In this document: one piece after another, positions 1 to 64,000 of the stretch | How positions within the stretch are numbered: position 1 is the first letter of the stretch | How the letters are laid out: each line of letters begins with the position of its first letter | Sequence record: NC_061443.1 | DNA length: 64,000 nt | Direction: 5' to 3' (one strand) | The notes under the pieces: generated by a model | Told to the model about the DNA's origin: nothing | The model's database searches: none | The model's input: the letters and a program-made list of their open reading frames with translations, nothing else | Translations under genes and position numbers: made by a program

Positions 1-287
1 GTCAGGACCAGACAGTTCGAGGTCAGCAGTCATTGGCACGGTACCGTCTGCGAGGATAGCACCTTCTACAGAACCACCGCTGCCTCCCAGCTCTTTGATC
101 ACAGTGCCGTTGAAGTATTTGTACTTGTCTTCGGTGCTGTTGTACCAGATACGTGCTGTCTGGGTTGCAACCAGATCACCAACGATAGGGTCGGCAGCAA
201 GAACCTCAGGACGGAAGTTCTTAATCTGGGCGCCGAGCATTAAATCAAGATTACCAGTACGCATTGTAAATCTCCTGTTGCGTGGGA

Positions 288-1031
288 TTAGAAGAAAGTA
301 CCTTCGCAGTCGTCTAGGCTACAGCGTAGCTTTTGATAGGCCGCAATTCGTTCTTCTGTCAGATTGATATACTTATCATCAATGTTGTACTTCACTCTGA
401 TCGGCACGTCGTACCCATCGAGCAGGCCATGTCGCTTATAAGCATTCAGGCGTAGCACAGGTGAACTGACCTGACCGAATTCCATAATAGTCAGGTCAAT
501 CTTGTCGGCGTATATGAACGGTCGCTCTCTCTTACACAAGATATAGTCTATCTCATGCAAATTAAAGAGTGTGAAATTCATATAGCCAATTATGAACTCC
601 GCAATCAGCCTGAATGAATCAAACATGTCAGGCCTAAATTGTTGTGTGAGAATCTGGTCAACATAGGGTCTGACCTCGGTACGCATCTCGTACCAACTCT
701 CACAGAACAATGCAGGGAAGTCTTCAGGGTGATGGGCCATAAGGCCCAACACGTCTTTCTCTGTATCTGCGAAAGAGCTTAGAATGTCAGCCGCATCTTC
801 GGATGCCTCGACGCCTCTCCCAGTTGAAATAAAACGACGTTCAATGTCTCTCAACCAAGACTCTGATGCAGACAGGTATTGAAGCAGTGTTTCTCTCGCG
901 GCAGCCGAAAACTCATGTCTGTTTGAGTCAAGAACCTCACCCAGCATAAAGGCTTTCGCTTTGTAGAAATCACTATAGCGCTCGGCAGTAAATCGTCGAA
1001 ACCCTATGTTATTCCTCAAATAGCCCATCAT
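288..1031 (-). CDS. hypothetical phage protein
   Basis: 247-aa ORF on the coding strand; start overlaps the stop of the upstream ORF (ATGA). No recognisable motif. Confidence 0.7.
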   Translation of the reverse strand: MMGYLRNNIGFRRFTAERYSDFYKAKAFMLGEVLDSNRHEFSAAARETLLQYLSASESWLRDIERRFISTGRGVEASEDAADILSSFADTEKDVLGLMAHHPEDFPALFCESWYEMRTEVRPYVDQILTQQFRPDMFDSFRLIAEFIIGYMNFTLFNLHEIDYILCKRERPFIYADKIDLTIMEFGQVSSPVLRLNAYKRHGLLDGYDVPIRVKYNIDDKYINLTEERIAAYQKLRCSLDDCEGTFF

Positions 1032-1543
1032 CGCAATGCCCTCAGATCATTCAACTCCGTGTTGCCTTGAGCATTAGGAGTTGTATATAGAGAACTGGAG
1101 ATGCTCTGCAACCGAAGCCCGAGCTTCTCAAGTTCTTGCTGGTTGCCGCCCAACTTCTCAAGGACTTCCTTCATTAGTTCGACGGAGCCTTGATGGTCAC
1201 GGGATTGCTGAGAGATGATTCGTTCGAAACGCTGCATCGCGCGGAGAACAGAGTTCAATCCCTCTTTCATATCTAAATTATCGACTGGTGCAGAATCAGA
1301 GATTGACTGAATCATTCGCATCATATGCGCCATGTCGGCTTGTAGCTCGTCACTGTCTGGATTACTTGTCGTGCCGTTCTCCAGCTCCGCGTTACGCGCC
1401 TTAACTTGCTCCAGTTCTTCAAGCTGAGGCAGTAGTTTCAACCAAACGTAGGCACCACCTGCGATCAGCAGAACTACAGAGAAGACAGTCGCGTAGTTGG
1501 ACGCAAGCAACTTGTCTAAAATTTCCGCCCACATTATATTCAA
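1028..1543 (-). CDS. membrane protein with N-terminal TM helix and coiled coil (possible lysis-related protein)
   Basis: Hydrophobic stretch YATVFSVVLLIAGGAYVWLKLL followed by helical heptad-like sequence; coupled to both neighbours by 4-nt overlaps. Confidence 0.6.
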   Translation of the reverse strand: MNIMWAEILDKLLASNYATVFSVVLLIAGGAYVWLKLLPQLEELEQVKARNAELENGTTSNPDSDELQADMAHMMRMIQSISDSAPVDNLDMKEGLNSVLRAMQRFERIISQQSRDHQGSVELMKEVLEKLGGNQQELEKLGLRLQSISSSLYTTPNAQGNTELNDLRALR

Positions 1544-1824
1544 CCCTTACAGGTGTTATCATTGAGATCGACAATGACCCGTTGAGCACCTGGTTCGTTT
1601 ACGTCAGTGGTTTTGTACGTGTGCGCCATCCTAGGCTTGAACTCCAAGCAGCTTTGTCCGTAACGTCCATCGACTACACAAATGGCGGACAGGCAGCTAA
1701 CATCTTCCTTGAGAATCAAGTTTTCAGGAGATTGGTTAACACTCCTAACGGCAGTGATTACGAAACCCACCACAGCGATAGCAATGACAACCACAATGGC
1801 AATCCTAATTCGCTTGGCTTGCAT
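1540..1824 (-). CDS. small membrane-anchored protein
   Basis: Basic N-terminus, then IAIVVVIAIAVVGFVITAV TM segment; four Cys in the soluble part; GAGGT RBS-like sequence upstream. Confidence 0.65.
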   Translation of the reverse strand: MQAKRIRIAIVVVIAIAVVGFVITAVRSVNQSPENLILKEDVSCLSAICVVDGRYGQSCLEFKPRMAHTYKTTDVNEPGAQRVIVDLNDNTCKG

Positions 1825-1859
1825 TTCGGGCTCTACCTCATGGTCCTTTTATCTGAGTG

Positions 1860-1867
1860 AAATTAGC
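1860..1867 (-). promoter_or_regulatory. GCTAATTT motif, putative late promoter
   Basis: Intergenic copy 36 nt upstream of the ATG at 1824; same motif recurs upstream of other operon starts. Confidence 0.45.
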
Positions 1868-1889
1868 GAACCGTGCGTTCTGTGAGGAC

Positions 1890-2918
1890 TTATTCCTCCA
1901 ATACGCCACTAATCTCCGCAAACATATTCTTGTAGACCAAGCTACCGCCCAGCTTGTCCAATCTGTCAACGAGAACATAGAGTTTCGGTGAGGTGCGCAT
2001 GTTAGCCCACGTCTTCTCATTCGGGTCAAGTCCACCAACAGTCGGCACGATGACCATACTGAGGTTGACGTTAGCTCGAACGAAACCAATGTCCATGTGA
2101 TTCCTGTTTATGCTTCTGAAAAGCCTGTTGATTGCGTCCAAACCTACAGGCTTATTGAATTCCGTATCATTAACAGTATTGACCAAACTTACAAGAATAC
2201 CAGGGTCCTTACTCTCTATATCAAACAGTGCTGTCTTGAGGTCACCGAGAGTAGAGGCAGAGTAATACGCCACGTCGTGGCCGAAGTCTTTCAAACAACT
2301 ACCAAGCGCCCTCGAGGATTCAATATGCGCAACGTTATCATCACGCAAGATGTATACAGGAGCATCAGGCTGGTACGTGCGCTTGGTGATCATGTCGATA
2401 AGCTCACAAGAAGGGCGACCAACAGTGGCCAGCCCTTTGTTTGCGATAAAAAACTTATCTTTATACATGCTGTAGATGTTCGGCGGCATGTATTTCATGT
2501 AGTCGTCATCGAGACTAAGAATCATTCGTGGGTGAGTAATCTGGAGAACGAGTTGCATACTACGCAGAGATGCTTTGTACTCCGAATCAGAAAGCACACG
2601 GCTGATCGGGAGATACTGCACAACAACGAACCTGTCGTCGATAGAATCCACAACGGAACGAATCAACGTACTGCCTAGCGTAGGTCCTGCGGAGAACTGA
2701 GTGACTATCATCAAGCTGTTCTTGACCATACCTCCAGACGAGGCAACAGTAACACTGTTACCCGCCTGCTCCACAGAAGACTCCCACGTTATGGCTGGGC
2801 TGTCTCGTCCGATATCGGCATGTACATAAGCTGCGCCACACCAGAGACAGGCTCCAAGAAGGTAAGCAGCAATACGTTGTCCGGATCGGCCTCGGCTGGA
2901 TTGACAGTCTCGGGCCAT
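1890..2918 (-). CDS. secreted/periplasmic hypothetical protein
   Basis: AGGAG 7 nt before ATG 2918; signal-peptide-like N-terminus RIAAYLLGACLWCGAAYVHA|D. Overlaps the upstream gene by 130 nt. Confidence 0.65.
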   Translation of the reverse strand: MARDCQSSRGRSGQRIAAYLLGACLWCGAAYVHADIGRDSPAITWESSVEQAGNSVTVASSGGMVKNSLMIVTQFSAGPTLGSTLIRSVVDSIDDRFVVVQYLPISRVLSDSEYKASLRSMQLVLQITHPRMILSLDDDYMKYMPPNIYSMYKDKFFIANKGLATVGRPSCELIDMITKRTYQPDAPVYILRDDNVAHIESSRALGSCLKDFGHDVAYYSASTLGDLKTALFDIESKDPGILVSLVNTVNDTEFNKPVGLDAINRLFRSINRNHMDIGFVRANVNLSMVIVPTVGGLDPNEKTWANMRTSPKLYVLVDRLDKLGGSLVYKNMFAEISGVLEE

Positions 2919-3616
2919 AGCACTTCTCCTCTCGCGTCAGTGACGTAAGGAATGCCGGCGCCTTTACCCAATCCATGACGTAAGGCCCAAACAGTATCGG
3001 CATTCTCCTGCACGAACACTAACCCTTTGACCTGCACATCAGATGTTGCATTCTCCAGTACCTCAACACGCTTCTCAAGAAGCTCGGCATCAGATTGCAG
3101 CACACGAATAGCAGACAGGTTAGAGTTAACGCGCTGGTTCATGTTGTTGAACATGGTGAAGAACGAGTTGTTCATCGCCGTGCGAACGCCGTCCGTATAG
3201 GACTTAGGAATTAGTTCATCGTTGTCAAACGTTGTTACGCCTGTACGAGCGAGAACTTTACCGGTAAGACGTCCACCACTTGCGCTAATGATTTGAGGGG
3301 CAGGTAAATCTGCTTCGTCCCAAACCTGAACAGTGGTCATCACCGTATTGTAGTCGGTCTCTTCCTGCCACGTATTTTTATACGGAGCAGTTGCTGCTTT
3401 AGACTTACGACGCATGACTTTTTTATAGCCAGCGTTTGAGCCGTCAGCGATGATCCAGAGACCGTTCAGTGGAAATACATGAGTAATCGGTTCGGCAAAC
3501 GAAAGAATGATCGTAACGTCTGCCCCTACCTTGTACGCAATATCGTTCGACGCTGAAAGACCTTGCTGTTGGGCAAGGGCAATCAACGTGTCCACGTAGT
3601 TAGTCAACTGGCTCAT
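2789..3616 (-). CDS. hypothetical virion/fibre-associated protein
   Basis: 275-aa ORF in the fibre cluster; short coiled-coil segment followed by a small beta-rich C-terminal domain. Confidence 0.6.
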   Translation of the reverse strand: MSQLTNYVDTLIALAQQQGLSASNDIAYKVGADVTIILSFAEPITHVFPLNGLWIIADGSNAGYKKVMRRKSKAATAPYKNTWQEETDYNTVMTTVQVWDEADLPAPQIISASGGRLTGKVLARTGVTTFDNDELIPKSYTDGVRTAMNNSFFTMFNNMNQRVNSNLSAIRVLQSDAELLEKRVEVLENATSDVQVKGLVFVQENADTVWALRHGLGKGAGIPYVTDARGEVLWPETVNPAEADPDNVLLLTFLEPVSGVAQLMYMPISDETAQP

Positions 3617-4076
3617 CCGAAACTCCTAACGATAGTAAAATTGAAGAACTTGTATCGGAGAAGGCCTTAGCAATATGAGAGGCAGCAGCCTTATCGACAA
3701 CGAGAGTGCTGATTCGCCCTTTGGTGTTACACACGATAGTCTGAGGAGAGTACGGTGCAAGAGCAAGAGCAAATAGCAGATGGTTGCCGAGATCGCCAGC
3801 GATAGATACATCAACGTCCAATTCAGGAACGTAGATGTTCTGGTTGATTTCAGCAACAAACTGCGCCAGCGCAACAGGGTCGAATTCGGGCAGCGCTGTA
3901 TCATAACCTTCAACAAGATCAATCTGACCTGTCTCAGGGTAGTAACGGAACGCAGCAGGGTCGGAGAGGATTCTGCCGAATAGCTCGTCGCTGACTTCGA
4001 TACAGTCTGCGTCCGTCTTTTCACGTACACGACCAACGACGCTGTTGTTCGCGGGATTGATACGAATGATAGGCAT
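3600..4076 (-). CDS. hypothetical protein, possible tail fibre assembly chaperone
   Basis: 158-aa ORF directly downstream of a collagen fibre gene; function inferred from position only. Confidence 0.5.
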   Translation of the reverse strand: MPIIRINPANNSVVGRVREKTDADCIEVSDELFGRILSDPAAFRYYPETGQIDLVEGYDTALPEFDPVALAQFVAEINQNIYVPELDVDVSIAGDLGNHLLFALALAPYSPQTIVCNTKGRISTLVVDKAAASHIAKAFSDTSSSILLSLGVSDEPVD

Positions 4077-4078
4077 CG

Positions 4079-4900
4079 TTAATCTCCTTGAGCTGTGTAC
4101 CAGAAGTCCCAGCCAACGGTGTTCGTGCCGCTAGACTTAATGGTAAAGCCACCTAACAAGGCGTTCTCGTTCATCGCACTGGTACCGTCCAAGTTGTACA
4201 GCGTGTACGTCTTAGATTGGTTCGTTGCAGCATTCACAAAGGTGATTTGAAGGCTAATACAACGGTTGATGAACGGGCTGTTGAAGATAACGTGAATGGT
4301 ATCAGTTGTAGACTTGTTCACTACGCGACCCATGTTCTGGGTGTAGCCTGTGTTCATGTCTCGATTGCTACCAACCCACGCGTTCACAATAGGCGCGCCA
4401 GTTACTGGGTCAAGTGCCTGCGATGTACGATATTCATCAATCGCAGAGTCACGTCCTGGGTTACCCGTCGGGCCTGTAGCTCCCGTAGGACCTACTGCGC
4501 CTGTGTTACCGGTTGCGCCTACGGGGCCAGTGTTACCAGTAGGACCGTTACGTCCACGAGGACCACGAGGACCCGGGCAGCCATCGGAGCCGTCGCGACC
4601 ATCACGACCGTTAGCACCAGACAGTCCACGCAGACCCTCTTTACCTTGTTTACCTTCACGGCCAGACTTGAGTTGGTCAGAAGTAGGCAAACCAAGAACG
4701 TTTGACTGACTCCCGTCTGGCCAGACGATAGTGAGCGTACCGGTAGTAGTATCGAACTGAGCACCCTGAGAGCCTGGAATCTTCGCAGCTTCCTGCGGGT
4801 CGATGAACGCTACCGCAGTCGAAGTCTTCTTACCCAATACTTTGCCAACGGGGTCTGAACCGCCGTCGATAAGTGAAGGGTTAATTCGTGTTAAAGACAT
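4079..4900 (-). CDS. collagen-like fibre protein (paralog 4)
   Basis: 24 uninterrupted Gly-X-Y triplets (GRE...GRD) after an FD..TG.L...GLPT domain; C-terminal beta domain resembling tail-fibre tip domains. Confidence 0.85.
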   Translation of the reverse strand: MSLTRINPSLIDGGSDPVGKVLGKKTSTAVAFIDPQEAAKIPGSQGAQFDTTTGTLTIVWPDGSQSNVLGLPTSDQLKSGREGKQGKEGLRGLSGANGRDGRDGSDGCPGPRGPRGRNGPTGNTGPVGATGNTGAVGPTGATGPTGNPGRDSAIDEYRTSQALDPVTGAPIVNAWVGSNRDMNTGYTQNMGRVVNKSTTDTIHVIFNSPFINRCISLQITFVNAATNQSKTYTLYNLDGTSAMNENALLGGFTIKSSGTNTVGWDFWYTAQGD

Positions 4901-4910
4901 GGGTGAGCTC

Positions 4911-5114
4911 CTAACCAGTCAGTGTTGTCCAATCAGGTTGACCCGATTGTCCGGCTTCTGGATTTTTGACTTTCGTGTTGTTGATTGTCATGCGAATCCA
5001 ACGAACAGTTCCGTCTGTATCTTGCCACCGGACCTTCGTGCCACCGTATGCTAAATTAGCTACCCATCTGTCTCTGCTAGGGTCTTTGAATGCTAAACGT
5101 GCATATGCAGGCAT
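4911..5114 (-). CDS. small hypothetical protein
   Basis: 67-aa ORF filling the gap between fibre genes; AAGGA RBS-like sequence upstream. Confidence 0.6.
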   Translation of the reverse strand: MPAYARLAFKDPSRDRWVANLAYGGTKVRWQDTDGTVRWIRMTINNTKVKNPEAGQSGQPDWTTLTG

Positions 5115-5123
5115 AAGTTTTCC

Positions 5124-8000
5124 TTACTCGATTTCACTCGGTTCCCAGCAGAGGATAGGTCGACGCCACACTTGGAACACACCAATAGGTGCAGCACGGT
5201 TGTCATCAATGAAGCAGTCCATTGTACGACCTCCGCTGTTACCGCTCTGCATTAACACCTGCAGGTTAGCAATCCACGAAGCACGTCCACCAGAGTCAGC
5301 CTCAAACAACCCTTCCCATACCATGTCGAAAGCACCATTCCACGCATTGAAGTGATGCGAAGAATAAGCGCCGTCGCCTACAGAACACAAGATCATGTAC
5401 TGATAATCTTTGACACAAGGGATGCCGTAGTTGTTACCACGAGGAACAGTCGCACTGTTATTGTTGAAGATACACTCCCAACCAGTACGGTCCGCTGAGC
5501 CTGTTGTCAAGAACAACGGTCTACGGATGATCATCATGATACCGTTCTCACCACCGTTGTTACTGGACTTCTCGCAATACGCATTGCAGCGCAGCGCACG
5601 GTCTACAGTGAATGTAGTCGAGTTGGAGAAGTCACGGCAGTAGTAGTTCGACCCCCACTTAGGCAGATACTCTGCTGGTGGTACAAAGAAGTGGCGTTCA
5701 GCAAGTTCAACATCACCGTAGCGGTCATACGCAAATACGATGTACTCGTAGCCTGCTTCGATCTGAATGTTATGTCCTTGTGTGCCGGGCCCATTCCACT
5801 TCCAGACAACCTGCCAATCGTTCGTGTCACGGTCAGGCATTTCAGTGATAAGCTGATACGGACGCTCATACACATGCCACACTTTCCCTTCTTCTGTCGT
5901 GTTGATATACAGAGAACTAGGGTCGTTGATGTTACCGTTAGACGTACCGCAATATACTTTATGCGATGCACCAGCAGAGTTATAGATAGTGCCTGAGCCG
6001 ATAGAACCAAACATGTCCCAGTTCATCATCAGGTGAGAGGTACACATTTCGTTCTGGCCTGCCCCGTCCGAGGTCGTAAGCAGATACTCGTTAAGGTCCT
6101 TGAACGCATAGCGCACGTAGTTAGAACCTGCACGGTTGACACGATGTACCCAGTCATGAGATTGAACTTTCGGCACAGGGAAGCATGGGTTAGTGACAGA
6201 CACGACGAAGTTTTTAGTTTCGTACATCGGCAGTTTCTTGAAGCGGTTATCACGAATCGTTACTGTGTGCTTCATGCCGTATGTCTGCGCACCGTCCATA
6301 CCACCCAACACTTTGTAGTACGACTCATGCGCACTCTTGGTATTTTCGTACAAACCAGTGATACCAAGACCAACGTTACCTGCACGGTCTGTACCACAGC
6401 AGTAAGGCACATTGCCTGAATCGAAGTCAAAGCCGACCGAGTAGTAACTATCAGGAGAACTCGATTTAGGTCCCCAGTAGAGTTCAGTGTATGCAGAACC
6501 CTCGCCAATTCCAGGCTCACCGAACACGCAGTACGCAGCACGATAAACATACTGGCTGCCTTGGAACACACGGCGCGATGCACCAATGCGATACATAGCA
6601 GCAGGTAGTCCGCCCTGCACACGGTTAACGTCGGCTGTATCATAAGACACAACGAAGACATAACAATCGGTGCCAATCGAATTGAGGAACGCAGCACAGG
6701 CAGCAGCGTTAGCAGCACCTGGGTTAGTACCTTCGGCCGATGCGTGAATGTCAAACGAGCGGCGTTCAAGCAGCGCAAGGTCTGACTTACGAATTTTATA
6801 GACGTTCAGGCCACGAGTGTCGTTGTATTGAGTACCTGCGTATACAGTATAACCTAAATCACCTGTATCGAGATGGCGTTGATATCCTACGACGTGAGAG
6901 AACAGACGGCTTCGTGCCTGTAGCGATTGGCCATTCTGATTCGACCACGAGACTGACACATCGCCCGCAGCAAGGCGAGCGGCCCAGTCGTCAGGCTTGT
7001 AGGGATACGTTGTCACATCGAAATTAACACCGTATGCCGAGCCAGGTTCTACGCAGCACGGGTCACGGTAGATGATAGGCGGATCGATCACAACGTCATC
7101 AGGTATATCAACTTGACCGCAGTATAACTGCTTCCACGTACCTGGCTGACCTCCCAGTGATCCAGGCCCAGCAGCAGGCGTGGTGTTGAACTGATAGATA
7201 GCAGACGTGCGATAGTTAATCTGGTTATGCAGTTGAGGAACGTTAGTCCACGCTACATGGTTACCAAACGAGTTGATACTCTTATCGTGAGCGGCTTTAG
7301 TGGAGACAACATAAGCTTGCCCATTGCTTCGAATACCTAACGGGTTGAAGATAGCATTGAAGTTAACGTTACCTTCATAGGCATTCTTCTGCAACACAAT
7401 CAGACTAACACCGTTACGATGCGCTTCCCGTATTGCAGTCAACATCGCAGTAGGCATACTTTGGTTTGTTGCCGACAGCAGAAGCATTACGCAACTGAAC
7501 TGTTTGAAATAGCGATAGTCACCATTGTAGCCGTATGCACCAGCGTTAATCTCCTGCCAGCTATGTGCTAACATATCTAGAGGCATACGTTGCATATAAC
7601 CTACAAGCTGTCCCCAAGATTCCATTGAGGTATCATCAGAGACAGGAGCAAGGTCAGAGATGACGAGCATTGTGCTGCCATTGGTGATATTCGAATTGTA
7701 GCCGCGCTGTGTCAAGAAGTGGCGTAACACGCCCATATTGTTGATGGATTTGTTTCTGTAATTACCCAACCAACCGTAGTTTGCGTCAACCAGAGGGCTA
7801 CCGTCACGAACGAATTGCCCGTTCATGAACGCTGCACCGAAACCACACACATAAGCCAACGCATGACCATCTACAACGAACGAGGTGAAACGTGAGGCAT
7901 CGACACCCATCGCATCTACCGCAGCCTCTGTACCGTTTCCAGGGCTGCCGCTGAACACTGGAGTAATACCTCTAGCATACAAGCAACTTTGTTGTAGCAT
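5124..8000 (-). CDS. large tail fibre/receptor-binding-like protein with ILEI/PANDER-like domain
   Basis: 958 aa; segment RGLNVYKI...SFDIH...AAFLNSI...VFVVSYD...YRAAYCVFGEPG resembles the ILEI (FAM3/GG-type) motif pattern; aromatic-rich repeated C-terminal modules. Confidence 0.6.
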   Translation of the reverse strand: MLQQSCLYARGITPVFSGSPGNGTEAAVDAMGVDASRFTSFVVDGHALAYVCGFGAAFMNGQFVRDGSPLVDANYGWLGNYRNKSINNMGVLRHFLTQRGYNSNITNGSTMLVISDLAPVSDDTSMESWGQLVGYMQRMPLDMLAHSWQEINAGAYGYNGDYRYFKQFSCVMLLLSATNQSMPTAMLTAIREAHRNGVSLIVLQKNAYEGNVNFNAIFNPLGIRSNGQAYVVSTKAAHDKSINSFGNHVAWTNVPQLHNQINYRTSAIYQFNTTPAAGPGSLGGQPGTWKQLYCGQVDIPDDVVIDPPIIYRDPCCVEPGSAYGVNFDVTTYPYKPDDWAARLAAGDVSVSWSNQNGQSLQARSRLFSHVVGYQRHLDTGDLGYTVYAGTQYNDTRGLNVYKIRKSDLALLERRSFDIHASAEGTNPGAANAAACAAFLNSIGTDCYVFVVSYDTADVNRVQGGLPAAMYRIGASRRVFQGSQYVYRAAYCVFGEPGIGEGSAYTELYWGPKSSSPDSYYSVGFDFDSGNVPYCCGTDRAGNVGLGITGLYENTKSAHESYYKVLGGMDGAQTYGMKHTVTIRDNRFKKLPMYETKNFVVSVTNPCFPVPKVQSHDWVHRVNRAGSNYVRYAFKDLNEYLLTTSDGAGQNEMCTSHLMMNWDMFGSIGSGTIYNSAGASHKVYCGTSNGNINDPSSLYINTTEEGKVWHVYERPYQLITEMPDRDTNDWQVVWKWNGPGTQGHNIQIEAGYEYIVFAYDRYGDVELAERHFFVPPAEYLPKWGSNYYCRDFSNSTTFTVDRALRCNAYCEKSSNNGGENGIMMIIRRPLFLTTGSADRTGWECIFNNNSATVPRGNNYGIPCVKDYQYMILCSVGDGAYSSHHFNAWNGAFDMVWEGLFEADSGGRASWIANLQVLMQSGNSGGRTMDCFIDDNRAAPIGVFQVWRRPILCWEPSEIE

Positions 8001-8020
8001 GTTAAGTCCTTAAGATCGAC

Positions 8021-8043
8021 AAGAGGGGCCGAAGCCCCTTCTT
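8021..8043 (-). terminator. hairpin, possible intrinsic terminator
   Basis: AGGGGC-TTCG-GCCCCT stem-loop immediately after the stop of 8043..10064; U tract is weak. Confidence 0.5.
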
Positions 8044-10064
8044 TATCCAAATACTATTTCAGTGATTGCCAGATAGGTCAAATCGTTTGAGTCACCTCTA
8101 TCCCCGCCACCATGATAGTACAACCACACCTCTTCTCCTACAGGTATGTTCGTATCAAACGTAAAGCGCTGGAGAACGTTGGACCTACTCGCTACATCCT
8201 GTTCTGCTCCTGCACCTGCATAGCGCTCATATATACTGATGCCATGCCAGCCTCCGTTTCGACCGTCATACACCCAGTCGAACGTAATGCTCTTGATTGG
8301 TCTAGTGAAGAAGTTGTTCCACTTGAACCATCCACTGGTGCCGCCCCATAAGTTTTTGTAATCACCATCCCAAGCTGTGAGATTGCTTACGTCACTGCTG
8401 ATACCACGCCCGCCAGTCTGGTCAAACGTGTAGCAATACCAAGGGAATGTATCAGATTCAGGAGGCAGCGCACTACCACCAGCTATCGACACGCAGCGAT
8501 AAGGAACCGTGAAGTCACTTACGTTGATATGTGGAGGCTGAATAGGACAGTACACGTAGTACGACCAATCACATCCGATAGGTGCAGTCACGCGCACAGT
8601 GATGTTAGCGCGAAGCACATGCTCAGGGTATTTCCAAAATTCGAGTGTGCCAGTACGTCCTGCAACAACGATAGCCGTATCAAGCAGGTTCATGTTCTGG
8701 TCAAACACTTCGAACTTGGTATCAAACGAGTTCGCCACACAAACAATAAGCTCGGCGCGAATGTCCGTCTGAGTTCCTAATGCAAAATTATCTTCTGTAG
8801 TTGGATGACCGGCAGAGTAAACGCTGTAGCTCTGGCAAGGGTGCATATACTCACGCGCACCGCGTTCACCAGGACAGTACAGGCTGTAGAAGCAACTAGC
8901 CAGTGACGCAGCATTACCGAAGTCTTTACTGACAACACGCACCATGATATCACACGCAACACCCTGAGGGTCGAAGTAGAAGTACAGGTAACCTTCTCCA
9001 GTCTGAGCATCAAGCGTTGTTGCAATACGACGACCTGATTGATAGATCTCAATGAAGTCGAACGTTTCCCATGAGGTGTAGTCGAGATACATCCAGCCTG
9101 CTACCCAACCGATGAAGTGGTAGTATTCGAAAGCGTTAGAGTTCTGAATACGTTCCGTAATCGGCCAGACAGTCGCATGACACGGCGCAGGGAAGATAGG
9201 GCTGCCGATGTAGTCTGGATGAATGACGTCAGGGAAATTGATAACGTCATAAGCAGCCTGACTATCGAGAGCTAACCCACCACGGTCCGAAGGCGCAGCA
9301 AGACGAGGTGGATAGACTTCAAGGCTCCAACCGTAACCCTGCGTTGTGCGCACACGTACCATGATACGCATATCAGCAGCGTCAGGGTCAAACTGGAATT
9401 TAATGCGAGAACGACCTGCTACTTTACCGCACGTAGAAGCAACACGCACACCCATGTGATATACGTCAACACTCGCACCGGCAGGGGCATACGAAGCAAT
9501 CATCAGTTCGACGTAGCCTTCAATAGCAGGCATCGCATAGATTGTCTCTGTCACTACTGCACCACGTCCATGAGTAGACGCGTATGGTACGTTAGGGTTA
9601 GCGTAGGTACCTAAGCCGGAACGAGAAGCAACACCAACAGGGTCGTAAGTCTCGATGGTTTTGATACCTGGGCGATTAATCGATCTACCAGTCGGAGGAG
9701 CAAAAGAATTAACGAGGCCGAAGCCAGTACGACCAGCGTCAGGCAAGTCGAAGCCAGCTGGATAGCCTTTGAGTATGTCATACTTCTCACGACCTCCTGA
9801 GCCAATCCCGTTACCTGAGCCTTTGGTTGTAGATGTAGGACCGCCACCACATGCACCCGTCTCAACGTTCGAACACGGGTCATCATATGTAGGGTCGAAC
9901 GAGTCATCAATTAGATGCCAGCGCTGACCCCACTGATTACGCACACTGAACTTCTCAGGAACTAGAGGAGTCCAGTCACCTTCTGGTGTGCGTATGAACA
10001 TGGGCGTGTCCACACAGTCATGCCAACCGTTATTCGCAGCATTACGAACGCGAAAACGTGACAT
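8043..10064 (-). CDS. virion structural protein with three internal beta-domain repeats
   Basis: 673 aa; three repeats with pattern (V/I/F)(D/E)(V/I)(Y/F)...(K/Y/E)F..(D)P...I.VRV...W..Y.P. Confidence 0.65.
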   Translation of the reverse strand: MSRFRVRNAANNGWHDCVDTPMFIRTPEGDWTPLVPEKFSVRNQWGQRWHLIDDSFDPTYDDPCSNVETGACGGGPTSTTKGSGNGIGSGGREKYDILKGYPAGFDLPDAGRTGFGLVNSFAPPTGRSINRPGIKTIETYDPVGVASRSGLGTYANPNVPYASTHGRGAVVTETIYAMPAIEGYVELMIASYAPAGASVDVYHMGVRVASTCGKVAGRSRIKFQFDPDAADMRIMVRVRTTQGYGWSLEVYPPRLAAPSDRGGLALDSQAAYDVINFPDVIHPDYIGSPIFPAPCHATVWPITERIQNSNAFEYYHFIGWVAGWMYLDYTSWETFDFIEIYQSGRRIATTLDAQTGEGYLYFYFDPQGVACDIMVRVVSKDFGNAASLASCFYSLYCPGERGAREYMHPCQSYSVYSAGHPTTEDNFALGTQTDIRAELIVCVANSFDTKFEVFDQNMNLLDTAIVVAGRTGTLEFWKYPEHVLRANITVRVTAPIGCDWSYYVYCPIQPPHINVSDFTVPYRCVSIAGGSALPPESDTFPWYCYTFDQTGGRGISSDVSNLTAWDGDYKNLWGGTSGWFKWNNFFTRPIKSITFDWVYDGRNGGWHGISIYERYAGAGAEQDVASRSNVLQRFTFDTNIPVGEEVWLYYHGGGDRGDSNDLTYLAITEIVFG

Positions 10065-10073
10065 ACATTCTCC

Positions 10074-10565
10074 TTATGGACGGACCCAGATGGCACCAGC
10101 TTCGATCTCATTGTCGATGGCAGGGTCAGTGTCTTGCACAAAGACCATCACTTTACCTGGGTTGCCGGGAGCACCTGTTGGGCCTATAGGACCAGTAGGA
10201 CCCGCAGGACCTCTGTTACCGACATAGCCCTGCTTGCCTTGATTACCGTCTGAACCACGCGGGCCCGGGCAACCATCAGTACCACGACGACCGTCACCGC
10301 CCATCAGACCATCAAGACCATCTCGCCCGGAAGCACCTACGCCACCTTCAGGTCCATAGCCGATGCTATGAATAGTAGGCAGCCCTGCGATTTGCAGCTT
10401 ACCGATTGTAGGGATGTTCAGTGCGAGCACACCAGTCAGTTGGTCAAACGACCCACTAAGTGTGCTGTAGTCTTCTTCGATATCGACGGACACGCCGCCT
10501 TGAGTCGCTACTACAGGACCAGAAGCATTAGTCTTGAGTAGCGTAATATCAACCTTCTCTACCAT
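10074..10565 (-). CDS. collagen-like fibre protein (paralog 3)
   Basis: 23 Gly-X-Y triplets after the FD..TG.L...GLPT domain; ends in VFVQDTDP...AGAIWVRP. Confidence 0.85.
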   Translation of the reverse strand: MVEKVDITLLKTNASGPVVATQGGVSVDIEEDYSTLSGSFDQLTGVLALNIPTIGKLQIAGLPTIHSIGYGPEGGVGASGRDGLDGLMGGDGRRGTDGCPGPRGSDGNQGKQGYVGNRGPAGPTGPIGPTGAPGNPGKVMVFVQDTDPAIDNEIEAGAIWVRP

Positions 10566-10574
10566 GATTGCTCC

Positions 10575-11207
10575 TTACGGCCAGGTAGTGCCTTGATCTT
10601 TAGTAGGGTCCACCCAGATAGTCCCGGCAGCAACAGCGCCCGGCTGGGTAGCACTTACGATGATAGACAGACGACCCGCAGGACCTGCTGCGCCTGTAGC
10701 TCCGGTAGGACCTGTAGCCCCTGTCTTACCTGTAGGGCCTGTGCCTCCACGAGGGCCAGTAGGGCCGGTAGGACCCATCGGGCCTGTGCGACCATCTGGT
10801 CCCGTAGGACCTACAGGGCCAGGCAGACCATCGCGACCATCTGGGCCAGGAACACCTTGCTCTCCATCAGGACCGATATCACCATCACAGCCTTGCTCGC
10901 CTGCATTACCGTCACGCCCGTCACGCCCATCTTTACCATCAGCGCCTGTCTCACCTCTACCGCCTTGACGTCCTTCAGGGATATCAGAAGCAGTAGGGAA
11001 GCCACTTACTTTGACAGTCTGGCCGTTAGCGAACTTGAGTGTCAAGATACCGCTAGTCGCATCGAACGACGAATCACCTGTCAGTTCAGAAGGTACTTCC
11101 GAGTCGTCAGGGTTGATGGTTAACGTGCCTTGAGAAGCACGAATGGCAGTAGGCGTAGAAGACGCACCAGCTTGAATGAGGCCAGTATTTACTTTAATCA
11201 GACTCAT
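10575..11207 (-). CDS. collagen-like fibre protein (paralog 2)
   Basis: 34 Gly-X-Y triplets after FD..SG.L...GFPT; ends in IIVSATQP...AGTIWVDP. Confidence 0.85.
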
Positions 11208-12649
11208 TACGTTTTCTCCGCTTTCGCAACAATATCCGTGTTGTGTACAAGCACATCACCAACGAAGTAGCAATCGAATGGGTCAACGTCAATATCAACG
11301 GTCTGCACTTGTTCGTCTACACGGCGCATCTCCGATACAGAGACAGGACCCTTGCGACCAAGAACAGTCTGACCCGCTTGCACATCACGCGCAGGAACAT
11401 AGCGCCACACAGCATCGTCGTAAATCAAAACAGGATGTTCGTGCGTGAACTTCTGTCCATTGATAACGTAATAATGATCTTCTTGACCGAGTACGAGAGC
11501 TTTAACAGTCGCATACACGGTTGTGCCCTTGAGACTAGGCGAAGACCAGTTACGAAACTCTTTAGGCTGGTTAGAATAGCCAAGCAGCGCATCACCTACA
11601 CGCAGTTCTTCGACTTTCTTACGGCCAACAATTGTTTCAACGTCAGAGCCATACACGATACAGCCGGATGTTGCAGTGTTGATAGGGTTACGTGCAACGA
11701 CAGTCAACGCAGACTTAGCAGTGACAGTAGGGCGCGACGTTTGACCCATATCAGTTACCAGACAGCTAATGGTGCCTTTGATGATTCGATCAGCACCCAA
11801 GCCCAGTCTCAGGTAGAAGTTAACAATGCAGGTGTTTGTCTCCGTAGCGTCGAGAGTCACACCTTCTGTGGTAGTGATAGTCCATTTGTACTTATACGGA
11901 CCGACACCGCCACGCGCATTGACAGGGAGATACGCCAGCGACGTAAACACATCAGAGCCTTGCACTGTACGTTGACCAACCATATACAGGCTAGACACTG
12001 ACGCAGCAAGAGGGGTTATCGTAGGCAGAGGAGGTGCAGGAGTAACGTTCGTCGTAGGGTACAACCACACGAATACTTTACTATCGAGTGGCTGGGTAGA
12101 CGATAGCACGGCTGTAGTGATAGGCGCTGGGCCAGTGGCTCCAGTTGCACCCGCAATACAGTTAGGACCGTCATTACCGCGCGGACCGATAGGACCCGTT
12201 GGCCCTGTATTACCGTCAGGCCCTGTAGGACCGTCTGGGCCCATGCGACCCGTGTCCCCATCTGGACCGTCGTCGCCGTCTCGCCCAGGATCGCCTACAG
12301 GACCTGTCTTACCCCTATTACCCACACCACCTGGACAACCTTGTCTGCCAGTCTCACCGTCTCGACCATCACGGCCAGGACGACCGGGAGAACCCGGAGC
12401 GCCGCGACGCCCAGGTTTCCCTTCACCAAATACTGATACAGTAGGCAGACCGGGAACGTTAACTAACGTCCCGTTCTTCTTGATGAAGACCAACACACCT
12501 GTCTTGCTGTTAAATCTTACGCTGGCGAGCTGTGTTAGTGTTGCCACATCGGAGTTTTCAAACTGAACACCTCCGTCAACGCCGACTAAGGATTTACCCT
12601 CGTCATTCTGCGTTGTTTCGATTTGCGAAAGTTTTAACTGTGTTGTCAT
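11207..12649 (-). CDS. collagen-like fibre protein (paralog 1) with C-terminal Hint (intein-like) domain
   Basis: 29 Gly-X-Y triplets, a beta-rich middle domain, then C(IVYGS)...FTHEHP...VDIDV...LVHN/T, the intein block A/B/F/G pattern, at 11240-11662. Confidence 0.8.
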
Positions 12650-14985
12650 TTCGGTTCAACCTTAATGCACAAGTTACCAGTTAGCTTCGAACCGTAGCTA
12701 GTGATCTGCGAATCGGTGATGCGCACCTTAGCGACGATATCAATGAAGCCCTGCGGCTGGTTCTCAATCAGTACAGTGAACATTTGCGTAAGGCTAACGT
12801 TTGAATAAGCAATCACTTCTGTCAGGCTTGCATCAGAAGTAACAACGTTGAACCCTGCGCTGCCCGTACCTTTAAGACCACGACCGTATTCAGCTTCTGC
12901 CGTGCCTGGGATTTTGAATGACAGGACATACTCGATATGCTCTTTCCCGCTGGTGGCCGCAAAGCCAGGACCCAGTTGACACTGGAAGTCAGCGATACAA
13001 GTAAGCATCACACCCTTCGAGAAGTCGATTCGCTGAGTGATTGTCAGCTCCTCTGAATCCGATACAGTCTGGTGTATGTTGAACATGTTCTTCGGGTCAG
13101 CTTCTTCGGCGAGTGCCTGAGTATTGCTGATCGTAATCTCCGGCCACGTACCTTTAATCAGAATACCTTCACCCTGAATGATAGCGGGCGCAGCGATAGG
13201 CACGTCAATCGGAGGCAGACCTTGACGCTTAAACATGTAGCCTGTTGGAGTAGGGATAGCGTCGATGATAACACCATCAACAGAACTATCTTTCGAGCCT
13301 ACTGCCATGACGTTCTCGAAGATTGTGATCTCAACGAGCGTGTCAGCAGGAACAGGTGACGATGTTTTCAACGCATTACCCGCGACAGTAAAGTCCATAG
13401 GGTGTACAGTCAAGCCGCCCATAGCCATAACGCAGTGCGCTTTATTCAGAGGCGTAGTTGGCAGAACAAATGTATCAGCATCATAAGGCAGGCGATACTG
13501 AGCAACACGAATACGAGTAGACCAGTTGGCTCGTTCTTCATAGCGGGCCACATAGAATGAATAGCGTTGACCAGACGGGATAGCTTCGGTCAGCGTTACC
13601 TTGTTACCTGCGTTGAGTTTGTAGACAGTTGTTGGCTGCCACGTACTCCCCACAACACAGAAGACCATATCAACGCTATCAATCGGTTTGTTGCCGAGAG
13701 TAAACGTTGTAGTCTGTCCGTCACCTGTACCTTCGTATGTTTCAAACAGGACGACATGACCTTGAGAAGGCTCGATGCGGAACTGTCTTAGATCAAGCGA
13801 CATACGCTGTTCAGGGAACGATGAAAGCAGAAGCTGGTCATCGACAACGCTGTACGCGGTGCGAGGCTGTAGGACACCTGACGTGCCGACGAATAAATCA
13901 GTCGAGCTATCAAGGTTCTCCGACAGTGTGTAGCGCATCTTGTCAGGAGTTGCAGTTGTCACGACAGAACTAAACAGCATCTTGCCTGGAGGTACAAACA
14001 ACGTCGCAGTAGTCTGACGGGTAGACCCACCAACAGGTGCCCAGTAAGGTTTGTTATCCTTACCGCGCATCAGCGCCCAAGTGTCAGGCACCTCATTGTT
14101 GTCAGGCCAAGGCAGACCCGCAGAAGGCGTAGTCGGGTTAGTGATTCGACGCCAGATAGCGATAGTCGTTTGAGCAGAGATGAATGGGATAGCACCGTCT
14201 TGGTTTACAAGCTGTCCGCCTATGTATTTGAAGTGACGACACGCACCTGCTCCAGTTCCTGCGATTGTCTGAATGAGTACAATCTCATTCTCTTTAAGAA
14301 CACCAGCAAGGCTAGCAATCTTAAACGTGTTAGCGTTGATGAAACCAGCAGTCGTGATCTGACCACTGAACAAACGGTCGTGCTCGCTGAATCCCCAATA
14401 ATAGGAACCAGCACCGTAACGGTAAGCAACACCAGGAGATTTAGAGCCATCCGAGTTAACGTGCATATCAAGTACCGACACGGCATTGAACACGTTATCT
14501 TTTAAGCTCGGCAGATTCTCAAGCGTAGCCACACTCGGGATAGAAGTGTAGTCTGCCATTTTAACAGCAAGAATCTTTTGAATGTCCTGCTGGATATGTA
14601 CGAGCAAGCTCACGCGACTGATACCGTTCGGCACAGCGATGATAGGCTCTTCCAGAACAACGTGCCCAAAAGGACGGTTGTCAGAGAGCATGATCAACAG
14701 CTCACCTACACGCTTCATCTGTTCGCCAGCGACGTAGTTGATTTTAATATCGAAGACAAATCGGGCACTGTTCTCGGTAAGTACCTGAACATAGGACAGG
14801 GCGCCCGACGCAAGCTCGTTGCCAAGTAACTGCTCTGGAACCACTGATGGGTTTGAGCCTACAAAGTCACCTGCTTTAAACGACACTGGCTGAACTGCTA
14901 GTCCGCCAGAGTTAGCGTTCGCAACGGCCTGTTCTCCCTGAGGCGTTAAACGCAGAGCGTCAACGTAGATAGATTCAGTGGCCAT
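12646..14985 (-). CDS. baseplate-attached tail fibre / tail-collar fibre protein
   Basis: N-terminus LTPQGEQAVANANSGGLAVQPVSFKAGD resembles the P2 gpH-type N-terminal (DUF3751-like) region; repeated GDG.TT.F.L...P modules. ATG at 14985 has an AAGGAG RBS (ORF track starts at TTG 14988). Confidence 0.6.
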   Translation of the reverse strand: MATESIYVDALRLTPQGEQAVANANSGGLAVQPVSFKAGDFVGSNPSVVPEQLLGNELASGALSYVQVLTENSARFVFDIKINYVAGEQMKRVGELLIMLSDNRPFGHVVLEEPIIAVPNGISRVSLLVHIQQDIQKILAVKMADYTSIPSVATLENLPSLKDNVFNAVSVLDMHVNSDGSKSPGVAYRYGAGSYYWGFSEHDRLFSGQITTAGFINANTFKIASLAGVLKENEIVLIQTIAGTGAGACRHFKYIGGQLVNQDGAIPFISAQTTIAIWRRITNPTTPSAGLPWPDNNEVPDTWALMRGKDNKPYWAPVGGSTRQTTATLFVPPGKMLFSSVVTTATPDKMRYTLSENLDSSTDLFVGTSGVLQPRTAYSVVDDQLLLSSFPEQRMSLDLRQFRIEPSQGHVVLFETYEGTGDGQTTTFTLGNKPIDSVDMVFCVVGSTWQPTTVYKLNAGNKVTLTEAIPSGQRYSFYVARYEERANWSTRIRVAQYRLPYDADTFVLPTTPLNKAHCVMAMGGLTVHPMDFTVAGNALKTSSPVPADTLVEITIFENVMAVGSKDSSVDGVIIDAIPTPTGYMFKRQGLPPIDVPIAAPAIIQGEGILIKGTWPEITISNTQALAEEADPKNMFNIHQTVSDSEELTITQRIDFSKGVMLTCIADFQCQLGPGFAATSGKEHIEYVLSFKIPGTAEAEYGRGLKGTGSAGFNVVTSDASLTEVIAYSNVSLTQMFTVLIENQPQGFIDIVAKVRITDSQITSYGSKLTGNLCIKVEPK

Positions 14986-15014
14986 CAAAGAACTCCTTGG
15001 GTTTTAACTGTTCT

Positions 15015-15022
15015 AAATTAGC
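15015..15022 (-). promoter_or_regulatory. GCTAATTT motif, putative late promoter
   Basis: Lies between a terminator (15030-15068) and the ATG at 14985. Confidence 0.5.
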
Positions 15023-15029
15023 GTAAATG

Positions 15030-15068
15030 AAAAAGGGAGCCAGGAACAAGCGCTCCAGACTCCCTTTA
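15030..15068 (-). terminator. intrinsic terminator
   Basis: AAAGGGAG...CTCCCTTT stem followed by TTCATTT, directly after the stop of 15071..19606. Confidence 0.7.
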
Positions 15069-15070
15069 TT

Positions 15071-18000
15071 TTACTGATAGCGCACGGTGATTACGGCTGT
15101 ACCGAATGCACGGGCGTTGGTGCGATAAATCAAGACGTTTTCAGTCAAGTTATCGTACACGATTTTACCCACGATAGGTCCTTTCTTTCCGTTATCTCCA
15201 GTGACAGGCCACTGAGCACCATCGAACCCAAGCCATGCTTTATTCACAACACCAGCACTGTCTGCTGCGGCAGCGAATACAGCCTCTCCGTATGACTGTC
15301 TAACAACAAAGTAACCGTATTCATCTGTCTTGGTAGACAACACGAACTGGCCACCCACGTTAGACCGCAAGCGAGTAGGCAACTGAGCAAGTGCGATACT
15401 GACACCAGTAATGCCAAATGGTGCAATGCCGAAACGAGGATAAGAAGACATAGCCTTCATGAAGTGCGTTTGCTGTAGACGTTGCTGTCCTTCGGTATAT
15501 AGAGCTTTCACACCAAAGTCAGTATCGTTCAACAACAGGCCGATGGTCAGGCGCCCAGTCGAAGCGTTGATTGATATGCCTTGCACGTCAACCACATCGC
15601 CTTTACTGTTCGTAATCTGCCACAAGCACTTAGCACTAACATCGTCTTTAACGAACGTGCCAGTACGACCCAGCAGTGCGTTCATCTGCATTGAGCTATC
15701 ATCACGGACGTTGGTGTAACCTCCGACGGTTAAGTCTTGCGGGAAGCCTACGCCAGGACAAGTAATCTCTTGCACCAAACTGATTTCAGTACGCTGCTCG
15801 GTGATGATACATTCAACCTTAACTGTCTGTGGGTCTTTCGATGCAGGGAAACGGAAGGTACCGTCTTGCGCCAAGCTGAATCCACTTACAGACTGGATGA
15901 CGTTCCATTTAAACTTAACCGAGTTCGCATCAGGTAAAGCCGACGAACCACCAGCGCCAGAACGACGTTGATAGTAAGCGATGAAGCGGTAGTCAGTATT
16001 TGGGTTGAGGTTGCCTGCAGGATTCTCTATGTAGCCATTAAGAATCGTGTTCTGCGTCTGCAACTGAATGGTACGAGTACCGGTAATCGTTTCGTCTGCG
16101 AGAGACTGAGGGTTTTGCTTGGTGAATACAGCGCGAAGCCCAATCACACCGTCAGAGAGTTGCGACTGGCCAATGAACAGATGGCCATTGAGGTTATCAA
16201 TAGACACACCGTCCACATTAGTTTCGTCACCAATCGACCACAGTGCATCAGTCGAAAGGAACTCGTCATCAGGGTCGAGGATAACACGCAGCGAGTAAGG
16301 CACGTACCAGCGTCCGTTCTCATATCCGATAGTAGGGTTACGGTCAGACACATCCCACACAACGTCAGGACCTACGATACCAATCTGCCTCAGATACGTG
16401 TTAGCCTGCACGAGGAATACCAGCAGCGTCTTCTCAATCTGATACTGGTCGCAGGTATATCGAGCACGAATCTGCACAGCACCATTTGTGTTTTGTCTAG
16501 GTGTCAACGAACCTTCGGCATCAATCTCTGCAACAATATCTGAGGTCTGTATGAGCACCTGAGAATTGTTTGGACCCTCTTGCGTGTAGTAGTTCTGCAC
16601 TACAGCCCATTCGGAATCCACTTCGAGGTCAAACGTCTTAGGTGTTTCTTCGACATATGAACCATCAAGCGTTCGCATAACGCCACCAGTCTTGTACGTG
16701 TTGACCAGAGTGTACGACTCGGACAGCACATCAGCACTGATTTGCGTTGCACCTTCGATACGACTGTTAATGATGTTGTTCACGCTCTGCTTAGGCGCAG
16801 GCGAAACAATGAGGTCAATCTTGTTACTCACACGGAAGAACGAAGCGATGACCTGCGTATATACATCGTAGTCATACAGGATTTTACCTGTCTGTAGAAT
16901 AGCACCATCGTAATACGCTTTGTCCAAGTCGGCGAGACTGCCAATCGCATTGAACATAGGCAACTTGCTTACGTCCATACTACGGAAGTCTTTGTAGTCG
17001 CTTGGTGTGCGCCCTTCGATGATCTCTACGACAGACGTACCAGAGTATCGTGCAGGACTGAACTGCAAGAACTTGTATTCGTCTGTGTCTTTATCAGGCC
17101 AATTGCCTGTCCACTCAGCAGCAGTCACATACTCCTGAGCACCATCCGCATACGTTGCAAGCAGACGGACGAACGTGCGCGATTTCTCGTACATCGTATC
17201 AGGACACTCAATCGTAATGCTGTCCACCAGAGAACGTGCAGGTATAAGTTGCAGGTCACGGTAGTTATTGAGTGTGTGGCCTTCAAATTCGTAAGTCATA
17301 CTAACACGCGCCGAACCGTGCAGGTCACCCTGGAAATAAAGAGCATACTCTTTCACGCTACGCTTCATTACAGGGTCGTACACATCAATCGTTGAGAAGC
17401 CAACGGACAACGTAACCCAGCGAGCATAATCAGGATGATCAGGGTCGAACTGATTAGGGTCCTGCCCTTGTTCAACTGCTTGTTGCTGTAGACGAATGGT
17501 ACGCGCTCTTGCTTCCTCTTTCGCACTATCAGACGGCATATACTCTACCGTAACAGCAGCAGCGGCGGCATAAGACAGACCATTGTTCCACAGACACAGT
17601 ACAGGCAACATCAACGTCGAACCGCTACTGATAGTAGGCGAACTACGCAGGTCAACCGACTTAGGAATCATGATCGTGTCGTTAATCATGATTGTGCGAT
17701 TGAAGGTCATCGCAGTCGAGCTTTCGATGTAGGTGAAGTTAAGCGCATAAGGCAACGCATCACCATCCACCAGCGGCGCTTCGAACTCACCTGTCTGCTG
17801 GTCAACACGAGGCAGAGCTAACGTGCCTGTCGCAGTGTCCTGACTACTGAACCATATGCCAAACACTTCGGTGTACGCTACGACAATCGCAGGGTCACGT
17901 ACAGCAATTTGGGCAGGAGTAGCAGACGCCAACACATAGAGAGCCATAGCACGAGGACGAATGATATCGCGCTCAACGACCGTCTCAGGGACAACGAGAT

Positions 18001-19606
18001 CAATCGTAGTCAGATTAATCTCTGGAGCTTTCATCGTTACTTGCTTAACGGCCTCGACCGGTACACCTGAACCAAACGCAGCGTAGATGGACGTCATGTA
18101 GTCTTGACGCATAACCTTAGACTTGAGGACGTTCTCAACAATCTCCGTGTGTTCGCTTGTGGTACGTGCTTGGGCGATACCAAGTTTCGATGTACCGTCG
18201 TTGTACGTGACAGCATAGCGCAGACTGAACTCCTCGCCTTGAGGTACTTCATCATCAACGATGATACGCAACTCGGTAGGAACAAGTTCGATCACACTGC
18301 GGTTAACATCGAACTCTTTTGTCTGGGCCATATCAAACTGGCCTTGATATTTGACGCTGATATCGACTGTTGTATCTGCATCAACACTAGGTAGGCTTAA
18401 CGTAGTGCCACTGAATGTACCTAAGGTAGAACTGAGAGCGATCATTCCACTGTCAGTCAGTTCTTTAGTTGCACCAGTAGCGAGATACTTACCGTACACA
18501 CGAACCTTAGCGCTCGCATTGCCGAACAACGTAGAGCACTCAATCATTAGCTCGTCTGGGTCCGGCTCAACTCCCATAGGATAGATGCGAGACTCAAGGA
18601 CTTGACTCGTGGTGTTATACGTCAGGGTCAATTCAATCACAGAGATGGCCAGCGGCTCATTGAAGCGCACGGCATTACCATCACGCTCTGCAATCCAATC
18701 AGAGTCTTCTACCCAGACTTCGACTGTTTCTTCCGTGTTGTCGCTATATTTAACCACAGCGCCAAACGTAGTCCACTCGCCACCGCGAATGAACTCAGGC
18801 TGGATGAATGCGATGGATGATTGTAAAGGTCTGCCAACGTTGAAACGACGAACTGATTCGACAACGACGTGAGCACCGAGGTATAACTTCGCGCCGATAT
18901 TGATCGTGGCATAGACACCTTCCAATACTTCTTCGATTGGCGCCCATTGATAGAACAGGTCAGCAATACGACGCTGGAACATAGCGGTACGTGCTGTGAA
19001 CTGTTCAATATCGTTATTCACAGGTTCGAAGCCGATGTGGTTGTTGAACCAATCTTCCGCTTCTTGCTGAGTCATACCCACTTCTTGCAGTGCGTTAACC
19101 ACATCTGTCTCTGCGTCTTTCGTGATAGTCAGGTCGATACCGCCGTCAATCAGATGCGCGTCAACTTCGAGATTAACTTTATTCGTTTTATACCATTGAC
19201 CGCCGTCTTGAATCAAAGTACCTAGAGGCGTAGGCAAGAACGTTTGATAGTCTGCGGTGTACATGCGCGTAGTGTCGAACTGACCGCCAAGCAACATGCC
19301 CACAAACTTAGGCCATTGAGTTGTACCAGACACTTGCTGCCAGTCAGGCAAGCAGTCGATAACACGTTTCAACGAAGGCAAACGATACTGCATCAGGTCA
19401 CGCGTGATGTTGATACCGAGCTGGCGAATGGCGGCTTCGGCCAGCTCGTCGTTTGTGTCTGCCGTGATGCGACGAAGATCTAACAGTTGTTGAATCGTTG
19501 TCAGGTTCAATTCGTCGTTGTGTGCATCGAGCATCTCGAACAACTCTGCCCACGCTGGATTGCTTTCGAGAAAGTCAATGTTGAAGGCTAGAGTGTTTGA
19601 TTTCAC
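15071..19606 (-). CDS. large baseplate wedge protein with multiple Ig-like repeats
   Basis: 1511 aa directly downstream of the baseplate J/gp6-like gene; helical N-terminal region then repeats such as SITIECPDT, QIGIVGPDVV, LTVGGYTNV. Confidence 0.6.
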   Translation of the reverse strand: MKSNTLAFNIDFLESNPAWAELFEMLDAHNDELNLTTIQQLLDLRRITADTNDELAEAAIRQLGINITRDLMQYRLPSLKRVIDCLPDWQQVSGTTQWPKFVGMLLGGQFDTTRMYTADYQTFLPTPLGTLIQDGGQWYKTNKVNLEVDAHLIDGGIDLTITKDAETDVVNALQEVGMTQQEAEDWFNNHIGFEPVNNDIEQFTARTAMFQRRIADLFYQWAPIEEVLEGVYATINIGAKLYLGAHVVVESVRRFNVGRPLQSSIAFIQPEFIRGGEWTTFGAVVKYSDNTEETVEVWVEDSDWIAERDGNAVRFNEPLAISVIELTLTYNTTSQVLESRIYPMGVEPDPDELMIECSTLFGNASAKVRVYGKYLATGATKELTDSGMIALSSTLGTFSGTTLSLPSVDADTTVDISVKYQGQFDMAQTKEFDVNRSVIELVPTELRIIVDDEVPQGEEFSLRYAVTYNDGTSKLGIAQARTTSEHTEIVENVLKSKVMRQDYMTSIYAAFGSGVPVEAVKQVTMKAPEINLTTIDLVVPETVVERDIIRPRAMALYVLASATPAQIAVRDPAIVVAYTEVFGIWFSSQDTATGTLALPRVDQQTGEFEAPLVDGDALPYALNFTYIESSTAMTFNRTIMINDTIMIPKSVDLRSSPTISSGSTLMLPVLCLWNNGLSYAAAAAVTVEYMPSDSAKEEARARTIRLQQQAVEQGQDPNQFDPDHPDYARWVTLSVGFSTIDVYDPVMKRSVKEYALYFQGDLHGSARVSMTYEFEGHTLNNYRDLQLIPARSLVDSITIECPDTMYEKSRTFVRLLATYADGAQEYVTAAEWTGNWPDKDTDEYKFLQFSPARYSGTSVVEIIEGRTPSDYKDFRSMDVSKLPMFNAIGSLADLDKAYYDGAILQTGKILYDYDVYTQVIASFFRVSNKIDLIVSPAPKQSVNNIINSRIEGATQISADVLSESYTLVNTYKTGGVMRTLDGSYVEETPKTFDLEVDSEWAVVQNYYTQEGPNNSQVLIQTSDIVAEIDAEGSLTPRQNTNGAVQIRARYTCDQYQIEKTLLVFLVQANTYLRQIGIVGPDVVWDVSDRNPTIGYENGRWYVPYSLRVILDPDDEFLSTDALWSIGDETNVDGVSIDNLNGHLFIGQSQLSDGVIGLRAVFTKQNPQSLADETITGTRTIQLQTQNTILNGYIENPAGNLNPNTDYRFIAYYQRRSGAGGSSALPDANSVKFKWNVIQSVSGFSLAQDGTFRFPASKDPQTVKVECIITEQRTEISLVQEITCPGVGFPQDLTVGGYTNVRDDSSMQMNALLGRTGTFVKDDVSAKCLWQITNSKGDVVDVQGISINASTGRLTIGLLLNDTDFGVKALYTEGQQRLQQTHFMKAMSSYPRFGIAPFGITGVSIALAQLPTRLRSNVGGQFVLSTKTDEYGYFVVRQSYGEAVFAAAADSAGVVNKAWLGFDGAQWPVTGDNGKKGPIVGKIVYDNLTENVLIYRTNARAFGTAVITVRYQ

Positions 19607-21066
19607 TGATTCATCTTCCTTTCGCTATACGTGATATTGATGCGAAGGTTACGCAGCGCAACGTATTCGAGTACCGTGTTAGGGATGATATCCTGAACAG
19701 GGCTTGCGATATTGCAGTAGTCCACTACAGGTCTACGTGCAGGTGCATCCGGGTCTGTCCAGTCGTACAACACACGGTCCATAATGTCGGACAGTGCAAG
19801 GCGTTTACCGAGCATCCCTGGGCGGCGCTTGAATAACTCAAGTACGGACGCTTCGAGTGTTGCCTGATTGGACTCGCGTGTACCAGGAGCATCTGCGTAC
19901 AGAGCTACGTCAAGTATGCAGTCAATCTGGAGCTTATCAGGGTTCCATGTCTGCACATCGAGTGGGCTGTGATACTGCGCAAGCCAGTTCAGGAACTTAG
20001 TCCACTGGGCTGACGTCGGGTTAGGGTTGATGCCTCCCCACGTGCTTGTGTTGCGAGGCAGGATGCAGATGCGCACCACTCCTTGCCACTCACGGTCATT
20101 AGGAGCAATCTCTGCTTGTCCCTGCACAACCACATCAGCAACGTCAGGATAGAGCGCACACGCTGCTTTCCATTCGTCACGGCGAATCAGTTTCTTACGA
20201 CTGCGCCCAACGATAGGACTGTAGTTGCGATAGTAGTCAACAGGCGTTTCATCAGAGCCGCCAAGACATGCAGTAACAGTCTTACCCTGTAGCTGTGAGT
20301 TAGCCAAGCACTGCACTTTCAGACCGATACTGTCTGTGTTGCCGCTGGCGCCTAACGCTTTGATGCCTTGCACCTTCAACGTGTAACCGACAGGAGGCTG
20401 CGAACCCCACTGCTCACCACCGAACTGAATCTCAACGTCACCATCGTCGGTTGTTACATCGAGAAAGATTTGTTGATCGGCGTATGCCTCAAACAAACAT
20501 TTGTCGAAGCGCACAAACTCAATGCGCGTACCTGTAGGATGTTCGAACCACACACGCAAGTCATCGGTCAGTTGGAAGTTCTCTGTGCCCAGTCGGATTG
20601 ACATGTAATCCGTAGCGCTAGGAACAATCTGGCTGAACGTAAAAGTCTCAGCGATGATGAAGTCAACGTTCTTAACTTCACCCGGTTCCCATTGAGTAAC
20701 TTCTGCAAGCAACGCATTGAAGTTGCCGATGGTGAACGCCGTGTACTTATCATAGGACTGTTTCACACCGCTAAGGTTAGCAACAGAAGCAGTGACTGTA
20801 GACACTGACTTGCGTCCAATATCAACACCTAAGTAACGGGCGTTGGCGAGAATGGAAGTGTTACGTCTGGCCAGACGACTGAATGCTTCACGCGCAGCAA
20901 TCAAGTTGGCATAAGAGTTCGTCACACCAATATCGCCGAGCGCATCAGCAAGCAATGCAGTCAGTGAGCTAACCTGCGCGTCAGTCCAATAGCTGGAACT
21001 GTTAATGCGATTGAGGAAGTCCTGCGCAAACTCCTCATGCGTGGTGTAGGTATTAAGCATGGACAT
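19603..21066 (-). CDS. baseplate wedge subunit (T4 gp6 / baseplate J-like)
   Basis: ARRNTSILANARYLGV (gp6-like N-terminal motif), G..GN...GG.D.E motif, position next to a gp25-like gene. Confidence 0.75.
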   Translation of the reverse strand: MSMLNTYTTHEEFAQDFLNRINSSSYWTDAQVSSLTALLADALGDIGVTNSYANLIAAREAFSRLARRNTSILANARYLGVDIGRKSVSTVTASVANLSGVKQSYDKYTAFTIGNFNALLAEVTQWEPGEVKNVDFIIAETFTFSQIVPSATDYMSIRLGTENFQLTDDLRVWFEHPTGTRIEFVRFDKCLFEAYADQQIFLDVTTDDGDVEIQFGGEQWGSQPPVGYTLKVQGIKALGASGNTDSIGLKVQCLANSQLQGKTVTACLGGSDETPVDYYRNYSPIVGRSRKKLIRRDEWKAACALYPDVADVVVQGQAEIAPNDREWQGVVRICILPRNTSTWGGINPNPTSAQWTKFLNWLAQYHSPLDVQTWNPDKLQIDCILDVALYADAPGTRESNQATLEASVLELFKRRPGMLGKRLALSDIMDRVLYDWTDPDAPARRPVVDYCNIASPVQDIIPNTVLEYVALRNLRINITYSERKMNQ

Positions 21067-21067
21067 G

Positions 21068-21490
21068 TTACTGTGCCCTCATAGCAAACGTAACGGATTC
21101 TTTCGATTCGAGCTTAGGACAACGCCATGTGATTACGCACACGTAAGTTTGCTCGTATTGGTCGCTCATGGTACACGCTGTCTGTACGTTGGTCACGTCA
21201 TTAGTCAGACCGTTCGCTCTGTCTTCAAGAGCAAGACGCATGTACGTTGCAATCCAGTCGGCAGTAGTCTGGTCGAAAGGCTCAAAGAGATACTGATACA
21301 CATCAGCACCGAAGGACTCACGCCATTTACGTGTTCTCTTCCGCGTACCGACTACCATCAGAATCTTCTGGACGATGCTGTCCATGTTCTGCACGTTATC
21401 GCGCGGCTCAAGCTGAATCCACGCATTGATATCACAATAGACTCGTTCACTAATAGGAACGTCTATCAGTCTGACTCCGATTCCTGCCAT
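21068..21490 (-). CDS. baseplate wedge protein (T4 gp25-like)
   Basis: ILMVVGTRKRTRKWRESFGADVYQYLFEP matches the gp25/GPW pattern (I..IL.T..GER..RP.FG..l...LFEP). Confidence 0.75.
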   Translation of the reverse strand: MAGIGVRLIDVPISERVYCDINAWIQLEPRDNVQNMDSIVQKILMVVGTRKRTRKWRESFGADVYQYLFEPFDQTTADWIATYMRLALEDRANGLTNDVTNVQTACTMSDQYEQTYVCVITWRCPKLESKESVTFAMRAQ

Positions 21491-21780
21491 TAGCCAAATC
21501 TCACGTTAGAACTACCGTTAGAGGCAGTGTCACCACAACTGTTACCATCACCTGCACGTTGCGCAGACTTACCGTTAACACGCACACTCGAACTGGATGT
21601 AGCCTTACCTGTATGGGGTGGCTTATCTTTCTTCCAGTGAGGCATGTACGAGTCACCCTGTCTAACGCTACCCTTTCCATTGACTAGCACGTTAGCAGAT
21701 GCTTGGGCTGCGACAACAGGGAAGTAACCGTTGTGTCCGGTAGACTTGTCTGTGCCTAGTCGAATAGCTTTCTGTCCCAT
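21490..21780 (-). CDS. PAAR-repeat spike tip protein
   Basis: AIRLGTDKSTGH...SANVLVNGKGSVRQGD...H...SSSVRVNGKSAQRAGD...CGD...GSSNVRFG. ATG at 21780 has a GAGGAG RBS (track start is 21804). Confidence 0.85.
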   Translation of the reverse strand: MGQKAIRLGTDKSTGHNGYFPVVAAQASANVLVNGKGSVRQGDSYMPHWKKDKPPHTGKATSSSSVRVNGKSAQRAGDGNSCGDTASNGSSNVRFG

Positions 21781-21802
21781 GATTATCTCCTCTGTTAGAC
21801 AC

Positions 21803-21810
21803 AAATTAGC
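21803..21810 (-). promoter_or_regulatory. GCTAATTT motif, putative late promoter
   Basis: 23 nt upstream of the PAAR ATG and just downstream of a terminator. Confidence 0.5.
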
Positions 21811-21826
21811 TTGTTAAGCCGCAGAA

Positions 21827-21856
21827 ACAAAAACGGGCAGCCTAATGGCCACCCAG
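21827..21856 (-). terminator. intrinsic terminator
   Basis: GGGTGGCC-ATTA-GGCTGCCC followed by GTTTTTGTTT on the minus strand. Confidence 0.65.
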
Positions 21857-21890
21857 TTTCTGTACGCTTGGATTTTGTGTCGTCGCTCCC

Positions 21891-22034
21891 TTACGCCCGA
21901 TGCAAGTGCCCGTCAGCTTTCGCTGGTGAGCCGGAGTGAGTAACAAACAGGTTAACATCATGAGGCCTGTTTGACCATGCAAGCAATAGACCAAACATCG
22001 CTATCGCTAACATCGACACTAAGAACAAAAGCAT
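21891..22034 (-). CDS. small membrane protein, 47 aa (absent from ORF track)
   Basis: AAGGAG 6 nt before ATG 22034; MLLFLVSMLAIAMFGLLLAWSNRPHDVNLFVTHSGSPAKADGHLHRA* with a hydrophobic N-terminus. Confidence 0.6.
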   Translation of the reverse strand: MLLFLVSMLAIAMFGLLLAWSNRPHDVNLFVTHSGSPAKADGHLHRA

Positions 22035-22049
22035 GTTTCGCTCCTTGTG

Positions 22050-23085
22050 TCATACTTTAAGAACTTACGTTTGATCGACGGTTACTTTATTCTGCTCATT
22101 GCCCAACATCACTTGAGTTTCAGAACGTTTCTCTATCTTTACCGCCTACGGTGCGGAAGGCCGCGCACAACACTCACATATCAAGGACACTCGGCGGAAA
22201 AGGGAAGTTCCGAATGCCCTAACAACATGAGTGAAGCGAAGGAGGTCCCGTATCGGTGATCTGCAGGGGTTCATGCACGTTTAACATTCGCTTCTTTGTG
22301 CGTTAAACCCTCTAGGACCCGAATGCCCTGCTAATCATTCCACGAGGATATTGCACACCTTAGTGAACAAGGTTTCAAGCTATGGCAGTACGTCAACAGT
22401 CAACAGCAGCGGACACACTCCACTGCAATCTGTTAAGGGCAGAATGCAGCAGGCTGTGAACAGCTCGGCCGGAATAGGTTTCGCTCGTCGCCCAACTTCA
22501 CTTGAGTATCTCGACCTAGACTTTTACTCTCCACGCGAACTACAAGGAGGTGCTCACGTTTCTGTGGCCTGCGGATGTTTATCACTCTCAGACTCTTTGC
22601 TCCTGTCTGGAAATTAACACGCTGAGTCGTCCGCTGGATGACGTGTTAACTCTCCTCACCTCGTCAGTACGAAAGGCCAGAACAGGTGCCGATGGAATTG
22701 TCATGAAGGAATCCCTGGGGGTCATCGCTTCCCAATGCACACAGGATGATCGCCTATGCACATCAGGCAGCGTCTGCTGCGATACTGCTATTCCCTACTA
22801 GACTGCCCACAATGTTGAGAACACACTCCAACAGTCTACGTGCCTAAGAGGTATATGCCGTGCCTATGTCTGTATTCAGCATGGTTCCATTGCTGGGCCT
22901 TCTGGGCGTCAGCGACAGAGCATATATCTATCACGTGGGTGCCGGGGTTGTCCTCACGATTACAGAGCGTTAACTCAAACCGGCTGGAGGCTTGCATGTT
23001 CAAAGATACACATGCAAGTTTGGTTAACAGCGAAGGCCGCTATGACACTTCGTTGTCAGACATATTGATATTACTATCTGCAATT
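22050..23085 (-). ncRNA. putative large structured non-coding RNA / regulatory region (family unknown)
   Basis: Only ~1 kb gap without a >=60-aa minus-strand ORF in the window; many hairpins, an internal 28-nt imperfect repeat and a downstream terminator. Strand inferred from context. Confidence 0.45.
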
Positions 23086-23099
23086 TTTATTTACAGATT

Positions 23100-24863
23100 T
23101 CAAAATACTTTTCGTTCCACATTCGAATAATAAGTTTCGTATGGGTCAGAGTACAACTCAGGACCACGTTGAGCACGTACAGTCACGTAACCCGTGTGGC
23201 GATTGAATGCAATGATTTCTACTGTAGGCTGTTTAGGCTTGATGGTCGCATAAATCGGAGCGTTCATTGTTGGTTCGTCTGTCTGAATCTTATTTACAGA
23301 TTTCAGAGCATCGCCTGTCAACGTAGGAAGATTAAATCTGATCTCCGCACGTTTCTGACCAAACGCAATCTTGATAGCCCCTGCAGGCATTTCAACGCCG
23401 TTCTGTTTCATGTACGCACCAATGCGACGAGCGATGCCCGTCAACTGGTCGCGAGTACGTGGGTCGAACGTGCCTTCGAAACTGATTGCTTCATTAGGCT
23501 GGCGTACAGACAGATGCAGACCTGTATTGAAGTAGCCTTCGGCAAGCAGACGCATCACTTCCTTCACGATTTCTTTCGTGTTAGATTTGATTGCTGCGAT
23601 ACGCAACTCAGGCACATCAGCTTTCACAGGGTCTTTGAGTTCTGTCTGGTTATCCATGTAGCCGAGTGATACGTGCTTCGCTTTGGCATACGTGTGCTGG
23701 AGAACGCCAGTAGCGCGAATCAGTACCGAGCCAGACTTAGACTGATCGTACAGTTCATCGCTGGTGGTTGTGCTGAACAGGTAATAGTCTGTAGGCACGG
23801 CCATGCGATTGACAGCTTCGACCGCTTTAGTCTGCGCTTCTTTCACTGTCTTGCCGAATACGACACGACTGCGGTTAGGCTGCGAGGCCGATACAGGGAA
23901 GAATGCGCCGTACACAACCTGCACGTTCTTTTGAATAGGCTTATCAGACTGAACTTTGATACCACCTTTAAGAGGTGGCAGTTTCATGCCCACCAGCTTA
24001 CCACTAACGATTGCTTTGTTAGCGACAACAGGTTTCAGACCGGACAGCAGTTTCTGCAACTCAGCGCCGTCAAGAATCTTCTCCAGCGGAACAGCGAGGT
24101 TCTGCGGCAGATAGTGTTTCTTGCGGAACGAGTAGATAACGGTGTCTTTCTTGATCTGCAACGGTGTAGCCATGTTGCGACCAATCTGACCAACAGGCGC
24201 GAATGTGTTGCTCTTGTCGTCTGCGATAGACCCGTACGCTTTAGGGAACTCTGACTGACCGATGATGTTTGCAACACGCTGGTGGCCACGAACGATGAAG
24301 ATAATCTTCGGGTCGTCCTTCATGCGCAGTTCATAACGATCTCGGTTGAGATACGTCATGCTGTACTTGTCGCCTTTTTCCAGCTCAAGGTCGTATTCAT
24401 CGTTGGCATCATCGACAACAACTTTCTTACCCTGATAGGTTGCGTACTGACGAGCAGGCGCGGAGGTCGAAGCGATCTCCATTGCTTTGCCTGTGTTAGA
24501 CAGCGCAACGGCGAAGTCAGCCACGGCAGGCATCAGGTCAACAGCAGAGGCAACCGCGTAGCTACTGCGATGCTCACCGAGATGCAGATGCACGGCAGAG
24601 GACGCAGACATGAATACAGTGTTACCTGTGTCTTCATGTTTACCTGCGAAGTTCATGCCGCTAATGCGTTCGATGATGTTTGCGCTTAACGCAGGGAAAG
24701 AGATATCACTACCAGCAGTGAAGTCGAAGATCTCACCCTGACGCCATGCGTAGGCAACGTTGTTAGAACTAAGTCCGATAAACGCATCGCCGACCTGTTT
24801 AACAGTCATCGGCATAATACTCAAGTCACGAATGACTGAGTTTTGCTTTTGAATAAGATTCAT
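23100..24863 (-). CDS. hypothetical protein (candidate internal head protein; carries shared ~70-aa domain)
   Basis: 587-aa ORF; contains YQGKK...LEKGDKYSM...Y.L..KDDPKIIF segment shared with three other ORFs. Confidence 0.7.
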   Translation of the reverse strand: MNLIQKQNSVIRDLSIMPMTVKQVGDAFIGLSSNNVAYAWRQGEIFDFTAGSDISFPALSANIIERISGMNFAGKHEDTGNTVFMSASSAVHLHLGEHRSSYAVASAVDLMPAVADFAVALSNTGKAMEIASTSAPARQYATYQGKKVVVDDANDEYDLELEKGDKYSMTYLNRDRYELRMKDDPKIIFIVRGHQRVANIIGQSEFPKAYGSIADDKSNTFAPVGQIGRNMATPLQIKKDTVIYSFRKKHYLPQNLAVPLEKILDGAELQKLLSGLKPVVANKAIVSGKLVGMKLPPLKGGIKVQSDKPIQKNVQVVYGAFFPVSASQPNRSRVVFGKTVKEAQTKAVEAVNRMAVPTDYYLFSTTTSDELYDQSKSGSVLIRATGVLQHTYAKAKHVSLGYMDNQTELKDPVKADVPELRIAAIKSNTKEIVKEVMRLLAEGYFNTGLHLSVRQPNEAISFEGTFDPRTRDQLTGIARRIGAYMKQNGVEMPAGAIKIAFGQKRAEIRFNLPTLTGDALKSVNKIQTDEPTMNAPIYATIKPKQPTVEIIAFNRHTGYVTVRAQRGPELYSDPYETYYSNVERKVF

Positions 24864-24871
24864 ATAAATCC

Positions 24872-25306
24872 CTAATACGAAACAAGGCGGAAGGCGTTCT
24901 GCTTGAGCAGATTGAGATTGCCTAGCATCAGGCTATAGGCCAATGTGCCGTGCTGTTCAAGCAGACTATCAGGAACGATAGACCCGAAGTAAATCGAGTT
25001 CTCTGGTCGAACGTTAATCTCTTCACCACTAGACTTCATTGCGTCAGGGACAACGAAGCACCACGGTTCAGCGACGTACTTACCTTTCACGTACTGAATC
25101 CTATAGCCAACAGCCATGTGCTGGCCTTTGGTCGGGCGGCACGAAAAGACATCCGTGTTCTGGTTACGCGACTTGCGAACCGCGAACAGCGCCATAGTCA
25201 AAAAGCGCTGTTCGAACTGAGGGATGAATGCGTTATCTTCGCAAATCTTTTTCAGAACCGCCTCTTGTCGAGCTTTGGGCATCGACGAGAACAGGTTTAA
25301 ATTCAT
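24872..25306 (-). CDS. hypothetical protein
   Basis: 144-aa ORF coupled to tmk by an ATGA overlap. Confidence 0.65.
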   Translation of the reverse strand: MNLNLFSSMPKARQEAVLKKICEDNAFIPQFEQRFLTMALFAVRKSRNQNTDVFSCRPTKGQHMAVGYRIQYVKGKYVAEPWCFVVPDAMKSSGEEINVRPENSIYFGSIVPDSLLEQHGTLAYSLMLGNLNLLKQNAFRLVSY

Positions 25307-25917
25307 GACAGCTTGGCGAGAATCTGGCGAACAACGTCAGACACCGAATTGACCTCAGTATCAATAATCAAATCGAATCCGCCTGGAACTTCAAGGTAGC
25401 GTTGATTGTATTGCTCATACACTTCCTTGGTCTGGCGTTTTTCGATACGGTCTTCGCCGCCAATGCGAATCTTCCGACGTTCAATGGAAGTTTCATAGCT
25501 ACACGTCAGCAGCACAGTCAAGCGATTCTCAGGAGCAAGTGCTTCCCAAGTGTGCTGATAGATCTGCGCGTTAACGTCTGACTCACCCGCCTGATAAACG
25601 TAGGTGGATGGATATCCCCGATCAGCAATAATGATCGTGTTCGGCTCATTGGCGAGGATGCGCTCATACGCAGTCATCGTTGAAGACCGGGCGGCAAGGA
25701 AAAGGAGCAGCTCTGTTCGAGGGTCCATATCCTCGTTAAGAGGATTGGAATTAGACAGCAGCACGTCACGGATGTGTTCCGCGAGCGGCGTACCACCAGG
25801 CTCACGTAGACGCAGAGTGTTAACACCGCGTTGCGTTAGAATCTCGGACAAAGAAGTACATACGGTAGACTTACCACCGCCTTCGCCGCCTTCAATTAAT
25901 ACATAGGTTGGTTTCAT
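25303..25917 (-). CDS. tmk: thymidylate (dTMP) kinase
   Basis: P-loop IEGGEGGGKST, LREPGGTPLAEHIR, ELLLFLAAR and DRGYPSTYVYQ motifs. Confidence 0.92.
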   Translation of the reverse strand: MKPTYVLIEGGEGGGKSTVCTSLSEILTQRGVNTLRLREPGGTPLAEHIRDVLLSNSNPLNEDMDPRTELLLFLAARSSTMTAYERILANEPNTIIIADRGYPSTYVYQAGESDVNAQIYQHTWEALAPENRLTVLLTCSYETSIERRKIRIGGEDRIEKRQTKEVYEQYNQRYLEVPGGFDLIIDTEVNSVSDVVRQILAKLS

Positions 25918-25926
25918 AATGATTCC

Positions 25927-26415
25927 TTAGGCAAAACGCCCACCACGCCATGCGGCCTTAATGAGCAACTTTGCCACGATTTCGTTCTTCATTGTCTTTC
26001 GCTTGGCGTTGCTTCTGACAAATGCAGAGCCGAACTTATTCACGACGATTAGGCCGCAGCCTAACTCTTTAATGCGACCAATAATCTTATCGCCGTGAGT
26101 CTCAAACAGTCGTTCATCAATGATGAAGTACATACGCATACAGAAAGGCAAATACTTGTGCCACTTCTTATCGGTGTTGAAGTCAGCCCAGCAACTCTTA
26201 ACCTCAGTGATAATCATATCACACTTGGTATTCAGGCAGAACACGTCAGCCCTTAAGTTACCATGCTTAATCAAACCGAGTTCAACGTGGCAGGAATAGC
26301 GTTTGTCAATCCAGTAGCGCTGTGCAGCTTCGGTGAGAAATGCCGTCTTATCAGGACGGCTCATTGATTTAAATACTGCTTGAAGGGGTTCAGCCTTGCG
26401 CCGCTTATAAGCCAT
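25927..26415 (-). CDS. MmcB-like PD-(D/E)XK endonuclease
   Basis: RADVFCL...IITEVKSCWADFNTDKKWHKYLPFCMRMYF matches the MmcB family pattern. Confidence 0.7.
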   Translation of the reverse strand: MAYKRRKAEPLQAVFKSMSRPDKTAFLTEAAQRYWIDKRYSCHVELGLIKHGNLRADVFCLNTKCDMIITEVKSCWADFNTDKKWHKYLPFCMRMYFIIDERLFETHGDKIIGRIKELGCGLIVVNKFGSAFVRSNAKRKTMKNEIVAKLLIKAAWRGGRFA

Positions 26416-26863
26416 ACGATTCGATAATGTCCAGGGCCTGCTCTACAATTGGACGGAGTTTCTTATCCAACTTGTTGAGAGCTTTATCCGCTCTAAACCA
26501 TTTGCGTTCACGGGTCAGGGCTTCGTCATATTCGGTCAACATGGTCTTGACCTTCATGACGTACCATTCAACGTGTTGCTCACGGCCGGTCTTGCCTTTG
26601 ACATAACGCATGATATCTACGAAGTCTTTAGGCTTACCGAGAACACCAGCTTCTTCCATTGCTTCTTTAAGCGCACTGTCGAGCGCAGTCATTCCCTTTT
26701 CCACGCCGCCTTTTGGGAGACCCCAATTGCCTGCGTGAGTCGTACGGATGAGCAGCAACTCAATCGTACCGTCCTTTTTCTTGCGATATGGGATGACACC
26801 AGACTGCTTACGTGCTTTCTTTTCACTCGGCAGTTTGGCTGACAATGATACGGTAATCTTCAT
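26405..26863 (-). CDS. Nudix hydrolase
   Basis: QSGVIPYR...LLLI...WGLPKGGVEKGMTALDSALKEAMEEAGV: slightly variant Nudix box (first Glu replaced by Met, RE by KE). Confidence 0.88.
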   Translation of the reverse strand: MKITVSLSAKLPSEKKARKQSGVIPYRKKKDGTIELLLIRTTHAGNWGLPKGGVEKGMTALDSALKEAMEEAGVLGKPKDFVDIMRYVKGKTGREQHVEWYVMKVKTMLTEYDEALTRERKWFRADKALNKLDKKLRPIVEQALDIIESYGL

Positions 26864-27363
26864 AGGGAATCAAGCCCTCTCGGGAGGTCAACATCCCACG
26901 AGCCAGCGTTGTCTTTCCACAGACCCTGATTCTGCAATTCTTTATACGCATCATAAAGAGTCACACGAGCCTGCACAGAAACTTCGTTGGTACCCGCGGC
27001 ACCTAGGCTGTAGCTGTACATACAGCCAGGGAAGTATTGTGTACGATTTGCCTCGTGAGAGTCAAACACAATCTGGCCCTCGCTGTTGGAAATAACAGCA
27101 TGAGATGCCATACCACCCTGTCCGAGAATGACGATTTCATATTCAGGATGCTTGTTATAGCAACGCTGAACGAACTCGGCGCAGTCTGCAAATGGTCGAG
27201 CTACGGCAGCAGCACGATTGCAGTTGAACTGGGCAGCAGACTCAGAAAGAGAACGCGCACCAGTCAGATTCATAGCCGAGGCAAAGATAAGAGTTGCGAG
27301 CGATTCAGGCTCAACGGCAGTGGGGAAAAACTTTGTGCCCCACGCTTGTGATAGCGAAAGCAT
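26860..27363 (-). CDS. hypothetical protein
   Basis: 167-aa ORF with AAGGAG RBS; coupled to the Nudix gene. Confidence 0.65.
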   Translation of the reverse strand: MLSLSQAWGTKFFPTAVEPESLATLIFASAMNLTGARSLSESAAQFNCNRAAAVARPFADCAEFVQRCYNKHPEYEIVILGQGGMASHAVISNSEGQIVFDSHEANRTQYFPGCMYSYSLGAAGTNEVSVQARVTLYDAYKELQNQGLWKDNAGSWDVDLPRGLDSL

Positions 27364-27392
27364 GGACGTCTCCTTATACGATAGTCTCAGCT

Positions 27393-27400
27393 AAATTAGT
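27393..27400 (-). promoter_or_regulatory. ACTAATTT variant of the putative late promoter
   Basis: Intergenic, 30 nt upstream of ATG 27363; one mismatch to consensus. Confidence 0.4.
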
Positions 27401-27404
27401 GTGC

Positions 27405-27692
27405 TTAGTCTTCTGGGCAGATAAGCACTTGACGACCGTGTTGATAATAACTGTCGGGCGCTCGGCCTATTACGATAGCTCGTTTGCACATAAAGGCAGG
27501 CTTGCGTAAAGCTACATTGCAGCCACCATGCGAGAGTACAGCCATCGCTTCTGCTTTGGCGGGACCCGTCAAACATAGCGTATGTGAGTAGAAAGGCTTC
27601 TGCGCTTTCTCCATCGTGCGTGACATTAAAGCACGAATACGTTCCGCCTGTTGTGCAGTAGGTACGCGGTCGCAGTACACAGCGAAATTCAT
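27405..27692 (-). CDS. hypothetical protein
   Basis: 95-aa ORF coupled to the upstream ORF by an ATGA overlap. Confidence 0.55.
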   Translation of the reverse strand: MNFAVYCDRVPTAQQAERIRALMSRTMEKAQKPFYSHTLCLTGPAKAEAMAVLSHGGCNVALRKPAFMCKRAIVIGRAPDSYYQHGRQVLICPED

Positions 27693-28414
27693 TTGCCAGC
27701 TCCTTTGATGTTCAGAATACCATTGAGAACACTGAACTTATCAGAGAAACTGCCGACCACATTACCGAGACTATGCACATCACCATGGCCGCCGTAAGGA
27801 TTAAAATCTGCGACGTTGATTTGCAGATGCGATGCACTGATGGGATTGAATCCTGTCTCCTTAATGATAATGGTATGGCCATCATAACGAGGCTTATCAG
27901 TAAAGAGCACACCCATGTTAGTCCACGTATTGGAGCTGGACTCCAGCACGAAGACAGACGCCTGGTAAAACTTCGCTCCCAGGTCTGGTGCCGTGTCTTG
28001 GACGTAGTGGTAATCTTCATGATCAGCAACGATAACGTCCACAGTAATGAGTTCCGCTTCATTTCTACGGTTGCGCAACCAGCTCTGCATACAGCGCGTA
28101 AAGTAGTCAGCCATTGCGCAACAAATGCAGCTACGGTTCGACGGGTCTTTATCGGCACGAGGGATGGCAGTGACGTTGCGGTCGGAGAATTTCCATGTGA
28201 CATGATCAGTTACCAGATTACCAGATTGGAACTCAAACTCCTCGTCATTGATAACGAAGATGTTTTTACGCTGCATTACGATGTTCGACAATACATGGGC
28301 CGCGCTGTTCTGCAAGCCCATAGGATATTGAAGTAACACGCGAGCCGTGACGACACGAGGAACACCGTTTTCGAGATAAGCGAAGTTCATTGTGCGATGC
28401 GCTACAGAAAGCAT
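27689..28414 (-). CDS. hypothetical protein
   Basis: 241-aa ORF with AAAGGA RBS. Confidence 0.65.
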   Translation of the reverse strand: MLSVAHRTMNFAYLENGVPRVVTARVLLQYPMGLQNSAAHVLSNIVMQRKNIFVINDEEFEFQSGNLVTDHVTWKFSDRNVTAIPRADKDPSNRSCICCAMADYFTRCMQSWLRNRRNEAELITVDVIVADHEDYHYVQDTAPDLGAKFYQASVFVLESSSNTWTNMGVLFTDKPRYDGHTIIIKETGFNPISASHLQINVADFNPYGGHGDVHSLGNVVGSFSDKFSVLNGILNIKGAGK

Positions 28415-28424
28415 GGTACGTCCT

Positions 28425-29213
28425 TTAGTTCAGGTTGATAGTCTGTCCATTTACAGTTACTTCCTGACCTGCATCGATCTTAACTGAGCCCTTAACATCA
28501 AGCACGTCATCGCCCTTGACAGTGACTTTGCGACTACCACCAATCTCAACAGTCTGGTTGCCTGTGATCTTAGTGTACTGATTACCTGCATCGTTCTTGG
28601 CTGTACCCTTGAACTTGATACGCTTCTTAGGGTCTGGCTTCAAACTCTTGGGCGTCATCACAGGGTCATTCAGAATGTAGTCAGGGATATCGTTCTTACT
28701 GCCAGTGATAATCAGTTGCTGGTTGCCTACGATGGTCTGGTTAACGTCCCCCATGATTGTCATGTTGAAGTCACCAGAGGTCACGAGGAAGTGCTCGTTA
28801 GTCAGTCGGTCGATGATAAGCTGGGTTCCCGTAGACAGTCTCACACCAATACGATGTGGATAGTTGACAAGGAACTCAGGCAACATATCTGCGTCTGTCA
28901 TGCGCACGTTAGTATTGTACATACCTTCGTGTAGCTGTCCTGTAGGAAACTTCACGCTGACTTTAGCGCCACGCGTAGGGATGAAAGACGCACCAAACGT
29001 CACGCCCTGATTGCCTCCCTTGAGTCCTTCAAGATGACCAACAGCAGGACGAATCCACGGAATCATTTCATCAGCAATGTCATCAGTCAGACCCATGATA
29101 CGCGCACGAATCTGACCTATCTTTCGAGGGTCGTTATTGTCGATAACGATAGCCTCATAATCCATTTGAGGGTCAATGCCTTTCTTGGCGTTCACACTAT
29201 TCAGAGGAATCAT
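28425..29213 (-). CDS. baseplate central spike (T4 gp5 / VgrG-like)
   Basis: OB-fold start YEAIVIDNNDPRKIGQIRARI...W and P.RGAKVSVKF..G; C-terminal beta-helix repeats (GNQTVEIGGSRKVTVKGDD). Confidence 0.8.
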   Translation of the reverse strand: MIPLNSVNAKKGIDPQMDYEAIVIDNNDPRKIGQIRARIMGLTDDIADEMIPWIRPAVGHLEGLKGGNQGVTFGASFIPTRGAKVSVKFPTGQLHEGMYNTNVRMTDADMLPEFLVNYPHRIGVRLSTGTQLIIDRLTNEHFLVTSGDFNMTIMGDVNQTIVGNQQLIITGSKNDIPDYILNDPVMTPKSLKPDPKKRIKFKGTAKNDAGNQYTKITGNQTVEIGGSRKVTVKGDDVLDVKGSVKIDAGQEVTVNGQTINLN

Positions 29214-31105
29214 TTGTTCACCCGTGGCATATACATTTCAAGACGCTCTCCGTCAGGTGTACCGTTCTTGCTTGAACCGTCTACAGTACCATCGCCAAGA
29301 GAACACAGGAAGTTACGCAGATTCTCTTCCTGCTGACGAATGAGCTGACTCAGGTTCGTACTCGGACCCAAGAGCTTGCTGATAGACAGAGCATCGAGAC
29401 ATTTATCAGGCAGAGCATCGGACACCATGCGGTTCATATCGTCCAGTTTGTTACTGACGCAACGCTGGTTGATTTGAGGTCCGTCGAGGTACTCAGCAGG
29501 GATATCGCCGTTAGCAATCAGGCCGTTCACATCGTTCGTGAATCCACCAAGCATATTCTCCATGCTATCCAAACGCGATGCAAGTCCGTCGAGTATGCCA
29601 CCCTTGTAGTTGATTGCAAGATTGACGCTCAACTTCTCCAGAGAGTTCAGAGCGTTACAGATGCCTGTCAGATACTTAGCCATATTGAACTCTTGCATCA
29701 GCGCATTCAGATAGTCGGCTCCTTCGCCATACTTAGCCGCAAGCTCTGGGAACTTGAATGCTTCTGATTCTGTCTGGAACTGGTCAAGCATTACATCCAG
29801 TTGCAGGTTGTGTTGCTGCGATAACCAATCAATGGGATTCGAACCATCGAGCGCCTGTTTGATATTCGCGTTAATCTGGAATGGACGCAAGACGTTAGCG
29901 ACAGTAGACAGCGGAGTCTGGATGATGTTCGATCCACCACCAATGTTCGACGTTCCTTCAACAGGAGTGAAGTTACGACTCAGCAGGAACGCTTCGCTAT
30001 ACATGCCACCAGAGAACACGCGAGTACGACCAATGACAAGCCACTTGCCAGATACCTTGATATCAGTTTCAACTTCGCGCTGTCCGTTGATGACACCCGC
30101 AGATACTTCGACAATATCAAAGATATCTACCTCAGGACATCCGCCTAAGATAAGAGCGCGGGCTGTCTCGGTGTAAGCCATAGACTGGCGCTTGTTGTTG
30201 TAGTACGCTTCCATGTACTTGTCATGGATGTTGATATCGTTCGTTGGTCGCGCATACGCCTTACGGGCACCTGCGATATCACCACGCGTGTCGCTGTTAA
30301 TGTTCAGCGGGTCACGTCCTTTAACGGTAACGGTAGACAGTTCGTTTGTCTTGCCCTTTGAGTCAGACCACAGCAACTTCTCGCCGTAGTTAGACATACC
30401 GTTGAAGATACCGCTCATGGATTTGGGCCTAAACTCATGAACGTTATAGATAGGAGTATCGCCCGTAGGCTTGTGGTTGAATAGCCAGTATGCCTTCGGT
30501 TCTTCGTCAAACAGCTTGTTGATATCACGCACAACCATACGCTTGTCAGCAGTGATAAACATCTTCGGCAGGGCTTCTTCTGAGACCCACATATGCTGTT
30601 CAATTTCGTGCGCAAACTTTTTAGGAGAGCAAGTGGCAGACACCCAGCTCATGATATCTTTTGTTTGCAGATCGCCGAAATCAGGCGTCAAGCCACCGAA
30701 AGAGGCAACTTGCTTTAAAGCGTCAAGGGAGGTTCCACGAATAGCGAAGCTACGTGTATCAAACAGGAAGGCGGGTGCGTCGAGAGCACACAGAACGGTA
30801 AGCATCGGGCTACCACCGTCACCGGATTCGCGTACAGCAAACACAGAGAACGTGAACGTAGAGGCCGATTCAGAATCGGGGCCTAATACCAATGTTATCT
30901 TCGTACCGTCCACAATCGCGTGGGTAGAGCGTAGTACGTTCGTCTGGTCAGAGAATACGATCAGAGCGCAGGGCACAGCGAATGTGTTTTCAAACACTTG
31001 AACGGAACGAATGAGATTCGGCATAGACGGCGGTGCTTTGCCGTCTAACAAAAGACCAAGAAAACCTTGGTCTTTTACGCCGCCAGATGTAGCTTGGTCA
31101 GCCAT
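29210..31105 (-). CDS. baseplate hub protein (gp27/gpD-like)
   Basis: 631 aa directly upstream of the spike gene; VQVFEN start and GKWLVIGRTRVFS...YSEAFLLSR motif typical of hub proteins; long C-terminal extension. Confidence 0.6.
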   Translation of the reverse strand: MADQATSGGVKDQGFLGLLLDGKAPPSMPNLIRSVQVFENTFAVPCALIVFSDQTNVLRSTHAIVDGTKITLVLGPDSESASTFTFSVFAVRESGDGGSPMLTVLCALDAPAFLFDTRSFAIRGTSLDALKQVASFGGLTPDFGDLQTKDIMSWVSATCSPKKFAHEIEQHMWVSEEALPKMFITADKRMVVRDINKLFDEEPKAYWLFNHKPTGDTPIYNVHEFRPKSMSGIFNGMSNYGEKLLWSDSKGKTNELSTVTVKGRDPLNINSDTRGDIAGARKAYARPTNDINIHDKYMEAYYNNKRQSMAYTETARALILGGCPEVDIFDIVEVSAGVINGQREVETDIKVSGKWLVIGRTRVFSGGMYSEAFLLSRNFTPVEGTSNIGGGSNIIQTPLSTVANVLRPFQINANIKQALDGSNPIDWLSQQHNLQLDVMLDQFQTESEAFKFPELAAKYGEGADYLNALMQEFNMAKYLTGICNALNSLEKLSVNLAINYKGGILDGLASRLDSMENMLGGFTNDVNGLIANGDIPAEYLDGPQINQRCVSNKLDDMNRMVSDALPDKCLDALSISKLLGPSTNLSQLIRQQEENLRNFLCSLGDGTVDGSSKNGTPDGERLEMYMPRVNK

Positions 31106-31107
31106 GA

Positions 31108-31572
31108 TTAACCCTCAGCATCAAGCTCGATAGCAATGGCTTTAAGTTTCGCAGCAAGCAACTTGAGTTCAGAAGACTTAGGCTGCATGTTAAAGCCACC
31201 ACTCCCCGGCCTGATTTCAGAATCGTTTTTGGTGTTGTACCACTTACGCACCTCAACAACACGGTTACCGGCATCGTCATTAGCGAGGTCAACAGACAGG
31301 AAGCCATGCGGACCGATTTGAATGCGAAACAGCTCAGGCTCAGAAGTCTCTTTACGAGTCTTCTTCTTCGGTTCTTCTGCCTTAGCCTTCTTCTCTTTAG
31401 GGCGCTTGAGTTCAGCGTCTTTACCTACCAGAGGCTTATCAGACTTCTTGGCTTTCTTCTCTTTGGCCTTCTTGAGTTCAGCCGCCTGCTCTGCTAAAGG
31501 CTTATCGCGCTTCAACGTCCGTTTAATCTTCTTCGCCTTCTCACCAACAATTTTGCCGTTAACCATAGCCAT
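31108..31572 (-). CDS. Lys-rich protein with C-terminal PC4-like ssDNA-binding domain
   Basis: VVEVRKWYNTKNDSEIRPGSGGFNM resembles the PC4/YdbC core (vdiRewy...kPg.kGi.l); N-terminal half is Lys/Glu-rich. Confidence 0.6.
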   Translation of the reverse strand: MAMVNGKIVGEKAKKIKRTLKRDKPLAEQAAELKKAKEKKAKKSDKPLVGKDAELKRPKEKKAKAEEPKKKTRKETSEPELFRIQIGPHGFLSVDLANDDAGNRVVEVRKWYNTKNDSEIRPGSGGFNMQPKSSELKLLAAKLKAIAIELDAEG

Positions 31573-31865
31573 TAGATTTGCGTCCTCTTAACTTTTTTGA
31601 TAGCAGCGCTAGGCCGCTTTTGCGGGAGAACGACTAGCATCCCCGCTTTAAGTTCAGAAGGGTGCATAAGAGCGTTCGCCACCAGGATGAAATTCCAGTA
31701 GACGTTTGAACCGTAGTTGTCTACTGATAACAGTTGTGGATTACCCTCGATTGAGGCGTCAATGCGCTTGGACGTTCCCGTCTGCGCTGCATCAACATCA
31801 TCGAATAGCTTCATGCTAAGAGGGTCAATTCCCCACTTGTCGATTACGCCGATTGTTTCAGCCAT
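31572..31865 (-). CDS. baseplate LysM-like protein (gp53 / tail X-like)
   Basis: LLSVDNYGS..YWNFILVAN.LMHPSELKAGMLVVLP. Confidence 0.65.
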   Translation of the reverse strand: MAETIGVIDKWGIDPLSMKLFDDVDAAQTGTSKRIDASIEGNPQLLSVDNYGSNVYWNFILVANALMHPSELKAGMLVVLPQKRPSAAIKKVKRTQI

Positions 31866-32656
31866 TTACGCAGGTCCTCACGAGTAACAGCGAAGTAACT
31901 ACTCACCTGAAGGATGAAGTCTACGCTGATTGGGTTCCCTGTGCCATCTTCCCACACGTTATCGAAGTTAGCGCTAACGCTATCGACTACGCACGGACTC
32001 ATGGAGAAGAAATTACCAATATCGACAAAGAACGCTTCACTGTCCTCCAGAATGCCACCCATCGCAGCGTTGGCGGCATCAGCAGTACCACCACCGGCAG
32101 CAAGTGTCATTGATTCCATACTGACTGACTTCAAAGGACTCGGGCCAGGAGGTAGCAGCAAGCCACCCTGTTCGGAAGGAGCGCACAACGACAGCAGATT
32201 GATTGTTGTGTCTACTACTTCGCTTTTCGTGTCAGAGTAAGCATCAACAAAGATAGGAAGGTCGATCGATAAGAAGCTCGGCCCTCCCCATACTCGCGCA
32301 CTTGCCAGCTTGTGCATAGAACTAGCACCAGCGAACTTGAGTGCTTTGTCCATTGAGCCAGCAGTGTTTCCAATGAAACCACCAACAGCACCTAACTTGC
32401 CACCTGCACCAGACAGAGCGTTACCAGCAGCGCCAGCAACATCAGCAAGTGAAGTGTTCATGAAAGGCGCTTCCCACGAAGAAGCAAGGCTGAAAGTGAA
32501 GTCAGGTGGAATGAATCCCGTAAACTTAATCGTACCACTCTTGTTGTAGATTTTGACTCGGTACATGTTATCGACAGAGATAATGTCATCACGCGACCGA
32601 GTCGTACCTACAGCAGTGGCTTGCCCGCCATCGGCAGGCATTAGGTAGTTAGCCAC
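31844..32656 (-). CDS. tail tube initiator-like baseplate protein (gp48/gp54-like)
   Basis: Position between tape measure and LysM genes; CVVDSVSANFD...GNPISVDFILQV resembles tube-fold motif. Confidence 0.5.
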   Translation of the reverse strand: MANYLMPADGGQATAVGTTRSRDDIISVDNMYRVKIYNKSGTIKFTGFIPPDFTFSLASSWEAPFMNTSLADVAGAAGNALSGAGGKLGAVGGFIGNTAGSMDKALKFAGASSMHKLASARVWGGPSFLSIDLPIFVDAYSDTKSEVVDTTINLLSLCAPSEQGGLLLPPGPSPLKSVSMESMTLAAGGGTADAANAAMGGILEDSEAFFVDIGNFFSMSPCVVDSVSANFDNVWEDGTGNPISVDFILQVSSYFAVTREDLRKWLKQSA

Positions 32657-32668
32657 ACAGACTCCTTA

Positions 32669-35326
32669 TCACATATAGCCCATAGTGATCATGTTCAGCA
32701 TCGGGTCATCCATGAAGATTGGAATCGCGTCAAGTGAATGACCAGCAGCAGGGCTACCGCTACTGTTACCGGATGAAGTTGGCTTAGATACAGCAGCCGC
32801 TTTCGGTTGATTAGCAACAGATTGAGGTGCAGCAGAAGGCTGTGGAGCAGCAGGAGGTTCTGACCGAGCGACGTCACCAGCAGTAACAAGTGGTTGACGT
32901 TCTACGGCAGCTTCCGGCTGTACGGTCGGTTCGATGCGATTGACCTCAGGAGCTTTCATTAATGCTGTAGGCTCTTGACCGCCGAACTGTTCGTTACGCA
33001 CATTGCGTCTAGCATCAGCCAGAGCTTCTGGAGTTGCTGCGCGTTGTGTGTCAGTTTCAGGCGGTCGATAGTCAGAAGGTTTGTTTCCATCTGCTACCTG
33101 TTGAGGCTTCGCTACGTCCGACGGTAGTTGCTCACTATTTACAGCTTTCTTCTTGCGTTCCGCCTCTGCAACCTTAAGCAATACGTCCTTCTCGTTCTGC
33201 GCTCGCGTTGCCACAGATTGTTGCGTCTGCGCCGAACTTGATTTGAAGTAACGATCAGTTGTCGCCGCCTTGTAGTCCTGAATGGTCTTAATCAGATCAT
33301 CATCGGACATGGCGTTAACGTCTTTGCCTTGCAGCGCATTAGAGATAACGCTTGTGCCTGCACCGTACTGTACTGCCGTACTGTACATCAGTTCTTTGAC
33401 GCCAGCACCACGCTTCGTCAAGTCTACACCCACTTCATTCTGCATCTTAGCGGCAAGAGGAGCATAGTGGGTGCGCGTGATATAGTCCGATTGTGCTTTA
33501 TCGAACTCGGCGCTGTTATTACTCGCTACGTCTTTGTAGACAGAGTTGAACTGGGCTGTCCCTGGAGCGAGTCCACCGAAACGTTGAAGGAACGGTTTAC
33601 CTTCAGGGCTGTTCAGGAAGTTCATCATACTGCCGTTGTTCGTAGCAAGCTGGTGCTTACCGTAAGACACACCGCCAGCATCACCCTGACCAGTAGAGAC
33701 AGTACCAACACCACGACCACCAGACTCAAACTGTTCTGATACTGAACCAAGACCACCTTCGGCAATCGCACGACTAGCGATATCAGTTACTTGTTTGCTG
33801 TCCATACGACGAGCTGGTTGTGCTCTCATAGGACCTGCATACGTTCCAGCACCAGAGCCTGGCATTCCCATCATACCACCGAAGTTGAATGGCATGATTG
33901 TAGGAGCAGGGAACTTCGCTTTGTCTTGGTTCTCTGATTTAGTGTCGTTGTAGTCTTCCATCTTCTCCTGACGGTCTTTCTCTCCGTCAGCAAGCATCTT
34001 GTCAGACTCGTCGGTAATCTTATCAGCAACGTATTCGCCTACAGAACTACCGAAGTAATCACCGAGAATACCACCGATAGTAGCGCCCAAGGCAGCACCA
34101 GCAGCAGTACCGGCAACAGGAACTACTGAGCCGAGAATACCGCCAATCCAGCCGCCTGCGATAGCACCCATCGAGCCACCAGCAGCACCACCGATTGCAG
34201 AGCCACCAGCTTCTTTCTTAGCTTGTGCTTTCTCTGCGTCAGTCATATCCGTATCGGCATCAATGTGGCTTACGTTGTTCGCGTACTGCAAACCGTTACC
34301 AAGCACTGAGCCTACGATAGGGATTTTCTTCGATGCACCAGCGAGCAGTACAGTAGCACCATCTACTGCGCTATCCTGTACGATAGAAGGAACACGAGGA
34401 GTATCGGTGTCTATCTTCTCTTTGGCGGCATCGTCTGCGCGTTGTACTTCTGCGCTTTGGACAGGAGCAGGGGCAGCAGGGGCAACCTGATTGTCAGGAG
34501 TACCTACACCGCCATTCTCTGCGTTCTGTTGCTCGAAGTCTTCTTGCGATCTGTTCTTTAACCACAGACCTCCTGCGAGTGCAGCGCCAGCAGCAGCAAG
34601 ACCTAACAAAGCACCCGCTTTACCTTTCAGACGAGGGAAACGTGTACGTTTAGGCAGCCTACGACCAGGACCTCTGCGTTCGCCTCGATTACGACCATAG
34701 CGTTTACCGCGGCGTCGAGAGCGACGTTCATCAGGACCGAAATCGGGTCCACCATCGTTGCTGTTATCAGGACCTGAGTCATCGTTAGCAGAGTCAGGTC
34801 CACCTGCACCACCAGCTCCAGGCTGATTACCATGCGGGTCAGACTTAGCGCGATTCTTCTCTTTGAATGCTTCGCGCTTCTCCCATTCAAGCCAGTCTTC
34901 GAGAGCTTTCTGAGTCTTGGTCGATACTGCGTTACCGTCACGAATTGCTTTAACGATATCTTCGCCAGACTTCTCACCTGCAATGAACAGGTCTTCCAGA
35001 GCAGATTCTACTTCACGAGGATTAGGCTGTTGTGACACAGGACGTGGAGAAGATGGAGCAGCCTCACTAGACTCGGGTGCATAGCGCACACGAGTATTAG
35101 CCATCTTCTCACGAGCAGCTTTGGCCGCCCTATTCTTAGCGCGCGATCCCGGTCCGACGTACACAACTTCTTCGTCGTACATCTCCGGATCATAATCTTC
35201 AACGTCATTCGCAGGACGACGCTTGCGCTTTGCTTTAGGCATGCCAGCTACTGAGGAACTAACGCTGTCCGCATGTTCGATCATTAGTTCGAGTGCGGTC
35301 AACTCTTTCTCTTGGGGCTTAGCCAT
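32669..35326 (-). CDS. tape-measure-like protein with muramidase-type peptidoglycan hydrolase domain
   Basis: Gly/Ala-rich hydrophobic segments (GGAAGGSMGAIAGGWIGGILG) and a lysozyme-like region GLGSVSEQFESGGRGVGTVSTGQGDAGGVSYGKHQL; downstream of tube and chaperone genes. Confidence 0.6.
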   Translation of the reverse strand: MAKPQEKELTALELMIEHADSVSSSVAGMPKAKRKRRPANDVEDYDPEMYDEEVVYVGPGSRAKNRAAKAAREKMANTRVRYAPESSEAAPSSPRPVSQQPNPREVESALEDLFIAGEKSGEDIVKAIRDGNAVSTKTQKALEDWLEWEKREAFKEKNRAKSDPHGNQPGAGGAGGPDSANDDSGPDNSNDGGPDFGPDERRSRRRGKRYGRNRGERRGPGRRLPKRTRFPRLKGKAGALLGLAAAGAALAGGLWLKNRSQEDFEQQNAENGGVGTPDNQVAPAAPAPVQSAEVQRADDAAKEKIDTDTPRVPSIVQDSAVDGATVLLAGASKKIPIVGSVLGNGLQYANNVSHIDADTDMTDAEKAQAKKEAGGSAIGGAAGGSMGAIAGGWIGGILGSVVPVAGTAAGAALGATIGGILGDYFGSSVGEYVADKITDESDKMLADGEKDRQEKMEDYNDTKSENQDKAKFPAPTIMPFNFGGMMGMPGSGAGTYAGPMRAQPARRMDSKQVTDIASRAIAEGGLGSVSEQFESGGRGVGTVSTGQGDAGGVSYGKHQLATNNGSMMNFLNSPEGKPFLQRFGGLAPGTAQFNSVYKDVASNNSAEFDKAQSDYITRTHYAPLAAKMQNEVGVDLTKRGAGVKELMYSTAVQYGAGTSVISNALQGKDVNAMSDDDLIKTIQDYKAATTDRYFKSSSAQTQQSVATRAQNEKDVLLKVAEAERKKKAVNSEQLPSDVAKPQQVADGNKPSDYRPPETDTQRAATPEALADARRNVRNEQFGGQEPTALMKAPEVNRIEPTVQPEAAVERQPLVTAGDVARSEPPAAPQPSAAPQSVANQPKAAAVSKPTSSGNSSGSPAAGHSLDAIPIFMDDPMLNMITMGYM

Positions 35327-36204
35327 TATCCACCTCTACGACCTCGCTGCGCTGCAAGAGCAAGCGCTCGCTGTTCCTCGGCTTTGTTCTTATCGTGAAC
35401 GTAAGCACTATGCCAGTACAGCAATTTGTTGATCGTTATATCATCTGGCACGTAGATGTTTTTGGCGCTCGCAAGGTCAAGCGTCATGTTCATCATTGAC
35501 GTATCAGAGAACACACGGAAGTAGCCTAAGATATCAATTGGAGTTTTATACTTATACGTGCGGAAGCATTTGTTGCACTTGTGGGCTGTCTCCAACTCAC
35601 AGCTAACATAGCCATGACTGCCCGCATCCATCAATTCGATTGGGTCGGCGTACTCAAGCGTTTGCTCAAGAGGCAGGTCGCTGTCCATATACATTGCATT
35701 CATGACCTGAGTACGGTCACGGTCTTCCGCAAGTGTTTCAGCATCAATCCAGCGTTGAACGGTAGGATGGCGCAAGCCTTGTGGAAGGTCGCGCCATTTG
35801 TTGGTCACTACGTTTTGTCGCATGACTTCTTCGGTATTAAGCAGGTTGCAGTCTACTTCTACGAATTTGCAACCACGTGGCCTGTCATAGTAACGCTCTC
35901 CTCGCATGTCAACGAAGAACGTTTGGGTGCATCGCCATTCGTACAGACGATGCGACTTCGGCCAACTATTAGCGTCAAACATTGCCAGCATATAACGGAA
36001 GTCTTCGAGGTACATATCTCGGATTCTAACGTTGGTGAAGCGCTGCAACGTATCGACAAAGAGTTCAGGCAGTCTATACTTCTGGGCGTTGAACAGGCTA
36101 GACATTGCATCCGCAGTTATCTGGCTGATACGCACATCAGACCTACCTGATGGTAGATATATCTCTAACATTAGCGCACGAACATCGAAGGGTTCATATC
36201 CCAC
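35326..36204 (-). CDS. tail/baseplate assembly chaperone (T4 gp26/gp51-like) with CxxC
   Basis: W-R-C and C-N-K-C motifs; C-terminal TINKLLYWH motif; paralogous to 36171..36854. Confidence 0.5.
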   Translation of the reverse strand: MGYEPFDVRALMLEIYLPSGRSDVRISQITADAMSSLFNAQKYRLPELFVDTLQRFTNVRIRDMYLEDFRYMLAMFDANSWPKSHRLYEWRCTQTFFVDMRGERYYDRPRGCKFVEVDCNLLNTEEVMRQNVVTNKWRDLPQGLRHPTVQRWIDAETLAEDRDRTQVMNAMYMDSDLPLEQTLEYADPIELMDAGSHGYVSCELETAHKCNKCFRTYKYKTPIDILGYFRVFSDTSMMNMTLDLASAKNIYVPDDITINKLLYWHSAYVHDKNKAEEQRALALAAQRGRRGG

Positions 36205-36854
36205 GCACGAACGCTTTTGCGTTTACATGCAGGGCATTCGAGACTGATATCGGTGAGCACACCATGACGTGATGCAAGCACCCACTCAGACAGTTCAAGC
36301 CAGAGTTTCAAGTCTTCCTGTTCTTCCAGGCGTGCTACGTTTCGGTCGAACTCGCGTCCCATGTGGGCTACGTGCCAACTGAACATATCTTCCGACGCAC
36401 GTTCGTAGTGACGCATACGAGGCAGGTCAAACGTTTCATGCTCGGCATTGAGTTGCGCTACAGTCAGTGATGTTTCATCGACAACACCGACGTTGTTGGC
36501 AGCACACGGAAACGTGTTGATAGCTCCTCCGTCAGGACGCAGTTCATTCACGATACCGTCGGAATATTCAAACAGCGGTTTATTGCAACGCCAGTGCGTC
36601 ATCAGAGGCATCACGGAGTTCATCCACATACGCTGCTGGAAGACGAGCGCATAGGCATCAGGCACAGTCAGTTCTTCGAGAGGAATAGACAGGCAGGGCG
36701 CTAGAGCATCGAGCAGGATGTACTTCATATCCTTCGCATCAATCGCTTTCGCAATCGCACGGTTCTCTTTGCCACTAAAGCGACGCATCGTGAACACGTC
36801 AGGAAGTTGTGCCTTGTAACCATGCGACGGTAAACTCGCTGTTTGAATTTCCAT
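36171..36854 (-). CDS. tail/baseplate assembly chaperone (T4 gp26/gp51-like) with CxxC
   Basis: SLPSHG...MRRFSGKE start, LTVPDAYALVFQQR, W-R-C and CPAC motifs. Confidence 0.5.
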   Translation of the reverse strand: MEIQTASLPSHGYKAQLPDVFTMRRFSGKENRAIAKAIDAKDMKYILLDALAPCLSIPLEELTVPDAYALVFQQRMWMNSVMPLMTHWRCNKPLFEYSDGIVNELRPDGGAINTFPCAANNVGVVDETSLTVAQLNAEHETFDLPRMRHYERASEDMFSWHVAHMGREFDRNVARLEEQEDLKLWLELSEWVLASRHGVLTDISLECPACKRKSVRAWDMNPSMFVR

Positions 36855-36865
36855 TTGTTCTTATC

Positions 36866-37378
36866 TCACATCAGAGGACGGGAAACATCGAGAGCCATTT
36901 GCACAGACCACATCGCCCTACCGCCGGTGCCGTTAAGCGTAATGCTTTGACCACCGATAGGCCAACAGTTGCGGAGCTGTTGTTCGCCAACCATTTGCCC
37001 TTGGTTGTCGTATAGCTCAATGATAATGTTTTTCTTATACACAGAGGGAAGTCTAAAGCCTCCAGTGTATGGGTTCTGAATCAAACTCTGCCACGCATTC
37101 ATATACTTCATGACTGCGAGCTTTTGGTCAAGGCCAAACAGTAGACTGAATCCATCTACACTCGAACCGTGTGGCCAGTTGATTTGCACAGTGGCCACTT
37201 CTTTCGATTTCGACTGATAGACAGAGAACGGCAGGTCGACTTCTTCACACGCGAACGGGCTTAACGATATATTACCAATAACAGGAAATTCTCGCACACG
37301 CCACTTGTCTTGCATGAAAGGATCGTCAAGGCCAGGAGCAGAGGAATCATTCAGATCGTCAAGTGTCGGTAGCGGCAT
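36866..37378 (-). CDS. tail tube protein paralog
   Basis: W...IQNP.TG....P..YKKNIIIELYDNQG......LRNCWP: gp19-like tube motif. Confidence 0.65.
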   Translation of the reverse strand: MPLPTLDDLNDSSAPGLDDPFMQDKWRVREFPVIGNISLSPFACEEVDLPFSVYQSKSKEVATVQINWPHGSSVDGFSLLFGLDQKLAVMKYMNAWQSLIQNPYTGGFRLPSVYKKNIIIELYDNQGQMVGEQQLRNCWPIGGQSITLNGTGGRAMWSVQMALDVSRPLM

Positions 37379-37380
37379 GA

Positions 37381-38052
37381 TTATTCCTCTACTATGACAA
37401 GCACAGGTCGAACATCGTTATCGAGTTTGAGGAACGTAGCGCCAACCAGATAGCCGCCTTTCTCAATTTGCTTCACCACTGCTTTTTCGTAGTCCGTTTC
37501 CCATTGCTCACGTTGAGAGGCCTTGTAGCCTTCGAACGTTTCAGATGCGTCATAATAGTTATAGACGCCACCGGTCGGCATAGGGATACGTGCAAGGAAC
37601 TGAATGCGACCAGCGTTCTTAAACTTAGCCTTATGCAGTTCTTGAGTCAGCTTAGTGTTCTCGGCCTTAGAGCCAGGAACAGCTTTGAAAGGTTTCTTCG
37701 GTTGTGGCTCTTTAGGCGCAGCAGGGAGTTTCTCACGCGCAGGAGTGTTCTTATCAGAGGCTTTCTTAACGCGAACACCACTGACCGTTCCTGTGAATGG
37801 ACGACTGCGACTTAACAGTGAACGCGCAACTGGCGCATCAACGGTGAAGACTACAGACGGGTCATCCTTGTGCAGCACATAGAACTTGTTACGCTTCGCA
37901 GCAACGATACCAAACACATCTTTTTCTTCGATATCGGCTTCGTGCTCTTTGTTCTCGATACTGACCTTGCGCTTACCTTCGAAGCGATACCAGTCGCAGT
38001 CTTGAATAGACACGTCAGGCTTACGTGCGCTTTCGCTCAGTAAAATAAGCAT
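37381..38052 (-). CDS. hypothetical protein (candidate internal head protein; shared domain)
   Basis: 223 aa; N-terminus MLILLSESA, then WYRFEGK...DVFGI...KDDPSVVF...SRSRPF. Confidence 0.7.
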   Translation of the reverse strand: MLILLSESARKPDVSIQDCDWYRFEGKRKVSIENKEHEADIEEKDVFGIVAAKRNKFYVLHKDDPSVVFTVDAPVARSLLSRSRPFTGTVSGVRVKKASDKNTPAREKLPAAPKEPQPKKPFKAVPGSKAENTKLTQELHKAKFKNAGRIQFLARIPMPTGGVYNYYDASETFEGYKASQREQWETDYEKAVVKQIEKGGYLVGATFLKLDNDVRPVLVIVEE

Positions 38053-38061
38053 AGAGTCTCC

Positions 38062-38095
38062 AAAACGAAAAGGGCCAGAACGAATCTTGGCCCTT
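38062..38095 (-). terminator. intrinsic terminator after tail tube gene
   Basis: AAGGGCCAAGA-TTCG-TTCTGGCCCTT followed by TTCGTTT. Confidence 0.7.
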
Positions 38096-38103
38096 GTGTT
38101 TTC

Positions 38104-38613
38104 TTACACGCGTTCTGCGTAGTCGAAGGACCATTCGATTGATACCGGAACAGCCTGCGCAGCACCAGAGAAGTTCAAGTCTGGTACCTGTTTCGGCCAC
38201 ACGCCGTAGATGTTGTACTCAGCAACAACTGAACCATCCATGTCGAACACACGGAAGATAGCTTTGGTTGAGTAGTCAGCTTTACGTGCGCCCAACTGGG
38301 TTTGCGTAGCACGAACGAACTCATGCCAGTCTTCCAGTTGTTTGTACACGGCCATCTCAGAGTTTTCGTTGTACTCAGTGGACAGCGCGTGAGAGAAGAT
38401 CTTACGACCAGCGTAGTTGAGCTGGTGGCCGAACGCTTCTTTCAACACTTCTTCCAGAGTAGAACCTGGCTTGATACCGGTCTTACAGAACAGACGCAGT
38501 GTACGTGCGTAGTCCGAACCACCGACAGGCGGGTTAGGAATCAGGAACTCGAAGTTGTCATCGAGTAACGGATCTTTCGTAGACGAAAATTCGTCAAGAG
38601 TTACCTTTGGCAT
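38104..38613 (-). CDS. major tail tube protein (T4 gp19-like)
   Basis: Immediately downstream of sheath; YAGRKIFS...LEDWHE...YNIYGVWPKQVPDLNF...FDY. Confidence 0.8.
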   Translation of the reverse strand: MPKVTLDEFSSTKDPLLDDNFEFLIPNPPVGGSDYARTLRLFCKTGIKPGSTLEEVLKEAFGHQLNYAGRKIFSHALSTEYNENSEMAVYKQLEDWHEFVRATQTQLGARKADYSTKAIFRVFDMDGSVVAEYNIYGVWPKQVPDLNFSGAAQAVPVSIEWSFDYAERV

Positions 38614-38624
38614 CTAAAAGCTCC

Positions 38625-40310
38625 TTAGAGTGCACCAGAGTTGATCAATTGCAGTGCGTACTGGATATCGCCGACAGGTGGCACGATAGCAGTTACGTGA
38701 ATGCGTTTGGTGTAGCGAGTAGGATCAAGGAACACGTCGATGATCAGGTCGCCACGCGCTTCGTCTTCTGCGGTGTTGTTCTTGTAGTCACATTCGACTG
38801 CATACCAACGCAGACCACGGCCGAGTTTAATCGGTTCGAGGATTGCTTCCATCGCAGACTTCTGGCGCTGTTTCAGAATGTCATCGTTCGGTTCGAACAC
38901 GGCACTCAGGTTGTTAGCACGGGCAGAAGCATGAAGCATTGCCAGCAGACGACGCACACCGATATCCTGAAGAGGAGACTTCGTAGTGTAAGTGGTATCA
39001 GCACCCCACATGAAGATACCTTCACCTTCGAAGATAGCAATCGGGTTAATCTGGTTATCCACCAGAATGTCGCGGTCGTTCTGCTTGAAGCGATAACGCA
39101 CGTCAGTTGCGAAGTCCAGCTTACCGCGTTGCATACCGCCAGGAGCAAGCCACGAAGCAACTTGGTCAGCGGTCAACATGCAGTATGCCATACAAACAGA
39201 CGCAGGAACATAGAAGTCACGAGCGTTGGTATTGTCACGCGCTTTAACGTCAGAGTTCGACAGCGCAGACCAAGAACCGATGATAGAGAACTCGGCCTCT
39301 TTGTACGGCTTGTTGCCACGGCGATACGCAACAGAAGCGTCACGTGCCTGCATTGATACAGGTACACCGTGCGTTGCGATACAGTCCATGCGTGTTTCAG
39401 CAAGGTCATCAATCTTATTCGCAACAACAGGATGCTCCAGACCACCAGCACACAGGATGCCGGCCTGAACGTCTTCCCAGTCGCGGTAGTTATCCCACGC
39501 AGTCAGAACAGCAGACAGGCTACGGTTAGAGATGATTGGGTCTGAATGATCGATATCAATCAGGTCGCCATCGCTACCGCCGGTGAACTGACCATTAGGT
39601 GCAGTCGGGTTCGTTGGGTCAGCAGGGCCACCGCCGATAGAGTTGATGACCACGAAGTTCGGGTCTTCTACCAGCTTGTAGTGGTTCTCATTCAGCTTAA
39701 CGCGAATATACTTCGAGTTAACGTTGATAACGTCTTCAATGAAGAACTGATTGCCCGCGTCGTCTTTGTAGTAACGAGTAGTCACCACGTGAGTTTCAAG
39801 CGGCGTCAGGTAGCCTGTCATGTACACTTTGATGATGGACTTAATGCCCAGCGCATCAGTCACGTCTGGTTCGAACGTGATGTACATGTTGTTCGCGTCG
39901 GTGTACTGAGACATGGAATAGAGCAGGCAGATATCGCGATCAGAGAAAGCAATCTGCTCCGGGTCAACCAGTCCAGCATCGCCCAGAGGACGGCAGGTAG
40001 CAAAGTTGTTGTACGTTGTGAGATACACACCTGCATACTTCACGGACAGAGCGACACGAGTAATGTTCAGTCTGGTCGCTTTCGTCATCAGAAGTTTTGC
40101 ACTCTGAACGTTGTTAGCGTATTTACCAGTGGCTGGACCGAAGATAGCGTCGATCTCGTCTTTAGAGGTAACAGTTGTGTTCACACCCACAGGACCTCGC
40201 GGGAACGGCAGAACCAGAGTACACATGCCGTACTGGACAAGTGACGCTTGGTTCGAGCGGTCGTTCTCCTGCGAGTATACCCCCGGAGAGGGGTGATTAG
40301 GTTGTAGCAT
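38625..40310 (-). CDS. tail sheath protein
   Basis: PSPGVYSQEND start; WLAPGG..RG, NQINPI...GIFMWGADT, IGVRRLL, FEPND motifs. Confidence 0.92.
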   Translation of the reverse strand: MLQPNHPSPGVYSQENDRSNQASLVQYGMCTLVLPFPRGPVGVNTTVTSKDEIDAIFGPATGKYANNVQSAKLLMTKATRLNITRVALSVKYAGVYLTTYNNFATCRPLGDAGLVDPEQIAFSDRDICLLYSMSQYTDANNMYITFEPDVTDALGIKSIIKVYMTGYLTPLETHVVTTRYYKDDAGNQFFIEDVINVNSKYIRVKLNENHYKLVEDPNFVVINSIGGGPADPTNPTAPNGQFTGGSDGDLIDIDHSDPIISNRSLSAVLTAWDNYRDWEDVQAGILCAGGLEHPVVANKIDDLAETRMDCIATHGVPVSMQARDASVAYRRGNKPYKEAEFSIIGSWSALSNSDVKARDNTNARDFYVPASVCMAYCMLTADQVASWLAPGGMQRGKLDFATDVRYRFKQNDRDILVDNQINPIAIFEGEGIFMWGADTTYTTKSPLQDIGVRRLLAMLHASARANNLSAVFEPNDDILKQRQKSAMEAILEPIKLGRGLRWYAVECDYKNNTAEDEARGDLIIDVFLDPTRYTKRIHVTAIVPPVGDIQYALQLINSGAL

Positions 40311-40352
40311 CGTGAATCTCCATGAGAATGGGCATCGTGAAACGACTGTATG

Positions 40353-40360
40353 AAATTAGC
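40353..40360 (-). promoter_or_regulatory. GCTAATTT motif, putative late promoter
   Basis: Intergenic, 43 nt upstream of the sheath ATG. Confidence 0.5.
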
Positions 40361-40366
40361 GTGTTA

Positions 40367-40711
40367 TCAGTAGCAAATCACATTAACGCGCTGGTCTACG
40401 TCACTTACCAATACCGATTGATCCATTTTGCCTGTGAGCGTGAACTGACCTTCAATGATCATCTGCCCACCAGCGAACTGGAGGATGATAGGTTCAGCCG
40501 TATCAATATACAGCAGACCTTTAATAGCAGGCAGTTGGTAGCCTTTCGCCCCTACGATGATTGATTGCTGCATGAACATGCCGTCTTCGGGAATACCTAC
40601 AGCAGACGACTGACGTTTCATGACAGCGTTCTGTTGGCCCGATACGGAACGTACACGGCTATCAACGACGAGCGTACGGTCTAGCTTGCGATACTTCTCG
40701 CGTGTGTACAT
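40367..40711 (-). CDS. hypothetical virion protein
   Basis: 114-aa ORF between tail completion and sheath genes. Confidence 0.6.
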   Translation of the reverse strand: MYTREKYRKLDRTLVVDSRVRSVSGQQNAVMKRQSSAVGIPEDGMFMQQSIIVGAKGYQLPAIKGLLYIDTAEPIILQFAGGQMIIEGQFTLTGKMDQSVLVSDVDQRVNVICY

Positions 40712-41406
40712 TAGTCCGTCTCCTCTTCATCTTCGTCCTGAGTCTGCGCAGCCATAGCACGAGGACCCAAGTCCATATCGATCTCAACGTTCTCGGTAAT
40801 CTCACCGTAGTTGTTGATCTTAGCCTGTTCCATGTTGAATCCAATCTGGGAGTTAATCGTGATTGGAATCTCCAGCTCGAAGCTACCCGGTGTACTGCCG
40901 TCATCGAGGTCATCAATGTTAGGCATAGGCAGAGTATCATCCAGCTTAACACGCACTGTCCACTTAGCTGTAGGCATCTCAATAGAGAAGCTCATTAAGT
41001 CAGTCAGTCCAGCAACCATTAGCTGTTGAACACACAGCAATGCTTGGTCAATGTTCATGAACTTAAGGTACAGCGAACCAGACAGCGTTATCGGGAAGTA
41101 ATAGTTCGTTACTACGATAGCATTAGTGCCATCGTTACCCAACGCCCAGCCTGAGCCGTGACGTGCAATGTTCTTTATGTTGACAGACTGTTCACGGTTG
41201 AAAGCCATAGTCGGCAGTTTGAACCAACCGTACGGATAGTCAGTGCTTTGATTGTTCGTTGCACGAATACCCTGCTTAGGGTTATTATGCACAGACCAAA
41301 CAAAACGCTTTAACCCGAAGCCTTGTCGGAATTGGCGTTGAAAGCCAAATATGGTTGCTCGCAGCGATGTGCTGTTCTTGAGCATACCAGCAAGGTTTGC
41401 ACTCAT
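40711..41406 (-). CDS. tail completion / terminator-like protein (gp15-like)
   Basis: Position upstream of sheath; beta-rich fold-like pattern with acidic C-terminus. Function inferred. Confidence 0.45.
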   Translation of the reverse strand: MSANLAGMLKNSTSLRATIFGFQRQFRQGFGLKRFVWSVHNNPKQGIRATNNQSTDYPYGWFKLPTMAFNREQSVNIKNIARHGSGWALGNDGTNAIVVTNYYFPITLSGSLYLKFMNIDQALLCVQQLMVAGLTDLMSFSIEMPTAKWTVRVKLDDTLPMPNIDDLDDGSTPGSFELEIPITINSQIGFNMEQAKINNYGEITENVEIDMDLGPRAMAAQTQDEDEEETD

Positions 41407-41424
41407 TTGTCGTGCTCCAGATAC

Positions 41425-41452
41425 GAAAAAGGGCAGCCGAAGCCACCCTTTT
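41425..41452 (-). terminator. intrinsic terminator
   Basis: GGGTGGC-TTCG-GCTGCCC followed by TTTTTC. Confidence 0.75.
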
Positions 41453-41471
41453 GGTTACCCGTAATCGGGTG

Positions 41472-41885
41472 CTAGTCGAATCGTAAACGAATCAGTGAAG
41501 AAGCAGTGGCAGAGTCAGATTCAATTGTGATATCTTCTTCGTCTTCCAGATCATCTTCATCAAGGTCTTCATCTTCGTCCTCGTCGGAGTCAGAGTTCAG
41601 ACTAATGATTTCGTCATCGCCGTATAACGACGCGACTTGTTCTTCCTCGGCATTAAGCGCTAAAGCAGCAGATAACGCAGCGACGGATTCATTCATACCC
41701 GATGCAGAACTCACGGAGTTAACGAGGCATGACGCTTCGAAGTTGTCTGAGAGTTCACAGCAGAGAAAGTCCTCAGTGTCTGGCGCTACAGCAGCTTGAG
41801 CAAGCAAGCGGGAAGCATCCATCCACTGTCCGTCACGCGCTGCGACGATTGCCAGTGCAGCTAAGGAACCAGATAAAGTCTTCAT
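41472..41885 (-). CDS. small acidic protein (possible head core component)
   Basis: 137 aa with a D/E tract and SxS motifs (LVNSVSS, ISLNSDS, ITIESDSA). Confidence 0.65.
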   Translation of the reverse strand: MKTLSGSLAALAIVAARDGQWMDASRLLAQAAVAPDTEDFLCCELSDNFEASCLVNSVSSASGMNESVAALSAALALNAEEEQVASLYGDDEIISLNSDSDEDEDEDLDEDDLEDEEDITIESDSATASSLIRLRFD

Positions 41886-41902
41886 GCTTGGTCCTCAGTT
41901 AA

Positions 41903-41925
41903 GAGGGCAGCAGAGCGCTACCCTC
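41903..41925 (-). terminator. hairpin after major capsid gene, possible terminator
   Basis: GAGGGTAGC-GCTCT-GCTGCCCTC stem-loop; short U tract. Confidence 0.5.
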
Positions 41926-41938
41926 GATGCACAAACAA

Positions 41939-43039
41939 TTATCCGCGAACTGCTTTAGCCACAGAACGCACGTTCGCCAGAGTGAAGGAGAAGGTGCTAG
42001 ACAGCAACCAACCGCGGTCGGTGTTGCCCTGGTTTGCGCCGGAAGTCGGAGTAGACTGGGTGCCGCCACGAGTGGTGTACACTGCGTGGTAGTCCTGGTC
42101 AGCCAGAACGTACAGCTCGCCGTCTTGCAGAACGCGGTGCTCTGGAGCGCGGAAGCCGTCAGTTACCAGTTCCATACCCAGCAGGGTACCCAGACGACCT
42201 GTGGTGATCAAGTCATACTTAGACACTGGGTCCAGAGCAGAGCTGAACTGATCGTTACCAACGATATCGTTCCAGTAGTCCTGCGCCATCACAGCGGTGC
42301 TAACAGGCAGCGGCCATGAAGACACAGAATTTTTCAGAGTAGACAGCAGACGCGGAGTCAGGTCACCGTGAACGAAGGTCATCGGGTTAGCAACGCCGAC
42401 TGCCTGGTCACAAGCACGTTTCCACAGACGGTCTTCTGCAACCATGATAGAAGACAGGCCGTCTTGCTGCGCACGGTCCAGCAGGTCGCCGTTGATCTGG
42501 TCCAGATCCATTTTGCTGACGCGGATGTTGGATTTCAGTTCGAACTCAGCAGGCGTGTATACACGACCGCGGAATTGGTAGTAACCCATGTCAGAAGGAC
42601 CGGTAGCGATGATTGCTTCCGCCTGGTGAATTTTCAGTTCGATACGAGCGATATCGCCCTGACGAACGGTAGCGCCTTTACACACTTTGCGCAGCAGGCC
42701 AGCACGTTCTGCACGGTCTTCGATAGATGCAACGATAGAAGCACCCAGAGAAGCCCACTTTTCACCAGAGCTGTCAGCTACAGCTTCCTGGAACAGTTCA
42801 ATCTTCTCTTGCTCTGACAGGCCGCCAGCGTTTGCAGAGGTAGAGTGAACCAGTTCGCCGTTCTGGAACGCGCCCATCAGCTTGGTGATTTGGCCCAGAA
42901 GGTCTTTTTGGCTCGATGCGTTGATCTCACCAGTGGAAGAGGAAAGCGCCAGCTCACCTTTACCACCAAAACGCAGGTCTTCGATTGGCGCGCCGTTACG
43001 CAGGGTTACTTTAGCGCCGCGCATTAAAGAGTTGTTCAT
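41939..43039 (-). CDS. major capsid protein
   Basis: 366 aa; AGGAG RBS; strongly biased codon usage; position in head module; C-terminal HK97-fold-like pattern (GWLLSSTFSFTLANVRSVAK). Confidence 0.75.
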   Translation of the reverse strand: MNNSLMRGAKVTLRNGAPIEDLRFGGKGELALSSSTGEINASSQKDLLGQITKLMGAFQNGELVHSTSANAGGLSEQEKIELFQEAVADSSGEKWASLGASIVASIEDRAERAGLLRKVCKGATVRQGDIARIELKIHQAEAIIATGPSDMGYYQFRGRVYTPAEFELKSNIRVSKMDLDQINGDLLDRAQQDGLSSIMVAEDRLWKRACDQAVGVANPMTFVHGDLTPRLLSTLKNSVSSWPLPVSTAVMAQDYWNDIVGNDQFSSALDPVSKYDLITTGRLGTLLGMELVTDGFRAPEHRVLQDGELYVLADQDYHAVYTTRGGTQSTPTSGANQGNTDRGWLLSSTFSFTLANVRSVAKAVRG

Positions 43040-43101
43040 TAGTTGCTCCTGAGATTAATCTCGTAAGTTTTCAGATACTAAACAGTCACGGTGCGCGACG
43101 A

Positions 43102-43809
43102 TTAGGCGCCGTAAGAGGAAGTGGTTTCGATGATCAGGTAGCCGCGCTCAGTAGTAGGCGCTTGCTTGATGATCAGACCTTTCAGCTCGGTACCGTTACC
43201 ACCGATGGTCAGCAGACCGTTCGGGCCCAGAGTTGGGTGCAGTACGTTGTCAGCAGACCAGTCAGCGGTTGGGTCAAACATAGAGGTAGCAACGTTACCC
43301 AGTTTGATGTACGCGATACGACCTTCAACGTTAGAAGGCAGGCCACCGATAGGAGCATCAGCAGTGTACGAACGCGCTTCGGTCACGGTCAGTTCGTAAG
43401 CATACTGGATGCGAACTTTCTTACCAATGTCGTCAGCGTGGAAGTACAGGTCAGCACCCTGAACACCGACTTTACCTTCAGCAGTAGGAGCAGCGTTAGC
43501 TTCCTGGTCTGCTTTAGTACCGTCGATTTTAACCAGCAGTGCGCCAGCGTTAGGAACGCGGGATGCAGTGAATTTTTTGGTAGCGTCGATAACGAACTCT
43601 TCAACGCGGTTCATGTTCGCAGGTGGCATAGAGCGAGCCAGAGCGAAACCGGCGAATACTTCGTCAGCAGCACCAGTAGACAGACGCAGGAAGGAGTGGC
43701 CGCCTTCGCGAGTCCAAACCAGTGCAACGCCTTCTTCGTGGATTACTTCACCCGGCAGCAGATCAGCTTCCTGGGTCTGTACGATTGCGGTAGCATTTTG
43801 AAACAACAT
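43102..43809 (-). CDS. head decoration / capsid-associated structural protein
   Basis: Between scaffold and MCP; strongly biased codon usage; ATG 43809 has a GGAG RBS (track start is 43824). Confidence 0.55.
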   Translation of the reverse strand: MLFQNATAIVQTQEADLLPGEVIHEEGVALVWTREGGHSFLRLSTGAADEVFAGFALARSMPPANMNRVEEFVIDATKKFTASRVPNAGALLVKIDGTKADQEANAAPTAEGKVGVQGADLYFHADDIGKKVRIQYAYELTVTEARSYTADAPIGGLPSNVEGRIAYIKLGNVATSMFDPTADWSADNVLHPTLGPNGLLTIGGNGTELKGLIIKQAPTTERGYLIIETTSSYGA

Positions 43810-43860
43810 AATCAGATTCTCCAATGAGAGATTGTGCGATTAACTGACGCCCGCCTTCAA

Positions 43861-45906
43861 TTAGAAGGTCAGACGTTTCAGTTTGTCGTCGAAGGATGAG
43901 CCAGTGGAAGCTGAACTCTGGGATTGAACAGACTCTTGGTCCTGATTCAGAAGTTCCGCAGCAGAAGGCTGTTTGACCGGAGCGGTCGCTACCTGCTGTT
44001 GAACAACCGCCGGACGCTCGGCACTAACAGTACCCGCAGCGGCGTCGATAGATTCAGAGATTTCGTTCTGCGCGACTTCTGATTTGCTCATAAGCTCATT
44101 GGCTTTGGACAGAGCAGTAGTCAGGAAGTCTTTACCGTGAGCGATGAATGCACGTTCAATCAGAGCGCGAGGCTCTTTGATACCAGCGGCAGACAGTGAG
44201 CCGGCCAGGCTATCAACGATTGGGTTGCGAGTATCACCCCAGTAGTTTTTCGTAACACCCAGCTGGGCAGAAGACAGAGCCGCGATGAAGCGTTCGCTGT
44301 GATTAGCAACGGCGTCTTCGATGGTTGAAGTAACGTTCGCAGTAGCTTCGCTAATACGCGCGTCGGCATCAGCCACCAGCATTTTATCAACTGGCAGTTC
44401 GAACTGGTGCGGCATAAAGCCGAACGATTCACAAGTACCGGTAACGCCCGTGTTGTTTAACGAGTGCGATACGGCACGGATGAAATTATCAGTATCGAAA
44501 GATTTCACCGCATTTTCTTCGCCAACTGCATTAGATACAGAAGCGAGAGTTGCGCGGGCCAGAGGTTCGCCGTCGTAGAACATGTGAACGGTGTTCACTT
44601 TGCCAGTGACGCGGCTCAGGCTTACCAGAGCTGGGTCCAGCGTACCATGCGTGGCAGACGCAGAAGACAGACTGTTGAAGGTACGGCTGACTGCTTTGCT
44701 TTCAGAATCGAAATCGTCTTCGTCTTCATCGTCGAGGTCGAAATCATCTTCTTCAAGTTCTTCGTCGTCGTCGTCCAGATCTTCGTCTTCGTCGGAGCCT
44801 GATTCAGAATCGAAATCGTCTTCGTCTTCGTCATCCAGGTCTTCTTCGTCGTCGAGATCATCTTCTTCGTCGTCGAGGTCTTCGTCGTCTTCTTCGTCGT
44901 CTTCTTCGTCGTCGTCAGAACTGGATTCAGAATCGAAGTCATCATCTTCTTCATCATCCAGGTCTTCGTCGTCGAGGTCGTCTTCATCCAGATCTTCGTC
45001 GTCGAGGTCGTCTTCGTCGTCGATATCATCTTCATCATCGTCAGATGATTCGGAATCAAATTCGTCGTCTTCGTCTTCGTCGTCTTCGTCATCGAGATCG
45101 TCTTCATCAACGATATCAATGTCGCTGTCATCGCCAGACTGGGATTCGATAGGTTCATCGACCAGCGCTGCGGAACAATGAGCACAGAACACAGGCTCGT
45201 CATCGGAGCTTACAGTGAACGGCTGTTCGCAGTTAGCGGAGCAGCTATAGATGTGCGCGTCAACTTCGTCGCCAGCAGAAGACAGAGCAGCGATTGCTTC
45301 TGGTGCTTCTTGCGGCTCACAGGAAGTAACTTCCTGACCGGTGTACGGGTCGAAGTTCGCAGCAGTAGCAGCGTTGAAGCTACCAGTGCCAGACAGCGCG
45401 GTAAACGTGTGTGCGTTGCTCAGAGCCAGCGCGAAGTTACGTTGAGCATCTTCGGCAGTTTTGCCCGTTGCAACCAGACCAGCGTGTTCAATTTGCTCGT
45501 CGGCAGAAGCGGATTCGGCCAGAGCTTGAGTAACACGTTCGTCAGTGATTTCGGACAGGTCAGCAGAGCACGATGGGCAGGAGCCCTGAACCAGTGCAGA
45601 ACTGTCGGAAATAACGTGGCAACCACATCCATCTAAACAGATGGTGTAATGTGCTTTCACGTCACCCGCAGATGACTGCGACTGGACTTCGGCTTTCTCA
45701 ACCAAATCAGGATGCTCTACCAGCAGTTCTTCACCGCCGTTAGGATTGTAAAGGTCCGCGCCACTCTGCGAAGCAAAGCCTACACCAGCAGAGTTCCCGA
45801 AAATCATCAGGTTCTGACCGAGTGCAGTTTGGCGAAAGTTCTCTACTGCCTGATTATGGTTTTTACCGACACACAGGATACCCGCGAGTTGGGTAATCTT
45901 TGGCAT
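43861..45906 (-). CDS. prohead scaffold/core-like protein with very long acidic tract and Cys-rich motifs
   Basis: About 140-aa D/E tract (44690-45120) punctuated by FDSES; CxxxC/CxxC clusters; located between protease and MCP. Probable ATG at 45906 (track start is 45921). Confidence 0.6.
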   Translation of the reverse strand: MPKITQLAGILCVGKNHNQAVENFRQTALGQNLMIFGNSAGVGFASQSGADLYNPNGGEELLVEHPDLVEKAEVQSQSSAGDVKAHYTICLDGCGCHVISDSSALVQGSCPSCSADLSEITDERVTQALAESASADEQIEHAGLVATGKTAEDAQRNFALALSNAHTFTALSGTGSFNAATAANFDPYTGQEVTSCEPQEAPEAIAALSSAGDEVDAHIYSCSANCEQPFTVSSDDEPVFCAHCSAALVDEPIESQSGDDSDIDIVDEDDLDDEDDEDEDDEFDSESSDDDEDDIDDEDDLDDEDLDEDDLDDEDLDDEEDDDFDSESSSDDDEEDDEEDDEDLDDEEDDLDDEEDLDDEDEDDFDSESGSDEDEDLDDDDEELEEDDFDLDDEDEDDFDSESKAVSRTFNSLSSASATHGTLDPALVSLSRVTGKVNTVHMFYDGEPLARATLASVSNAVGEENAVKSFDTDNFIRAVSHSLNNTGVTGTCESFGFMPHQFELPVDKMLVADADARISEATANVTSTIEDAVANHSERFIAALSSAQLGVTKNYWGDTRNPIVDSLAGSLSAAGIKEPRALIERAFIAHGKDFLTTALSKANELMSKSEVAQNEISESIDAAAGTVSAERPAVVQQQVATAPVKQPSAAELLNQDQESVQSQSSASTGSSFDDKLKRLTF

Positions 45907-45951
45907 GGTTAAAACCCTCATAGAATTTTTAGTCGTTGAATCGACAGGTTA

Positions 45952-45959
45952 AAATTAAC
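45952..45959 (-). promoter_or_regulatory. GTTAATTT variant of the putative late promoter
   Basis: Intergenic, upstream of the scaffold-capsid operon; one mismatch to consensus. Confidence 0.35.
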
Positions 45960-45984
45960 GATTGCAGAAAAAATTCAGGTATTT

Positions 45985-47106
45985 TTAAACTTTTCTGCTA
46001 TCAATGTCAGCTTGCGGAATATAGCGATTTTCGAAGTATTTATTGACCACTTCTACTCCGTTTAACGAGTAAACGTTACGCATACTATCACCCCAAACCA
46101 TTAGCTCTGCAAGGGTAGCGAAGTGCTCCGTAGGAACGGATTTCATTGTCCTTGCATCAAGCGAATCCGGGTGGATTTTCTTGCCACGAATAGCCTGTTC
46201 GAACTTCATACGGTCAACGTTTCGTATCATCGTATGGTCCACAAAGTGAGCCAATTCGTGCGTCATCGCATGGCCAAATGAGCGGCTATTATAACCACCA
46301 AACAGCTCGACCAATTGCTTCGGACTCATTGAAATTACACCATACAGGAATCCTGACACGGTATAAGTCATTATATGAGAACCGCCAACATCGTTGCCTT
46401 GTTTAACGATACCTACGTACAGCCGTTTGAAAGGCAGAGGCACATTAAGACCAATGCCAGGCATAACGTTTTCCTGAATGTCTTTGAGTACATAATCAGG
46501 AGGACTAACGCCTTCGAGCAGTATCTTACGTCCACCTATCAGGAGGTCATCGGCACCTAATACTTCGAGATGCACATTACCGCACTTAGGTATCTTTTGG
46601 ACAGCGTAGTTGTTCGGCGTACCGCCCGGATAGTTCGCGTTAGCATACACCAGAGCTTTCTTTGTGCCAAACAGAGGCATGTCTTGCAGACGACGCATAC
46701 GGGCTTTAAGGGATTCTGGAGTACCGCCACCTTCGGGCACAGGGTCTGCTTGTGGTGCAGGTTGCTCAGGTTCTGGTTGCACTTTGACAGGCACAGGCTT
46801 CGGTTTAGGCTTAGGTGCAGCTTCTTTCTTCTTCTCCTCGTAAGGAGTGAAGTCGAATCCTGGCTTAAAGAGGGCGTCAGGCTTAGCAGTGAATGGGCGA
46901 CTGTTTTCAATAATGCGAGCGCCGTCTTCTCCACTGATTGCATAAGCCATGTCGTATTTAGGATGGGCTATATAGTACAGGTCGTCACTTACCTTGAGCA
47001 GACCCACAACCTCGCGTGTTTGCATATGCACACCGTTTGAGATCATGGCATCTGGCCCTAGATAACGAAAGTACGAATAGTCTACAATGAATAGACCTTC
47101 GATCAT
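45985..47106 (-). CDS. hypothetical protein with shared N-terminal domain and C-terminal HExxH zincin-like metallopeptidase motif
   Basis: HAMTHELAHFVD and a downstream EHFA; Pro/Lys linker. ATG 47106 overlaps the upstream stop (TAATG); track start is 47148. Confidence 0.6.
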   Translation of the reverse strand: MIEGLFIVDYSYFRYLGPDAMISNGVHMQTREVVGLLKVSDDLYYIAHPKYDMAYAISGEDGARIIENSRPFTAKPDALFKPGFDFTPYEEKKKEAAPKPKPKPVPVKVQPEPEQPAPQADPVPEGGGTPESLKARMRRLQDMPLFGTKKALVYANANYPGGTPNNYAVQKIPKCGNVHLEVLGADDLLIGGRKILLEGVSPPDYVLKDIQENVMPGIGLNVPLPFKRLYVGIVKQGNDVGGSHIMTYTVSGFLYGVISMSPKQLVELFGGYNSRSFGHAMTHELAHFVDHTMIRNVDRMKFEQAIRGKKIHPDSLDARTMKSVPTEHFATLAELMVWGDSMRNVYSLNGVEVVNKYFENRYIPQADIDSRKV

Positions 47107-47885
47107 TACTTCATCCGCATCAGGTGTTCTTTGTACGTTGCAGCACACGCGAATGCTGGATCATCGACAGAGCTACATTCAAAGCCAGTCAACATCTTGC
47201 AGTCACGATATACCAGACGGCCTGTACGTCCGTCGAGATACGTTGGCTTGTTGAATGCAGTGTGTGAACAGAAGTTACGATGACGCGGAGTAACCAACTG
47301 ACCACAGATGCTGCATTTGTATGCCTTGTACGTTGTACCTTTCGAATACGTGTTAAGCTCACCACTCAGGATGCGGTCACAACGTTCCTGACAACGTGTA
47401 CGGTCAAACGCTAACAGCAGAGTTAGACGCGCATGGTTGCCACGGAAGTTCTGGAGCTTAGACAGGTTCGAGTCGAAGATCATGCCCATTGCTTGGCGAT
47501 AATCTTTGTTATTGTGCTCAATGAACGTTGGCTTGCCGATGAACGTCTGGTACGCAAGACGGCCTTGGTCAGGGTTAAACGTCAACCACTCTTCCAGACT
47601 GAATGCGTCACCGTTCGTGTTAGGCAGCTCGGTGATGTTTACAGGCACAGGCACGATAACGTAATCACGAATATTGCGTGACGTGTTGTACTGCTCGGCC
47701 GCTTTAGACAACCACACGTTCACGTCAAGATTGAATGAACCTGATTGCAGTCCCAACCGCGAAGGGTCCACACGAATAGACTTAGCAGTTTGGCTAACAT
47801 CTTCTTTGTGCATATCAATCGCGGTCAGTCCAACTAGGCCCATGTCCGAGGTATCAAACGACTCGGAACGAATGGACTTGTCCAT
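47106..47885 (-). CDS. prohead maturation protease (HK97/T4 gp21-like serine protease)
   Basis: FIEHNN (His) and FECSSVDDPA (E.S.V..PA catalytic-Ser pattern); inserted CSIC...CSH. ATG 47885 has a GGAG RBS (track start is 47957). Confidence 0.65.
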   Translation of the reverse strand: MDKSIRSESFDTSDMGLVGLTAIDMHKEDVSQTAKSIRVDPSRLGLQSGSFNLDVNVWLSKAAEQYNTSRNIRDYVIVPVPVNITELPNTNGDAFSLEEWLTFNPDQGRLAYQTFIGKPTFIEHNNKDYRQAMGMIFDSNLSKLQNFRGNHARLTLLLAFDRTRCQERCDRILSGELNTYSKGTTYKAYKCSICGQLVTPRHRNFCSHTAFNKPTYLDGRTGRLVYRDCKMLTGFECSSVDDPAFACAATYKEHLMRMK

Positions 47886-47895
47886 CGTGTTCTCC

Positions 47896-48315
47896 CTATT
47901 GGAAATTGTTGATGTTATCTGGCCCTGCATTCGCAAGACGAACACAACCTTCTTCAACTTGGAAGGCGTTGAGTCCGTCCATAGTGCTCAGCCAGTAACG
48001 TAAGCGTCCATCTGAAATTACTGCGTTCTCAACATATGCAGGAACTTCTTTGCCTGAATCCTTCATCACGGCAATGACTTCGACGCCAGGGTAGAACACG
48101 TCAAAAGACTTCGTACTGAAAATCGGTTTAACGATATCAGTCTCGGACACAGGGTGCATAGCGTAGCGACTTTGAATCATATAGATCGCTTCGTTAGCGC
48201 CAATCAAAATCGAGTTGATAGTGCCACGCAGTTTACAACACGCACCATCAGGTGTACGTCCATACAGGAACGTAACAATATCCCCGATGTTATACGCGAA
48301 AGAGAATTGAGCCAT
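47896..48315 (-). CDS. hypothetical protein with two SH3/KOW-like halves
   Basis: YNIGDIVTF...Y.I and FYPGVEVIAV...YWL look like a tandem small beta-barrel; GAGG RBS. Confidence 0.6.
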   Translation of the reverse strand: MAQFSFAYNIGDIVTFLYGRTPDGACCKLRGTINSILIGANEAIYMIQSRYAMHPVSETDIVKPIFSTKSFDVFYPGVEVIAVMKDSGKEVPAYVENAVISDGRLRYWLSTMDGLNAFQVEEGCVRLANAGPDNINNFQ

Positions 48316-48316
48316 G

Positions 48317-49192
48317 TTAACCTCTCAGTGCACCACGCGCCCAGGACTTAGCGAGAGCCAGAGTCATGCGGCTTGGGTTTTGCAGTTTGACTTCACCTTT
48401 GTGGACAGCAGTGAACGGTTCATGCGCGTTCTCTCCGCGACCCGAACGATAGGCTGCTTCATTGAAGCCGTCGAATAACGTCACGACCCAGCCTGTGGAT
48501 TTGTCAGAACACTCACCGCAGGCTTTGTCCCAGCTAATCTTACCGCACACACGTCCACCCGCATTAACCGCGTAGCTTACTTGCTCAGTGCCTTTATAAA
48601 CGTCTTGAGCTTTCAGCGTTTTGAACGTCACACGCGCAGCAGACTCAGAACGCGGCGTCATCTTCTCTTTCAGTGCTTCAATATCAAGTGAAGACCAGAA
48701 GGATTCAAACAGTGCCGCGAACTTCTGTTCGATAGGCAGGTCGATAGCATTGATCTGTGCGATGGTGCTTGAGCTATCGTTGAGCACACGGTTGATAAAG
48801 TACCCACCGAGGATGATTGGCATTTGAGTGCCTTGATCTCCAGTCGTTAGCCCAGCACGTTTCGCATACATCTCACACATCCCGATAGCAAGACGCGCCA
48901 TAGTCTGGAACGTCTGCTTCTCGGTACTGTTGGCGATCTCAGTGTAGATACGGCTTGCAATTGCAGGAACAACTGTACGCTTCGCTACACTAAGAATGTC
49001 TTCTGGTGTGATTGATTGACCGAGTTTCTTCTTGGCCGCGAGTTCGAAAGCGTTAATCAGGCTTGCTTTGTTCGCTGGTGTCAGAGACTCGCTCAACTTG
49101 ATAGTTGTCTCCTCCGAGCTGTTCACCAGACTCGGCTGCGGTGCCACCTTCAGTCTGCGAACTCCCGTCGTCTTCAATCGAGCTACTGTCAT
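48317..49192 (-). CDS. hypothetical protein (candidate head protein)
   Basis: 291-aa ORF with CAGGA RBS; IKLSESL motif near the N-terminus. Confidence 0.65.
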   Translation of the reverse strand: MTVARLKTTGVRRLKVAPQPSLVNSSEETTIKLSESLTPANKASLINAFELAAKKKLGQSITPEDILSVAKRTVVPAIASRIYTEIANSTEKQTFQTMARLAIGMCEMYAKRAGLTTGDQGTQMPIILGGYFINRVLNDSSSTIAQINAIDLPIEQKFAALFESFWSSLDIEALKEKMTPRSESAARVTFKTLKAQDVYKGTEQVSYAVNAGGRVCGKISWDKACGECSDKSTGWVVTLFDGFNEAAYRSGRGENAHEPFTAVHKGEVKLQNPSRMTLALAKSWARGALRG

Positions 49193-50297
49193 TTGTTTCT
49201 TCCTGATTAGGAGCCTGCATGTACTGCAACAGGCCAGAGTTCATAATCTCCTCGTTAACGTCAAGGCCACGGAGCGTAGCCAGATTAGCGAGGTAATTGA
49301 GAGCAGGTTCGACCATACCCAGATTACGACAGCCCCAGTAGGCAATGTCATAGCACAGGTCTAAATTAATAGCAGTCTGGTCGAACAAGAAACTTTTTGG
49401 ATTCTGCTTTGTAGCTTCAATCCCTTGAATCGCTTGTCCGATAGCATTGATGTTATCGCCACGGCGGTAGAAGATATCAGACAGCATAGCATACGCTTCA
49501 ATACGATCAGGGCGGAATGCAATCGCACGATAACAAGCGCACACAGCCTCATGAATGAAGCCTTGTTTGAACGTAGCTTTCGCCAGTTCGATGTTAGCGA
49601 TTGTAACGTAATCAGGCCACTTAGCAATGCCAGTCAGTCTGTCTACCTCACGGCGCGCATCTTCCAGCAGGTCAGGACGTTCATAATAGATGACTGAATA
49701 GCAGAGTTCACGCGCATAGTAGAAACTGCAACGGTCATCATGCGGATAGTCACCTACATCCAGACCGAGTTCCAGCAGATAGTTACGTGCTTTTTCGTGG
49801 TCTGGATAGTGGTCAGTTGCGAACGGCGCTTCAACCGATTTCAGTTGCTGACCAGGCTTACGCGAGGACAGGACTTCATGCGCACGATATTTCCAGAAGT
49901 AAGAGCGACGACGATACGCTTTCATCTGCTGGTAGTGACTGTCACCGTTACGCATCAGAATCCAAACAGCTTCTGCTTTCTTGATGCCTTGCGTATTGCG
50001 TAGCGCCTCAACCCAGTTAGGGTCATCGAAGCGCTCGTCAATATCGAGCCACACTACAAGGTCGTCTTCCGAGAAAGGCGTAGCGGCCAACTCACGGCTT
50101 GCACCTAAGTTACGTTCAGGACTAACGTCGAACGTATGATAGATGTTAGGGTGAACGAACGCCGAGATGATGTTCGTGGTTTGGTCTTCGCTGCCTGTGT
50201 CAACGATACTGATAGCGTCAGCACCAGCAACGTGTTTCAACCACTCACCGATATTCTTTTCTTCATTACGGCAGATAGCCGCTACGCAGATTCTCAT
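49053..50297 (-). CDS. glycosyltransferase family 2 with C-terminal TPR repeats
   Basis: ICRNEEKNI, IVDTGSEDQT, DxD motif WLDIDE, HYPD..K.RNYL, then helical repeats (..YR.IAFRPDRIEAY). GAGG RBS. Confidence 0.88.
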   Translation of the reverse strand: MRICVAAICRNEEKNIGEWLKHVAGADAISIVDTGSEDQTTNIISAFVHPNIYHTFDVSPERNLGASRELAATPFSEDDLVVWLDIDERFDDPNWVEALRNTQGIKKAEAVWILMRNGDSHYQQMKAYRRRSYFWKYRAHEVLSSRKPGQQLKSVEAPFATDHYPDHEKARNYLLELGLDVGDYPHDDRCSFYYARELCYSVIYYERPDLLEDARREVDRLTGIAKWPDYVTIANIELAKATFKQGFIHEAVCACYRAIAFRPDRIEAYAMLSDIFYRRGDNINAIGQAIQGIEATKQNPKSFLFDQTAINLDLCYDIAYWGCRNLGMVEPALNYLANLATLRGLDVNEEIMNSGLLQYMQAPNQEETNDSSSIEDDGSSQTEGGTAAESGEQLGGDNYQVERVSDTSEQSKPD

Positions 50298-50312
50298 GTT
50301 TGCCTCATTGGA

Positions 50313-51230
50313 TTATACTAAAACGTTACCGCTGTCCCACCAACGCTTACCATAGATATCAGACACACGGTAATCGAGGATAAGAGGTTGGTCCAGGTCG
50401 ACTTGTGTTATATAGCGCCCTAAGTAAGGACTCCACACTGTTTTCTCCTCAGTGTAAAGCCGTATCTCAAGCTCTATGTCGCCTTGTGAGTTCTTCGGCA
50501 CGAACGGATGCGAATAGTCTCCATCGAAACCCGCGCCGAGAGAGTCGTCAAAGTAAGTGTACGCACGAACTTCTTCACCAGAGTTGATGATGGTCGGCGC
50601 ATATACTTTGCGGTTGTAGTACGAGGTGTAATCTGCAACAGTTGATTGCCAGATGACACGTCGCTTATAAATACGAGTCACGCCTTTGCTGTCCGTCTCA
50701 GCACGGTACTGGTTATAATACCAAGTTACCTCTGCGAACTTGACAGGCTTCAATTGCGCTTGCCCAGGAGCATAGCGCATGAACGGCTTCGCAGTGAAAC
50801 GATGATATGTCTTCTGCGTGTTCAGGCGATACAGCAGAACCTGATACGTGTACCACTGATAAATATCCAGGGTAATCGTACCACTATCCGATTGCTGCGT
50901 ACCGTTGGTCAGTATGTAAGAGAAACAGTCTGCACCAACGTAACCGCTTCGTGGGCTATAGAGAAACGCATCGTTGAAATAGTTCAGACGCACGGTACCT
51001 ACCATTGGGTCATTGACCTTAATAGCAGAAAGGCGCCAACCTCTTTGAGCTGGCACCTTATCGAGTACACCCTCTGTAGGGCTGTGCAACGTTACTTCAT
51101 CACGAGCGCCTTGTAAGATCTTTTCGAGTGTTATCTCGGATTCACCCGAGTTACGCACCCGCACCGTAATGTTCGGAGCTAGTGGCTTGTAGTTTCGCCA
51201 GTAGTCGAACGTACAAGGCAAAGAGAGCAT
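50313..51230 (-). CDS. virion protein with cadherin/Ig-like (Big_9-like) domain
   Basis: P..GTVRLN....FLYSPRSGYVGADCFSYILTNG..S..GTITLDI. Confidence 0.55.
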   Translation of the reverse strand: MLSLPCTFDYWRNYKPLAPNITVRVRNSGESEITLEKILQGARDEVTLHSPTEGVLDKVPAQRGWRLSAIKVNDPMVGTVRLNYFNDAFLYSPRSGYVGADCFSYILTNGTQQSDSGTITLDIYQWYTYQVLLYRLNTQKTYHRFTAKPFMRYAPGQAQLKPVKFAEVTWYYNQYRAETDSKGVTRIYKRRVIWQSTVADYTSYYNRKVYAPTIINSGEEVRAYTYFDDSLGAGFDGDYSHPFVPKNSQGDIELEIRLYTEEKTVWSPYLGRYITQVDLDQPLILDYRVSDIYGKRWWDSGNVLV

Positions 51231-51232
51231 AG

Positions 51233-53179
51233 TTACTCCAGTTTGTACTTGCTCTTAAACTCTGCGAGTCCCATAACAGGGATGCCTTTGTCCATCGCTT
51301 TCTGGAGTTTCGCAGAACCAGAGCCAGGGTCTTTTGCGATCAGTATCGTCGTATCGGACTTCATGCTATCAGAAGCAGTTCCACCGAGTTCGACAATACG
51401 CTTCATCAAGTCACGGTCACGAATGCCAGTGAATGCAACGTTAATGCCTTTGAGCTTCGCACTAACCACTTTCACCTTCTTCGGAGGAACGAGAGTCACG
51501 CCCATGTTCGCAGCCATTTCGTAGGACTTCACGGCAGCTTCTGCAATGGCAGGTCCGAGTTTATCAATGCCGTGCATAGCGCTAATCTTCAACGTCAGGT
51601 CAGCGGTATAACCACGCTTGAGGTAATACTCAAGATTAGGGATAGCATCAACAACTTTGTCGAACGTAGTGTTAGCACCGCGCATAAAGAATGACGCTGT
51701 AGCTCTCAACCACGTATTCATAGGCACGCCCGCTTTCAACGACTTGAGGTCTTTCGCCAACTGACGACCACGAGAGTCACCAACTATCTCACGCAACGCA
51801 CCCATTGAAGCATCAAACAATTGCTCAGGCGTTTTAATACCAGACGCAATAAGCATTTTGCAGGTACCCGGTCCCGTATTCGCAACGTCAAGCCCTTTCA
51901 AGAACGAGCCAAGCATACGCGCATCAGCAGCAGATGATTTCGTTTTGACAACGAACTCTACACCACTAATCTTGTATGGCACGTCAGGCAGCTGAGGCTT
52001 CTTAGCAGGCTTGAGAATCTCCATGATGTATGGGATGACCTTGCCGCTTCGAATCAATTTAACCTTAGCTCCAGGACCGAGTGGCCGCTTAGGACCAAGC
52101 ACTGTGCCTTTCTTCTTCGGCTTGAGATAGCCGTGCTCAACATAGAAACCGTTGTGCGCAGAAGCACGTTCAACTGTCACACCGCCCGGCATGATAGTTG
52201 GCGGGAAGATAGCAACAGGAGCCATCACGCCGTACTTGGACTCTTGGTAGATGATCTCTTTGACAGTCACGATAACCGTATCAGACTCAACGTTCATCTT
52301 GAACTTAAAGGCGTGTCGTGGGTTAGACGCTGTAGCTTTTGGAGTTGCTACGTCGCGTGTCATCACGATGCCGTCGAGTTCATACTTCGCCTTAGCGATA
52401 CGCTTGTCCAACCAAGGAATGAGTTCTTCCTGATTGGCGAAACGCAGCGGACCGAAGTGACGAACTACCTCGAATCCCCAACGCTCCAGTAGCTCAAACT
52501 GCTTAGACTGTTTGTCCGTTGCACCTTTACCTGCAAGAATACCGAAGCACACCATGTGGACGTACTTGAACTCTTTAGGAGTTTCGAAGTTACGCACAAG
52601 GCCGGACGCAGCATTACGTGCAGCCTTATACTTCCCACCAGCAGACTCGTGCATCTTCGCCATGAAGGTCTTATAGGGAATCAGCGCTTCGAAGCGCATG
52701 ATGACCGTACCTTTCTCAGGTATCTTCTGAGGGATACTCATGGCGGGTATATGGTGAGAAACATCTTTACCGTGAGTAGCATCACCACGAGTGAACGCTT
52801 GTACTGGCACGCCTTTTTCATAAACGAGTTCAATGCTCAGGCCATCCAGTTTGTCTGTAAGAATCCAATCAACGTCTTCGGCCAAGGCTTTAGACAGTTG
52901 CTTACCGCCGAGCGTATACTGATCGAGACTTGCCATAGGCACAGGCAGCTTAACATCGGAGTCGTCACGCGCGCCAACCTTGCGCGCCAGCTTTGACTTA
53001 GGCCAACGCGTGTCGATGTAGCGACGAATATGGTCATAGACCGCATCCGATATCAAGCCTTCCGAATCAGTGTGAAACGCATCATCAAGATGCGCCACAA
53101 GTTTCGTTGTCTGCGTCAGATTGAGCGTGTCCAGAACCTTATCGGGATTCCTTTCGAGCCGCTTCAATGAGATTTGCAT
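51233..53179 (-). CDS. ligA: NAD-dependent DNA ligase
   Basis: SDAVYD (domain Ia), MASLD, KLDG active site, TRGD..HG, DGIV, AFK, OB fold (RSGKVIP), HhH and C-terminal BRCT. ATG 53179 has a GGAG RBS (track start is 53203). Confidence 0.93.
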   Translation of the reverse strand: MQISLKRLERNPDKVLDTLNLTQTTKLVAHLDDAFHTDSEGLISDAVYDHIRRYIDTRWPKSKLARKVGARDDSDVKLPVPMASLDQYTLGGKQLSKALAEDVDWILTDKLDGLSIELVYEKGVPVQAFTRGDATHGKDVSHHIPAMSIPQKIPEKGTVIMRFEALIPYKTFMAKMHESAGGKYKAARNAASGLVRNFETPKEFKYVHMVCFGILAGKGATDKQSKQFELLERWGFEVVRHFGPLRFANQEELIPWLDKRIAKAKYELDGIVMTRDVATPKATASNPRHAFKFKMNVESDTVIVTVKEIIYQESKYGVMAPVAIFPPTIMPGGVTVERASAHNGFYVEHGYLKPKKKGTVLGPKRPLGPGAKVKLIRSGKVIPYIMEILKPAKKPQLPDVPYKISGVEFVVKTKSSAADARMLGSFLKGLDVANTGPGTCKMLIASGIKTPEQLFDASMGALREIVGDSRGRQLAKDLKSLKAGVPMNTWLRATASFFMRGANTTFDKVVDAIPNLEYYLKRGYTADLTLKISAMHGIDKLGPAIAEAAVKSYEMAANMGVTLVPPKKVKVVSAKLKGINVAFTGIRDRDLMKRIVELGGTASDSMKSDTTILIAKDPGSGSAKLQKAMDKGIPVMGLAEFKSKYKLE

Positions 53180-53220
53180 GTTGTTCTCTCCAATCGTCAT
53201 CAATACTGGTATTTACAGCA

Positions 53221-55083
53221 TTAGGAGGCGATAGGGTCTTTGTTGACAGGGTAATCTTCCACCATGTCGTACACGCGATTGAACAACTTAGGCGTCATAT
53301 CTTTCACATGTTCGGCGTAGTCAAAGAGGTTCTGTTTACGCGCACGGTTCACACGGACCTGACGTACTTCATCTGGACTGTTGGTGATATCGTACAGCGT
53401 ATAGATAACGATGTTGTCAGAAGCGTTATGCGTACTCACACGGACAACCAACCAGTCACGTTTGAGTTTAGCATCTGCCTTGAACTGCAACACATCACCT
53501 TCTTCTGCCTCTTCGGCGCGAGCGCTCGGAGTAGATTGGTTAGCAGCCGCAATCTTCTTGGCAGTTTCGTTGGCTTCCTGTTCAGCCGCAGCAACGTCAG
53601 AGTCTTGGTCTTCGTCAGCACCAGCTTCATCTACTGCGTCAGTAGCATCTGCCTCTGAGTCATCGTCAGCCGATTCGTCATCTTCGCTTCCGTCACCTTC
53701 TGAATCAGCTCCTTCGTCGTCAGCATCCTCATCAGCCACGGATTCATCGTCGCTTCCATCGGATTCATCATCCCCATCTGATTCATCATCAGTGTCTGAA
53801 TCGCTATCGTCAGGATCTTCTTCTGCATCCGTTTCTTCCTCTTCTTCGCCGTCTGAGGAGTCTTCTTCCTCTTCTTCTGGCGGGGCTTCGGCAGGCTTCT
53901 TACCTTTCTTCGCACGTACCTTAGACGGCGCAACATCTTCTTCGTCGTCTTCTGGTTCGTCGATATCAGACAGGTCAAGCGCAGGCTCGTCGTGGTCTTG
54001 CGAATCATCGCCTCCAAACAAGTTGCCGATGGAGTCTTCGATGTTAAACATGTCACCCGCGAACGGACTACGCGATAGGACGTCTTCGAGTTTCTGCTCG
54101 TCAAAGTCCAAATCAACTTCTACTTCTTCAATCGCATCGTCCAGTTCTTCGTGCTCGATAACACGCACACGCTTACCACGTTTGTCGATCCCATCAGAAT
54201 AGACAGTACGGACTTCGGCCTTAGGAGCTTCAATCTCACCGCGCTTAACCTTGTTGCGAAGATCACGCATCTCAGCAGAGCGTTCCGCAGCAGTCTTACG
54301 CGCCTGCTTCTGGAGCTCTTTGCGTTGTTGCTTCTGCTCCAGGATTTTAGCGTTGTTGGCGAGGCGTACTGATTCTTCCTCTTCCAACTGCGAACGCTTG
54401 CGACGTCGGCGCACTTGCTTGCGATACGCTTTGACCGTATCGACGTCAACTTCACCCTTAGGCCAATCATTGAAAGGCAGGATGTTAGTGTCGTGGACAA
54501 GCAGGTCGTACTGCGCATCATCAATTTTGACATACAGTCCTTCGGTATTGATGACAATGCCACCTTTACCTTGACGCAAGAAACGTACACCAATCATGTC
54601 GTTCTTGTAGAGCTTGAGCATACCCTTAGATGTTTTCACAGGGTATTCCATGCTCGGAACCATACGCCACTGGTAGTTATCGAAGTTGATACCGTTCACA
54701 GCCTCAGCCTTCACAGACTTAGGAGCGAAACGGGCAGCATCGAACTGCACACGATTAAGCTGGCGTTGCAGCGTTTGAGCACCAGCAGTCTTCGTGCGTG
54801 AATCACGTTGAACAACATCAGGCACTTTGCGCAGCTTTGAACTACGCTCCATCAGGAACAGACCAGTAGTCTTATCCAGAGGGAAATCAACGTGAGGCAT
54901 GTCAGCAAAGATAAGCGTGTAGCGTCCGCCATTGCGCAGCGGGAGAATGCCGAAAGTATCTCCTTCACGAATCATACGTTTATGAGTTCGTTGAGATACT
55001 TCTTTTCCGCGTGAACCTTTGTACTTCATCCACGCGTACTTCGTTACTGCATCTTCGTGAGATGCGGACACGGAAAGTATCAT
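53221..55083 (-). CDS. hypothetical protein with two copies of the shared domain, coiled coil and long acidic tract (candidate internal head protein)
   Basis: Starts MILSVSASH at ATG 55083 (track start is 55110); D/E-rich region about 53560-54130. Confidence 0.7.
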   Translation of the reverse strand: MILSVSASHEDAVTKYAWMKYKGSRGKEVSQRTHKRMIREGDTFGILPLRNGGRYTLIFADMPHVDFPLDKTTGLFLMERSSKLRKVPDVVQRDSRTKTAGAQTLQRQLNRVQFDAARFAPKSVKAEAVNGINFDNYQWRMVPSMEYPVKTSKGMLKLYKNDMIGVRFLRQGKGGIVINTEGLYVKIDDAQYDLLVHDTNILPFNDWPKGEVDVDTVKAYRKQVRRRRKRSQLEEEESVRLANNAKILEQKQQRKELQKQARKTAAERSAEMRDLRNKVKRGEIEAPKAEVRTVYSDGIDKRGKRVRVIEHEELDDAIEEVEVDLDFDEQKLEDVLSRSPFAGDMFNIEDSIGNLFGGDDSQDHDEPALDLSDIDEPEDDEEDVAPSKVRAKKGKKPAEAPPEEEEEDSSDGEEEEETDAEEDPDDSDSDTDDESDGDDESDGSDDESVADEDADDEGADSEGDGSEDDESADDDSEADATDAVDEAGADEDQDSDVAAAEQEANETAKKIAAANQSTPSARAEEAEEGDVLQFKADAKLKRDWLVVRVSTHNASDNIVIYTLYDITNSPDEVRQVRVNRARKQNLFDYAEHVKDMTPKLFNRVYDMVEDYPVNKDPIAS

Positions 55084-55116
55084 GTTATTGTCTCTATGTT
55101 GTACTGTCACTCGTTG

Positions 55117-55124
55117 AAATTAGC
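55117..55124 (-). promoter_or_regulatory. GCTAATTT motif, putative late promoter
   Basis: Between a terminator-like hairpin and ATG 55083 (34 nt upstream). Confidence 0.5.
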
Positions 55125-55134
55125 TTACTCAAGG

Positions 55135-55159
55135 TAAAGCGGGGATTAACCCCCGCTTA
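55135..55159 (-). terminator. hairpin, probable terminator
   Basis: AAGCGGGG-GTTAAT-CCCCGCTT followed by TAC, overlapping the stop of 55146..59285. Confidence 0.55.
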
Positions 55160-58100
55160 AATATCCTCTTGCAGCGCATGACATAGAGCCACAAGATTCC
55201 TCGCACACGGTGATTTGTGCCCACGTCCAGTAACCATTAGGCTGCTGGATAGCATACACAACGGACGGGTCGAAGCCCCAGATCTGCGTAGCGTTTTGAA
55301 GCGCCAGCAATTCTGTTTCGAAATAACCTTCTTCGAGTGGCTTGTCAATCGAACCATGATTTGGCTCAACAGACCACATCTCAACCACAGGTGCAACAAC
55401 GGCATATGCTTTGTTGTTGTCTGTCTTACGAGACTTCCTGATCTCGACTGCGATAGGAGCACGATAAGCAGGAGCACCTGCGGCACGGGCAACAGGAATG
55501 GTCTTCGCCGTGACTACCTGACGAATACCTAACTCCTCTGTCTTCGCTGTCTGAGAACTCTCTATGAACTTACCGCGAATCAAGCTTAGGTACACAGCAG
55601 GAGTCTTAGCGCCGATAGGACTATGAGGCACAACAGGGGCAGCAATCAGCTTGAGTTGTTCGAACACACCCGGCGCAGGACTCACAGGGTACTTAACAAG
55701 ATGTTCCATACGCAGTGGCGTAGATGGTTCATAATGATAAATCTGCGAAGGCTTCAACCAACGAGTAAACGGAATCTCAGGCATGAACAGCACAACAGGA
55801 TGGTAGTCTGGATCGACATACTTCGCTGGGGCTGCACCTACTTTGTATGTCACACTGACAGGACGCCATAGTGGACGGGCCCAGCCAACATGATACACCG
55901 CAGATGGTTCAACGTACTGACCTTCTGACATTTTCTGAGGGAACACACCACCTTGATTAGCGTGACGAGCCTCAGTGCTTCCCTGTTGGAACAGGCCACC
56001 CGCGTCTACTTTCTTAGGCGCAAGAGCGTCCGCAGGGTAGATGCCTTTAGTGTCCGTAAACTTAGGCAGTATCTGGTCAGACTTCGCTTCGATGGTTGTA
56101 CGATACACAGGGTCTCGAAGATCGAAATACTGCGGCGCATCATCCATATGCTCTACGAAGTTATTAATGAACGTGCCATTAACCGTAGTCACATCTGTGG
56201 CGAAGTTCGGCCAGAACCAATCAGAGACAACATCCGCACCCACAATAGACTCAAACAGTGGGAACTCAGCAGCAGTGTCGTGTTGGCCTTGCGTAAGTTC
56301 AAACAGAGGGAAGGTGTCAGTTGCTGCGCCTTCGTTTGTTCCGATAAAGGCAGGCAGGGGCGTAACGGTGATAACGTCCTTCTGGCCCTCAGTCAGTTCA
56401 AACAATGCGAAGCGGTCATAGATGATATCAGACCTGTCAATCAGATCGGCCATGCGGAAGTTATCCACAAAGTCCTTATGGCCTGTATCGAAGTCGTTAC
56501 CGTTAATGACCTGCACAACGTTACGGTCGCCAGTAGCAATAACTCGATCAACAGCAGACGCAGTGTGCGTCACGGCGTCTTCAAAGTCAAGCCACTGTAG
56601 CTGAACGTCAAGCTCAGGGTCATATACTGGGGTTAGTACGATGTTCTGGTCAGAGGCAGCCACGTATGTCTTAGCAGTAAACACAGCCACAGCGTCGGTG
56701 GTCGCATCCAGATACGATACGTCGAACAACTGCACGGAGTCGGTGCCGTACGCGGTGTACGTAGGGTCAACCGTCATGTCATACAGCCAGCCGACTTTCG
56801 CATTACCGAACTGCAACGTGTGCGGTTGATTGTGCGAAGGAAGGCCGTAGATCTTGAGCATCGTGTCAGCGCACTCGAACGGACCGACTGTCAGGCCTTG
56901 CTCTTTATACACACCACGACTATCAAGCTCTTGTTCAACACGCACACCATCAATGTCCAGCAACATGCCTGCAGGAATAGTGAAGTACGTCCAGAAGTTA
57001 TCTGGGATGTTGTCGATGAAGAACGTACCGCTATCTCCCATGACATAACGTTCAGCACGTTTAGTCGTAGGCACTGTACCCAGCCACTGCTTGTCTGCCC
57101 ACACGTACCACTCGTATGTATACTGCTCCGAGCGGAACTTAACAGCGTACTGCTTGTTCTCGGTAGGCGTGAACTTAATGCTGGTGGTTGCGTTAACAGC
57201 CAAAGTAATCGTCTGCGTACCGTTAGAGAACACGGCATCGGTATCAGTGATAGTCAGTACGAGCGGAATGGTGCCTGTGTTCTTCAACACATCTGACTGC
57301 ACTTGCTTACCGATAGGCACGTATGCCCAGTGACGACCTACGTCCAACTGCGCTTCGACGATAGTGAACACGCTAAAGTGTGATGTACCCTGACCGACGT
57401 CTACGTCAATGCCGGACGTGTCGTTCTCATGCAGAATTTCAAAGCCGAGCTTCTGATTGTTGCGAATGAGCACAGGCATTGCTGTCTCTACACCATCCAC
57501 ATAAATCTTAACGCGACTATAATCCTCTACACCGTCCACCAGCACACTTACGGGAACAGCAACGTTAATGCCACTGATCGTAACGTCTTCGGTGCGGTTC
57601 CAAGTATCGTTATCAACACCCAGAATGTTCTGCCACGAGAAAGCGTTAGGTGTGTCGTCTGCTTTCATCTCAAACTGATAGACAGTGTGACCGATAGCAA
57701 CAGGGAACGACGAGCTGGTGATGTACGCATGGCTCAACGTGATAGTAACTTCCTGCCCGTCATATACCTTAGTAACAGGCACAGTCGTGACAGTAGTAAC
57801 CTCTTTACCATCTACGATATCGATCGTGGTGACGTCAATCGTTGCAGACACAGTAACGCCTGCAGGTGCAGTGATAGGCAGAGGGATATCAGGGTCGCCG
57901 GCATCAACAAGCACTTTGAATTTAACACTCGGTCCGAGTTCTGTACTGGACAGGTCAGGCCATACGATATCGTAGTTACGAATCGCTAAGTGCTTCAAGC
58001 CTGTAGTCGGACGCGCAACGTAATAGAACAGACGGTCATACGTGTCGGCTTGCGTGTACGGAGGAGTAATCAGTTCGATGTACGGCCAGTTCGAGCGCGT

Positions 58101-59285
58101 CTGCGTAGGTGTTTCAGCAGATGCAAAGTTGAACAGAGCGTTACTGCCGTTCGTGTCCATACCAGCAACGAGCTTACCACCTTTGTCAGTCCATGCAGCA
58201 GTCGTGTTGAATACCACGAGGTCGTTTGCCACAAGAGGACGCGCTGCAACGTTCTGTACGTTGTCACGGAGGTTGAACTGATAGACGTTTGTACCATCGT
58301 GACCCATCACCAACAGTGAGCTTGGGATGAACTGGTACCAGAAGACAGACGCAGGAGCAGCGGCAGTGTTACCACCCACCAGCTTACCGTCCAGAGTTGA
58401 CAGCACATCGTAACTGTCTGAGCCGTTAACATAGAACTGGTCGGACTTGACCGAAGTCTCTACGAAACTCGCATTGAGATAGTGCGCACGGCCGTCTTTG
58501 TCGAAAGCCACGTAGCTATCAACGGTGTTTGTGCCAACGCCAGCACGACGACAGATAACGCGATTGACTTCATAGCCTAATTGCTTAGGTTCACCGAACT
58601 GCGTCATCGCTTCGTCGAGTACATCAACCTGACCAGACGTGTGGAAGACTACGGCGCTGCGTTTATTGTTTGTGTCGTAACTGACTTTATAGCCAGCGAT
58701 ATCAACGTCTTCCATGCCACCGAAGATTGTCGTGTTAGAAGCATCACCATCAGTGTGAAGGTAATACATCGCACGACTCTGGCGATCATAGACGATTGAG
58801 ATAGGCTTGGTTAAATCAAAGAACGTGCTATCAAAGTCCGAGAACTTCGCTACACTACTTTGCTGCATGTCCTGAGTAGTAGGGATGCGTACACCGCCAC
58901 CGAGAACAAGACCACCATAGGTAGGATTGAGTGCAGCGCCCAGAGGCATTGCGTCCATACCTTTTGTGACAAGACGATAGTCCAGCTCTTTCGTTTGAGG
59001 ACGAATGAAGATGCGAGACAGCGAATGCACAAGCACCCACAGGTCACCGTCAAGATAATACAGCAGAACAGGTTGCGTAGCGGCGGCTGAGACTGTGACA
59101 GTAGCCATGAGACTAACATCATAGTCAGAACCAGAACTCGGCGTGATATCTTTCTCTGTAGAAGCATCAGCAAATGTACCGCCAACAACACGGAACTTGA
59201 GGACGTCAGTATGGCCCAGAGCTGTTACGCTACCTGACCAAGACTGCGCACCTGTCGCTGATACAACAGGAATCATTTCAGCCAT
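55146..59285 (-). CDS. large virion structural protein (tail/fibre-associated)
   Basis: 1379 aa; beta-propeller-like N-terminal region, DDTPNAFSW...V.ISGIN module, Pro-rich C-terminal region. Confidence 0.65.
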   Translation of the reverse strand: MAEMIPVVSATGAQSWSGSVTALGHTDVLKFRVVGGTFADASTEKDITPSSGSDYDVSLMATVTVSAAATQPVLLYYLDGDLWVLVHSLSRIFIRPQTKELDYRLVTKGMDAMPLGAALNPTYGGLVLGGGVRIPTTQDMQQSSVAKFSDFDSTFFDLTKPISIVYDRQSRAMYYLHTDGDASNTTIFGGMEDVDIAGYKVSYDTNNKRSAVVFHTSGQVDVLDEAMTQFGEPKQLGYEVNRVICRRAGVGTNTVDSYVAFDKDGRAHYLNASFVETSVKSDQFYVNGSDSYDVLSTLDGKLVGGNTAAAPASVFWYQFIPSSLLVMGHDGTNVYQFNLRDNVQNVAARPLVANDLVVFNTTAAWTDKGGKLVAGMDTNGSNALFNFASAETPTQTRSNWPYIELITPPYTQADTYDRLFYYVARPTTGLKHLAIRNYDIVWPDLSSTELGPSVKFKVLVDAGDPDIPLPITAPAGVTVSATIDVTTIDIVDGKEVTTVTTVPVTKVYDGQEVTITLSHAYITSSSFPVAIGHTVYQFEMKADDTPNAFSWQNILGVDNDTWNRTEDVTISGINVAVPVSVLVDGVEDYSRVKIYVDGVETAMPVLIRNNQKLGFEILHENDTSGIDVDVGQGTSHFSVFTIVEAQLDVGRHWAYVPIGKQVQSDVLKNTGTIPLVLTITDTDAVFSNGTQTITLAVNATTSIKFTPTENKQYAVKFRSEQYTYEWYVWADKQWLGTVPTTKRAERYVMGDSGTFFIDNIPDNFWTYFTIPAGMLLDIDGVRVEQELDSRGVYKEQGLTVGPFECADTMLKIYGLPSHNQPHTLQFGNAKVGWLYDMTVDPTYTAYGTDSVQLFDVSYLDATTDAVAVFTAKTYVAASDQNIVLTPVYDPELDVQLQWLDFEDAVTHTASAVDRVIATGDRNVVQVINGNDFDTGHKDFVDNFRMADLIDRSDIIYDRFALFELTEGQKDVITVTPLPAFIGTNEGAATDTFPLFELTQGQHDTAAEFPLFESIVGADVVSDWFWPNFATDVTTVNGTFINNFVEHMDDAPQYFDLRDPVYRTTIEAKSDQILPKFTDTKGIYPADALAPKKVDAGGLFQQGSTEARHANQGGVFPQKMSEGQYVEPSAVYHVGWARPLWRPVSVTYKVGAAPAKYVDPDYHPVVLFMPEIPFTRWLKPSQIYHYEPSTPLRMEHLVKYPVSPAPGVFEQLKLIAAPVVPHSPIGAKTPAVYLSLIRGKFIESSQTAKTEELGIRQVVTAKTIPVARAAGAPAYRAPIAVEIRKSRKTDNNKAYAVVAPVVEMWSVEPNHGSIDKPLEEGYFETELLALQNATQIWGFDPSVVYAIQQPNGYWTWAQITVCEESCGSMSCAARGYLSGG

Positions 59286-59304
59286 TGTTCACCTCACGAT
59301 GTAG

Positions 59305-59333
59305 AAACGAAAAAGGGCGGCCGAAGCCACCCT
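59305..59333 (-). terminator. intrinsic terminator
   Basis: GGGTGGC-TTCG-GCCGCCC followed by TTTTTCGTTT. Confidence 0.75.
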
Positions 59334-59346
59334 GTGAGGAATAGGC

Positions 59347-60528
59347 TTAGCCGCCTGATACTTCTGGTGCTTTGTAGCCCTGCAGGAAGAAGATACGCAT
59401 ACCGGTGTTGTTCGGACTGTTAGCAGTCAGAGCTTTGTAGGTACGTTTCTTCGCAGTGGTATTGTCGTCTTCTGTCTCGTTGTACACCTGCACGTCGATC
59501 AGGGTGCCGTTGGAGATAACATCAGAAGACGCATAACCCACGATATCCATTTCGTACGGATAGCTGTAGCGCTGGGTGTTGAAGCCCGCAGGCAGACGGA
59601 AGTCGAAGTGGTTGTCTTCGGAGAACGGAACCATCTGGTACGGGTTGATAACTGCGTAGCTATCAGCGCTGTGTACGTGAGCTGGAACAGGCAGAGTTGG
59701 TGCGTTCACATCAGCTTCGCGTACAGTGTAGCGCATAATCTGGAAGCTACCCGGGCTGTTGGTTGCCGGACGAACTTCGAGATCGTTGTTCATGGAGCCG
59801 CCTCCGTTAACTGAGAACATACAGAACAGAGGTGCTTTACCATCAACAACCACAGTACCATCAGAGTTGATAGCGCGTTGCACTACCAGCCACGCACCAC
59901 GACAGCCGTCAGAATCGCGACCTTCAATCGCAATATGCAGAGCAAAGCCGTGCTCAGTCAGAGAGATGTGGTAAGTGAATGGAGATGCTTCCGGGTCAGC
60001 CCAAATCAGGCTGTCTGGGTTCTGCTGACCAGCAGTAGCATTTGTGGCGTTGGTTGGGTACGCCATTGTACCACCGTAGTAAACAGCGCCGTTGGTGTTA
60101 GCAATACCGCGATGCCAGAAGCATACATCGTAATCGCCAGTAGTACCACCAGTGTTACCGTTAAAACGAGCGCCTACCTGACCGGCATACTCTGCGAGAG
60201 AAGTACCGCCAATAGTAACAGTACCAGTCTTAGCGATGGTGCCTGTGTCAGAGATCTGCTCAGGAGCAGCAACGTACAGGTTAGTACGCTTGTCTGTGAC
60301 TTTACAGGCTACACGCCAGCGTTGCTTGCCCGCACCAGTGCCTGCCAGGGGATCGATAGTAGCAGTCGCTTCAACAACGAACGCAGTCAGGTCCGTAGAA
60401 GGAATAGTCGAAGCGATAGTGCCGTTAACACTCACCAGCTGGAAACCATTATCCACCAAGTCCTGCAGGATAGATTTCCACATCTTGATGTTGCTGGTGA
60501 ATCCGGATTTTACAATCAGTTTGTTCAT
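59347..60528 (-). CDS. virion structural protein (paralog A), probably abundant
   Basis: 393 aa; strongly biased codon usage; shares motifs with 60548..61534 along its length. Confidence 0.65.
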   Translation of the reverse strand: MNKLIVKSGFTSNIKMWKSILQDLVDNGFQLVSVNGTIASTIPSTDLTAFVVEATATIDPLAGTGAGKQRWRVACKVTDKRTNLYVAAPEQISDTGTIAKTGTVTIGGTSLAEYAGQVGARFNGNTGGTTGDYDVCFWHRGIANTNGAVYYGGTMAYPTNATNATAGQQNPDSLIWADPEASPFTYHISLTEHGFALHIAIEGRDSDGCRGAWLVVQRAINSDGTVVVDGKAPLFCMFSVNGGGSMNNDLEVRPATNSPGSFQIMRYTVREADVNAPTLPVPAHVHSADSYAVINPYQMVPFSEDNHFDFRLPAGFNTQRYSYPYEMDIVGYASSDVISNGTLIDVQVYNETEDDNTTAKKRTYKALTANSPNNTGMRIFFLQGYKAPEVSGG

Positions 60529-60547
60529 GAGTCGTTATCCCTTAAGA

Positions 60548-61534
60548 TTAAGCCGCATCACCAGTGCCGATAGGAAGCATCAAACGCATACCACGGTTGT
60601 CTTTACCGTTAGCGTTCATGCCCAGATACTTGGTTTTGTTGGTCTGTTTCAGAGGATTCAACTGAACTTCTGAACCAGCAGACAGAACGTCGGCAGAAGT
60701 ATAGCCCAGCATATCCAGTGTGGCGAAGTACACATAGCGCTGGGTGTTGATCATCTGAGGGAACAGTACGATAGCACGGTTACCTTCGGCAATCATAACC
60801 TGCTGGAGCGGGTTAATGATTGGAGCTGCGTCAGGGCTCGCCTGTACAGCAGACAGAGGAACAGTTGCAGAGTAGATGCCAGCTTCGATAACAGTGAAGC
60901 GCTGAATTGCTTCAGGCTTGATTGTATCTGGGTCGCCAGCCAGACCGCCACCACATGAGAAGATACAGAATAGAGGGCTGTGATCGCCGGGCTTAGTATC
61001 ACCGGTCTGTACGCCACGCTGTGCAACGAACCAACTGAACGCTGTGCCCGTGTTGTCGAAGCCTTCTGCATTGATGTGCAGTGCGATACCGTGATCTGTG
61101 GTGATGAAGTCATAGGTCAGCGGGTATGCAGCCAGGTCAGCAGTAGCGTCCATCTTCCAGTCAGCAACCAGATCGATAAAGCTACTTGCAATCAGACCAC
61201 CTTTAGCCAGACGGCCAATCTCCACAGTAGCAGAACGCTTAGCCGCAGAGTAGTCCGTTTCACTTACCTGCAGGTCAGGCAGCACGTTGATCGCCAGAGT
61301 TTTAGCAGTGTTGTCAGCTTTGAGGATGATACCCCATTGCTGATTGTCGAACAGTGGGTCAACTGCATCAGATGCCAACAGGTAGAATGCTTTACCGTCC
61401 GGTTTAATCTGAGTTCCAGCGACACCATCGACTGCGACGAGTTCAAAACCCGCAGCAACCATTTTTGCCACCAGATCACGGGTCAGAGCTTCCAGACCAA
61501 TAATCTTAGTGGCTGTTACACGTTGAATAGCCAT
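60548..61534 (-). CDS. virion structural protein (paralog B)
   Basis: 328 aa; DLVA...GF.LVAVDG, DPL, THG.ALHI..EG.D, W.V.QR, PLFC.FS..GG shared with paralog A. Confidence 0.65.
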   Translation of the reverse strand: MAIQRVTATKIIGLEALTRDLVAKMVAAGFELVAVDGVAGTQIKPDGKAFYLLASDAVDPLFDNQQWGIILKADNTAKTLAINVLPDLQVSETDYSAAKRSATVEIGRLAKGGLIASSFIDLVADWKMDATADLAAYPLTYDFITTDHGIALHINAEGFDNTGTAFSWFVAQRGVQTGDTKPGDHSPLFCIFSCGGGLAGDPDTIKPEAIQRFTVIEAGIYSATVPLSAVQASPDAAPIINPLQQVMIAEGNRAIVLFPQMINTQRYVYFATLDMLGYTSADVLSAGSEVQLNPLKQTNKTKYLGMNANGKDNRGMRLMLPIGTGDAA

Positions 61535-61541
61535 ATGTTAA

Positions 61542-62327
61542 TCACTCCATTACCAGATAGGTTACAGTGAGTTTCGGTTTCGATGGTGATGTACCGATAT
61601 TCTTCATACGCCACGAAATCGTAGGCGAGTTGTCTTTGTTGGACAAGAAGCTATATCGACGCAGCTTACGAATAACAGGATTACCCTCGCTATCCACATC
61701 TGTGAACACGCCATCATCTTCGAGGAAATTAGCAGTGGAGCGGAATAAATACGGGTTTCTGTCATCTCGTTGTGCGGTAGGGAACGCAGAGAGTTCCACG
61801 TCAAACGCATTGAGTTGGACAGACAGCAACATCACCGTACGGTTCATCTGCAAGTCAAAGTCAACCTGCTGTCCCGGAGTGATGTAGGCAGGAGATTCAT
61901 ACTCCACCGTCTTACGCACACCTGCACTTTCATTGCCACTCAAGTCAGCCCAGAACATCGTACCGTTAGCACCAGACACTAGGGTCATACCCGCGTATTC
62001 AGGTTCAGGCACTTGCTTACTTGGGTCGAGGCCTACAACAGTCAGACCTGTTTCATCCACAGCGGTGACGAATGGCGATTCGAACTTATACTCCGAGCCA
62101 CCAAACTTCGCTTCTTCCCACGTCACGTTGTCAGCACCAAGTTGATACATCTTCTTGGTCTCGGTGACGTAACACAACATCCCAGGCTTTTTATTACCTA
62201 CGGACATTGCATCACGTAACGCGAGTGTAGCAAGACAACGCATACCCCCACGAAGATATACGTCTTCGAGGAGGTATGGAAGCGCTGCGGATGCTGGCAA
62301 CAGGAACGAAGTCATGTATACCGGCAT
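61542..62327 (-). CDS. fibre-associated structural protein
   Basis: N-terminal LRGGMRCLATLALRDAM...GMLCYVTETKKMYQL module of a type common at fibre N-termini. Confidence 0.55.
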   Translation of the reverse strand: MPVYMTSFLLPASAALPYLLEDVYLRGGMRCLATLALRDAMSVGNKKPGMLCYVTETKKMYQLGADNVTWEEAKFGGSEYKFESPFVTAVDETGLTVVGLDPSKQVPEPEYAGMTLVSGANGTMFWADLSGNESAGVRKTVEYESPAYITPGQQVDFDLQMNRTVMLLSVQLNAFDVELSAFPTAQRDDRNPYLFRSTANFLEDDGVFTDVDSEGNPVIRKLRRYSFLSNKDNSPTISWRMKNIGTSPSKPKLTVTYLVME

Positions 62328-62337
62328 CTCTTTCTCC

Positions 62338-64000
62338 TTACGCGATACCTGAACTTGGGTTCGATGAACCGTAGGTCAGTTTAAACGTATACGCCAAGCT
62401 ATCGAATGGGAAGTCGTTACGGTAGATAACGTAATCGACACCGTTGATAACGACCTCAGCAGGACCTGCAAAGTTGAAGTCATCGAACTCCAACGCACCA
62501 TCCCATGAACCAGCGAAGCCCTGAACAGATTCGACAAAGTAACCATAGCCGAGAGACTTAGGCCACGCGACGTAGAAGAACACGCCGTTCGAACTCGTAC
62601 TGGTATTCGCAGGACAGTTCAAGAGTTGCTGTCCTGTCAGAGTCAACGCAGTTTGCAGACCTGCAACGAACGCAGCATCGTAGCCAGAGATAGCTTTGAT
62701 TTTAGAATGCGAACCGAAGCGAGCACCCAGATCAGAAACCTGCTCAGGCTTGAGCGTAACGTCTTTAGTTGCCGTAACAGTCTTACCGTTCTTAACGTAA
62801 GTCACGGTGATTGTCACTACAGCGTCAGCAGTCACCTTGTTGGATTTCAACGAACCGCCTACAACACTCAGGCCAGTCACAGTACCAGACTTCACAGCTA
62901 CTGCCCACGTGGTGCCAGAATCAGCAGTCACATCAGGAGTAGTACCATCAGACATAGTAGCCGTTGCAGTGTATGCAGTAGTCACGCCGCCGATGATTGA
63001 AGCAGGACCCGTGATGGTTACAGAGTCAGGGGTCGCAGGAGCTGGAGTGTTCGTTACAGTCAGGGTCGCTGTTTGCGTCTGGCTATTATACGAAGCAGTA
63101 CCAGTAATCACCGCAGTCTGAACCGTAGTCACAGTGTTACCTGTGATGGTGTTGTTGCCGTTGAACGTAAAGCCAGTAGTAGAACCGGAGCTACGCGTAA
63201 CAACAGGCGTCAGGTCAACCGTCGTACTGTCTGAGAAAGTCAGGCGAAGAATGTAAGTACCAGTCTCACCTTTGTTCACAGCAGTCGGACCGATAAGCTC
63301 GCGCTTAGTGATGGTCGCAGACTGGTTGATAATCTGAATCGTCTTCTCAGGCGCATACGTCTGGCCATCAACAACGACGTTAGCAGCGCGAAGAATCACG
63401 GTCTGGTTCTGAGTGATGGAGTTCGGAGCAGAGGTCAGCTTCGCACGAGTCGAAGTAGTACCAACACCCAGAGTCACATACGCAGCACCTTGAGGCAAGG
63501 ACCAAGTAGGCAGGGAAGCATACTCAACCTGTGCACCAGACAGACGAGTCACACGCACCAGATAGTCACCAGAAGCAGTGCCCTCAGTGATAGAGTCTGC
63601 ACCAATGACTTCAACAGCACTCACATCATCGGTAGGACCGACTACGGTGAATTGTACGCTGCCAGTTTTCGATACAGCACCAACAGTTGCTACAACGTTA
63701 AGCTGGAAGGTCAGTGTGCCGAAGAATCCGGTCAGTGCCGTCTTAGTGCGGATGCGCCAGCCAGTTGTTCCACCAGCAACGATCTCAAAGTAGGTCTGAG
63801 CCGCAGTGGAGAGCGTGTAGCTGAGTTCGCCGCTTGTACCCTCACGGGTAGATGAATCAGAGAACGTCAGGGTACTATGCAGATCGCGTGTTACAGCAGC
63901 CGCAGTACCGAAGTCGAACGCAGGAGCTGGAGCCAGAGGCTGGACACTCAACAGCGTAATGACAATGATATTCTTAATCAGCACGGACTTCTGCGCGTTA
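62338..64000 (-). CDS. Ig-like repeat virion protein (5' partial; frame stays open to the window edge)
   Basis: Repeats (V/L)(E/T)(V/L/I)(I/T)G(A/P).S(I/V)..G; reading frame continues NAQKSVLIK to position 63999; C-terminal domain resembles that of 15071..19606. Confidence 0.7.
   Translation of the reverse strand, partial: NAQKSVLIKNIIVITLLSVQPLAPAPAFDFGTAAAVTRDLHSTLTFSDSSTREGTSGELSYTLSTAAQTYFEIVAGGTTGWRIRTKTALTGFFGTLTFQLNVVATVGAVSKTGSVQFTVVGPTDDVSAVEVIGADSITEGTASGDYLVRVTRLSGAQVEYASLPTWSLPQGAAYVTLGVGTTSTRAKLTSAPNSITQNQTVILRAANVVVDGQTYAPEKTIQIINQSATITKRELIGPTAVNKGETGTYILRLTFSDSTTVDLTPVVTRSSGSTTGFTFNGNNTITGNTVTTVQTAVITGTASYNSQTQTATLTVTNTPAPATPDSVTITGPASIIGGVTTAYTATATMSDGTTPDVTADSGTTWAVAVKSGTVTGLSVVGGSLKSNKVTADAVVTITVTYVKNGKTVTATKDVTLKPEQVSDLGARFGSHSKIKAISGYDAAFVAGLQTALTLTGQQLLNCPANTSTSSNGVFFYVAWPKSLGYGYFVESVQGFAGSWDGALEFDDFNFAGPAEVVINGVDYVIYRNDFPFDSLAYTFKLTYGSSNPSSGIA

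Follow-up and report, generated by a model that had tools for sequence, protein, structure and literature searches.

A candidate N-terminal head-cargo tag ending in S-x-S in the Erwinia jumbo phage pEa_SNUABM_2

Genes of the window and their S-x-S motifs

The stretch of DNA analysed here (the window; 64,000 nucleotides) corresponds to bases 62001-126000 of the Erwinia jumbo phage pEa_SNUABM_2 (Alexandravirus). A sequence-only reading had drawn attention to S-x-S motifs near the N-termini of several proteins encoded in it. All of the strings it quoted, in gp121, gp122, gp134, gp144, gp146, gp150 and gp117, were found where it had placed them (Table 1).

Table 1. Positions of genes, S-x-S sites and promoter-like motifs in the window
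Feature	Position	Strand	Start and N-terminus	Sites and context
gp117 (587 aa)	23100..24863	-		Internal S-x-S: residues 86-88 (24600-24608) in VFMSASSA (residues 83-90), residues 132-134 (24462-24470) in EIASTSA (residues 129-135); KMPT-N residues 139-201 (Pfam)
gp121, Nudix hydrolase	26405..26863	-	26863, MKITVSLSA
gp121 tag, MKITVSLS	26840-26863	-		Residues 1-8; linker to ~residue 17, then Nudix fold
gp122	26860..27363	-	27363, MLSLSQA	S3-S5 (27349-27357)
CTAATTT, promoter-like	27393-27399			Heads gp122-gp121 unit
gp134	37381..38052	-	38052, MLILLSESA	Tag-like MLILLSES (38029-38052)
gp138	40711..41406	-		Conserved S-T-S-L, residues 12-15 (41365-41373)
gp139, small, acidic tail	41472..41885	-	MKTLSGSL	S-G-S, residues 5-7 (41865-41873); adjoins capsid gene
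gp140, major capsid protein	41939..43039	-		N-terminal extension of ~70 residues; conserved S-x-S at residues 33-35 (42935-42943) and 66-68 (42836-42844), both in extension
gp142, annotated 'ATPase'	43861..45906	-		Between protease and capsid genes
gp143	45985..47106	-		Between protease and gp142; two KMPT-N stretches
gp144, head maturation protease	47106..47885	-	47885, MDKSIRSESF	S-x-S-F, residues 7-10 (S7-S9, 47859-47867)
gp146, long form	48317..49192	-	49192, ...IKLSESL	S-E-S, residues 34-36 (49085-49093)
gp147, glycosyltransferase	49053-50297			Inside head module
gp150	53221..55083	-	55083, MILSVSA	MILSVS-A (55066-55083); KMPT-N residues 16-81 (Pfam)
CTAATTT, promoter-like	55117-55123			At gp150

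The six N-terminal examples put forward in that reading turned out to be of different kinds: gp121 has the canonical tag, gp134 a tag-like N-terminus and gp150 an S-x-S ahead of a KMPT-N domain, those of gp122 and gp146 are doubtful, and gp144 is the head maturation protease. Because the gp122 motif is lost in the related phages Yoloswag (MLSLNSAWG) and JA13 (MKTFPEVFG), it is probably a chance match rather than a functional site. The S-E-S site of gp146 is uncertain; S-x-S occurs nearby in JA13 and Yoloswag, out of register. Conservation upstream of the annotated start suggests that the longer gp146 reading frame is real.

The Nudix hydrolase gp121 matched Pfam NUDIX (PF00293, E 9.6e-13, residues 22-141) and had only weak NCBIfam matches; the family alignment shows no variation at the Nudix-box residues E67, E70, E71 and G73. 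Its AlphaFold2 model (pLDDT 88) is an alpha/beta/alpha sandwich whose first strand starts at residue 18, and residues 1-13 are disordered (pLDDT <50). As modelled, the N-terminal peptide thus lies outside the folded domain. Erwinia-clade homologues retain the peptide, as does Yoloswag (MEIIVSLSA); the Dickeya clade has an altered form, and Nudix relatives at ≤47% identity lack it. In JA13, T-L-D stands in place of S-L-S, which counts against the reading favoured below. This distribution points to acquisition of the peptide by the Nudix family within the Erwinia/Dickeya clade alone. In Yoloswag, the Nudix gene start is annotated too late, which cuts off the peptide.

gp134, gp150 and gp117 are paralogues. 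The KMPT-N domain of gp134 covers residues 19-83 (PF20294, E 1.9e-19), and its orthologues begin with MLFFVSVSA in JA13 and MLLFISASA in Yoloswag; those of gp150 begin with MLSQSA and MHSLSA, respectively. Both internal S-x-S sites of gp117, the second of which lies just ahead of the KMPT-N domain, are retained in JA13 and Yoloswag. The two KMPT-N stretches of gp143 (PF20294, E 1.8e-31) are accompanied by a Pro/Lys-rich linker, and gp143 may be a head-core partner of the other three KMPT-N proteins.

A stronger nine-residue signal at protein N-termini

An excess of the N-terminal motif over a shuffled background was confirmed, although plain S-x-S was only weakly enriched and a refined pattern far more strongly. 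Plain S-x-S within residues 2-15 was present in 8 of the 57 window proteins, against 3.7 ± 1.8 in shuffles (p ~0.025), and in 32 of all 336 annotated proteins, against 19.4 ± 4.0 (p ~0.003). M-x3-[VIL]-S-x-S at exactly residues 1-8 was matched by 10 proteins, compared with a mean of 0.38 in 5000 shuffles, and within the first 20 residues [VIL]S[LIVM]S[AKQNHS] had 15 occurrences where 0.46 were expected. In an unbiased tripeptide scan, SLS was the top-enriched tripeptide of the first 12 residues (11 versus 1.6). Judged by these counts, plain N-terminal S-x-S belongs to a much stronger nine-residue signal, of which it is the part that catches the eye. No enrichment was detected in the first 20 residues for L-x-E, A-x-E or S-x-E (35, 23 and 24 observed; 38, 30 and 25 expected), and the signal has no Glu at its conserved positions.

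The consensus, M-[EKQ]-[IV]-[LF]-[VI]-S-L-S-[AK], occupies residues 1-9 of about 10 non-homologous proteins; its first eight residues are referred to here as the tag. The hydrophobic run comprises 3-4 residues, position 2 is Glu or Gln as often as Lys, and the [AK] residue is followed by a Pro/Ser/Thr-rich linker. Nine listed carriers of the exact-position pattern are gp121, gp134, gp188, gp194, gp197, gp209, gp210, gp232 and gp241. The canonical carriers lie mostly outside the window rather than scattered over it, as had been thought. They include the Nudix hydrolase, very basic and very acidic small proteins and one protein of 629 aa. The description of the motif-bearing proteins as unrelated holds for the canonical carriers, which showed no similarity outside the tag when compared pairwise, but not for gp134, gp150 and gp117, which have the Pfam KMPT-N domain in common. 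Beyond these, gp177, an SNF2 helicase of 1950 aa, has S-x-S-A at residues 7-10. gp175 and gp250 are paralogues of each other.

The tag is retained in orthologues from JA13 (a Dickeya phage) and Yoloswag at 26-55% identity and is also present in the fetched stretch of Y3; JA13 and Y3 each have carriers that lack orthologues in pEa_SNUABM_2. The Y3 record was found to have no mass-spectrometry annotation. JA13_190 combines the tag with a Pfam ART-PolyVal (ADP-ribosyltransferase) domain (E 2.4e-27). No comparable tag occurs in the distantly related PaBG, whose protease is homologous: among its genes, called with the same pipeline, a single match was found. The cargo carrying the tag is lineage-specific.

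Serine is a common residue, paralogy links gp134, gp150 and gp117 as well as gp175 and gp250, and gp122 looks like a chance match, all of which would suit an origin of the pattern in chance, common ancestry or a nucleotide-level signal at gene starts. This origin is hardly credible, however, given that no shuffle contained more than 4 matches, against 10 observed, that the carriers are dissimilar beyond the tag and that the motif recurs in JA13 and the fetched parts of Y3 and Yoloswag while nearly vanishing in PaBG. Moreover, the codons vary freely, with both AGY and TCN used for the tag serines and different codons for leucine, and the tag is therefore selected at the peptide level.

S-x-S in the protease, capsid and neighbouring head proteins

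The S-x-S-F motif, in the disordered N-terminus of gp144, is conserved across 42 homologues, down to ~30% identity, in a family with invariant H124 and S181 and a Zn-ribbon insert. gp144 had no Pfam or NCBIfam match (one of the 42 members touches Peptidase_S78, E 0.25), and hhalign of the 42-sequence profile against T4 gp21 gave a probability of 0.2%, that is, no sequence-level similarity. We then compared its AlphaFold2 model (pLDDT 81; residues 1-14 <50) with known structures. The model matched T4 gp21 (5jbl) with a Z score of 10.4 and an rmsd of 3.0 Å over 141 of 166 residues; the runner-up reached 5.6 and herpesvirus proteases ~5. Foldseek returned the same proteins as its top five, with E values of only 0.05-0.16. 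On the model, gp144 has the T4 gp21/herpesvirus assemblin fold. Characterised gp21-type proteases all cut after Glu (PMC5694885), and Ser at P1 would be unprecedented for this fold.

In the major capsid protein gp140, the S-x-S at the boundary of the propeptide is kept by 32 of 33 homologues (≥55% identity). Per 100 aa, there are 2.68 S-x-S motifs in the first 92 residues but 0.12 in the remainder; the motif is ~3-fold enriched in the propeptide and ~4-fold depleted in the mature part. Alignment to an HK97-fold profile and to PDB 6wkk begins only at residues 74-78, where the HK97 body starts. The maturation cut is predicted to fall after S68. The PaBG capsid protein loses ~20% of its mass on maturation (PMC7412058). 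Near the capsid gene, gp138 is a candidate for a further processed head-module protein, and its S-T-S-L also occurs in JA13 and Yoloswag despite diverged flanks. The evidence for gp139 is weaker because the first motif position is Thr in JA13 (MKTLTGSL); Yoloswag has MKSLSGSL.

gp142 is an acidic, disordered protein (Atlas model pLDDT 0.34) with zinc-ribbon-like Cys pairs and repeated F-D-S-E-S modules. It had no Pfam or NCBIfam match and is not an ATPase, so that its annotation needs correction. It contains 23 S-x-S, a number attained in none of 20000 shuffles (8.4 ± 2.6), while Ser spacings other than S-x-S were at expectation. Fourteen sites are in register with JA13_130, and the Yoloswag counterpart has 27 S-x-S against 10.5; the PaBG homologue showed no S-x-S enrichment. 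gp142 is a candidate for a scaffold or core protein, and its many S-x-S would be the sites at which it is cut.

The gp142 sites lie in acidic D/E-rich repeats, which we take to resemble acidophilic kinase sites, and a glycosyltransferase gene (gp147) lies inside the head module. Both would fit an S-x-S that marks phosphorylated serines, or serines O-glycosylated by gp147, and not a cleavage site. Modification would leave unexplained why the tag serines are fixed at residues 6-8 after the initiator Met, and likewise the depletion of S-x-S in the mature capsid protein and its exact position at the propeptide boundary. We regard it as very improbable.

If S-x-S is a cleavage motif, the tag might be nothing more than a cap that comes off, perhaps one that holds enzymes inactive up to maturation, with head targeting left to other parts of the proteins or to KMPT-N. 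In gp134, gp150 and gp117, S-x-S-A lies ~10 residues ahead of the KMPT-N domain, which also occurs in the head-module protein gp143, and in phage P1 the nine N-terminal residues of DarB are insufficient for targeting whereas 30 are sufficient (PMC9024508). On the other hand, tag positions 3, 4, 5 and 7 are conserved as hydrophobic and have no equivalent at the S-x-S sites of the scaffold-like and capsid proteins, which suggests that the tag has a role beyond being cut. Most canonical carriers also have neither KMPT-N nor any other common domain. We therefore consider a mere cap unlikely.

A proposed loading mechanism and its relation to known systems

Tagged genes are found in units headed by CTAATTT in 14 of 18 cases, compared with 102 of 336 genes genome-wide, the promoter classes being assigned only from the genes downstream of them. 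The CTAATTT class also heads the sheath, spike and endolysin genes. All nine minus-strand canonical carriers (9/9) are in structural-type units. gp232 and gp241 belong to a plus-strand block beside replication and transcription genes, without the structural-type promoter motif.

The location of these two among early- or middle-looking genes would be compatible with a tag that addresses its carriers elsewhere than to the capsid, as a degron (of the ClpXP type, or for the phage Zn-peptidase gp216), a chaperone-binding peptide or a membrane/secretion signal. Several tags also fit M-basic-hydrophobic-hydrophobic-hydrophobic, which presumably resembles the ClpX N-terminal recognition motif. Such a destination nevertheless seems improbable, since the tag ends in the same S-x-S as the capsid propeptide, the head protease and the scaffold-like protein, and its minus-strand canonical carriers all sit in structural-type units. 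Signal peptides have a positive n-region, a hydrophobic core of ~7-15 or more residues and an A-x-A-type site or lipobox. A Sec, Tat or lipoprotein signal peptide was rejected, as the hydrophobic stretch of the tag, at most four residues, is far too short; the genuine signal peptide of this genome, that of gp294, differs from it in having a hydrophobic core of 10 residues.

The idea of a removable N-terminal propeptide on head cargo fits all computational tests run: the peptide is portable, conserved at the peptide level and outside the Nudix fold. The analogy with a T4 cargo signal also gained ground, as S-x-S recurs at the capsid propeptide boundary, in the protease and in gp142, the protease has the expected fold in its model, and the units and the cargo are structural-type and T4-like, respectively. 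The part of the sequence-only reading that needs revision is the function of S-x-S itself, which looks like a cleavage motif, with the longer hydrophobic eight-residue peptide as the address. Our favoured interpretation, which we consider reasonably probable from the sequence patterns, is that S-x-S is the gp144 cleavage motif and that the eight-residue peptide is a cargo tag like the T4 capsid-targeting sequence (CTS). Cleavage, the exact bond, the responsible protease, the presence of cargo in virions and injection are all inferred.

Under this interpretation, gp144 would recognise S-x-S and cut after the second Ser, where the capsid propeptide meets the HK97 body, at many positions in gp142 and at its own N-terminus. 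The short, strand-prone hydrophobic tag would dock cargo onto the assembling head core, the shell would close around it, the protease would remove the tag at S-L-S, and the mature cargo would be ejected with the DNA. The chances are about even for the wider proposal, in which a gp21-fold protease with P1 switched from Glu to Ser and a strand-like eight-residue address together load fast-changing injected proteins in Erwinia, Dickeya and related jumbo phages. As part of that proposal, the injected set would include the Nudix hydrolase, the ADP-ribosyltransferase, the giant SNF2 helicase, and polyanionic and polycationic proteins.

If correct, the head-carried, injected proteins of a jumbo phage could be read straight from its genome sequence, and the injected anti-defence arsenal of the clade listed from genomes alone. 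The Nudix hydrolase, ADP-ribosyltransferase, SNF2 helicase and DNA-mimic-like polyanions would be the first candidates for action against host defence or for host takeover. Among gp21-fold prohead proteases, the predicted cut of gp144 after Ser and not Glu would be a first, with a bearing on substrate recognition. Few known capsid-loading tags would be as short as this one, which could serve to bring reporters or enzymes into phages that infect plant pathogens.

In T4, the gp21 protease cuts off a CTS carried by IPI-III, Alt, gp24 and others (Mullaney and Black 1996, via PMC5694885), and Alt is packaged through such a sequence (PMC5694885, PMC5512222). The likeness extends to a short N-terminal peptide on unrelated proteins that ends in the (here predicted) motif of the head protease, a gp21-fold protease (here by model), small highly charged cargo together with an ADP-ribosyltransferase (here in the relative JA13), and recurrence of the motif in the capsid propeptide and in a scaffold-like protein with many sites (here by sequence alone). 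The T4 CTS differs in length (10-20 residues versus 8-9) and is unrelated in sequence; T4 cuts after Glu in L/I-x-E, as opposed to the proposed cut after Ser in S-x-S, and gp144 has a Zn-ribbon insert and no detectable sequence similarity to gp21.

The giant phages phiKZ, 201phi2-1 and SPN3US cut head propeptides at S/A/G-x-E or A-x-E (PMC5694885, PMC10052503, PMC7411985). They too have a gp21-type protease, whose substrates are the capsid protein, the portal and numerous internal or ejection proteins. The P3-x-P1 spacing with a small P3 residue is the same as here, and diverged proteins have conserved N-termini. However, their P1 residue is Glu and their propeptides mostly exceed 100 residues, whereas the tags here have eight residues and no Glu at P1. 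The lineage also differs, pEa_SNUABM_2 belonging to the PaBG/Lu11 'Lupandier' group, without annotated virion RNA polymerase genes.

P1 uses an N-terminal signal to bring DarB, a very large helicase-type anti-restriction protein, and others into the head, but this signal needs more than 9 and at most 30 residues, and no common Dar motif is reported (PMC9024508). The SNF2 giant gp177 would be the counterpart here. The P1 capsid protein is likewise processed by an HK97/gp21-like protease, although at E120/S121.

Encapsulin cargo-loading peptides, finally, are short and suffice to bring unrelated enzymes into a shell of the HK97 fold, as proposed for the tag. They are usually C-terminal, bind the shell protein directly, are not removed and serve cellular nanocompartments rather than a virus, whereas the tag described here is N-terminal, viral and, as proposed, removable.

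Statistics and nature of the N-terminal tag

Every peptide quoted in the sequence-only reading was found at the start assigned to it. Statistics were based on the 336 annotated proteins of the whole pEa_SNUABM_2 genome (NC_061443.1; 265,442 bp; genus Alexandravirus), bases 62001-126000 of which are identical to the window. Plain S-x-S within residues 2-15 was modestly enriched, occurring in 8 of the 57 window proteins (3.7 +/- 1.8 after shuffling) and in 32/336 genome-wide (19.4 +/- 4.0). A genome-wide listing of S-x-S N-termini yielded a set of proteins with nearly identical first nine residues. Ten proteins had the refined pattern M-x3-[VIL]-S-x-S exactly at the N-terminus, whereas 0.38 were expected and none of 5000 shuffles of residues 2-31 gave more than 4. 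[VIL]S[LIVM]S[AKQNHS] was found 15 times within the first 20 residues, where internal positions predicted 0.46. Enrichment was modest for the plain motif and far beyond chance for the longer one. When tri- and gapped peptides were scanned without prior choice of motif, SLS and S.SA ranked at or near the top; no enrichment in the first 20 residues was seen for A-x-A, T-x-T, G-x-G, S-x-E, L-x-E, and A-x-E, which served as controls. Pooling 24 tags gave the consensus M-[EKQ]-[IV]-[LF]-[VI]-S-L-S-[AK], followed by a Pro/Thr/Ser-rich stretch. It is nearly certain that the motif is real.

The tag is a peptide-level signal, neither a DNA signal nor a product of paralogy. A nucleotide-level signal at gene starts was rejected since the tag codons vary between genes: both AGY and TCN are used for serine, and CTN or TTR for leucine depending on the gene. 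Paralogy among canonical carriers, i.e. unrelated proteins starting with the tag, was rejected because all-against-all BLASTP found no similarity past the tag, and direct alignment of two carriers covered the first ten residues only. The exceptions were gp175/gp250, which are also similar to each other, and gp134, gp150, and gp117, which have the KMPT-N domain in common; the claim that the motif-bearing proteins are unrelated therefore applies to the canonical carriers but not to these three.

N-termini of tag carriers and of their orthologues in related phages
Protein	N-terminus	Orthologue N-terminus
gp121	MKITVSLSA	
gp134	MLILLSESA	MLFFVSVSA; MLLFISASA
gp150		MLSQSA; MHSLSA
gp188	MKLMVSMSA	
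gp194	MEVFVSLSA	
gp197	MQIFVSLSK	MEILVSISA
gp209	MKILISLSA	MQVLISLSK
gp210	MEIFVSLSK	MQIVFSLSK
gp221	tag displaced by one residue	
gp232	MEIYVSLSQ	MNVLISLSA
gp241	MEMLVSLSH	

Conservation and carriers of the tag

We compared these proteins with those of Dickeya phage JA13 (genus Salmondvirus; assembled; capsid protein ~72% identical), parts of the Y3 and Yoloswag genomes, and the whole genome of the distant relative PaBG. Orthologues only 26-55% identical overall retained the tag, which in JA13 and Y3 was also present on proteins with no pEa_SNUABM_2 orthologue. Among the examples originally put forward, the Nudix hydrolase gp121 carries a canonical tag, the tag-like N-termini of gp134 and gp150 are conserved, and so are both internal S-x-S sites of gp117. 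The motif of gp122 is not conserved and is probably due to chance. The case of gp146 is ambiguous, as its S-x-S is not kept in register between phages; its start is probably an upstream ATG, because the extension is conserved in JA13. JA13 NAD-dependent DNA ligase (JA13_137) starts MTEFKSISAS, an S-x-S-A N-terminus lacking from the pEa_SNUABM_2 ligase.

All Erwinia-clade members of the Nudix family have the tag; in homologues at 64% identity it reads MKLMISTSA. Dickeya-clade members have MKV[YF]LTLDE in its place, the JA13 protein being without S-x-S, and relatives of 47% identity or less lack the tag, their sequence opening with the Nudix domain itself. For Yoloswag, annotation places the start at a GTG, four codons too late, and so loses the tag, which reads MEIIVSLSA when translation begins at the upstream ATG. 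AlphaFold2 modelling of gp121 (pLDDT 88) predicts that the tag is an appendage to the Nudix fold, because residues 1-13 have pLDDT <50 and the fold's first strand does not start until residue 18. An N-terminal search of the whole PaBG genome, meant to show if the tag changes along with the capsid-boundary motif, revealed no clear tag, and most cargo proteins have no PaBG orthologue; 'SLI' was dropped as a candidate PaBG tag, as it derives from two paralogous adhesins.

Among the carriers are the extremely basic gp209, the extremely acidic gp232 and gp241, the low-complexity gp221, and gp188 (629 aa), of which JA13 has two tagged paralogues. Outside the window, the SNF2-family helicase gp177 (1950 aa) has a conserved S-x-S-A at residues 7-10 and recalls DarB, which P1 packages. 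JA13_190 (225 aa), absent from pEa_SNUABM_2 and flanked by the gp209 and gp210 orthologues, consists of tag, linker, and a stand-alone ADP-ribosyltransferase (Pfam ART-PolyVal, E 2.4e-27, residues 33-216). In gp134, gp150, and gp117, S-x-S-A lies ~10 residues before KMPT-N (PF20294), a name absent from the polyvalent-protein paper. Since gp143, with two KMPT-N copies, sits in the head module, the domain could possibly provide a second, domain-based route into the head.

Coordinates of features (window positions unless a stretch is named)
Feature	Position	Strand
Promoter-like motifs	1860-1866, 15015-15021, 21803-21809, 40353-40359	(-)
Terminator-like hairpin	21834-21855	
Stretch of ~1.3 kb without annotated gene	21842-23100	
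28-nt direct repeat, two copies	22094 and 22483	
gp117, KMPT-N	23100-24863	(-)
CTAATTT heading gp122-gp121	27393-27399	(-)
gp134, KMPT-N	37381-38052	(-)
gp142, PHROG 20988	43861-45906	(-)
gp143, two KMPT-N copies	45985-47106	(-)
gp144, protease	47106-47885	(-)
gp147, glycosyltransferase	49053-50297	(-)
gp146, probable start at ATG 49192	49096-49192	
DNA ligase	51233-53179	
gp150, KMPT-N	53221-55083	(-)
CTAATTT ahead of gp150	55117-55123	(-)
gp177 (L002, pEa_SNUABM_2 outside the window)	34715-40567	(-)
JA13_137 ligase (L010, JA13)	8128	
JA13_190 (L011, JA13)	13859-14536	(-)
Yoloswag Nudix start (L022, KY448244)	5238-5250	

The minus strand carries every gene of the window, which comprises tail, baseplate, and head-module genes and many hypothetical proteins; the named products are the major capsid protein gp140, the 'ATPase' gp142, the head maturation protease gp144, and gp121. 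The glycosyltransferase gene gp147 lies inside the head module, adjoining gp146 and gp148. Scans of the window for tRNAs and Rfam families gave no matches, including in the stretch without annotated genes by the terminator-like hairpin, which contains only short ORFs and one direct repeat.

Two 7-mers were strongly enriched in upstream regions, giving two classes of promoter-like motif. In one, CTGTAAA(TA) precedes polymerase, clamp loader, primase, ligase, SSB, and sigma factor genes (replication/recombination), with CTGTAAATA lying 26-48 nt 5' of replication genes. The other, [AG]CTAATTT, is found in front of genes such as those for sheath, tail, PAAR spike, and endolysin, 29-50 nt 5' of structural and lysis genes; the window has eight CTAATTT copies, every one of them on the coding strand. 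An N-terminal S-x-S tag was found in 6 of the 18 genes immediately behind CTAATTT (Fisher p ~0.0009). CTAATTT was the nearest upstream motif for 14/18 tagged genes, among them all nine minus-strand canonical carriers, compared with 102/336 genome-wide; two carriers sit outside structural-type units. Promoter-class timing is inferred from the genes preceded, and public sequencing runs with related sequence comprised metagenomic DNA only, with no infection RNA-seq found.

S-x-S in head and candidate head proteins

The major capsid protein has an N-terminal extension of ~70 residues, as the HK97-fold profile (NCBIfam capsid_Caudo_2) and the sole PDB relative, 6wkk (280 residues), align from residues 74-78 on. 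This extension contains conserved S33-S35 and S66-S68, the latter position having S-x-S in 32 of 33 homologues of at least 55% identity amid a variable linker. Among close homologues, the density of S-x-S per 100 residues was 2.68 up to residue 92 and 0.12 thereafter, against 0.93 and 0.48 expected from Ser content alone. Removal of 68 residues is predicted to cost gp140 19% of its length; the PaBG capsid protein loses ~20% on maturation (PMC7412058).

Located between the protease and capsid genes, gp142 gave no Pfam or NCBIfam match and has no ATPase domain. Asp and Glu make up 26% of its residues, disorder is predicted (Atlas pLDDT 0.34), and it has repeated F-D-S-E-S modules as well as two zinc-ribbon-like Cys pairs. 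S-x-S occurs in it 23 times, where composition-preserving shuffles gave 8.4 +/- 2.6 (0/20000 as high); Ser-Ser pairs at other spacings were as expected by chance. Fourteen sites are in register with JA13, whose counterpart has 28 (11.6 expected); that of Yoloswag has 27 (10.5 expected), and the PaBG homologue showed only a mild A-x-A excess. In these respects gp142 resembles a head scaffold or core protein, one that would be cut to small pieces, as are T4 gp22, gp67, and gp68 (PMC5694885). S-x-S near the N-termini of gp138, the portal, and gp185, and internally in gp117 and gp197, is also in register between lineages. Judged by these positions, S-x-S appears exactly where a prohead protease would be expected to act.

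The protease and comparison with known packaging systems

The S-x-S-F of gp144 (residues 7-10, in a disordered N-terminus) is kept in 42 homologues down to ~30% identity; this originally listed example is the protease itself. For gp144, phmmer and profile searches against PDB returned zinc fingers only, and hhalign against T4 gp21 and Pfam was negative; it has no sequence-detectable relative of known structure. Its AlphaFold2 model (pLDDT 81) matched T4 gp21 with Z 10.4 over 141 residues at 3.0 A, ahead of a runner-up at 5.6 and herpesvirus proteases at ~5. Both H124 and S181 are invariant, and the latter is followed by an inserted Cys/His zinc ribbon whose C191, C194, C206, and H208 are (near-)invariant. 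This insert is no feature of T4 gp21.

For virion content, the Dickeya JA-phage paper holds no proteome, none was found for fHe-Yen9-02, the Y3 GenBank record has no MS notes, and the PaBG paper gives 14 gel bands only (PMC7412058). We consider it somewhat probable that the full mechanism operates, in which the head protease would cleave at S-x-S and the tag would direct packaging and injection. N-terminal signals load T4- and P1-type packaged proteins, which are then injected (PMC5694885, PMC9024508, PMC5512222). Glu occupies P1 in the P3-x-P1 motif that every characterised gp21-type protease recognises: L/I-x-E in T4, S/A/G-x-E in phiKZ, and A-x-E in SPN3US (PMC5694885). S-x-S resembles these in spacing and in its small P3 residue but has Ser instead of Glu at P1. 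The present system falls outside the T4 sequence family; we liken it to the T4-type capsid-targeting and propeptide system.

Follow-up and report, generated by a model that had tools for sequence, protein, structure and literature searches.

FDSES and related motifs in the head proteins of Erwinia phage pEa_SNUABM_2 (Alexandravirus), a jumbo phage, are rather likely to be head-maturation cleavage sites, and gp144 is the enzyme that most likely acts on them. The window analysed, a stretch of 64,000 nucleotides from NC_061443.1, includes the gene of the scaffold-like head protein gp142, in which four FDSES motifs divide a long acidic tract. The recognition rule proposed for these sites would consist of a hydrophobic residue (P5, as a preference), any residue, Ser or Ala (P3), any residue, and Ser, Ala or Gly (P1), with the cut directly after P1 and Ser, Ala or Gly often following at P1'. 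That the sites are cut, which bond is broken, which enzyme acts and what becomes of the fragments are all points that we infer. Processing is nevertheless supported by where the motifs are predicted to lie, namely in flexible linkers, in propeptide and terminal positions, and in a gene module that also encodes a protease of the gp21/HK97 fold.

The scaffold-like head protein gp142 and its candidate sites

The gp142 gene belongs to the head module, where it is placed between those of the protease and of the major capsid protein (MCP); its open reading frame extends over 43861..45921 on the minus strand, with the annotated start at 45906. The features of the protein are as follows.

43861..45906 (-), gp142, 681-aa scaffold-like head protein, from reading frame and annotation; database label 'ATPase'
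45673..45687 (-), VQSQS, residues 74-78, in a loop inside N-terminal module 1
45505..45519 (-), AESAS, residues 130-134, in the linker joining the two N-terminal modules
45136..45150 (-), IESQS, residues 253-257, the site opening the acidic tract
44695..45147 (-), acidic tract, residues 254-404, about 150 aa, predicted disordered (pLDDT 36-45)
45046..45060 (-), FDSES 1, residues 283-287, candidate cut after S287
44923..44937 (-), FDSES 2, residues 324-328
44800..44814 (-), FDSES 3, residues 365-369
44698..44712 (-), FDSES 4, residues 399-403, closing the acidic tract
43915..43929 (-), VQSQS, residues 660-664, preceding the C-terminal tail
43864..43914 (-), 17-residue C-terminal tail SASTGSSFDDKLKRLTF, with a short helix

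From N- to C-terminus, the AlphaFold2 domain map shows two zinc-ribbon modules, then the disordered acidic tract, then a C-terminal domain of helices and the short tail, and residues 1-125 and 133-255 are an internal repeat of each other. The tail is a candidate peptide for binding to the shell or the portal. The tract, with a D/E content of 60-90%, holds all four FDSES motifs, and the regular spacing given in the preliminary description of this DNA is borne out, the copies starting at residues 283, 324, 365 and 399 (spacing 41, 41 and 34 aa). The other motifs listed there for the same protein (GFASQSG, EVQSQSSA, LAESASA, PIESQSG, TFNSLSSA and SVQSQSSA) were all found, but as cut sites they stand only in part, GFASQSG and TFNSLSSA falling in confidently folded portions of the AlphaFold model where they are perhaps structural. 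About half of the matches to hydrophobic-x-S-x-S in gp142 sit in confidently folded strands or helices of this model, so that not every match can be a site. When the alignment and the model are taken together, eight conserved motif sites of gp142 fall in flexible regions. All four FDSES, IESQS and site 660 lie in segments with pLDDT <50, AESAS adjoins a segment of this kind (residues 136-138), and site 74 falls in a loop, the mean pLDDT of its 10-residue block being 66.

The word scaffold, used for this protein in the preliminary description, is suggested by gene position in the head module, by composition and by architecture; likeness to a known scaffold in sequence or fold is the part that did not hold up. 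Searches with gp142 matched no Pfam family, and its matches among PDB profiles were acidic low-complexity artefacts of the tract only. With the predicted fold, BFVD returned the protein's own family alone, a wide PDB search gave helical hairpins at Z ≤6.3 and no relative, and a lead to the T4 scaffold family in the ESM Atlas scored 0.64, which is non-significant. The family itself comprises 120+ clusters, and the gene order protease - gp143 - gp142 - gp141 - MCP is kept in eight relatives, with gp142 - gp141 - MCP also kept in Sen-NF, PaBG and two further loci (L023 and L024). The PaBG homologue of gp142, gp82, is missing from the 14 Coomassie-visible virion bands (PMC7412058 Table 1). The database label 'ATPase' was rejected on account of an unconserved Walker-A-like string and the lack of an ATPase Pfam family: of 49 homologues, only 8 have a counterpart of GLVATGKT (residue 143), at differing positions, and A-A-L-V-D-E (residue 246) is the sole Walker B-like match.

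Motif enrichment and the small-x-small element

The motif [FILVMYW]-x-S-x-S occurs 15 times in gp142, compared with 1.9 occurrences expected from shuffles of the protein's own sequence (none of 300 shuffles reached 15), and its density of 21.9 per 1000 aa is about nine-fold the genome mean of 2.37 (319 ORFs). Only four of the 319 ORFs, encoding gp142, the portal, gp182 and gp139, have at least three strict sites; the motif is also present at the protease N-terminus and in the MCP propeptide. Fifty representative gp142 homologues, down to 24% identity, contain 496 motifs versus 109 expected. At 24-35% identity the acidic tract of the homologues is still split by [FILMV]-[DE]-S-[DE]-S-[SGA], and the motif is retained across homologues whose D/E filler defies alignment. 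Across the family, site number correlates with tract length (r = 0.67) and the inter-site fragments have a median length of 34.5 aa (IQR 29-44). The best conserved site of the family is VQSQS at residue 660, while a relaxed-motif site is found within 8 alignment columns of VQSQS-74 in 92% of homologues, the background of this 8-column test having a mean of 42% and a 95th percentile of 90%. Column-wise scoring of [FILVMYWA]-x-[SA]-x-[SA], which was too permissive (background 0.42) and useless in the unalignable tract, was dropped and superseded by per-protein motif counts and spacing. Together, these comparisons support the view that the motif is a conserved functional element concentrated in head proteins.

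Among the other motif-bearing proteins, gp139 is built like a small gp142.

41472..41885 (-), gp139, 137-aa acidic protein

A helical N-terminus leads to VNSVS (41709-41723); an acidic tract then separates this site from IESDS (41511-41525), and a conserved tail, SSLIRLRFD, comes last. The gene of gp182 adjoins head-tail connector genes.

The preliminary description had proposed recognition of hydrophobic-x-S-x-S. This motif is indeed conserved and concentrated in head proteins, but the alignments indicate that the conserved determinant is small-x-small, that is Ser or Ala at both P3 and P1, often with Ser, Ala or Gly at P1', and that the hydrophobic residue two positions ahead of it is a preference only. 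PaBG-like phages have E-A-x-A-[SGA] at equivalent sites. In PaBG itself, E-E-A-T-A-[GS] is found at three gp142-equivalent sites (E-E-A-T-A-G being the counterpart of IESQS); its portal has F-E-A-T-A-G and L-A-A-A-M-A, and its MCP has E-A-V-A-A-A. The N-terminal site of the protease reads A-x-S, S-x-A, A-x-A or S-x-C in distant homologues. Of 49 homologues, 26 have S-x-S at the C-terminal site of gp142 and 11 have A-x-A; proteins of the former type have a median of 12 other S-x-S sites versus 3 in the latter, and of 2 A-x-A sites versus 7 (Mann-Whitney p ~1e-6, ignoring phylogeny).

Candidate enzyme, capsid protein and alternative readings

The remaining features discussed are the two candidate enzymes and the capsid protein.

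47106..47885 (-), gp144, head maturation protease, 259 aa, T4 gp21-like fold
47859..47873 (-), gp144 I5-R-S-E-S9, then F-D; candidate self-cleavage site with S/A/C variants in distant homologues
45985..47106 (-), gp143, KMPT-N domain, proline-rich linker and conserved HExxH (46246-46260)
41939..43039 (-), gp140, major capsid protein, 366 aa, HK97 type with N-terminal propeptide (PHROG major head protein, E 4e-114)
42935..42949 (-), MCP A31-L-S-S-S35, conserved, possibly structural
42836..42850 (-), MCP V64-H-S-T-S68, candidate cut between S68 and A69, the site of the preliminary description
42743..42757 (-), MCP W95-A-S-L-G99, candidate cut between G99 and A100, homologous to the phage G mature N-terminus

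The gp144 gene is located two genes upstream of gp142, and its product, the most likely cutter, would be a prohead serine protease with the fold of the T4 gp21, HK97 and herpesvirus assemblin enzymes. The AlphaFold2 model (pLDDT 81.7) has the assemblin-like beta-barrel fold; its top PDB match is T4 gp21 (5jbl, Foldseek probability 0.85), with a VIA-align Z of 10.4 over 141 residues, and a BFVD search gave 67 matches at E ≤0.001, with hits annotated as prohead proteases among them; many predicted prohead proteases resemble the model. H124 (47514-47516) and S181 (47343-47345) do not vary among 30 homologues, the most distant of which has 27% identity, and a zinc ribbon is inserted (C191/C194/C206/H208). 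By sequence, gp144 showed no Pfam match, to S77 or S78, at E ≤0.01, and Peptidase_S78 was touched by one of the 30 homologues (E 0.25); family assignment by sequence against Pfam and PDB was rejected as zinc-ribbon noise only. The match to PHROG 18299, 'head maturation protease' (E 2e-123), is to gp144's own family. The motif described earlier at the protease N-terminus is present as M-D-K-S-I-R-S-E-S-F, and nearly all gp144 homologues bear a motif at this end.

The capsid protein gp140 is homologous to the MCP of phage G (E 1e-14), which is reduced from 282 to 255 aa according to N-terminal sequencing (PMC5646251 Table 1). The cut deduced from the 255-aa mature form lies between Ala and Gln in V-A-L-A-Q-A and obeys small-x-small; being a single known site, A-L-A followed by Q-A is compatible with cutting behind the first small residue as well as behind the second. 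In gp140, the previously described L63-V-H-S-T-S-A69 is present, but a mature start near residue 69 is uncertain, as the mapped phage G site aligns to S97-L-G99 followed by A100. From the sequence, residues 69 and 100 are both candidate mature starts. Maturation of the PaBG MCP involves the loss of about 20% of its mass, a rough figure that fits several candidate sites (PMC7412058). A third site in gp140, A-L-S-x-S-T-G-E, was downgraded on finding L-D-x-K-T there in some relatives. No conserved Glu at P1 was found near the propeptide boundary, L-S-E74 and S-G-E93 varying in 120 homologues, whereas the small-x-small elements are conserved across the same 120; this supports the departure from Glu-type motifs (L/I-x-E, S/A/G-x-E) that had been suggested for this protease. 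Peptide sequences bearing the motif are DEDDFDSESSDDDE, GELVHSTSANAG and EKWASLGASIV.

In the mechanism that we propose, gp142 would be a scaffold- or core-like protein co-assembled into the prohead, and cutting at its flexible sites would separate the folded modules. A cut at the preceding site 660 would remove the 17-residue C-terminal tail, and the polyanionic tract (150 residues) would be diced into pieces of 30, 41, 41 and 34 residues (3.4-4.8 kDa), with predicted net charges of -21 to -33. Pieces of such size could exit the shell or be displaced by entering DNA. Dicing of the tract had been put forward in the preliminary description; it fits a site number that rises with length and median fragments of about 35 aa, the cutting itself being a predicted event. 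The same rule would trim the capsid propeptide, the N- and C-terminal extensions of the portal, gp139 and gp144 itself.

Several other readings of the motif were weighed against cleavage by gp144. The one that fares best, although we consider it improbable, is that the motif is an uncut binding or assembly element, to which the protease, the inside of the capsid or a metal ion might dock, for example, or a spacer interrupting the polyanion. Conservation and enrichment alone do not prove cleavage, several matches lie within elements of gp142 that are predicted to be folded, and K-W-A-S-L-G-A-S, which is invariant in the MCP, may be structural. However, the motif occupies positions typical of processing (the protease N-terminus, the MCP propeptide, the portal extensions, linkers and the approach to the tail), virion proteins of PaBG are processed (PMC7412058), and phage G is cut on a homologous small-x-small element.

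Cleavage of the motif sites by gp143, a putative zinc metallopeptidase from its sequence and a rival candidate cutter, with gp144 having another specificity or acting on a subset of substrates only, carries a slightly lower probability still. The gp143 gene lies between those of gp144 and gp142, and T-H-E-L-A-H-F-V-D, which contains the HExxH, is conserved together with a downstream E-H-F-A-T-L-A-E-L block in Erwinia, Dickeya, Yersinia and Salmonella relatives. At the gp143 position, the distant S-type phage locus L023 has a syntenic 815-aa protein with KMPT-N and HExxH, and PaBG, which prefers A-x-A, has a syntenic protein that lacks the HExxH C-terminal part. Against gp143, no HExxH protein was found within 7 kb on either side of the gp142 homologue in the S-type phage locus L024, although no gp144 homologue was found in that interval either. 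The motif at the N-terminus of nearly all gp144 homologues would be expected under self-processing, and phage G, with its mapped small-x-small cut, encodes a gp144 homologue. We know of no prohead maturation by a metallopeptidase of the gp143 type. The virion protein PaBG_00083 was dropped as a gp143 homologue after alignment showed that the HExxH part is not shared.

It is unlikely that gp144 is Glu-directed like T4 gp21 or phiKZ gp175, with the tract cut at L-x-E or S-x-E and S-x-S unrelated to cutting. The predicted gp21 fold of gp144 would suit such a specificity, as would L-D-E and L-E-E in the gp142 tract and L72-S-E74 and S91-G-E93 in the MCP, but the composition of a D/E tract would itself be expected to yield motifs of this kind, the MCP alignment shows L-[ST]-x and G-[EA]-K varying at these positions, and P1 of the mapped phage G site is Ala.

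Modification of the motif serines, by phosphorylation or by O-glycosylation through gp147, is very unlikely. S-x-S-S amid D/E resembles the sites of acidophilic (casein-kinase-type) kinases, and the gene of gp147, a GT2-type glycosyltransferase, lies about 3 kb upstream of the head genes and is conserved in all relatives examined. Nevertheless, Ala, Gly or Cys stands in for Ser at the orthologous sites inspected and no Thr was seen there, whereas a modified hydroxyl would tolerate Thr and not Ala; A-x-A in PaBG-like lineages, together with the missing Thr, thus favours a reader of small side chains. Many sites also lie outside an acidic context, in the MCP, the portal and the protease.

That the FDSES spacing is a functionless by-product of tandem duplication in a low-complexity tract is disfavoured and the most remote of these readings: Tandem Repeats Finder gave a long period of 102 nt (1.9 copies, 80% match) and unit number differs between relatives, but this period covers the last two units only and the four FDSES copies differ at synonymous positions, including TCN versus AGC at the second Ser, so that to judge from the nucleotide sequence the array is more than a fresh DNA duplication, and the motif persists where the D/E filler is unalignable, outside the repeats and in other head proteins. 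As a separate observation, simple tandem duplication of a motif-containing unit would also give the relation between site number and tract length.

Relation to known maturation systems and significance

The proposed cleavage by gp144 can be compared with the system of T4, in which gp21 processes gp22, gp23 and the internal proteins after L/I-x-E. The two would share the protease fold (from the 5jbl match, Z 10.4) and a protease gene in the head module, the predicted cutting of a charged core or scaffold protein at many points into small acidic peptides, and the predicted removal of a capsid propeptide. Other proteins begin with leader-like strings (M-K-x-K-V-F-V-S-E-S, M-S-L-I-K-x-N...S-E-S-A and M-x-x-F-V-S-L-S), which are possibly short, motif-ending N-terminal leaders; the targeting sequences of T4 internal proteins are the analogue of such leaders. 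The systems differ in that P1 is predicted to be Ser, Ala or Gly here versus Glu in T4, and P3 small versus Leu or Ile; gp144 lacks a Pfam S77 sequence match and has an inserted zinc ribbon, and the 366-aa capsid protein of HK97 type is unlike gp23. Herpesvirus assemblin, which cuts V/L/I-x-A followed by Ser, belongs to the same fold superfamily as gp21. Its Ala at P1 and Ser at P1' recall the best conserved site of the gp142 family, [S/A]-x-[S/A]-S, and its cleavage frees a shell-binding C-terminal tail of the scaffold, as we propose by analogy for the 17-residue tail of gp142. Herpesviruses have the hydrophobic residue at P3, whereas here it is at P5, and there is no sequence similarity.

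The proteases gp175 of phiKZ and gp245 of SPN3US recognize S/A/G-x-E, with Glu at P1. They resemble the present case in their jumbo myovirus setting, in the small residue at P3 and in the many head proteins, including the portal, that are predicted to be processed here. The lineage of pEa_SNUABM_2 is the PaBG/Lu11 'Lupandier' group, which is unrelated to phiKZ and SPN3US (PMC7412058). Phage G offers the likeness by homology: its protease gp19 is homologous to gp144 including the zinc ribbon (tblastn E 6e-10, Foldseek E 3e-11), its MCP gp27 is the gp140 homologue described above, and an acid-rich protein follows the protease gene. Its MCP, by contrast, lacks the first ~70 residues of the propeptide. 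Phage G gp20 and gp21 were read through and no FDSES-type repeat was found; a multi-omics paper on this phage names gp19 as the maturation protease and does not give its sites. Type I signal peptidase (A-x-A) likewise needs small residues at -1 and -3, but the analogy extends to specificity alone: this Ser-Lys membrane enzyme processes signal peptides, while the candidate substrates here have no signal peptide and their sites are internal. For Alexandravirus, Y3, Yoloswag and AD1, literature searches turned up neither proteomics nor cleavage data, and a review of jumbo-phage genomics mentions neither the head protease, nor the scaffold, nor KMPT-N.

A wider evolutionary reading is put forward tentatively, as one that we regard as possible but doubtful. 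There may be a large clade of jumbo phages whose head protease has shifted from Glu to small residues, with drift between Ser and Ala that all substrate sites follow in concert, with proteins that, like the T4 internal proteins, carry leaders, are imported into the prohead and are trimmed, and with a polyanion, diced to exit size, that would serve as a disposable space-filler or DNA mimic. Drift of this kind would be a natural example of co-evolution between a protease and its substrates, spanning an entire virion proteome. The proposed clade would take in Alexandravirus, its Dickeya and Yersinia relatives, the PaBG/Lu11-like phages and, from metagenomes, many genomes about 250 kb in size.

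Capsid assembly in tailed phages and herpesviruses has its irreversible switch in maturation cleavage. To our knowledge, few recognition rules have been established, and those of the T4-like and giant phages end in Glu. If true, the small-x-small rule would allow the termini of mature capsid, portal, scaffold and internal proteins to be predicted in a poorly studied group of jumbo phages, which includes fire-blight biocontrol phages and hundreds of metagenomic genomes, and misleading names ('ATPase' or '60S ribosomal-like protein', for example) would be corrected. It would also provide a tractable system for studying how the specificity of a protease and all of its substrates shifts jointly. 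The diced polyanion, for its part, would bear on how scaffold is disposed of in very large capsids.

Head gene module and architecture of gp142

The window is 100% identical by sequence match to Erwinia phage pEa_SNUABM_2, a jumbo myovirus of 265 kb in the genus Alexandravirus; record position 62001 corresponds to window position 1. The head gene module includes the following genes.

41472-41885, minus strand: gp139, small acidic protein
41939-43039, minus strand: gp140, major capsid protein (MCP)
43102-43809, minus strand: gp141, virion structural protein
43861-45906, minus strand: gp142, database label 'ATPase'
45985-47106, minus strand: gp143
47106-47885, minus strand: gp144, head maturation protease

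This order is kept in Alexandra, AD1, SNUABM_7, Y3, Yoloswag, fHe-Yen9-02 and JA29, and its gp142-gp141-MCP part also in Sen-NF, PaBG and two metagenomic contigs. The record of Salmonella phage Sen-NF (PV359490.1) spans 108 kb, its CDSs abut with zero intergenic bases and it carries no protease annotation; this and the 78 kb record of Alcaligenes phage Afa-NA1 (PV550095.1) resemble a jumbo-phage genome that is incomplete or has been processed.

More than 120 sequence clusters make up the gp142 family; the proteins are 600-800 residues long, and many are encoded on contigs of about 250 kb. The AlphaFold2 model of gp142, based on 49 homologues (mean pLDDT 74), is organized as follows.

Residues 1-135 and 139-253: two folded N-terminal modules, each ending in a Cys4 zinc ribbon
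Residues 254-404: disordered segment coinciding exactly with the acidic tract
Residues 405-629: well-predicted C-terminal domain containing a 47-residue and a 28-residue helix
Residues 630-670: disordered stretch
Residues 672-679: short terminal helix

The N-terminal modules share 33% mutual identity; this half of the protein (45148-45906, minus strand) is a tandem-duplicated module of about 120 residues with a zinc ribbon (C-x3-C ... C-P-x-C) at its end, and some homologues of about 800 aa, e.g. P0140, seem to carry a third copy. As fold and sequence searches returned no relative of gp142 outside its own family, we infer its role as a scaffold from gene position, composition and architecture, to which the absence of the PaBG homologue from 14 visible virion bands (PMC7412058) lends weak support. 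The label 'ATPase' was rejected, the Walker-A-like string at residue 143 that is its probable source not being conserved; this name and '60S ribosomal-like protein L2-A', also given to family members, seem to be artefactual, stemming from the acidic tract and this chance string.

Distribution and conservation of the serine motif

The preliminary description took FDSES-type motifs (hydrophobic-x-Ser-x-Ser) to be candidate protease sites at which the acidic scaffold may be diced. Four regularly spaced FDSES were confirmed in the gp142 acidic tract (45046-45060, 44923-44937, 44800-44814 and 44698-44712; 41, 41 and 34 residues apart), which is 60-90% Asp/Glu, and the remaining motifs named were all found in the sequence. 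gp142 contains 15 matches to [FILVMYW]-x-S-x-S where 1.9 are expected, and 0 of 300 shuffles of the same protein reach 15; gp139 has 4 matches (0.68 expected), and the window's 53 other long ORFs are near background. The density in gp142 is 21.9 per 1000 residues vs 2.37 genome-wide (319 ORFs, 82,600 residues), and at least three strict sites, where S, G or A follows the motif, occur in only four ORFs of the whole genome: gp142 (11), the portal gp006 (4), gp182 (3), whose gene adjoins head-tail connector genes, and gp139 (3). Eight gp142 sites lie in flexible parts of the model (VQSQS 74, AESAS 130, IESQS 253, the four FDSES and VQSQS 660), and the matches at 44 (GFASQS), 98, 410 (TFNSLS), 427, 454, 478, 568 and 605, since they fall in confidently predicted strands or helices, are more likely structural.

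Across 50 gp142-family representatives the motif was counted 496 times vs 109 expected, with L, F and I enriched 2.5-3.7 fold two positions before the first Ser, and S (2.6 fold), G (2.1 fold) and A (1.4 fold) after the second. The D/E filler of the tract is unalignable among distant members, and [FILMV]-[DE]-S-[DE]-S-[SGA] breaks it 2-5 times even in these, leaving pieces of median 34.5 residues (IQR 29-44). Longer tracts have more interruptions (r = 0.67, 64 representatives), which is supportive, not decisive, as tandem duplication of a motif-bearing unit predicts the same correlation. The codons differ among the four FDSES (TTT/TTC; TCC/TCT; TCA/TCC/TCA/AGC) and a long tandem period is detectable in the last two units only, which argues that selection on the peptide, not recent DNA duplication, maintains the motif. 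The acidic-tract motif of Sen-NF lacks Phe (E-D-S-E-S-S-T-S).

Other head proteins also carry the motif. The gp144 N-terminus reads M-D-K-S-I-R-S-E-S-F-D, phi-x-S-x-S-F being kept in all eight named relatives with an annotated protease. The portal (L012:5622-7553, the portal stretch of NC_061443.1, outside the window) carries two sites, I-R-S-E-S-S and F-T-S-Q-S-A, in an extension of about 60 residues at its N-terminus that is missing from distant portals, and F-S-S-V-S-S close to its C-terminus; all three are kept in Y3, Yoloswag, fHe-Yen9-02 and JA29, the first as a shifted variant in JA29. gp139 has the layout of a miniature gp142 (helical N-terminus, V-N-S-V-S-S, acidic tract, I-E-S-D-S and the conserved tail S-S-L-I-R-L-R-F-D), which recurs in a distant phage, and could be another component of the core or scaffold. 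Its tail (L-I-R-L-R-F-D) is similar to that of gp142 (K-L-K-R-L-T-F).

Several proteins start with short leaders ending in the motif (MILSVSAS, MLILLSESA, MSLIK[ILV]N..[VI][AK]S[ET]S[AS], M-x-[VI]-F-V-S-L-S and MKLMVSMSA), leader-type proteins being found at these positions.

53221-55083, minus strand: leader-type protein
37381-38052, minus strand: leader-type protein
10575-11207, minus strand: leader-type protein
Record positions 160658, 165471, 165980, 167051, 167699, 168304 and 206792: leader-type proteins

Motifs that begin in residues 1-16 of a protein number 27 vs 12.1 expected (Poisson 1.5e-4), and these leaders may serve prohead targeting or be propeptides. In a distant metagenomic relative (L024:4110-6365), four genes in a row, lying upstream of the gp142 homologue, share the start M-K-x-K-[VI]-F-V-S-E-S-[AS], a common leader ending in the motif.

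Proposed position of the cut and candidate proteases

The MCP contains V-H-S-T-S68 followed by A69 and preceded by a conserved G-E-L-V, S-x-S being kept here in the Erwinia-type clade. The only two experimental anchors are both in relatives. Bacillus phage G is homologous to pEa_SNUABM_2 in protease and MCP (MCP E 1e-14), and N-terminal sequencing gives its mature MCP 255 residues against 282 in the precursor (PMC5646251 Table 1), which places the cut at V-A-L-A|Q-A-M, a small-x-small site (S/A at P3, S/A/G at P1, proposed cut after P1). This cut aligns to S97-L-G99|A100 within the family-invariant K-W-A-S-L-G-A-S (residues 95-99, 42743-42757, minus strand), which fits the rule (P5 W, P3 S, P1 G, P1' A), so that the start of the mature MCP may be A100 (267 residues, a length near the 255 in phage G) instead of A69 (298 residues); S68|A69 would then be an extra cut within the propeptide. 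For PaBG, a mass loss of about 20% in the MCP is reported together with processing of several virion proteins (PMC7412058); this loss, a rough estimate, agrees better with a cut near residues 71-80 than with one at 101. The mature start near residue 69 put forward earlier is uncertain.

Within the motif the second small residue and the one after it are the most conserved across clades; on this ground, and from the Ala at P1 in phage G, we place the predicted scissile bond between the second Ser and the residue following it, F-D-S-E-S|S. Cleavage behind the first small residue is also conceivable, the A-L-A|Q-A of phage G fitting both frames.

No Pfam family matched gp144. Among PDB entries, only T4 gp21 clearly matches its model (pLDDT 81.7), with a Foldseek probability of 0.85 and a Z of 10.4 over 141 residues; the model also matches many predicted prohead proteases, including those of PaBG, phiRSL1 and phage G. 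H124, S181 and an inserted zinc ribbon (C191/C194/C206/H208) are invariant in the homologues. The ribbon (residues 189-210, Y-K-C-S-I-C ... F-C-S-H-T) directly follows the predicted catalytic Ser and is also present in phage G gp19. The mechanical ORF begins with a TTG and so extends 24 codons further upstream than the annotated ATG (47886-47957, minus strand); the ATG is the better start because homologues begin at the M-D-K position.

A real but weaker candidate for the cutting enzyme is gp143 (45985-47106, minus strand), encoded between gp144 and gp142. A KMPT-N domain (Pfam E 2e-31) and a linker rich in Pro and Lys accompany a conserved HExxH (46246-46260) within the block T-H-E-L-A-H-F-V-D ... 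E-H-F-A-T-L-A-E-L-M-V-W-G, and the protein is a putative, unannotated zinc metallopeptidase. A larger version occupies the same position in one distant S-type phage, but another has none within 7 kb.

Serine/alanine exchange and the proposed specificity

The explanations are best separated by the exchange of Ser with Ala, no Thr having been seen at the motif Ser positions of the sites inspected in homologues. The protease N-terminal site is A-x-S, S-x-A, A-x-A or S-x-C in distant homologues. PaBG has E-E-A-T-A-[GS] at all three counterparts of gp142 IESQSG, FNSLSS and VQSQSS, Ala versions of the second and third portal sites (F-E-A-T-A-G, L-A-A-A-M-A) and E-A-V-A-A-A in its MCP propeptide. Among 49 aligned homologues the gp142 C-terminal site, phi-x-[S/A]-x-[S/A]-S-[A/S], is S-x-S in 26, A-x-A in 11 and mixed in only 4; elsewhere in the same proteins, the median numbers of S-x-S and A-x-A sites are 3 and 7 for the A type, and 12 and 2 for the S type (Mann-Whitney p ~1e-6, uncorrected for phylogeny). 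Of the proposal that the protease may recognize hydrophobic-x-S-x-S, the Ser sites and their enrichment are confirmed and a strict need for Ser is not; a reader needing small side chains, its preference drifting between lineages, would account for the exchange. Phosphorylation or O-glycosylation of the motif Ser does not explain exchange with Ala at sites without Thr, a GT2-type beta-1,4-glycosyltransferase gene (49053-50297, minus strand), directly upstream of the head module and kept in all relatives examined, having been considered solely as a possible modifier.

Glu-type motifs close to the MCP boundary vary across the family, which, with the Ala at P1 in phage G, favours the earlier suggestion that the specificity may be other than Glu-directed. 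The predicted small-x-small specificity of the head protease is well supported by comparison, and no description of it was found in the literature searched.

If IESQS and the four FDSES were each cut behind their second Ser, the resulting peptides would have 30, 41, 41 and 34 residues, with computed masses of 3.4-4.8 kDa and net charges of -21 to -33. T4 gp22 and the HK97 delta domain are analogues for fragments leaving the shell, and the acidic fragments could likewise exit or be displaced by incoming DNA. The system differs from T4 and phiKZ in its small predicted P1 (Glu in both phages), from T4 also in its small predicted P3 (Leu or Ile in T4), from herpes assemblin in its small predicted P3 (hydrophobic in herpes), and from the T4 and herpes systems in that gp144 has a zinc ribbon and lacks sequence-level membership in curated families. 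As in T4 gp21/gp22/gp23 and herpesvirus assemblin, the modelled protease fold is the same, and a charged core protein would be cut many times, a capsid propeptide removed and a scaffold tail released.

Follow-up and report, generated by a model that had tools for sequence, protein, structure and literature searches.

The locus described here raises the question of which molecule is modified by a glycosyltransferase encoded among the virion genes of the Erwinia jumbo phage pEa_SNUABM_2. We analysed a window of 64,000 nucleotides (positions 1-64000, corresponding to 62001-126000 of NC_061443.1); the coordinates of gene products given below refer to this window and to its minus strand. An earlier note on this DNA had proposed that a GT2-TPR enzyme modifies the Thr-rich collagen fibres of the phage. 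Positions 49053-50297 contain exactly one complete ORF with an ATG start, as the note had indicated, and the strand had to be corrected to minus. The product, gp147 (414 aa), is a soluble glycosyltransferase of the GT2-TPR class, as judged from the ORF, PF00535, phrog_13126, the AF2 model and the solved relatives. From its sequence, its model, the genes linked to its homologues and the analogy with known enzymes, we consider it probable, and well supported, that gp147 glycosylates the phage's own collagen fibres.

The AF2 model of gp147 (pLDDT 86) showed an N-terminal GT-A domain followed by a C-terminal TPR domain in a single soluble chain, with no membrane helices. The GT-A catalytic domain (residues 1-165, positions 49803-50297) was delimited by the AF2 secondary structure and the profile match to GmaR, and it superposes on WrtF, SunS and TarS. 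PF00535 matched residues 5-117 with 28.5 bits, above the family-model cut-off of 23.3, and the translation contains a DxD motif, D85-I-D87 (positions 50037-50045), so that the GT2 domain with DxD reported earlier is confirmed. Both aspartates are invariant in an alignment of 28 homologues, together with the nucleotide motif D33-T-G-S-x-D38, R68, H140 and E141. The TPR-like helical repeat domain (residues 174-354, positions 49236-49778) consists of ten helices forming about five hairpins. The Pfam TPR models gave no match on gp147, and the TPR call, also made in the note, is based instead on sequence, profile and fold matches to PDB entries: residues 237-300 matched consensus TPR proteins with a phmmer E value of 4.5e-12, residues 187-360 of the model matched PilF, OGT and CTPR with VIA Z scores of 15-17, and Pfam TPR domains are present in distant homologues. 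The protein ends with an acidic, Ser/Glu-rich disordered tail (residues 363-414, positions 49056-49211, pLDDT <50) that is limited to an Erwinia, Dickeya AD1 and Yersinia subclade and is missing in JA29-type homologues.

The comparison of the gp147 profile with the PDB gave GmaR as the best match (E 8e-31, its GT domain covering gp147 positions 4-163), followed by ThuS (8e-19) and SunS (1e-17), while TarS, the best polysaccharide/teichoic-acid enzyme, reached merely 3.5e-7. The structural comparison of the model gave a VIA Z score of 20.4 for SunS (7msp_B, rmsd 3.6 Å over 263 residues) and of 18.6 for ThuS, relatives that Foldseek detected with an E value of 4e-13; the sequence identity of gp147 with SunS/ThuS is 13-16%. 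A clostridial "TPR repeat-containing glycosyltransferase" is collinear with gp147 over the full length (26% identity over 348 aa, E 4e-26), and its gene adjoins a gene for a GPT collagen protein. When a Clostridium homologue was used as search seed, none of the best 120 of 2472 relatives came from C. difficile. The nearest solved relatives, GmaR, SunS and ThuS, all share the two-domain build of gp147 and all glycosylate proteins or peptides, and the assignment of gp147 to the protein-glycosylating GT2-TPR class, as the note had it, is thus supported by sequence and model. The family phrog_13126 matched gp147 with an E value of 2e-114 and the NCBIfam search returned no family. The label "beta-1,4-glycosyltransferase" that RefSeq and PHROG 13126 attach to the protein is inherited, has no support here as regards a sugar acceptor or a beta-1,4 linkage and is misleading, and the present analysis corrects it.

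The acceptor was then approached through the genes that accompany gp147 homologues. In 36 of 75 IMG/VR loci with distant gp147 homologues, a collagen-like ORF was found within 10 kb of the homologue, and it was Thr-rich in 32 of these 36. The collagen-like ORF was on the same strand in 34 of the linked loci, upstream in 29 and at a distance of at most 2 kb in 22. Random viral loci (n=80), chosen without matching host taxon or environment, contained a collagen-like ORF in seven cases and a Thr-rich one in two; with length-matched windows, Thr-rich collagen was found in 23/75 loci with homologues vs 2/80 random ones (Fisher p = 1e-6). Of the 36 clusters into which the homologues fall at 50% identity, 15 show the linkage, and these are scattered across the whole tree. 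Among 80 bacterial loci, a collagen gene stood beside the homologue in 47 and was Thr-rich in 40. Across the family, the collagen partners are mostly without Cys, and outside the pEa_SNUABM_2 block none of the enzyme's relatives showed a linkage to Ig-like or head genes. The gp147 homologues thus adjoin Thr-rich collagen-like genes far above chance, in phages and in Bacillota. This is new evidence, and it matches the SgtA-BclA3 pair that the note had cited, rightly, as a precedent: SgtA of Clostridioides difficile, a GT-A plus TPR enzyme of 358 aa, transfers beta-O-GlcNAc onto Thr of the GPT repeats of BclA3 (PMC7157674). The adjacency of a gene for a GT2-TPR enzyme and a gene for a Gly-X-Thr collagen offers a simple annotation rule.

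The phage itself codes for four paralogous fibres with a collagen stalk: gp104 (positions 4079-4900, 24 triplets, Pfam Collagen E 7.5e-15) and gp109 (10575-11207, 34 triplets, E 5.9e-15), both proposed substrates, gp108 (10074-10565, 23 triplets, E 3.8e-11) and gp110 (11207-12649, 29 triplets), which matched Pfam Collagen, PT-HINT and phrog_38766 and carries a C-terminal Hint-like domain. A single Cys is fixed in the 10th triplet of all four paralogues, and Cys is found at Gly-X-Y triplet 10 in 19 of 20 collagen domains from five phages with a major capsid protein identity of at least 46%. After this Cys, Thr occupies position Y in 7/14 triplets of gp104, 2/13 of gp108, 10/24 of gp109 and 5/19 of gp110, that is 24 in 70 triplets. 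The Thr triplets noted earlier are therefore present in four Pfam Collagen genes, but at a moderate density: fibres of the pEa_SNUABM_2 clade have 24% Thr at Y after the Cys vs 40-98% in the enzyme-adjacent fibres elsewhere, and the number of Thr falls to 0-1 in some orthologues of these fibres (NCTB, 164 aa; PaBG, 459 aa; Lu11, 173 aa). The gp147 gene is also separated from the fibre genes by 37-45 kb, so that the adjacency of substrate gene and enzyme gene is not found in pEa_SNUABM_2. The proposal of Thr-rich collagen as target gains from the family-wide linkage in phages and Bacillota, and loses from the distance, the 24% Thr and the nearly Thr-free orthologues. Because of the distance and the moderate Thr density, we infer fibre glycosylation rather than regard it as demonstrated.

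The enzyme and the four collagen paralogues were both present in the five sampled clade members (major capsid protein identity of at least 46%) and both missing in the five outgroups; being confined to one clade, this co-presence counts as a single event in evolution, and the pattern is common to many other clade-specific genes. The papers on PaBG and Dickeya phages and the jumbo-phage reviews mention neither a gp147-type gene nor collagen, and in the literature on pEa_SNUABM_2 and its relatives we found no virion proteome, glycan or expression data. In the whole genome, we found no sugar-nucleotide synthesis gene, no second glycosyltransferase (GT-B PF00534 being absent), which leaves gp147 as the only one, and no other S/T-rich protein. 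A poly-Ser ORF (genome positions 253754-254854, minus strand) was rejected as an acceptor, since it merely runs antisense to the gene of the hyperacidic gp325. There is no better acceptor than the collagen fibres in this genome.

A first alternative, which we regard as rather unlikely, is that gp147 modifies another phage protein, such as gp148, gp146 or head/scaffold proteins. In other systems the substrate gene usually adjoins the enzyme gene, and the gp147 gene, within the late structural operon, is surrounded by the head-morphogenesis module. The order ligase, protein of about 300 aa, glycosyltransferase, protein, head protease is conserved from the Erwinia phages to PaBG, Lu11, NCTB and Sen-NF. 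The block is anchored clade-wide, upstream of the glycosyltransferase, by the NAD-dependent DNA ligase gp149 (RefSeq annotation, positions 51233-53179, two genes upstream of gp147), whose order is kept in Sen-NF, PaBG, Lu11 and NCTB. The upstream neighbour gp148 (50313-51230) has an Ig-like domain (Pfam Big_9, phrog_36743, synteny with Sen-NF, PaBG and NCTB), and Ig/cadherin-like clusters were its sole leads in the protein atlas. The conserved downstream neighbour gp146 (48317-49096; RefSeq annotation, phrog_31537), whose annotated start overlaps the 3' end of the gp147 gene by 44 nt, matched neither Pfam nor the protein atlas. Mycobacteriophage virion glycosylation is also reported to be aimed at capsid and tail-tube proteins. 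However, gp146 and gp148 contain no repeats or S/T-rich tracts, and the family-wide partner of the enzyme is Thr-rich collagen and not an Ig-like or head gene.

It is quite improbable that gp147 acts on a non-protein acceptor, be it phage DNA, where a hydroxymethyl base would be glycosylated, or the LPS or polysaccharide of the host surface. GT2 enzymes are mostly polysaccharide makers, the RefSeq and PHROG names of gp147 point the same way, and phrog_841, a GtrB-like family, gave a weak match (E 1e-4) over the GT core. For DNA, the ligase gene is found two genes upstream of gp147, and the window further contains thymidylate kinase and Nudix genes; with these genes, the claim that the enzyme has no DNA-modification or sugar-synthesis neighbours is inexact for DNA-related genes, and it holds genome-wide for sugar synthesis. 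Against DNA, the genome codes for a canonical thymidylate synthase (passing TIGR03284), a dCMP deaminase and a thymidylate kinase, with no second gene of the thymidylate synthase family of the hydroxymethylase type, and GT-B and sugar-nucleotide genes are absent. A DNA glycosyltransferase of the T4 alpha/beta-GT type was rejected, as there is no hydroxymethylase companion and no PF00534 and the nearest folds are protein glycosyltransferases. A GtrB-like bactoprenol glucosyltransferase for O-antigen conversion was rejected as well, gp147 being soluble, with TPRs, the only glycosyltransferase of the genome and weakly matched by phrog_841. The lack of membrane helices, the far weaker match to polysaccharide and teichoic-acid GT2 enzymes, the TPR fusion and the collagen linkage, the last two being marks of protein glycosylation, all make DNA or polysaccharide unlikely as the target.

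A host protein, modified for takeover or superinfection exclusion, appears very unlikely as the acceptor. The analogy would be flagellin, since the best solved sequence relative, GmaR, is the flagellin O-GlcNAc transferase of Listeria, and PHROGs places the family in the category "moron, auxiliary metabolic gene and host takeover", which is an automatic label. There is, however, no linkage to flagellar genes, and a phage-encoded acceptor fits better than a host protein because the gp147 gene belongs to a late structural operon and is kept throughout the clade as a core gene in synteny, in phages of hosts as diverse as Erwinia, Pseudomonas and Salmonella. Finally, only a slight chance is left for an S-glycosyltransferase like SunS and ThuS, the best structural matches and Cys-glycosylating enzymes, that would place a sugar on the Cys of the 10th triplet, fixed in nearly all collagen domains, of the four paralogues: the family-wide Thr-rich partners mostly have no Cys, by profile score SunS is more distant than GmaR and the SgtA-like enzymes of clostridia, a disulfide knot in the collagen stalk is a simpler reading of the fixed Cys, and the neighbours of gp147 (ligase, Ig-like protein, gp146 and head protease) include no glycocin precursor, export or disulfide gene. 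If true, S-linked glycosylation would be established for the first time on a virion, and likewise for a collagen triple helix.

For the glycosylation of the collagen fibres, the following mechanism is proposed. The gp147 protein would be a cytoplasmic, metal-dependent (DxD), inverting GT2/GT-A enzyme with a TPR substrate-docking domain, of the SgtA/GmaR/SunS type. It would transfer one sugar, a single one being most likely since the phage has no sugar-nucleotide enzymes and no second glycosyltransferase; the best guess is a HexNAc or Hex, with the UDP-sugar pool of the host as donor. The predicted acceptors are Thr (or Ser) residues of Gly-X-Thr triplets in gp104, gp108, gp109 and gp110, chiefly in the Thr-rich half past the fixed Cys. 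The modification would take place late in infection, on unfolded or newly made chains, and the glycosylated fibres would then be incorporated into the virion. If so, a widespread SgtA-like family would glycosylate collagen-like tail fibres in many phage lineages, among them the entire clade of "hairy" jumbo phages that infect plant and human pathogens (Erwinia, Dickeya, Pseudomonas, Salmonella and Yersinia). Sugars on the fibre stalks could stabilise triple helices that are free of hydroxyproline, alter adsorption or shield the virion, as the note had suggested for a glycosylated coat, hide the fibres from antibodies or proteases, and affect the behaviour of biocontrol phages such as pEa_SNUABM_2.

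To our knowledge, phage particles are generally taken as unglycosylated, with the exception of some mycobacteriophages. In the latter, as Freeman and colleagues reportedly described in 2023 (cited in PMC12619734), virion proteins synthesised in the cytoplasm are modified by glycosyltransferases that the phages encode; the acceptors there are reported to be extensions at the C-termini of capsid and tail-tube subunits, whereas those proposed for gp147 are collagen repeats. GmaR, the O-GlcNAc transferase of Listeria monocytogenes flagellin (PDB 22ao), has a GT2 plus TPR architecture, doubles as an anti-repressor and shares the NEE, DTGSxD, RN and DxD motifs with gp147; it acts on flagellin, whereas gp147 stands in no flagellar context. 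SunS and ThuS (PDB 7msn, 7msp, 7msk) are the best structural match across both domains of gp147 and are of similar length (about 420 aa), but their targets are Cys (and Ser) residues in small bacteriocin precursors whose genes adjoin their own, and gp147 has no glycocin cluster nearby. SgtA, compared by its published description, is like gp147 a single soluble chain in which a GT-A/GT2 domain precedes the TPRs (358 aa in SgtA, 414 aa in gp147). SgtA requires metal and modifies Thr of Gly-Pro-Thr triplets in a collagen-like protein (PMC7157674); metal dependence and Thr acceptors in collagen triplets are predicted for gp147 too, and sgtA adjoins bclA3 just as the genes of the clostridial full-length gp147 homologues adjoin GPT collagen genes. 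The gp147 protein differs from SgtA in its origin, a lytic jumbo phage with a Gram-negative host, in its additional acidic tail and in its presumed substrates, which are short virion fibre stalks of 23-34 triplets with moderate Thr and whose genes are not adjacent. The Mimivirus protein L230, a collagen lysyl hydroxylase/glucosyltransferase, differs from gp147 in that it places Glc on hydroxylysine, belongs to GLT25D1-like and PLOD-like families and works in a eukaryotic host, but it too is a viral enzyme that adds sugar to collagen-like proteins of the virus itself (PMC9614988), as proposed here for gp147.

The interval 49053-50297 of the window, taken from the 265,442-bp genome of the Alexandravirus Erwinia phage pEa_SNUABM_2, coincided exactly with a single minus-strand ORF coding for gp147, a 414-aa protein whose annotation as a beta-1,4-glycosyltransferase is inherited from PHROG 13126. 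Positions 1-64000 of the window correspond to 62001-126000 of NC_061443.1. pEa_SNUABM_2 falls among the "hairy" jumbo myoviruses, in the Y3/AD1/JA/PaBG/Lu11 lineage (PMC6143709, PMC7412058). Both the GT2 catalytic domain with a DxD motif and the TPR repeats proposed in the earlier note were confirmed. PF00535, the Pfam GT2 family, covers residues 5-117 with a score above its curated cut-off, and the alignment of 28 homologues showed that the nucleotide-binding DTGSxD motif (residues 33-38), R68, the DxD motif D85-I-D87 and H140-E141 are invariant. No Pfam TPR model matched gp147; the repeats were recognised from the sequence match of residues 237-300 to consensus TPR proteins, from Pfam TPR domains in distant homologues and from an AlphaFold2 model built on the homologue alignment (pLDDT 86, pTM 0.79). 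In the model a GT-A domain (residues 1-165) is followed by ten antiparallel helices (174-354), and the chain ends in an acidic, disordered tail (363-414). This Ser/Glu-rich tail of 52 residues (window 49056-49211) finishes in a conserved SEQSKPD-like stretch; enzymes of the Erwinia, Dickeya AD1 and Yersinia subclade have it, and those of the JA29 type and Sen-NF lack it.

In a Foldseek search of the PDB, the glycocin S-glycosyltransferases ThuS and SunS ranked first, over the whole length, with an E-value of 4e-13. VIA-align gave a Z-score of 20.4 for SunS (rmsd 3.6 Å over 263 residues) and 18.6 for ThuS, above the matches that covered one domain only, namely WrtF for GT-A and PilF, OGT and CTPR for the TPR region. 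When the family profile was compared with PDB sequences, the Listeria flagellin O-GlcNAc transferase GmaR matched over the entire catalytic domain (E 8e-31), followed by ThuS (8e-19) and SunS (1e-17), and the top glycopolymer-acting enzyme, TarS, reached no better than 3.5e-7. GmaR, ThuS and SunS share the GT-A plus TPR build of gp147 and act on proteins or peptides; the three nearest characterised relatives in fold and profile searches are therefore all protein or peptide glycosyltransferases. The precedent cited in the earlier note is sound as well: SgtA of C. difficile (358 aa, GT-A 1-260, TPR 262-358) puts beta-O-GlcNAc on Thr of the GPT repeats in the collagen-like BclA3, its gene neighbour (PMC7157674). 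We consider it very likely that gp147 glycosylates a protein.

The strongest evidence on the acceptor came from linkage in independent lineages. Outside the clade, a scan of IMG/VR with the family alignment yielded homologues 23-36% identical at 75 loci, and the flanks available there (10 kb at most) were examined for collagen-like ORFs (at least 8 Gly-X-Y triplets). Such an ORF was present at 36 of the 75 loci and was Thr-rich (Thr at 40% or more of Y positions) at 32, the usual triplets being GPT, GAT, GDT and GYT. Among the 36 linked ORFs, 34 share the enzyme's strand, 29 lie upstream and 22 within 2 kb, several just tens of bases away. Many unlinked loci lack upstream sequence; locus L022, for instance, has an upstream flank of only 1 kb and an enzyme identical to that of the collagen-linked locus L021. 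In 80 random viral loci drawn via an arbitrary 14-mer, irrespective of host, collagen was found in 7 and was Thr-rich in 2. With the glycosyltransferase loci cut back to ±4 kb, less than the control length, the comparison was 27/75 versus 7/80 for collagen (p = 4e-5) and 23/75 versus 2/80 for Thr-rich collagen (p = 1e-6). The two Thr-rich random loci (L120 and L138) carry large collagen ORFs on short stretches with no GT2-TPR homologue.

Clustering at 50% identity gave 36 homologue clusters, 15 of them collagen-linked, and in a maximum-likelihood tree the linkage was dispersed over the entire family, with the PaBG and Lu11 enzymes placed in a well-supported group of 29 (16 collagen-linked). 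The linked ORFs, of 400-3,270 aa, match tail-fibre PHROGs, some also via non-collagen C-terminal domains, and one linked contig has terminase and portal genes just downstream. In bacteria, mostly Bacillota, a collagen-like gene lies directly beside the enzyme at 47 of 80 homologue loci (40 Thr-rich). The Clostridium tagluense enzyme, named TPR repeat-containing glycosyltransferase by NCBI, aligns end to end with gp147 (26% identity, 348 aa, E 4e-26) and neighbours a 58-triplet GPT collagen gene. The viral and bacterial linkage, with this alignment, thus ties the gp147 family to Gly-X-Thr collagen proteins in phages as well as in bacteria. In the bacterial set (L219-L298, mostly Bacillota MAGs), more than half of the homologues have a neighbouring Gly-X-Thr collagen gene, the longest reaching 200 triplets; some linked hosts (Turicibacter, "Tenericutes", Muribaculaceae and Patescibacteria MAGs) are not known spore formers, and part of these loci may be prophages.

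The four collagen paralogues implied by the earlier note were located on the minus strand, at 4079-4900, 10074-10565, 10575-11207 and 11207-12649. This set was present in all five clade genomes examined, and five outgroup jumbo phages whose capsid protein is related at 30-36% identity (Motura, RSL1, BcepSauron, PpuM-Aura and GR11A) had neither collagen genes nor the enzyme. The distribution fits co-acquisition of the glycosyltransferase and the collagen set, but it represents a single evolutionary event, and its pattern is common to other clade-specific genes. Across five phages, with capsid protein identity down to 46%, the triplet number of each paralogue is constant (23, 24-25, 29 and 34) and a Cys occupies the 10th triplet; selection seems to hold the stalks (window 4079-12649; compared loci L215-L218) strictly to length. 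Ahead of the Cys the stalk is charged, with Thr at 17/174 Y positions; beyond the Cys it is Thr-rich (90/377), the Thr clusters being most conserved in the gp104-type and gp109-type paralogues. This pattern is compatible with glycosylation sites; it is less marked than in fibres encoded next to the enzyme in other phages, and some orthologues are almost Thr-free. Judged on sequence and gene context, the collagen fibres are probably the protein that gp147 glycosylates. The match to SunS and ThuS would also suit S-glycosylation of the fixed fibre Cys, a minority possibility; an O-linkage is favoured by the partners seen across the family, which are poor in Cys and rich in Thr.

Another phage protein could be the acceptor instead, but the conserved neighbours gp146 and gp148 have no repeats or S/T-rich tracts, and no further S/T-rich protein was found in the genome. 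A poly-Ser ORF of 366 aa was rejected as the spurious antisense frame of gp325 (genome 254175-254984, plus strand, outside the window; locus L299, 2676-3485), a hyperacidic 269-aa protein in which long Asp/Glu runs alternate with Lys/Ala-rich segments. Against a surface polysaccharide as acceptor, gp147 has no membrane segment, is the only glycosyltransferase of the genome and is accompanied by no sugar-nucleotide genes genome-wide, which extends the absence of sugar-synthesis neighbours already remarked in the window; one sugar, drawn from the host pool, is predicted from this absence. DNA modification is opposed by the sole thymidylate-synthase-family protein, which passes the thymidylate synthase equivalog model, by the encoded dCMP deaminase and thymidylate kinase, and by the lack of any GT-B enzyme in the genome.

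As the earlier note described, gp147 is set among virion genes, in a late operon with head protease, major head protein and sheath genes; to call its neighbours free of DNA-related genes would not be quite correct, as an NAD-dependent DNA ligase gene lies two genes upstream. The order ligase, ~300-aa protein, glycosyltransferase, unknown protein and head protease is kept in Salmonella phage Sen-NF, PaBG, Lu11 and NCTB, with glycosyltransferases only 25-44% identical. The block at window 48317-53179 (compared with loci L006, L007, L008 and L009), in which the ~300-aa protein is Ig-like, lies just upstream of the head protease; in Lu11 a ~100-aa protein replaces the Ig-like one. Ligase and glycosyltransferase are fixed within the head-morphogenesis module. 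The annotated TTG start of gp146 overlaps the final 44 nt of gp147 (49053-49096); a longer frame with an ATG start (48317-49192) would overlap by 140 nt, and the start is provisional. The minus-strand genes gp143 (45985-47106) and gp150 (53221-55083) bracket the head-protease/glycosyltransferase region, and their products carry an N-terminal KMPT-N domain ("KTSC and metallopeptidase N-terminal fusion domain"; E 1.8e-31 and 2.7e-17), with no other recognisable domain.

In the literature searched, no paper brought together collagen-like, phage, glycosyltransferase and TPR, and broader searches turned up no account of glycosylated collagen tail fibres in phages. Virion glycosylation is reportedly known in mycobacteriophages. 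Together with the SgtA-BclA3 pair and Mimivirus L230 (PMC9614988), it makes up the known relatives of the idea. The pairing of enzyme and collagen gene in phages and bacteria is the arrangement whose biochemistry comes from SgtA, and we rate gp147 as a phage-recruited, SgtA-like enzyme, fixed among the core genes of a jumbo-phage clade and in this case not linked to its presumed substrates.
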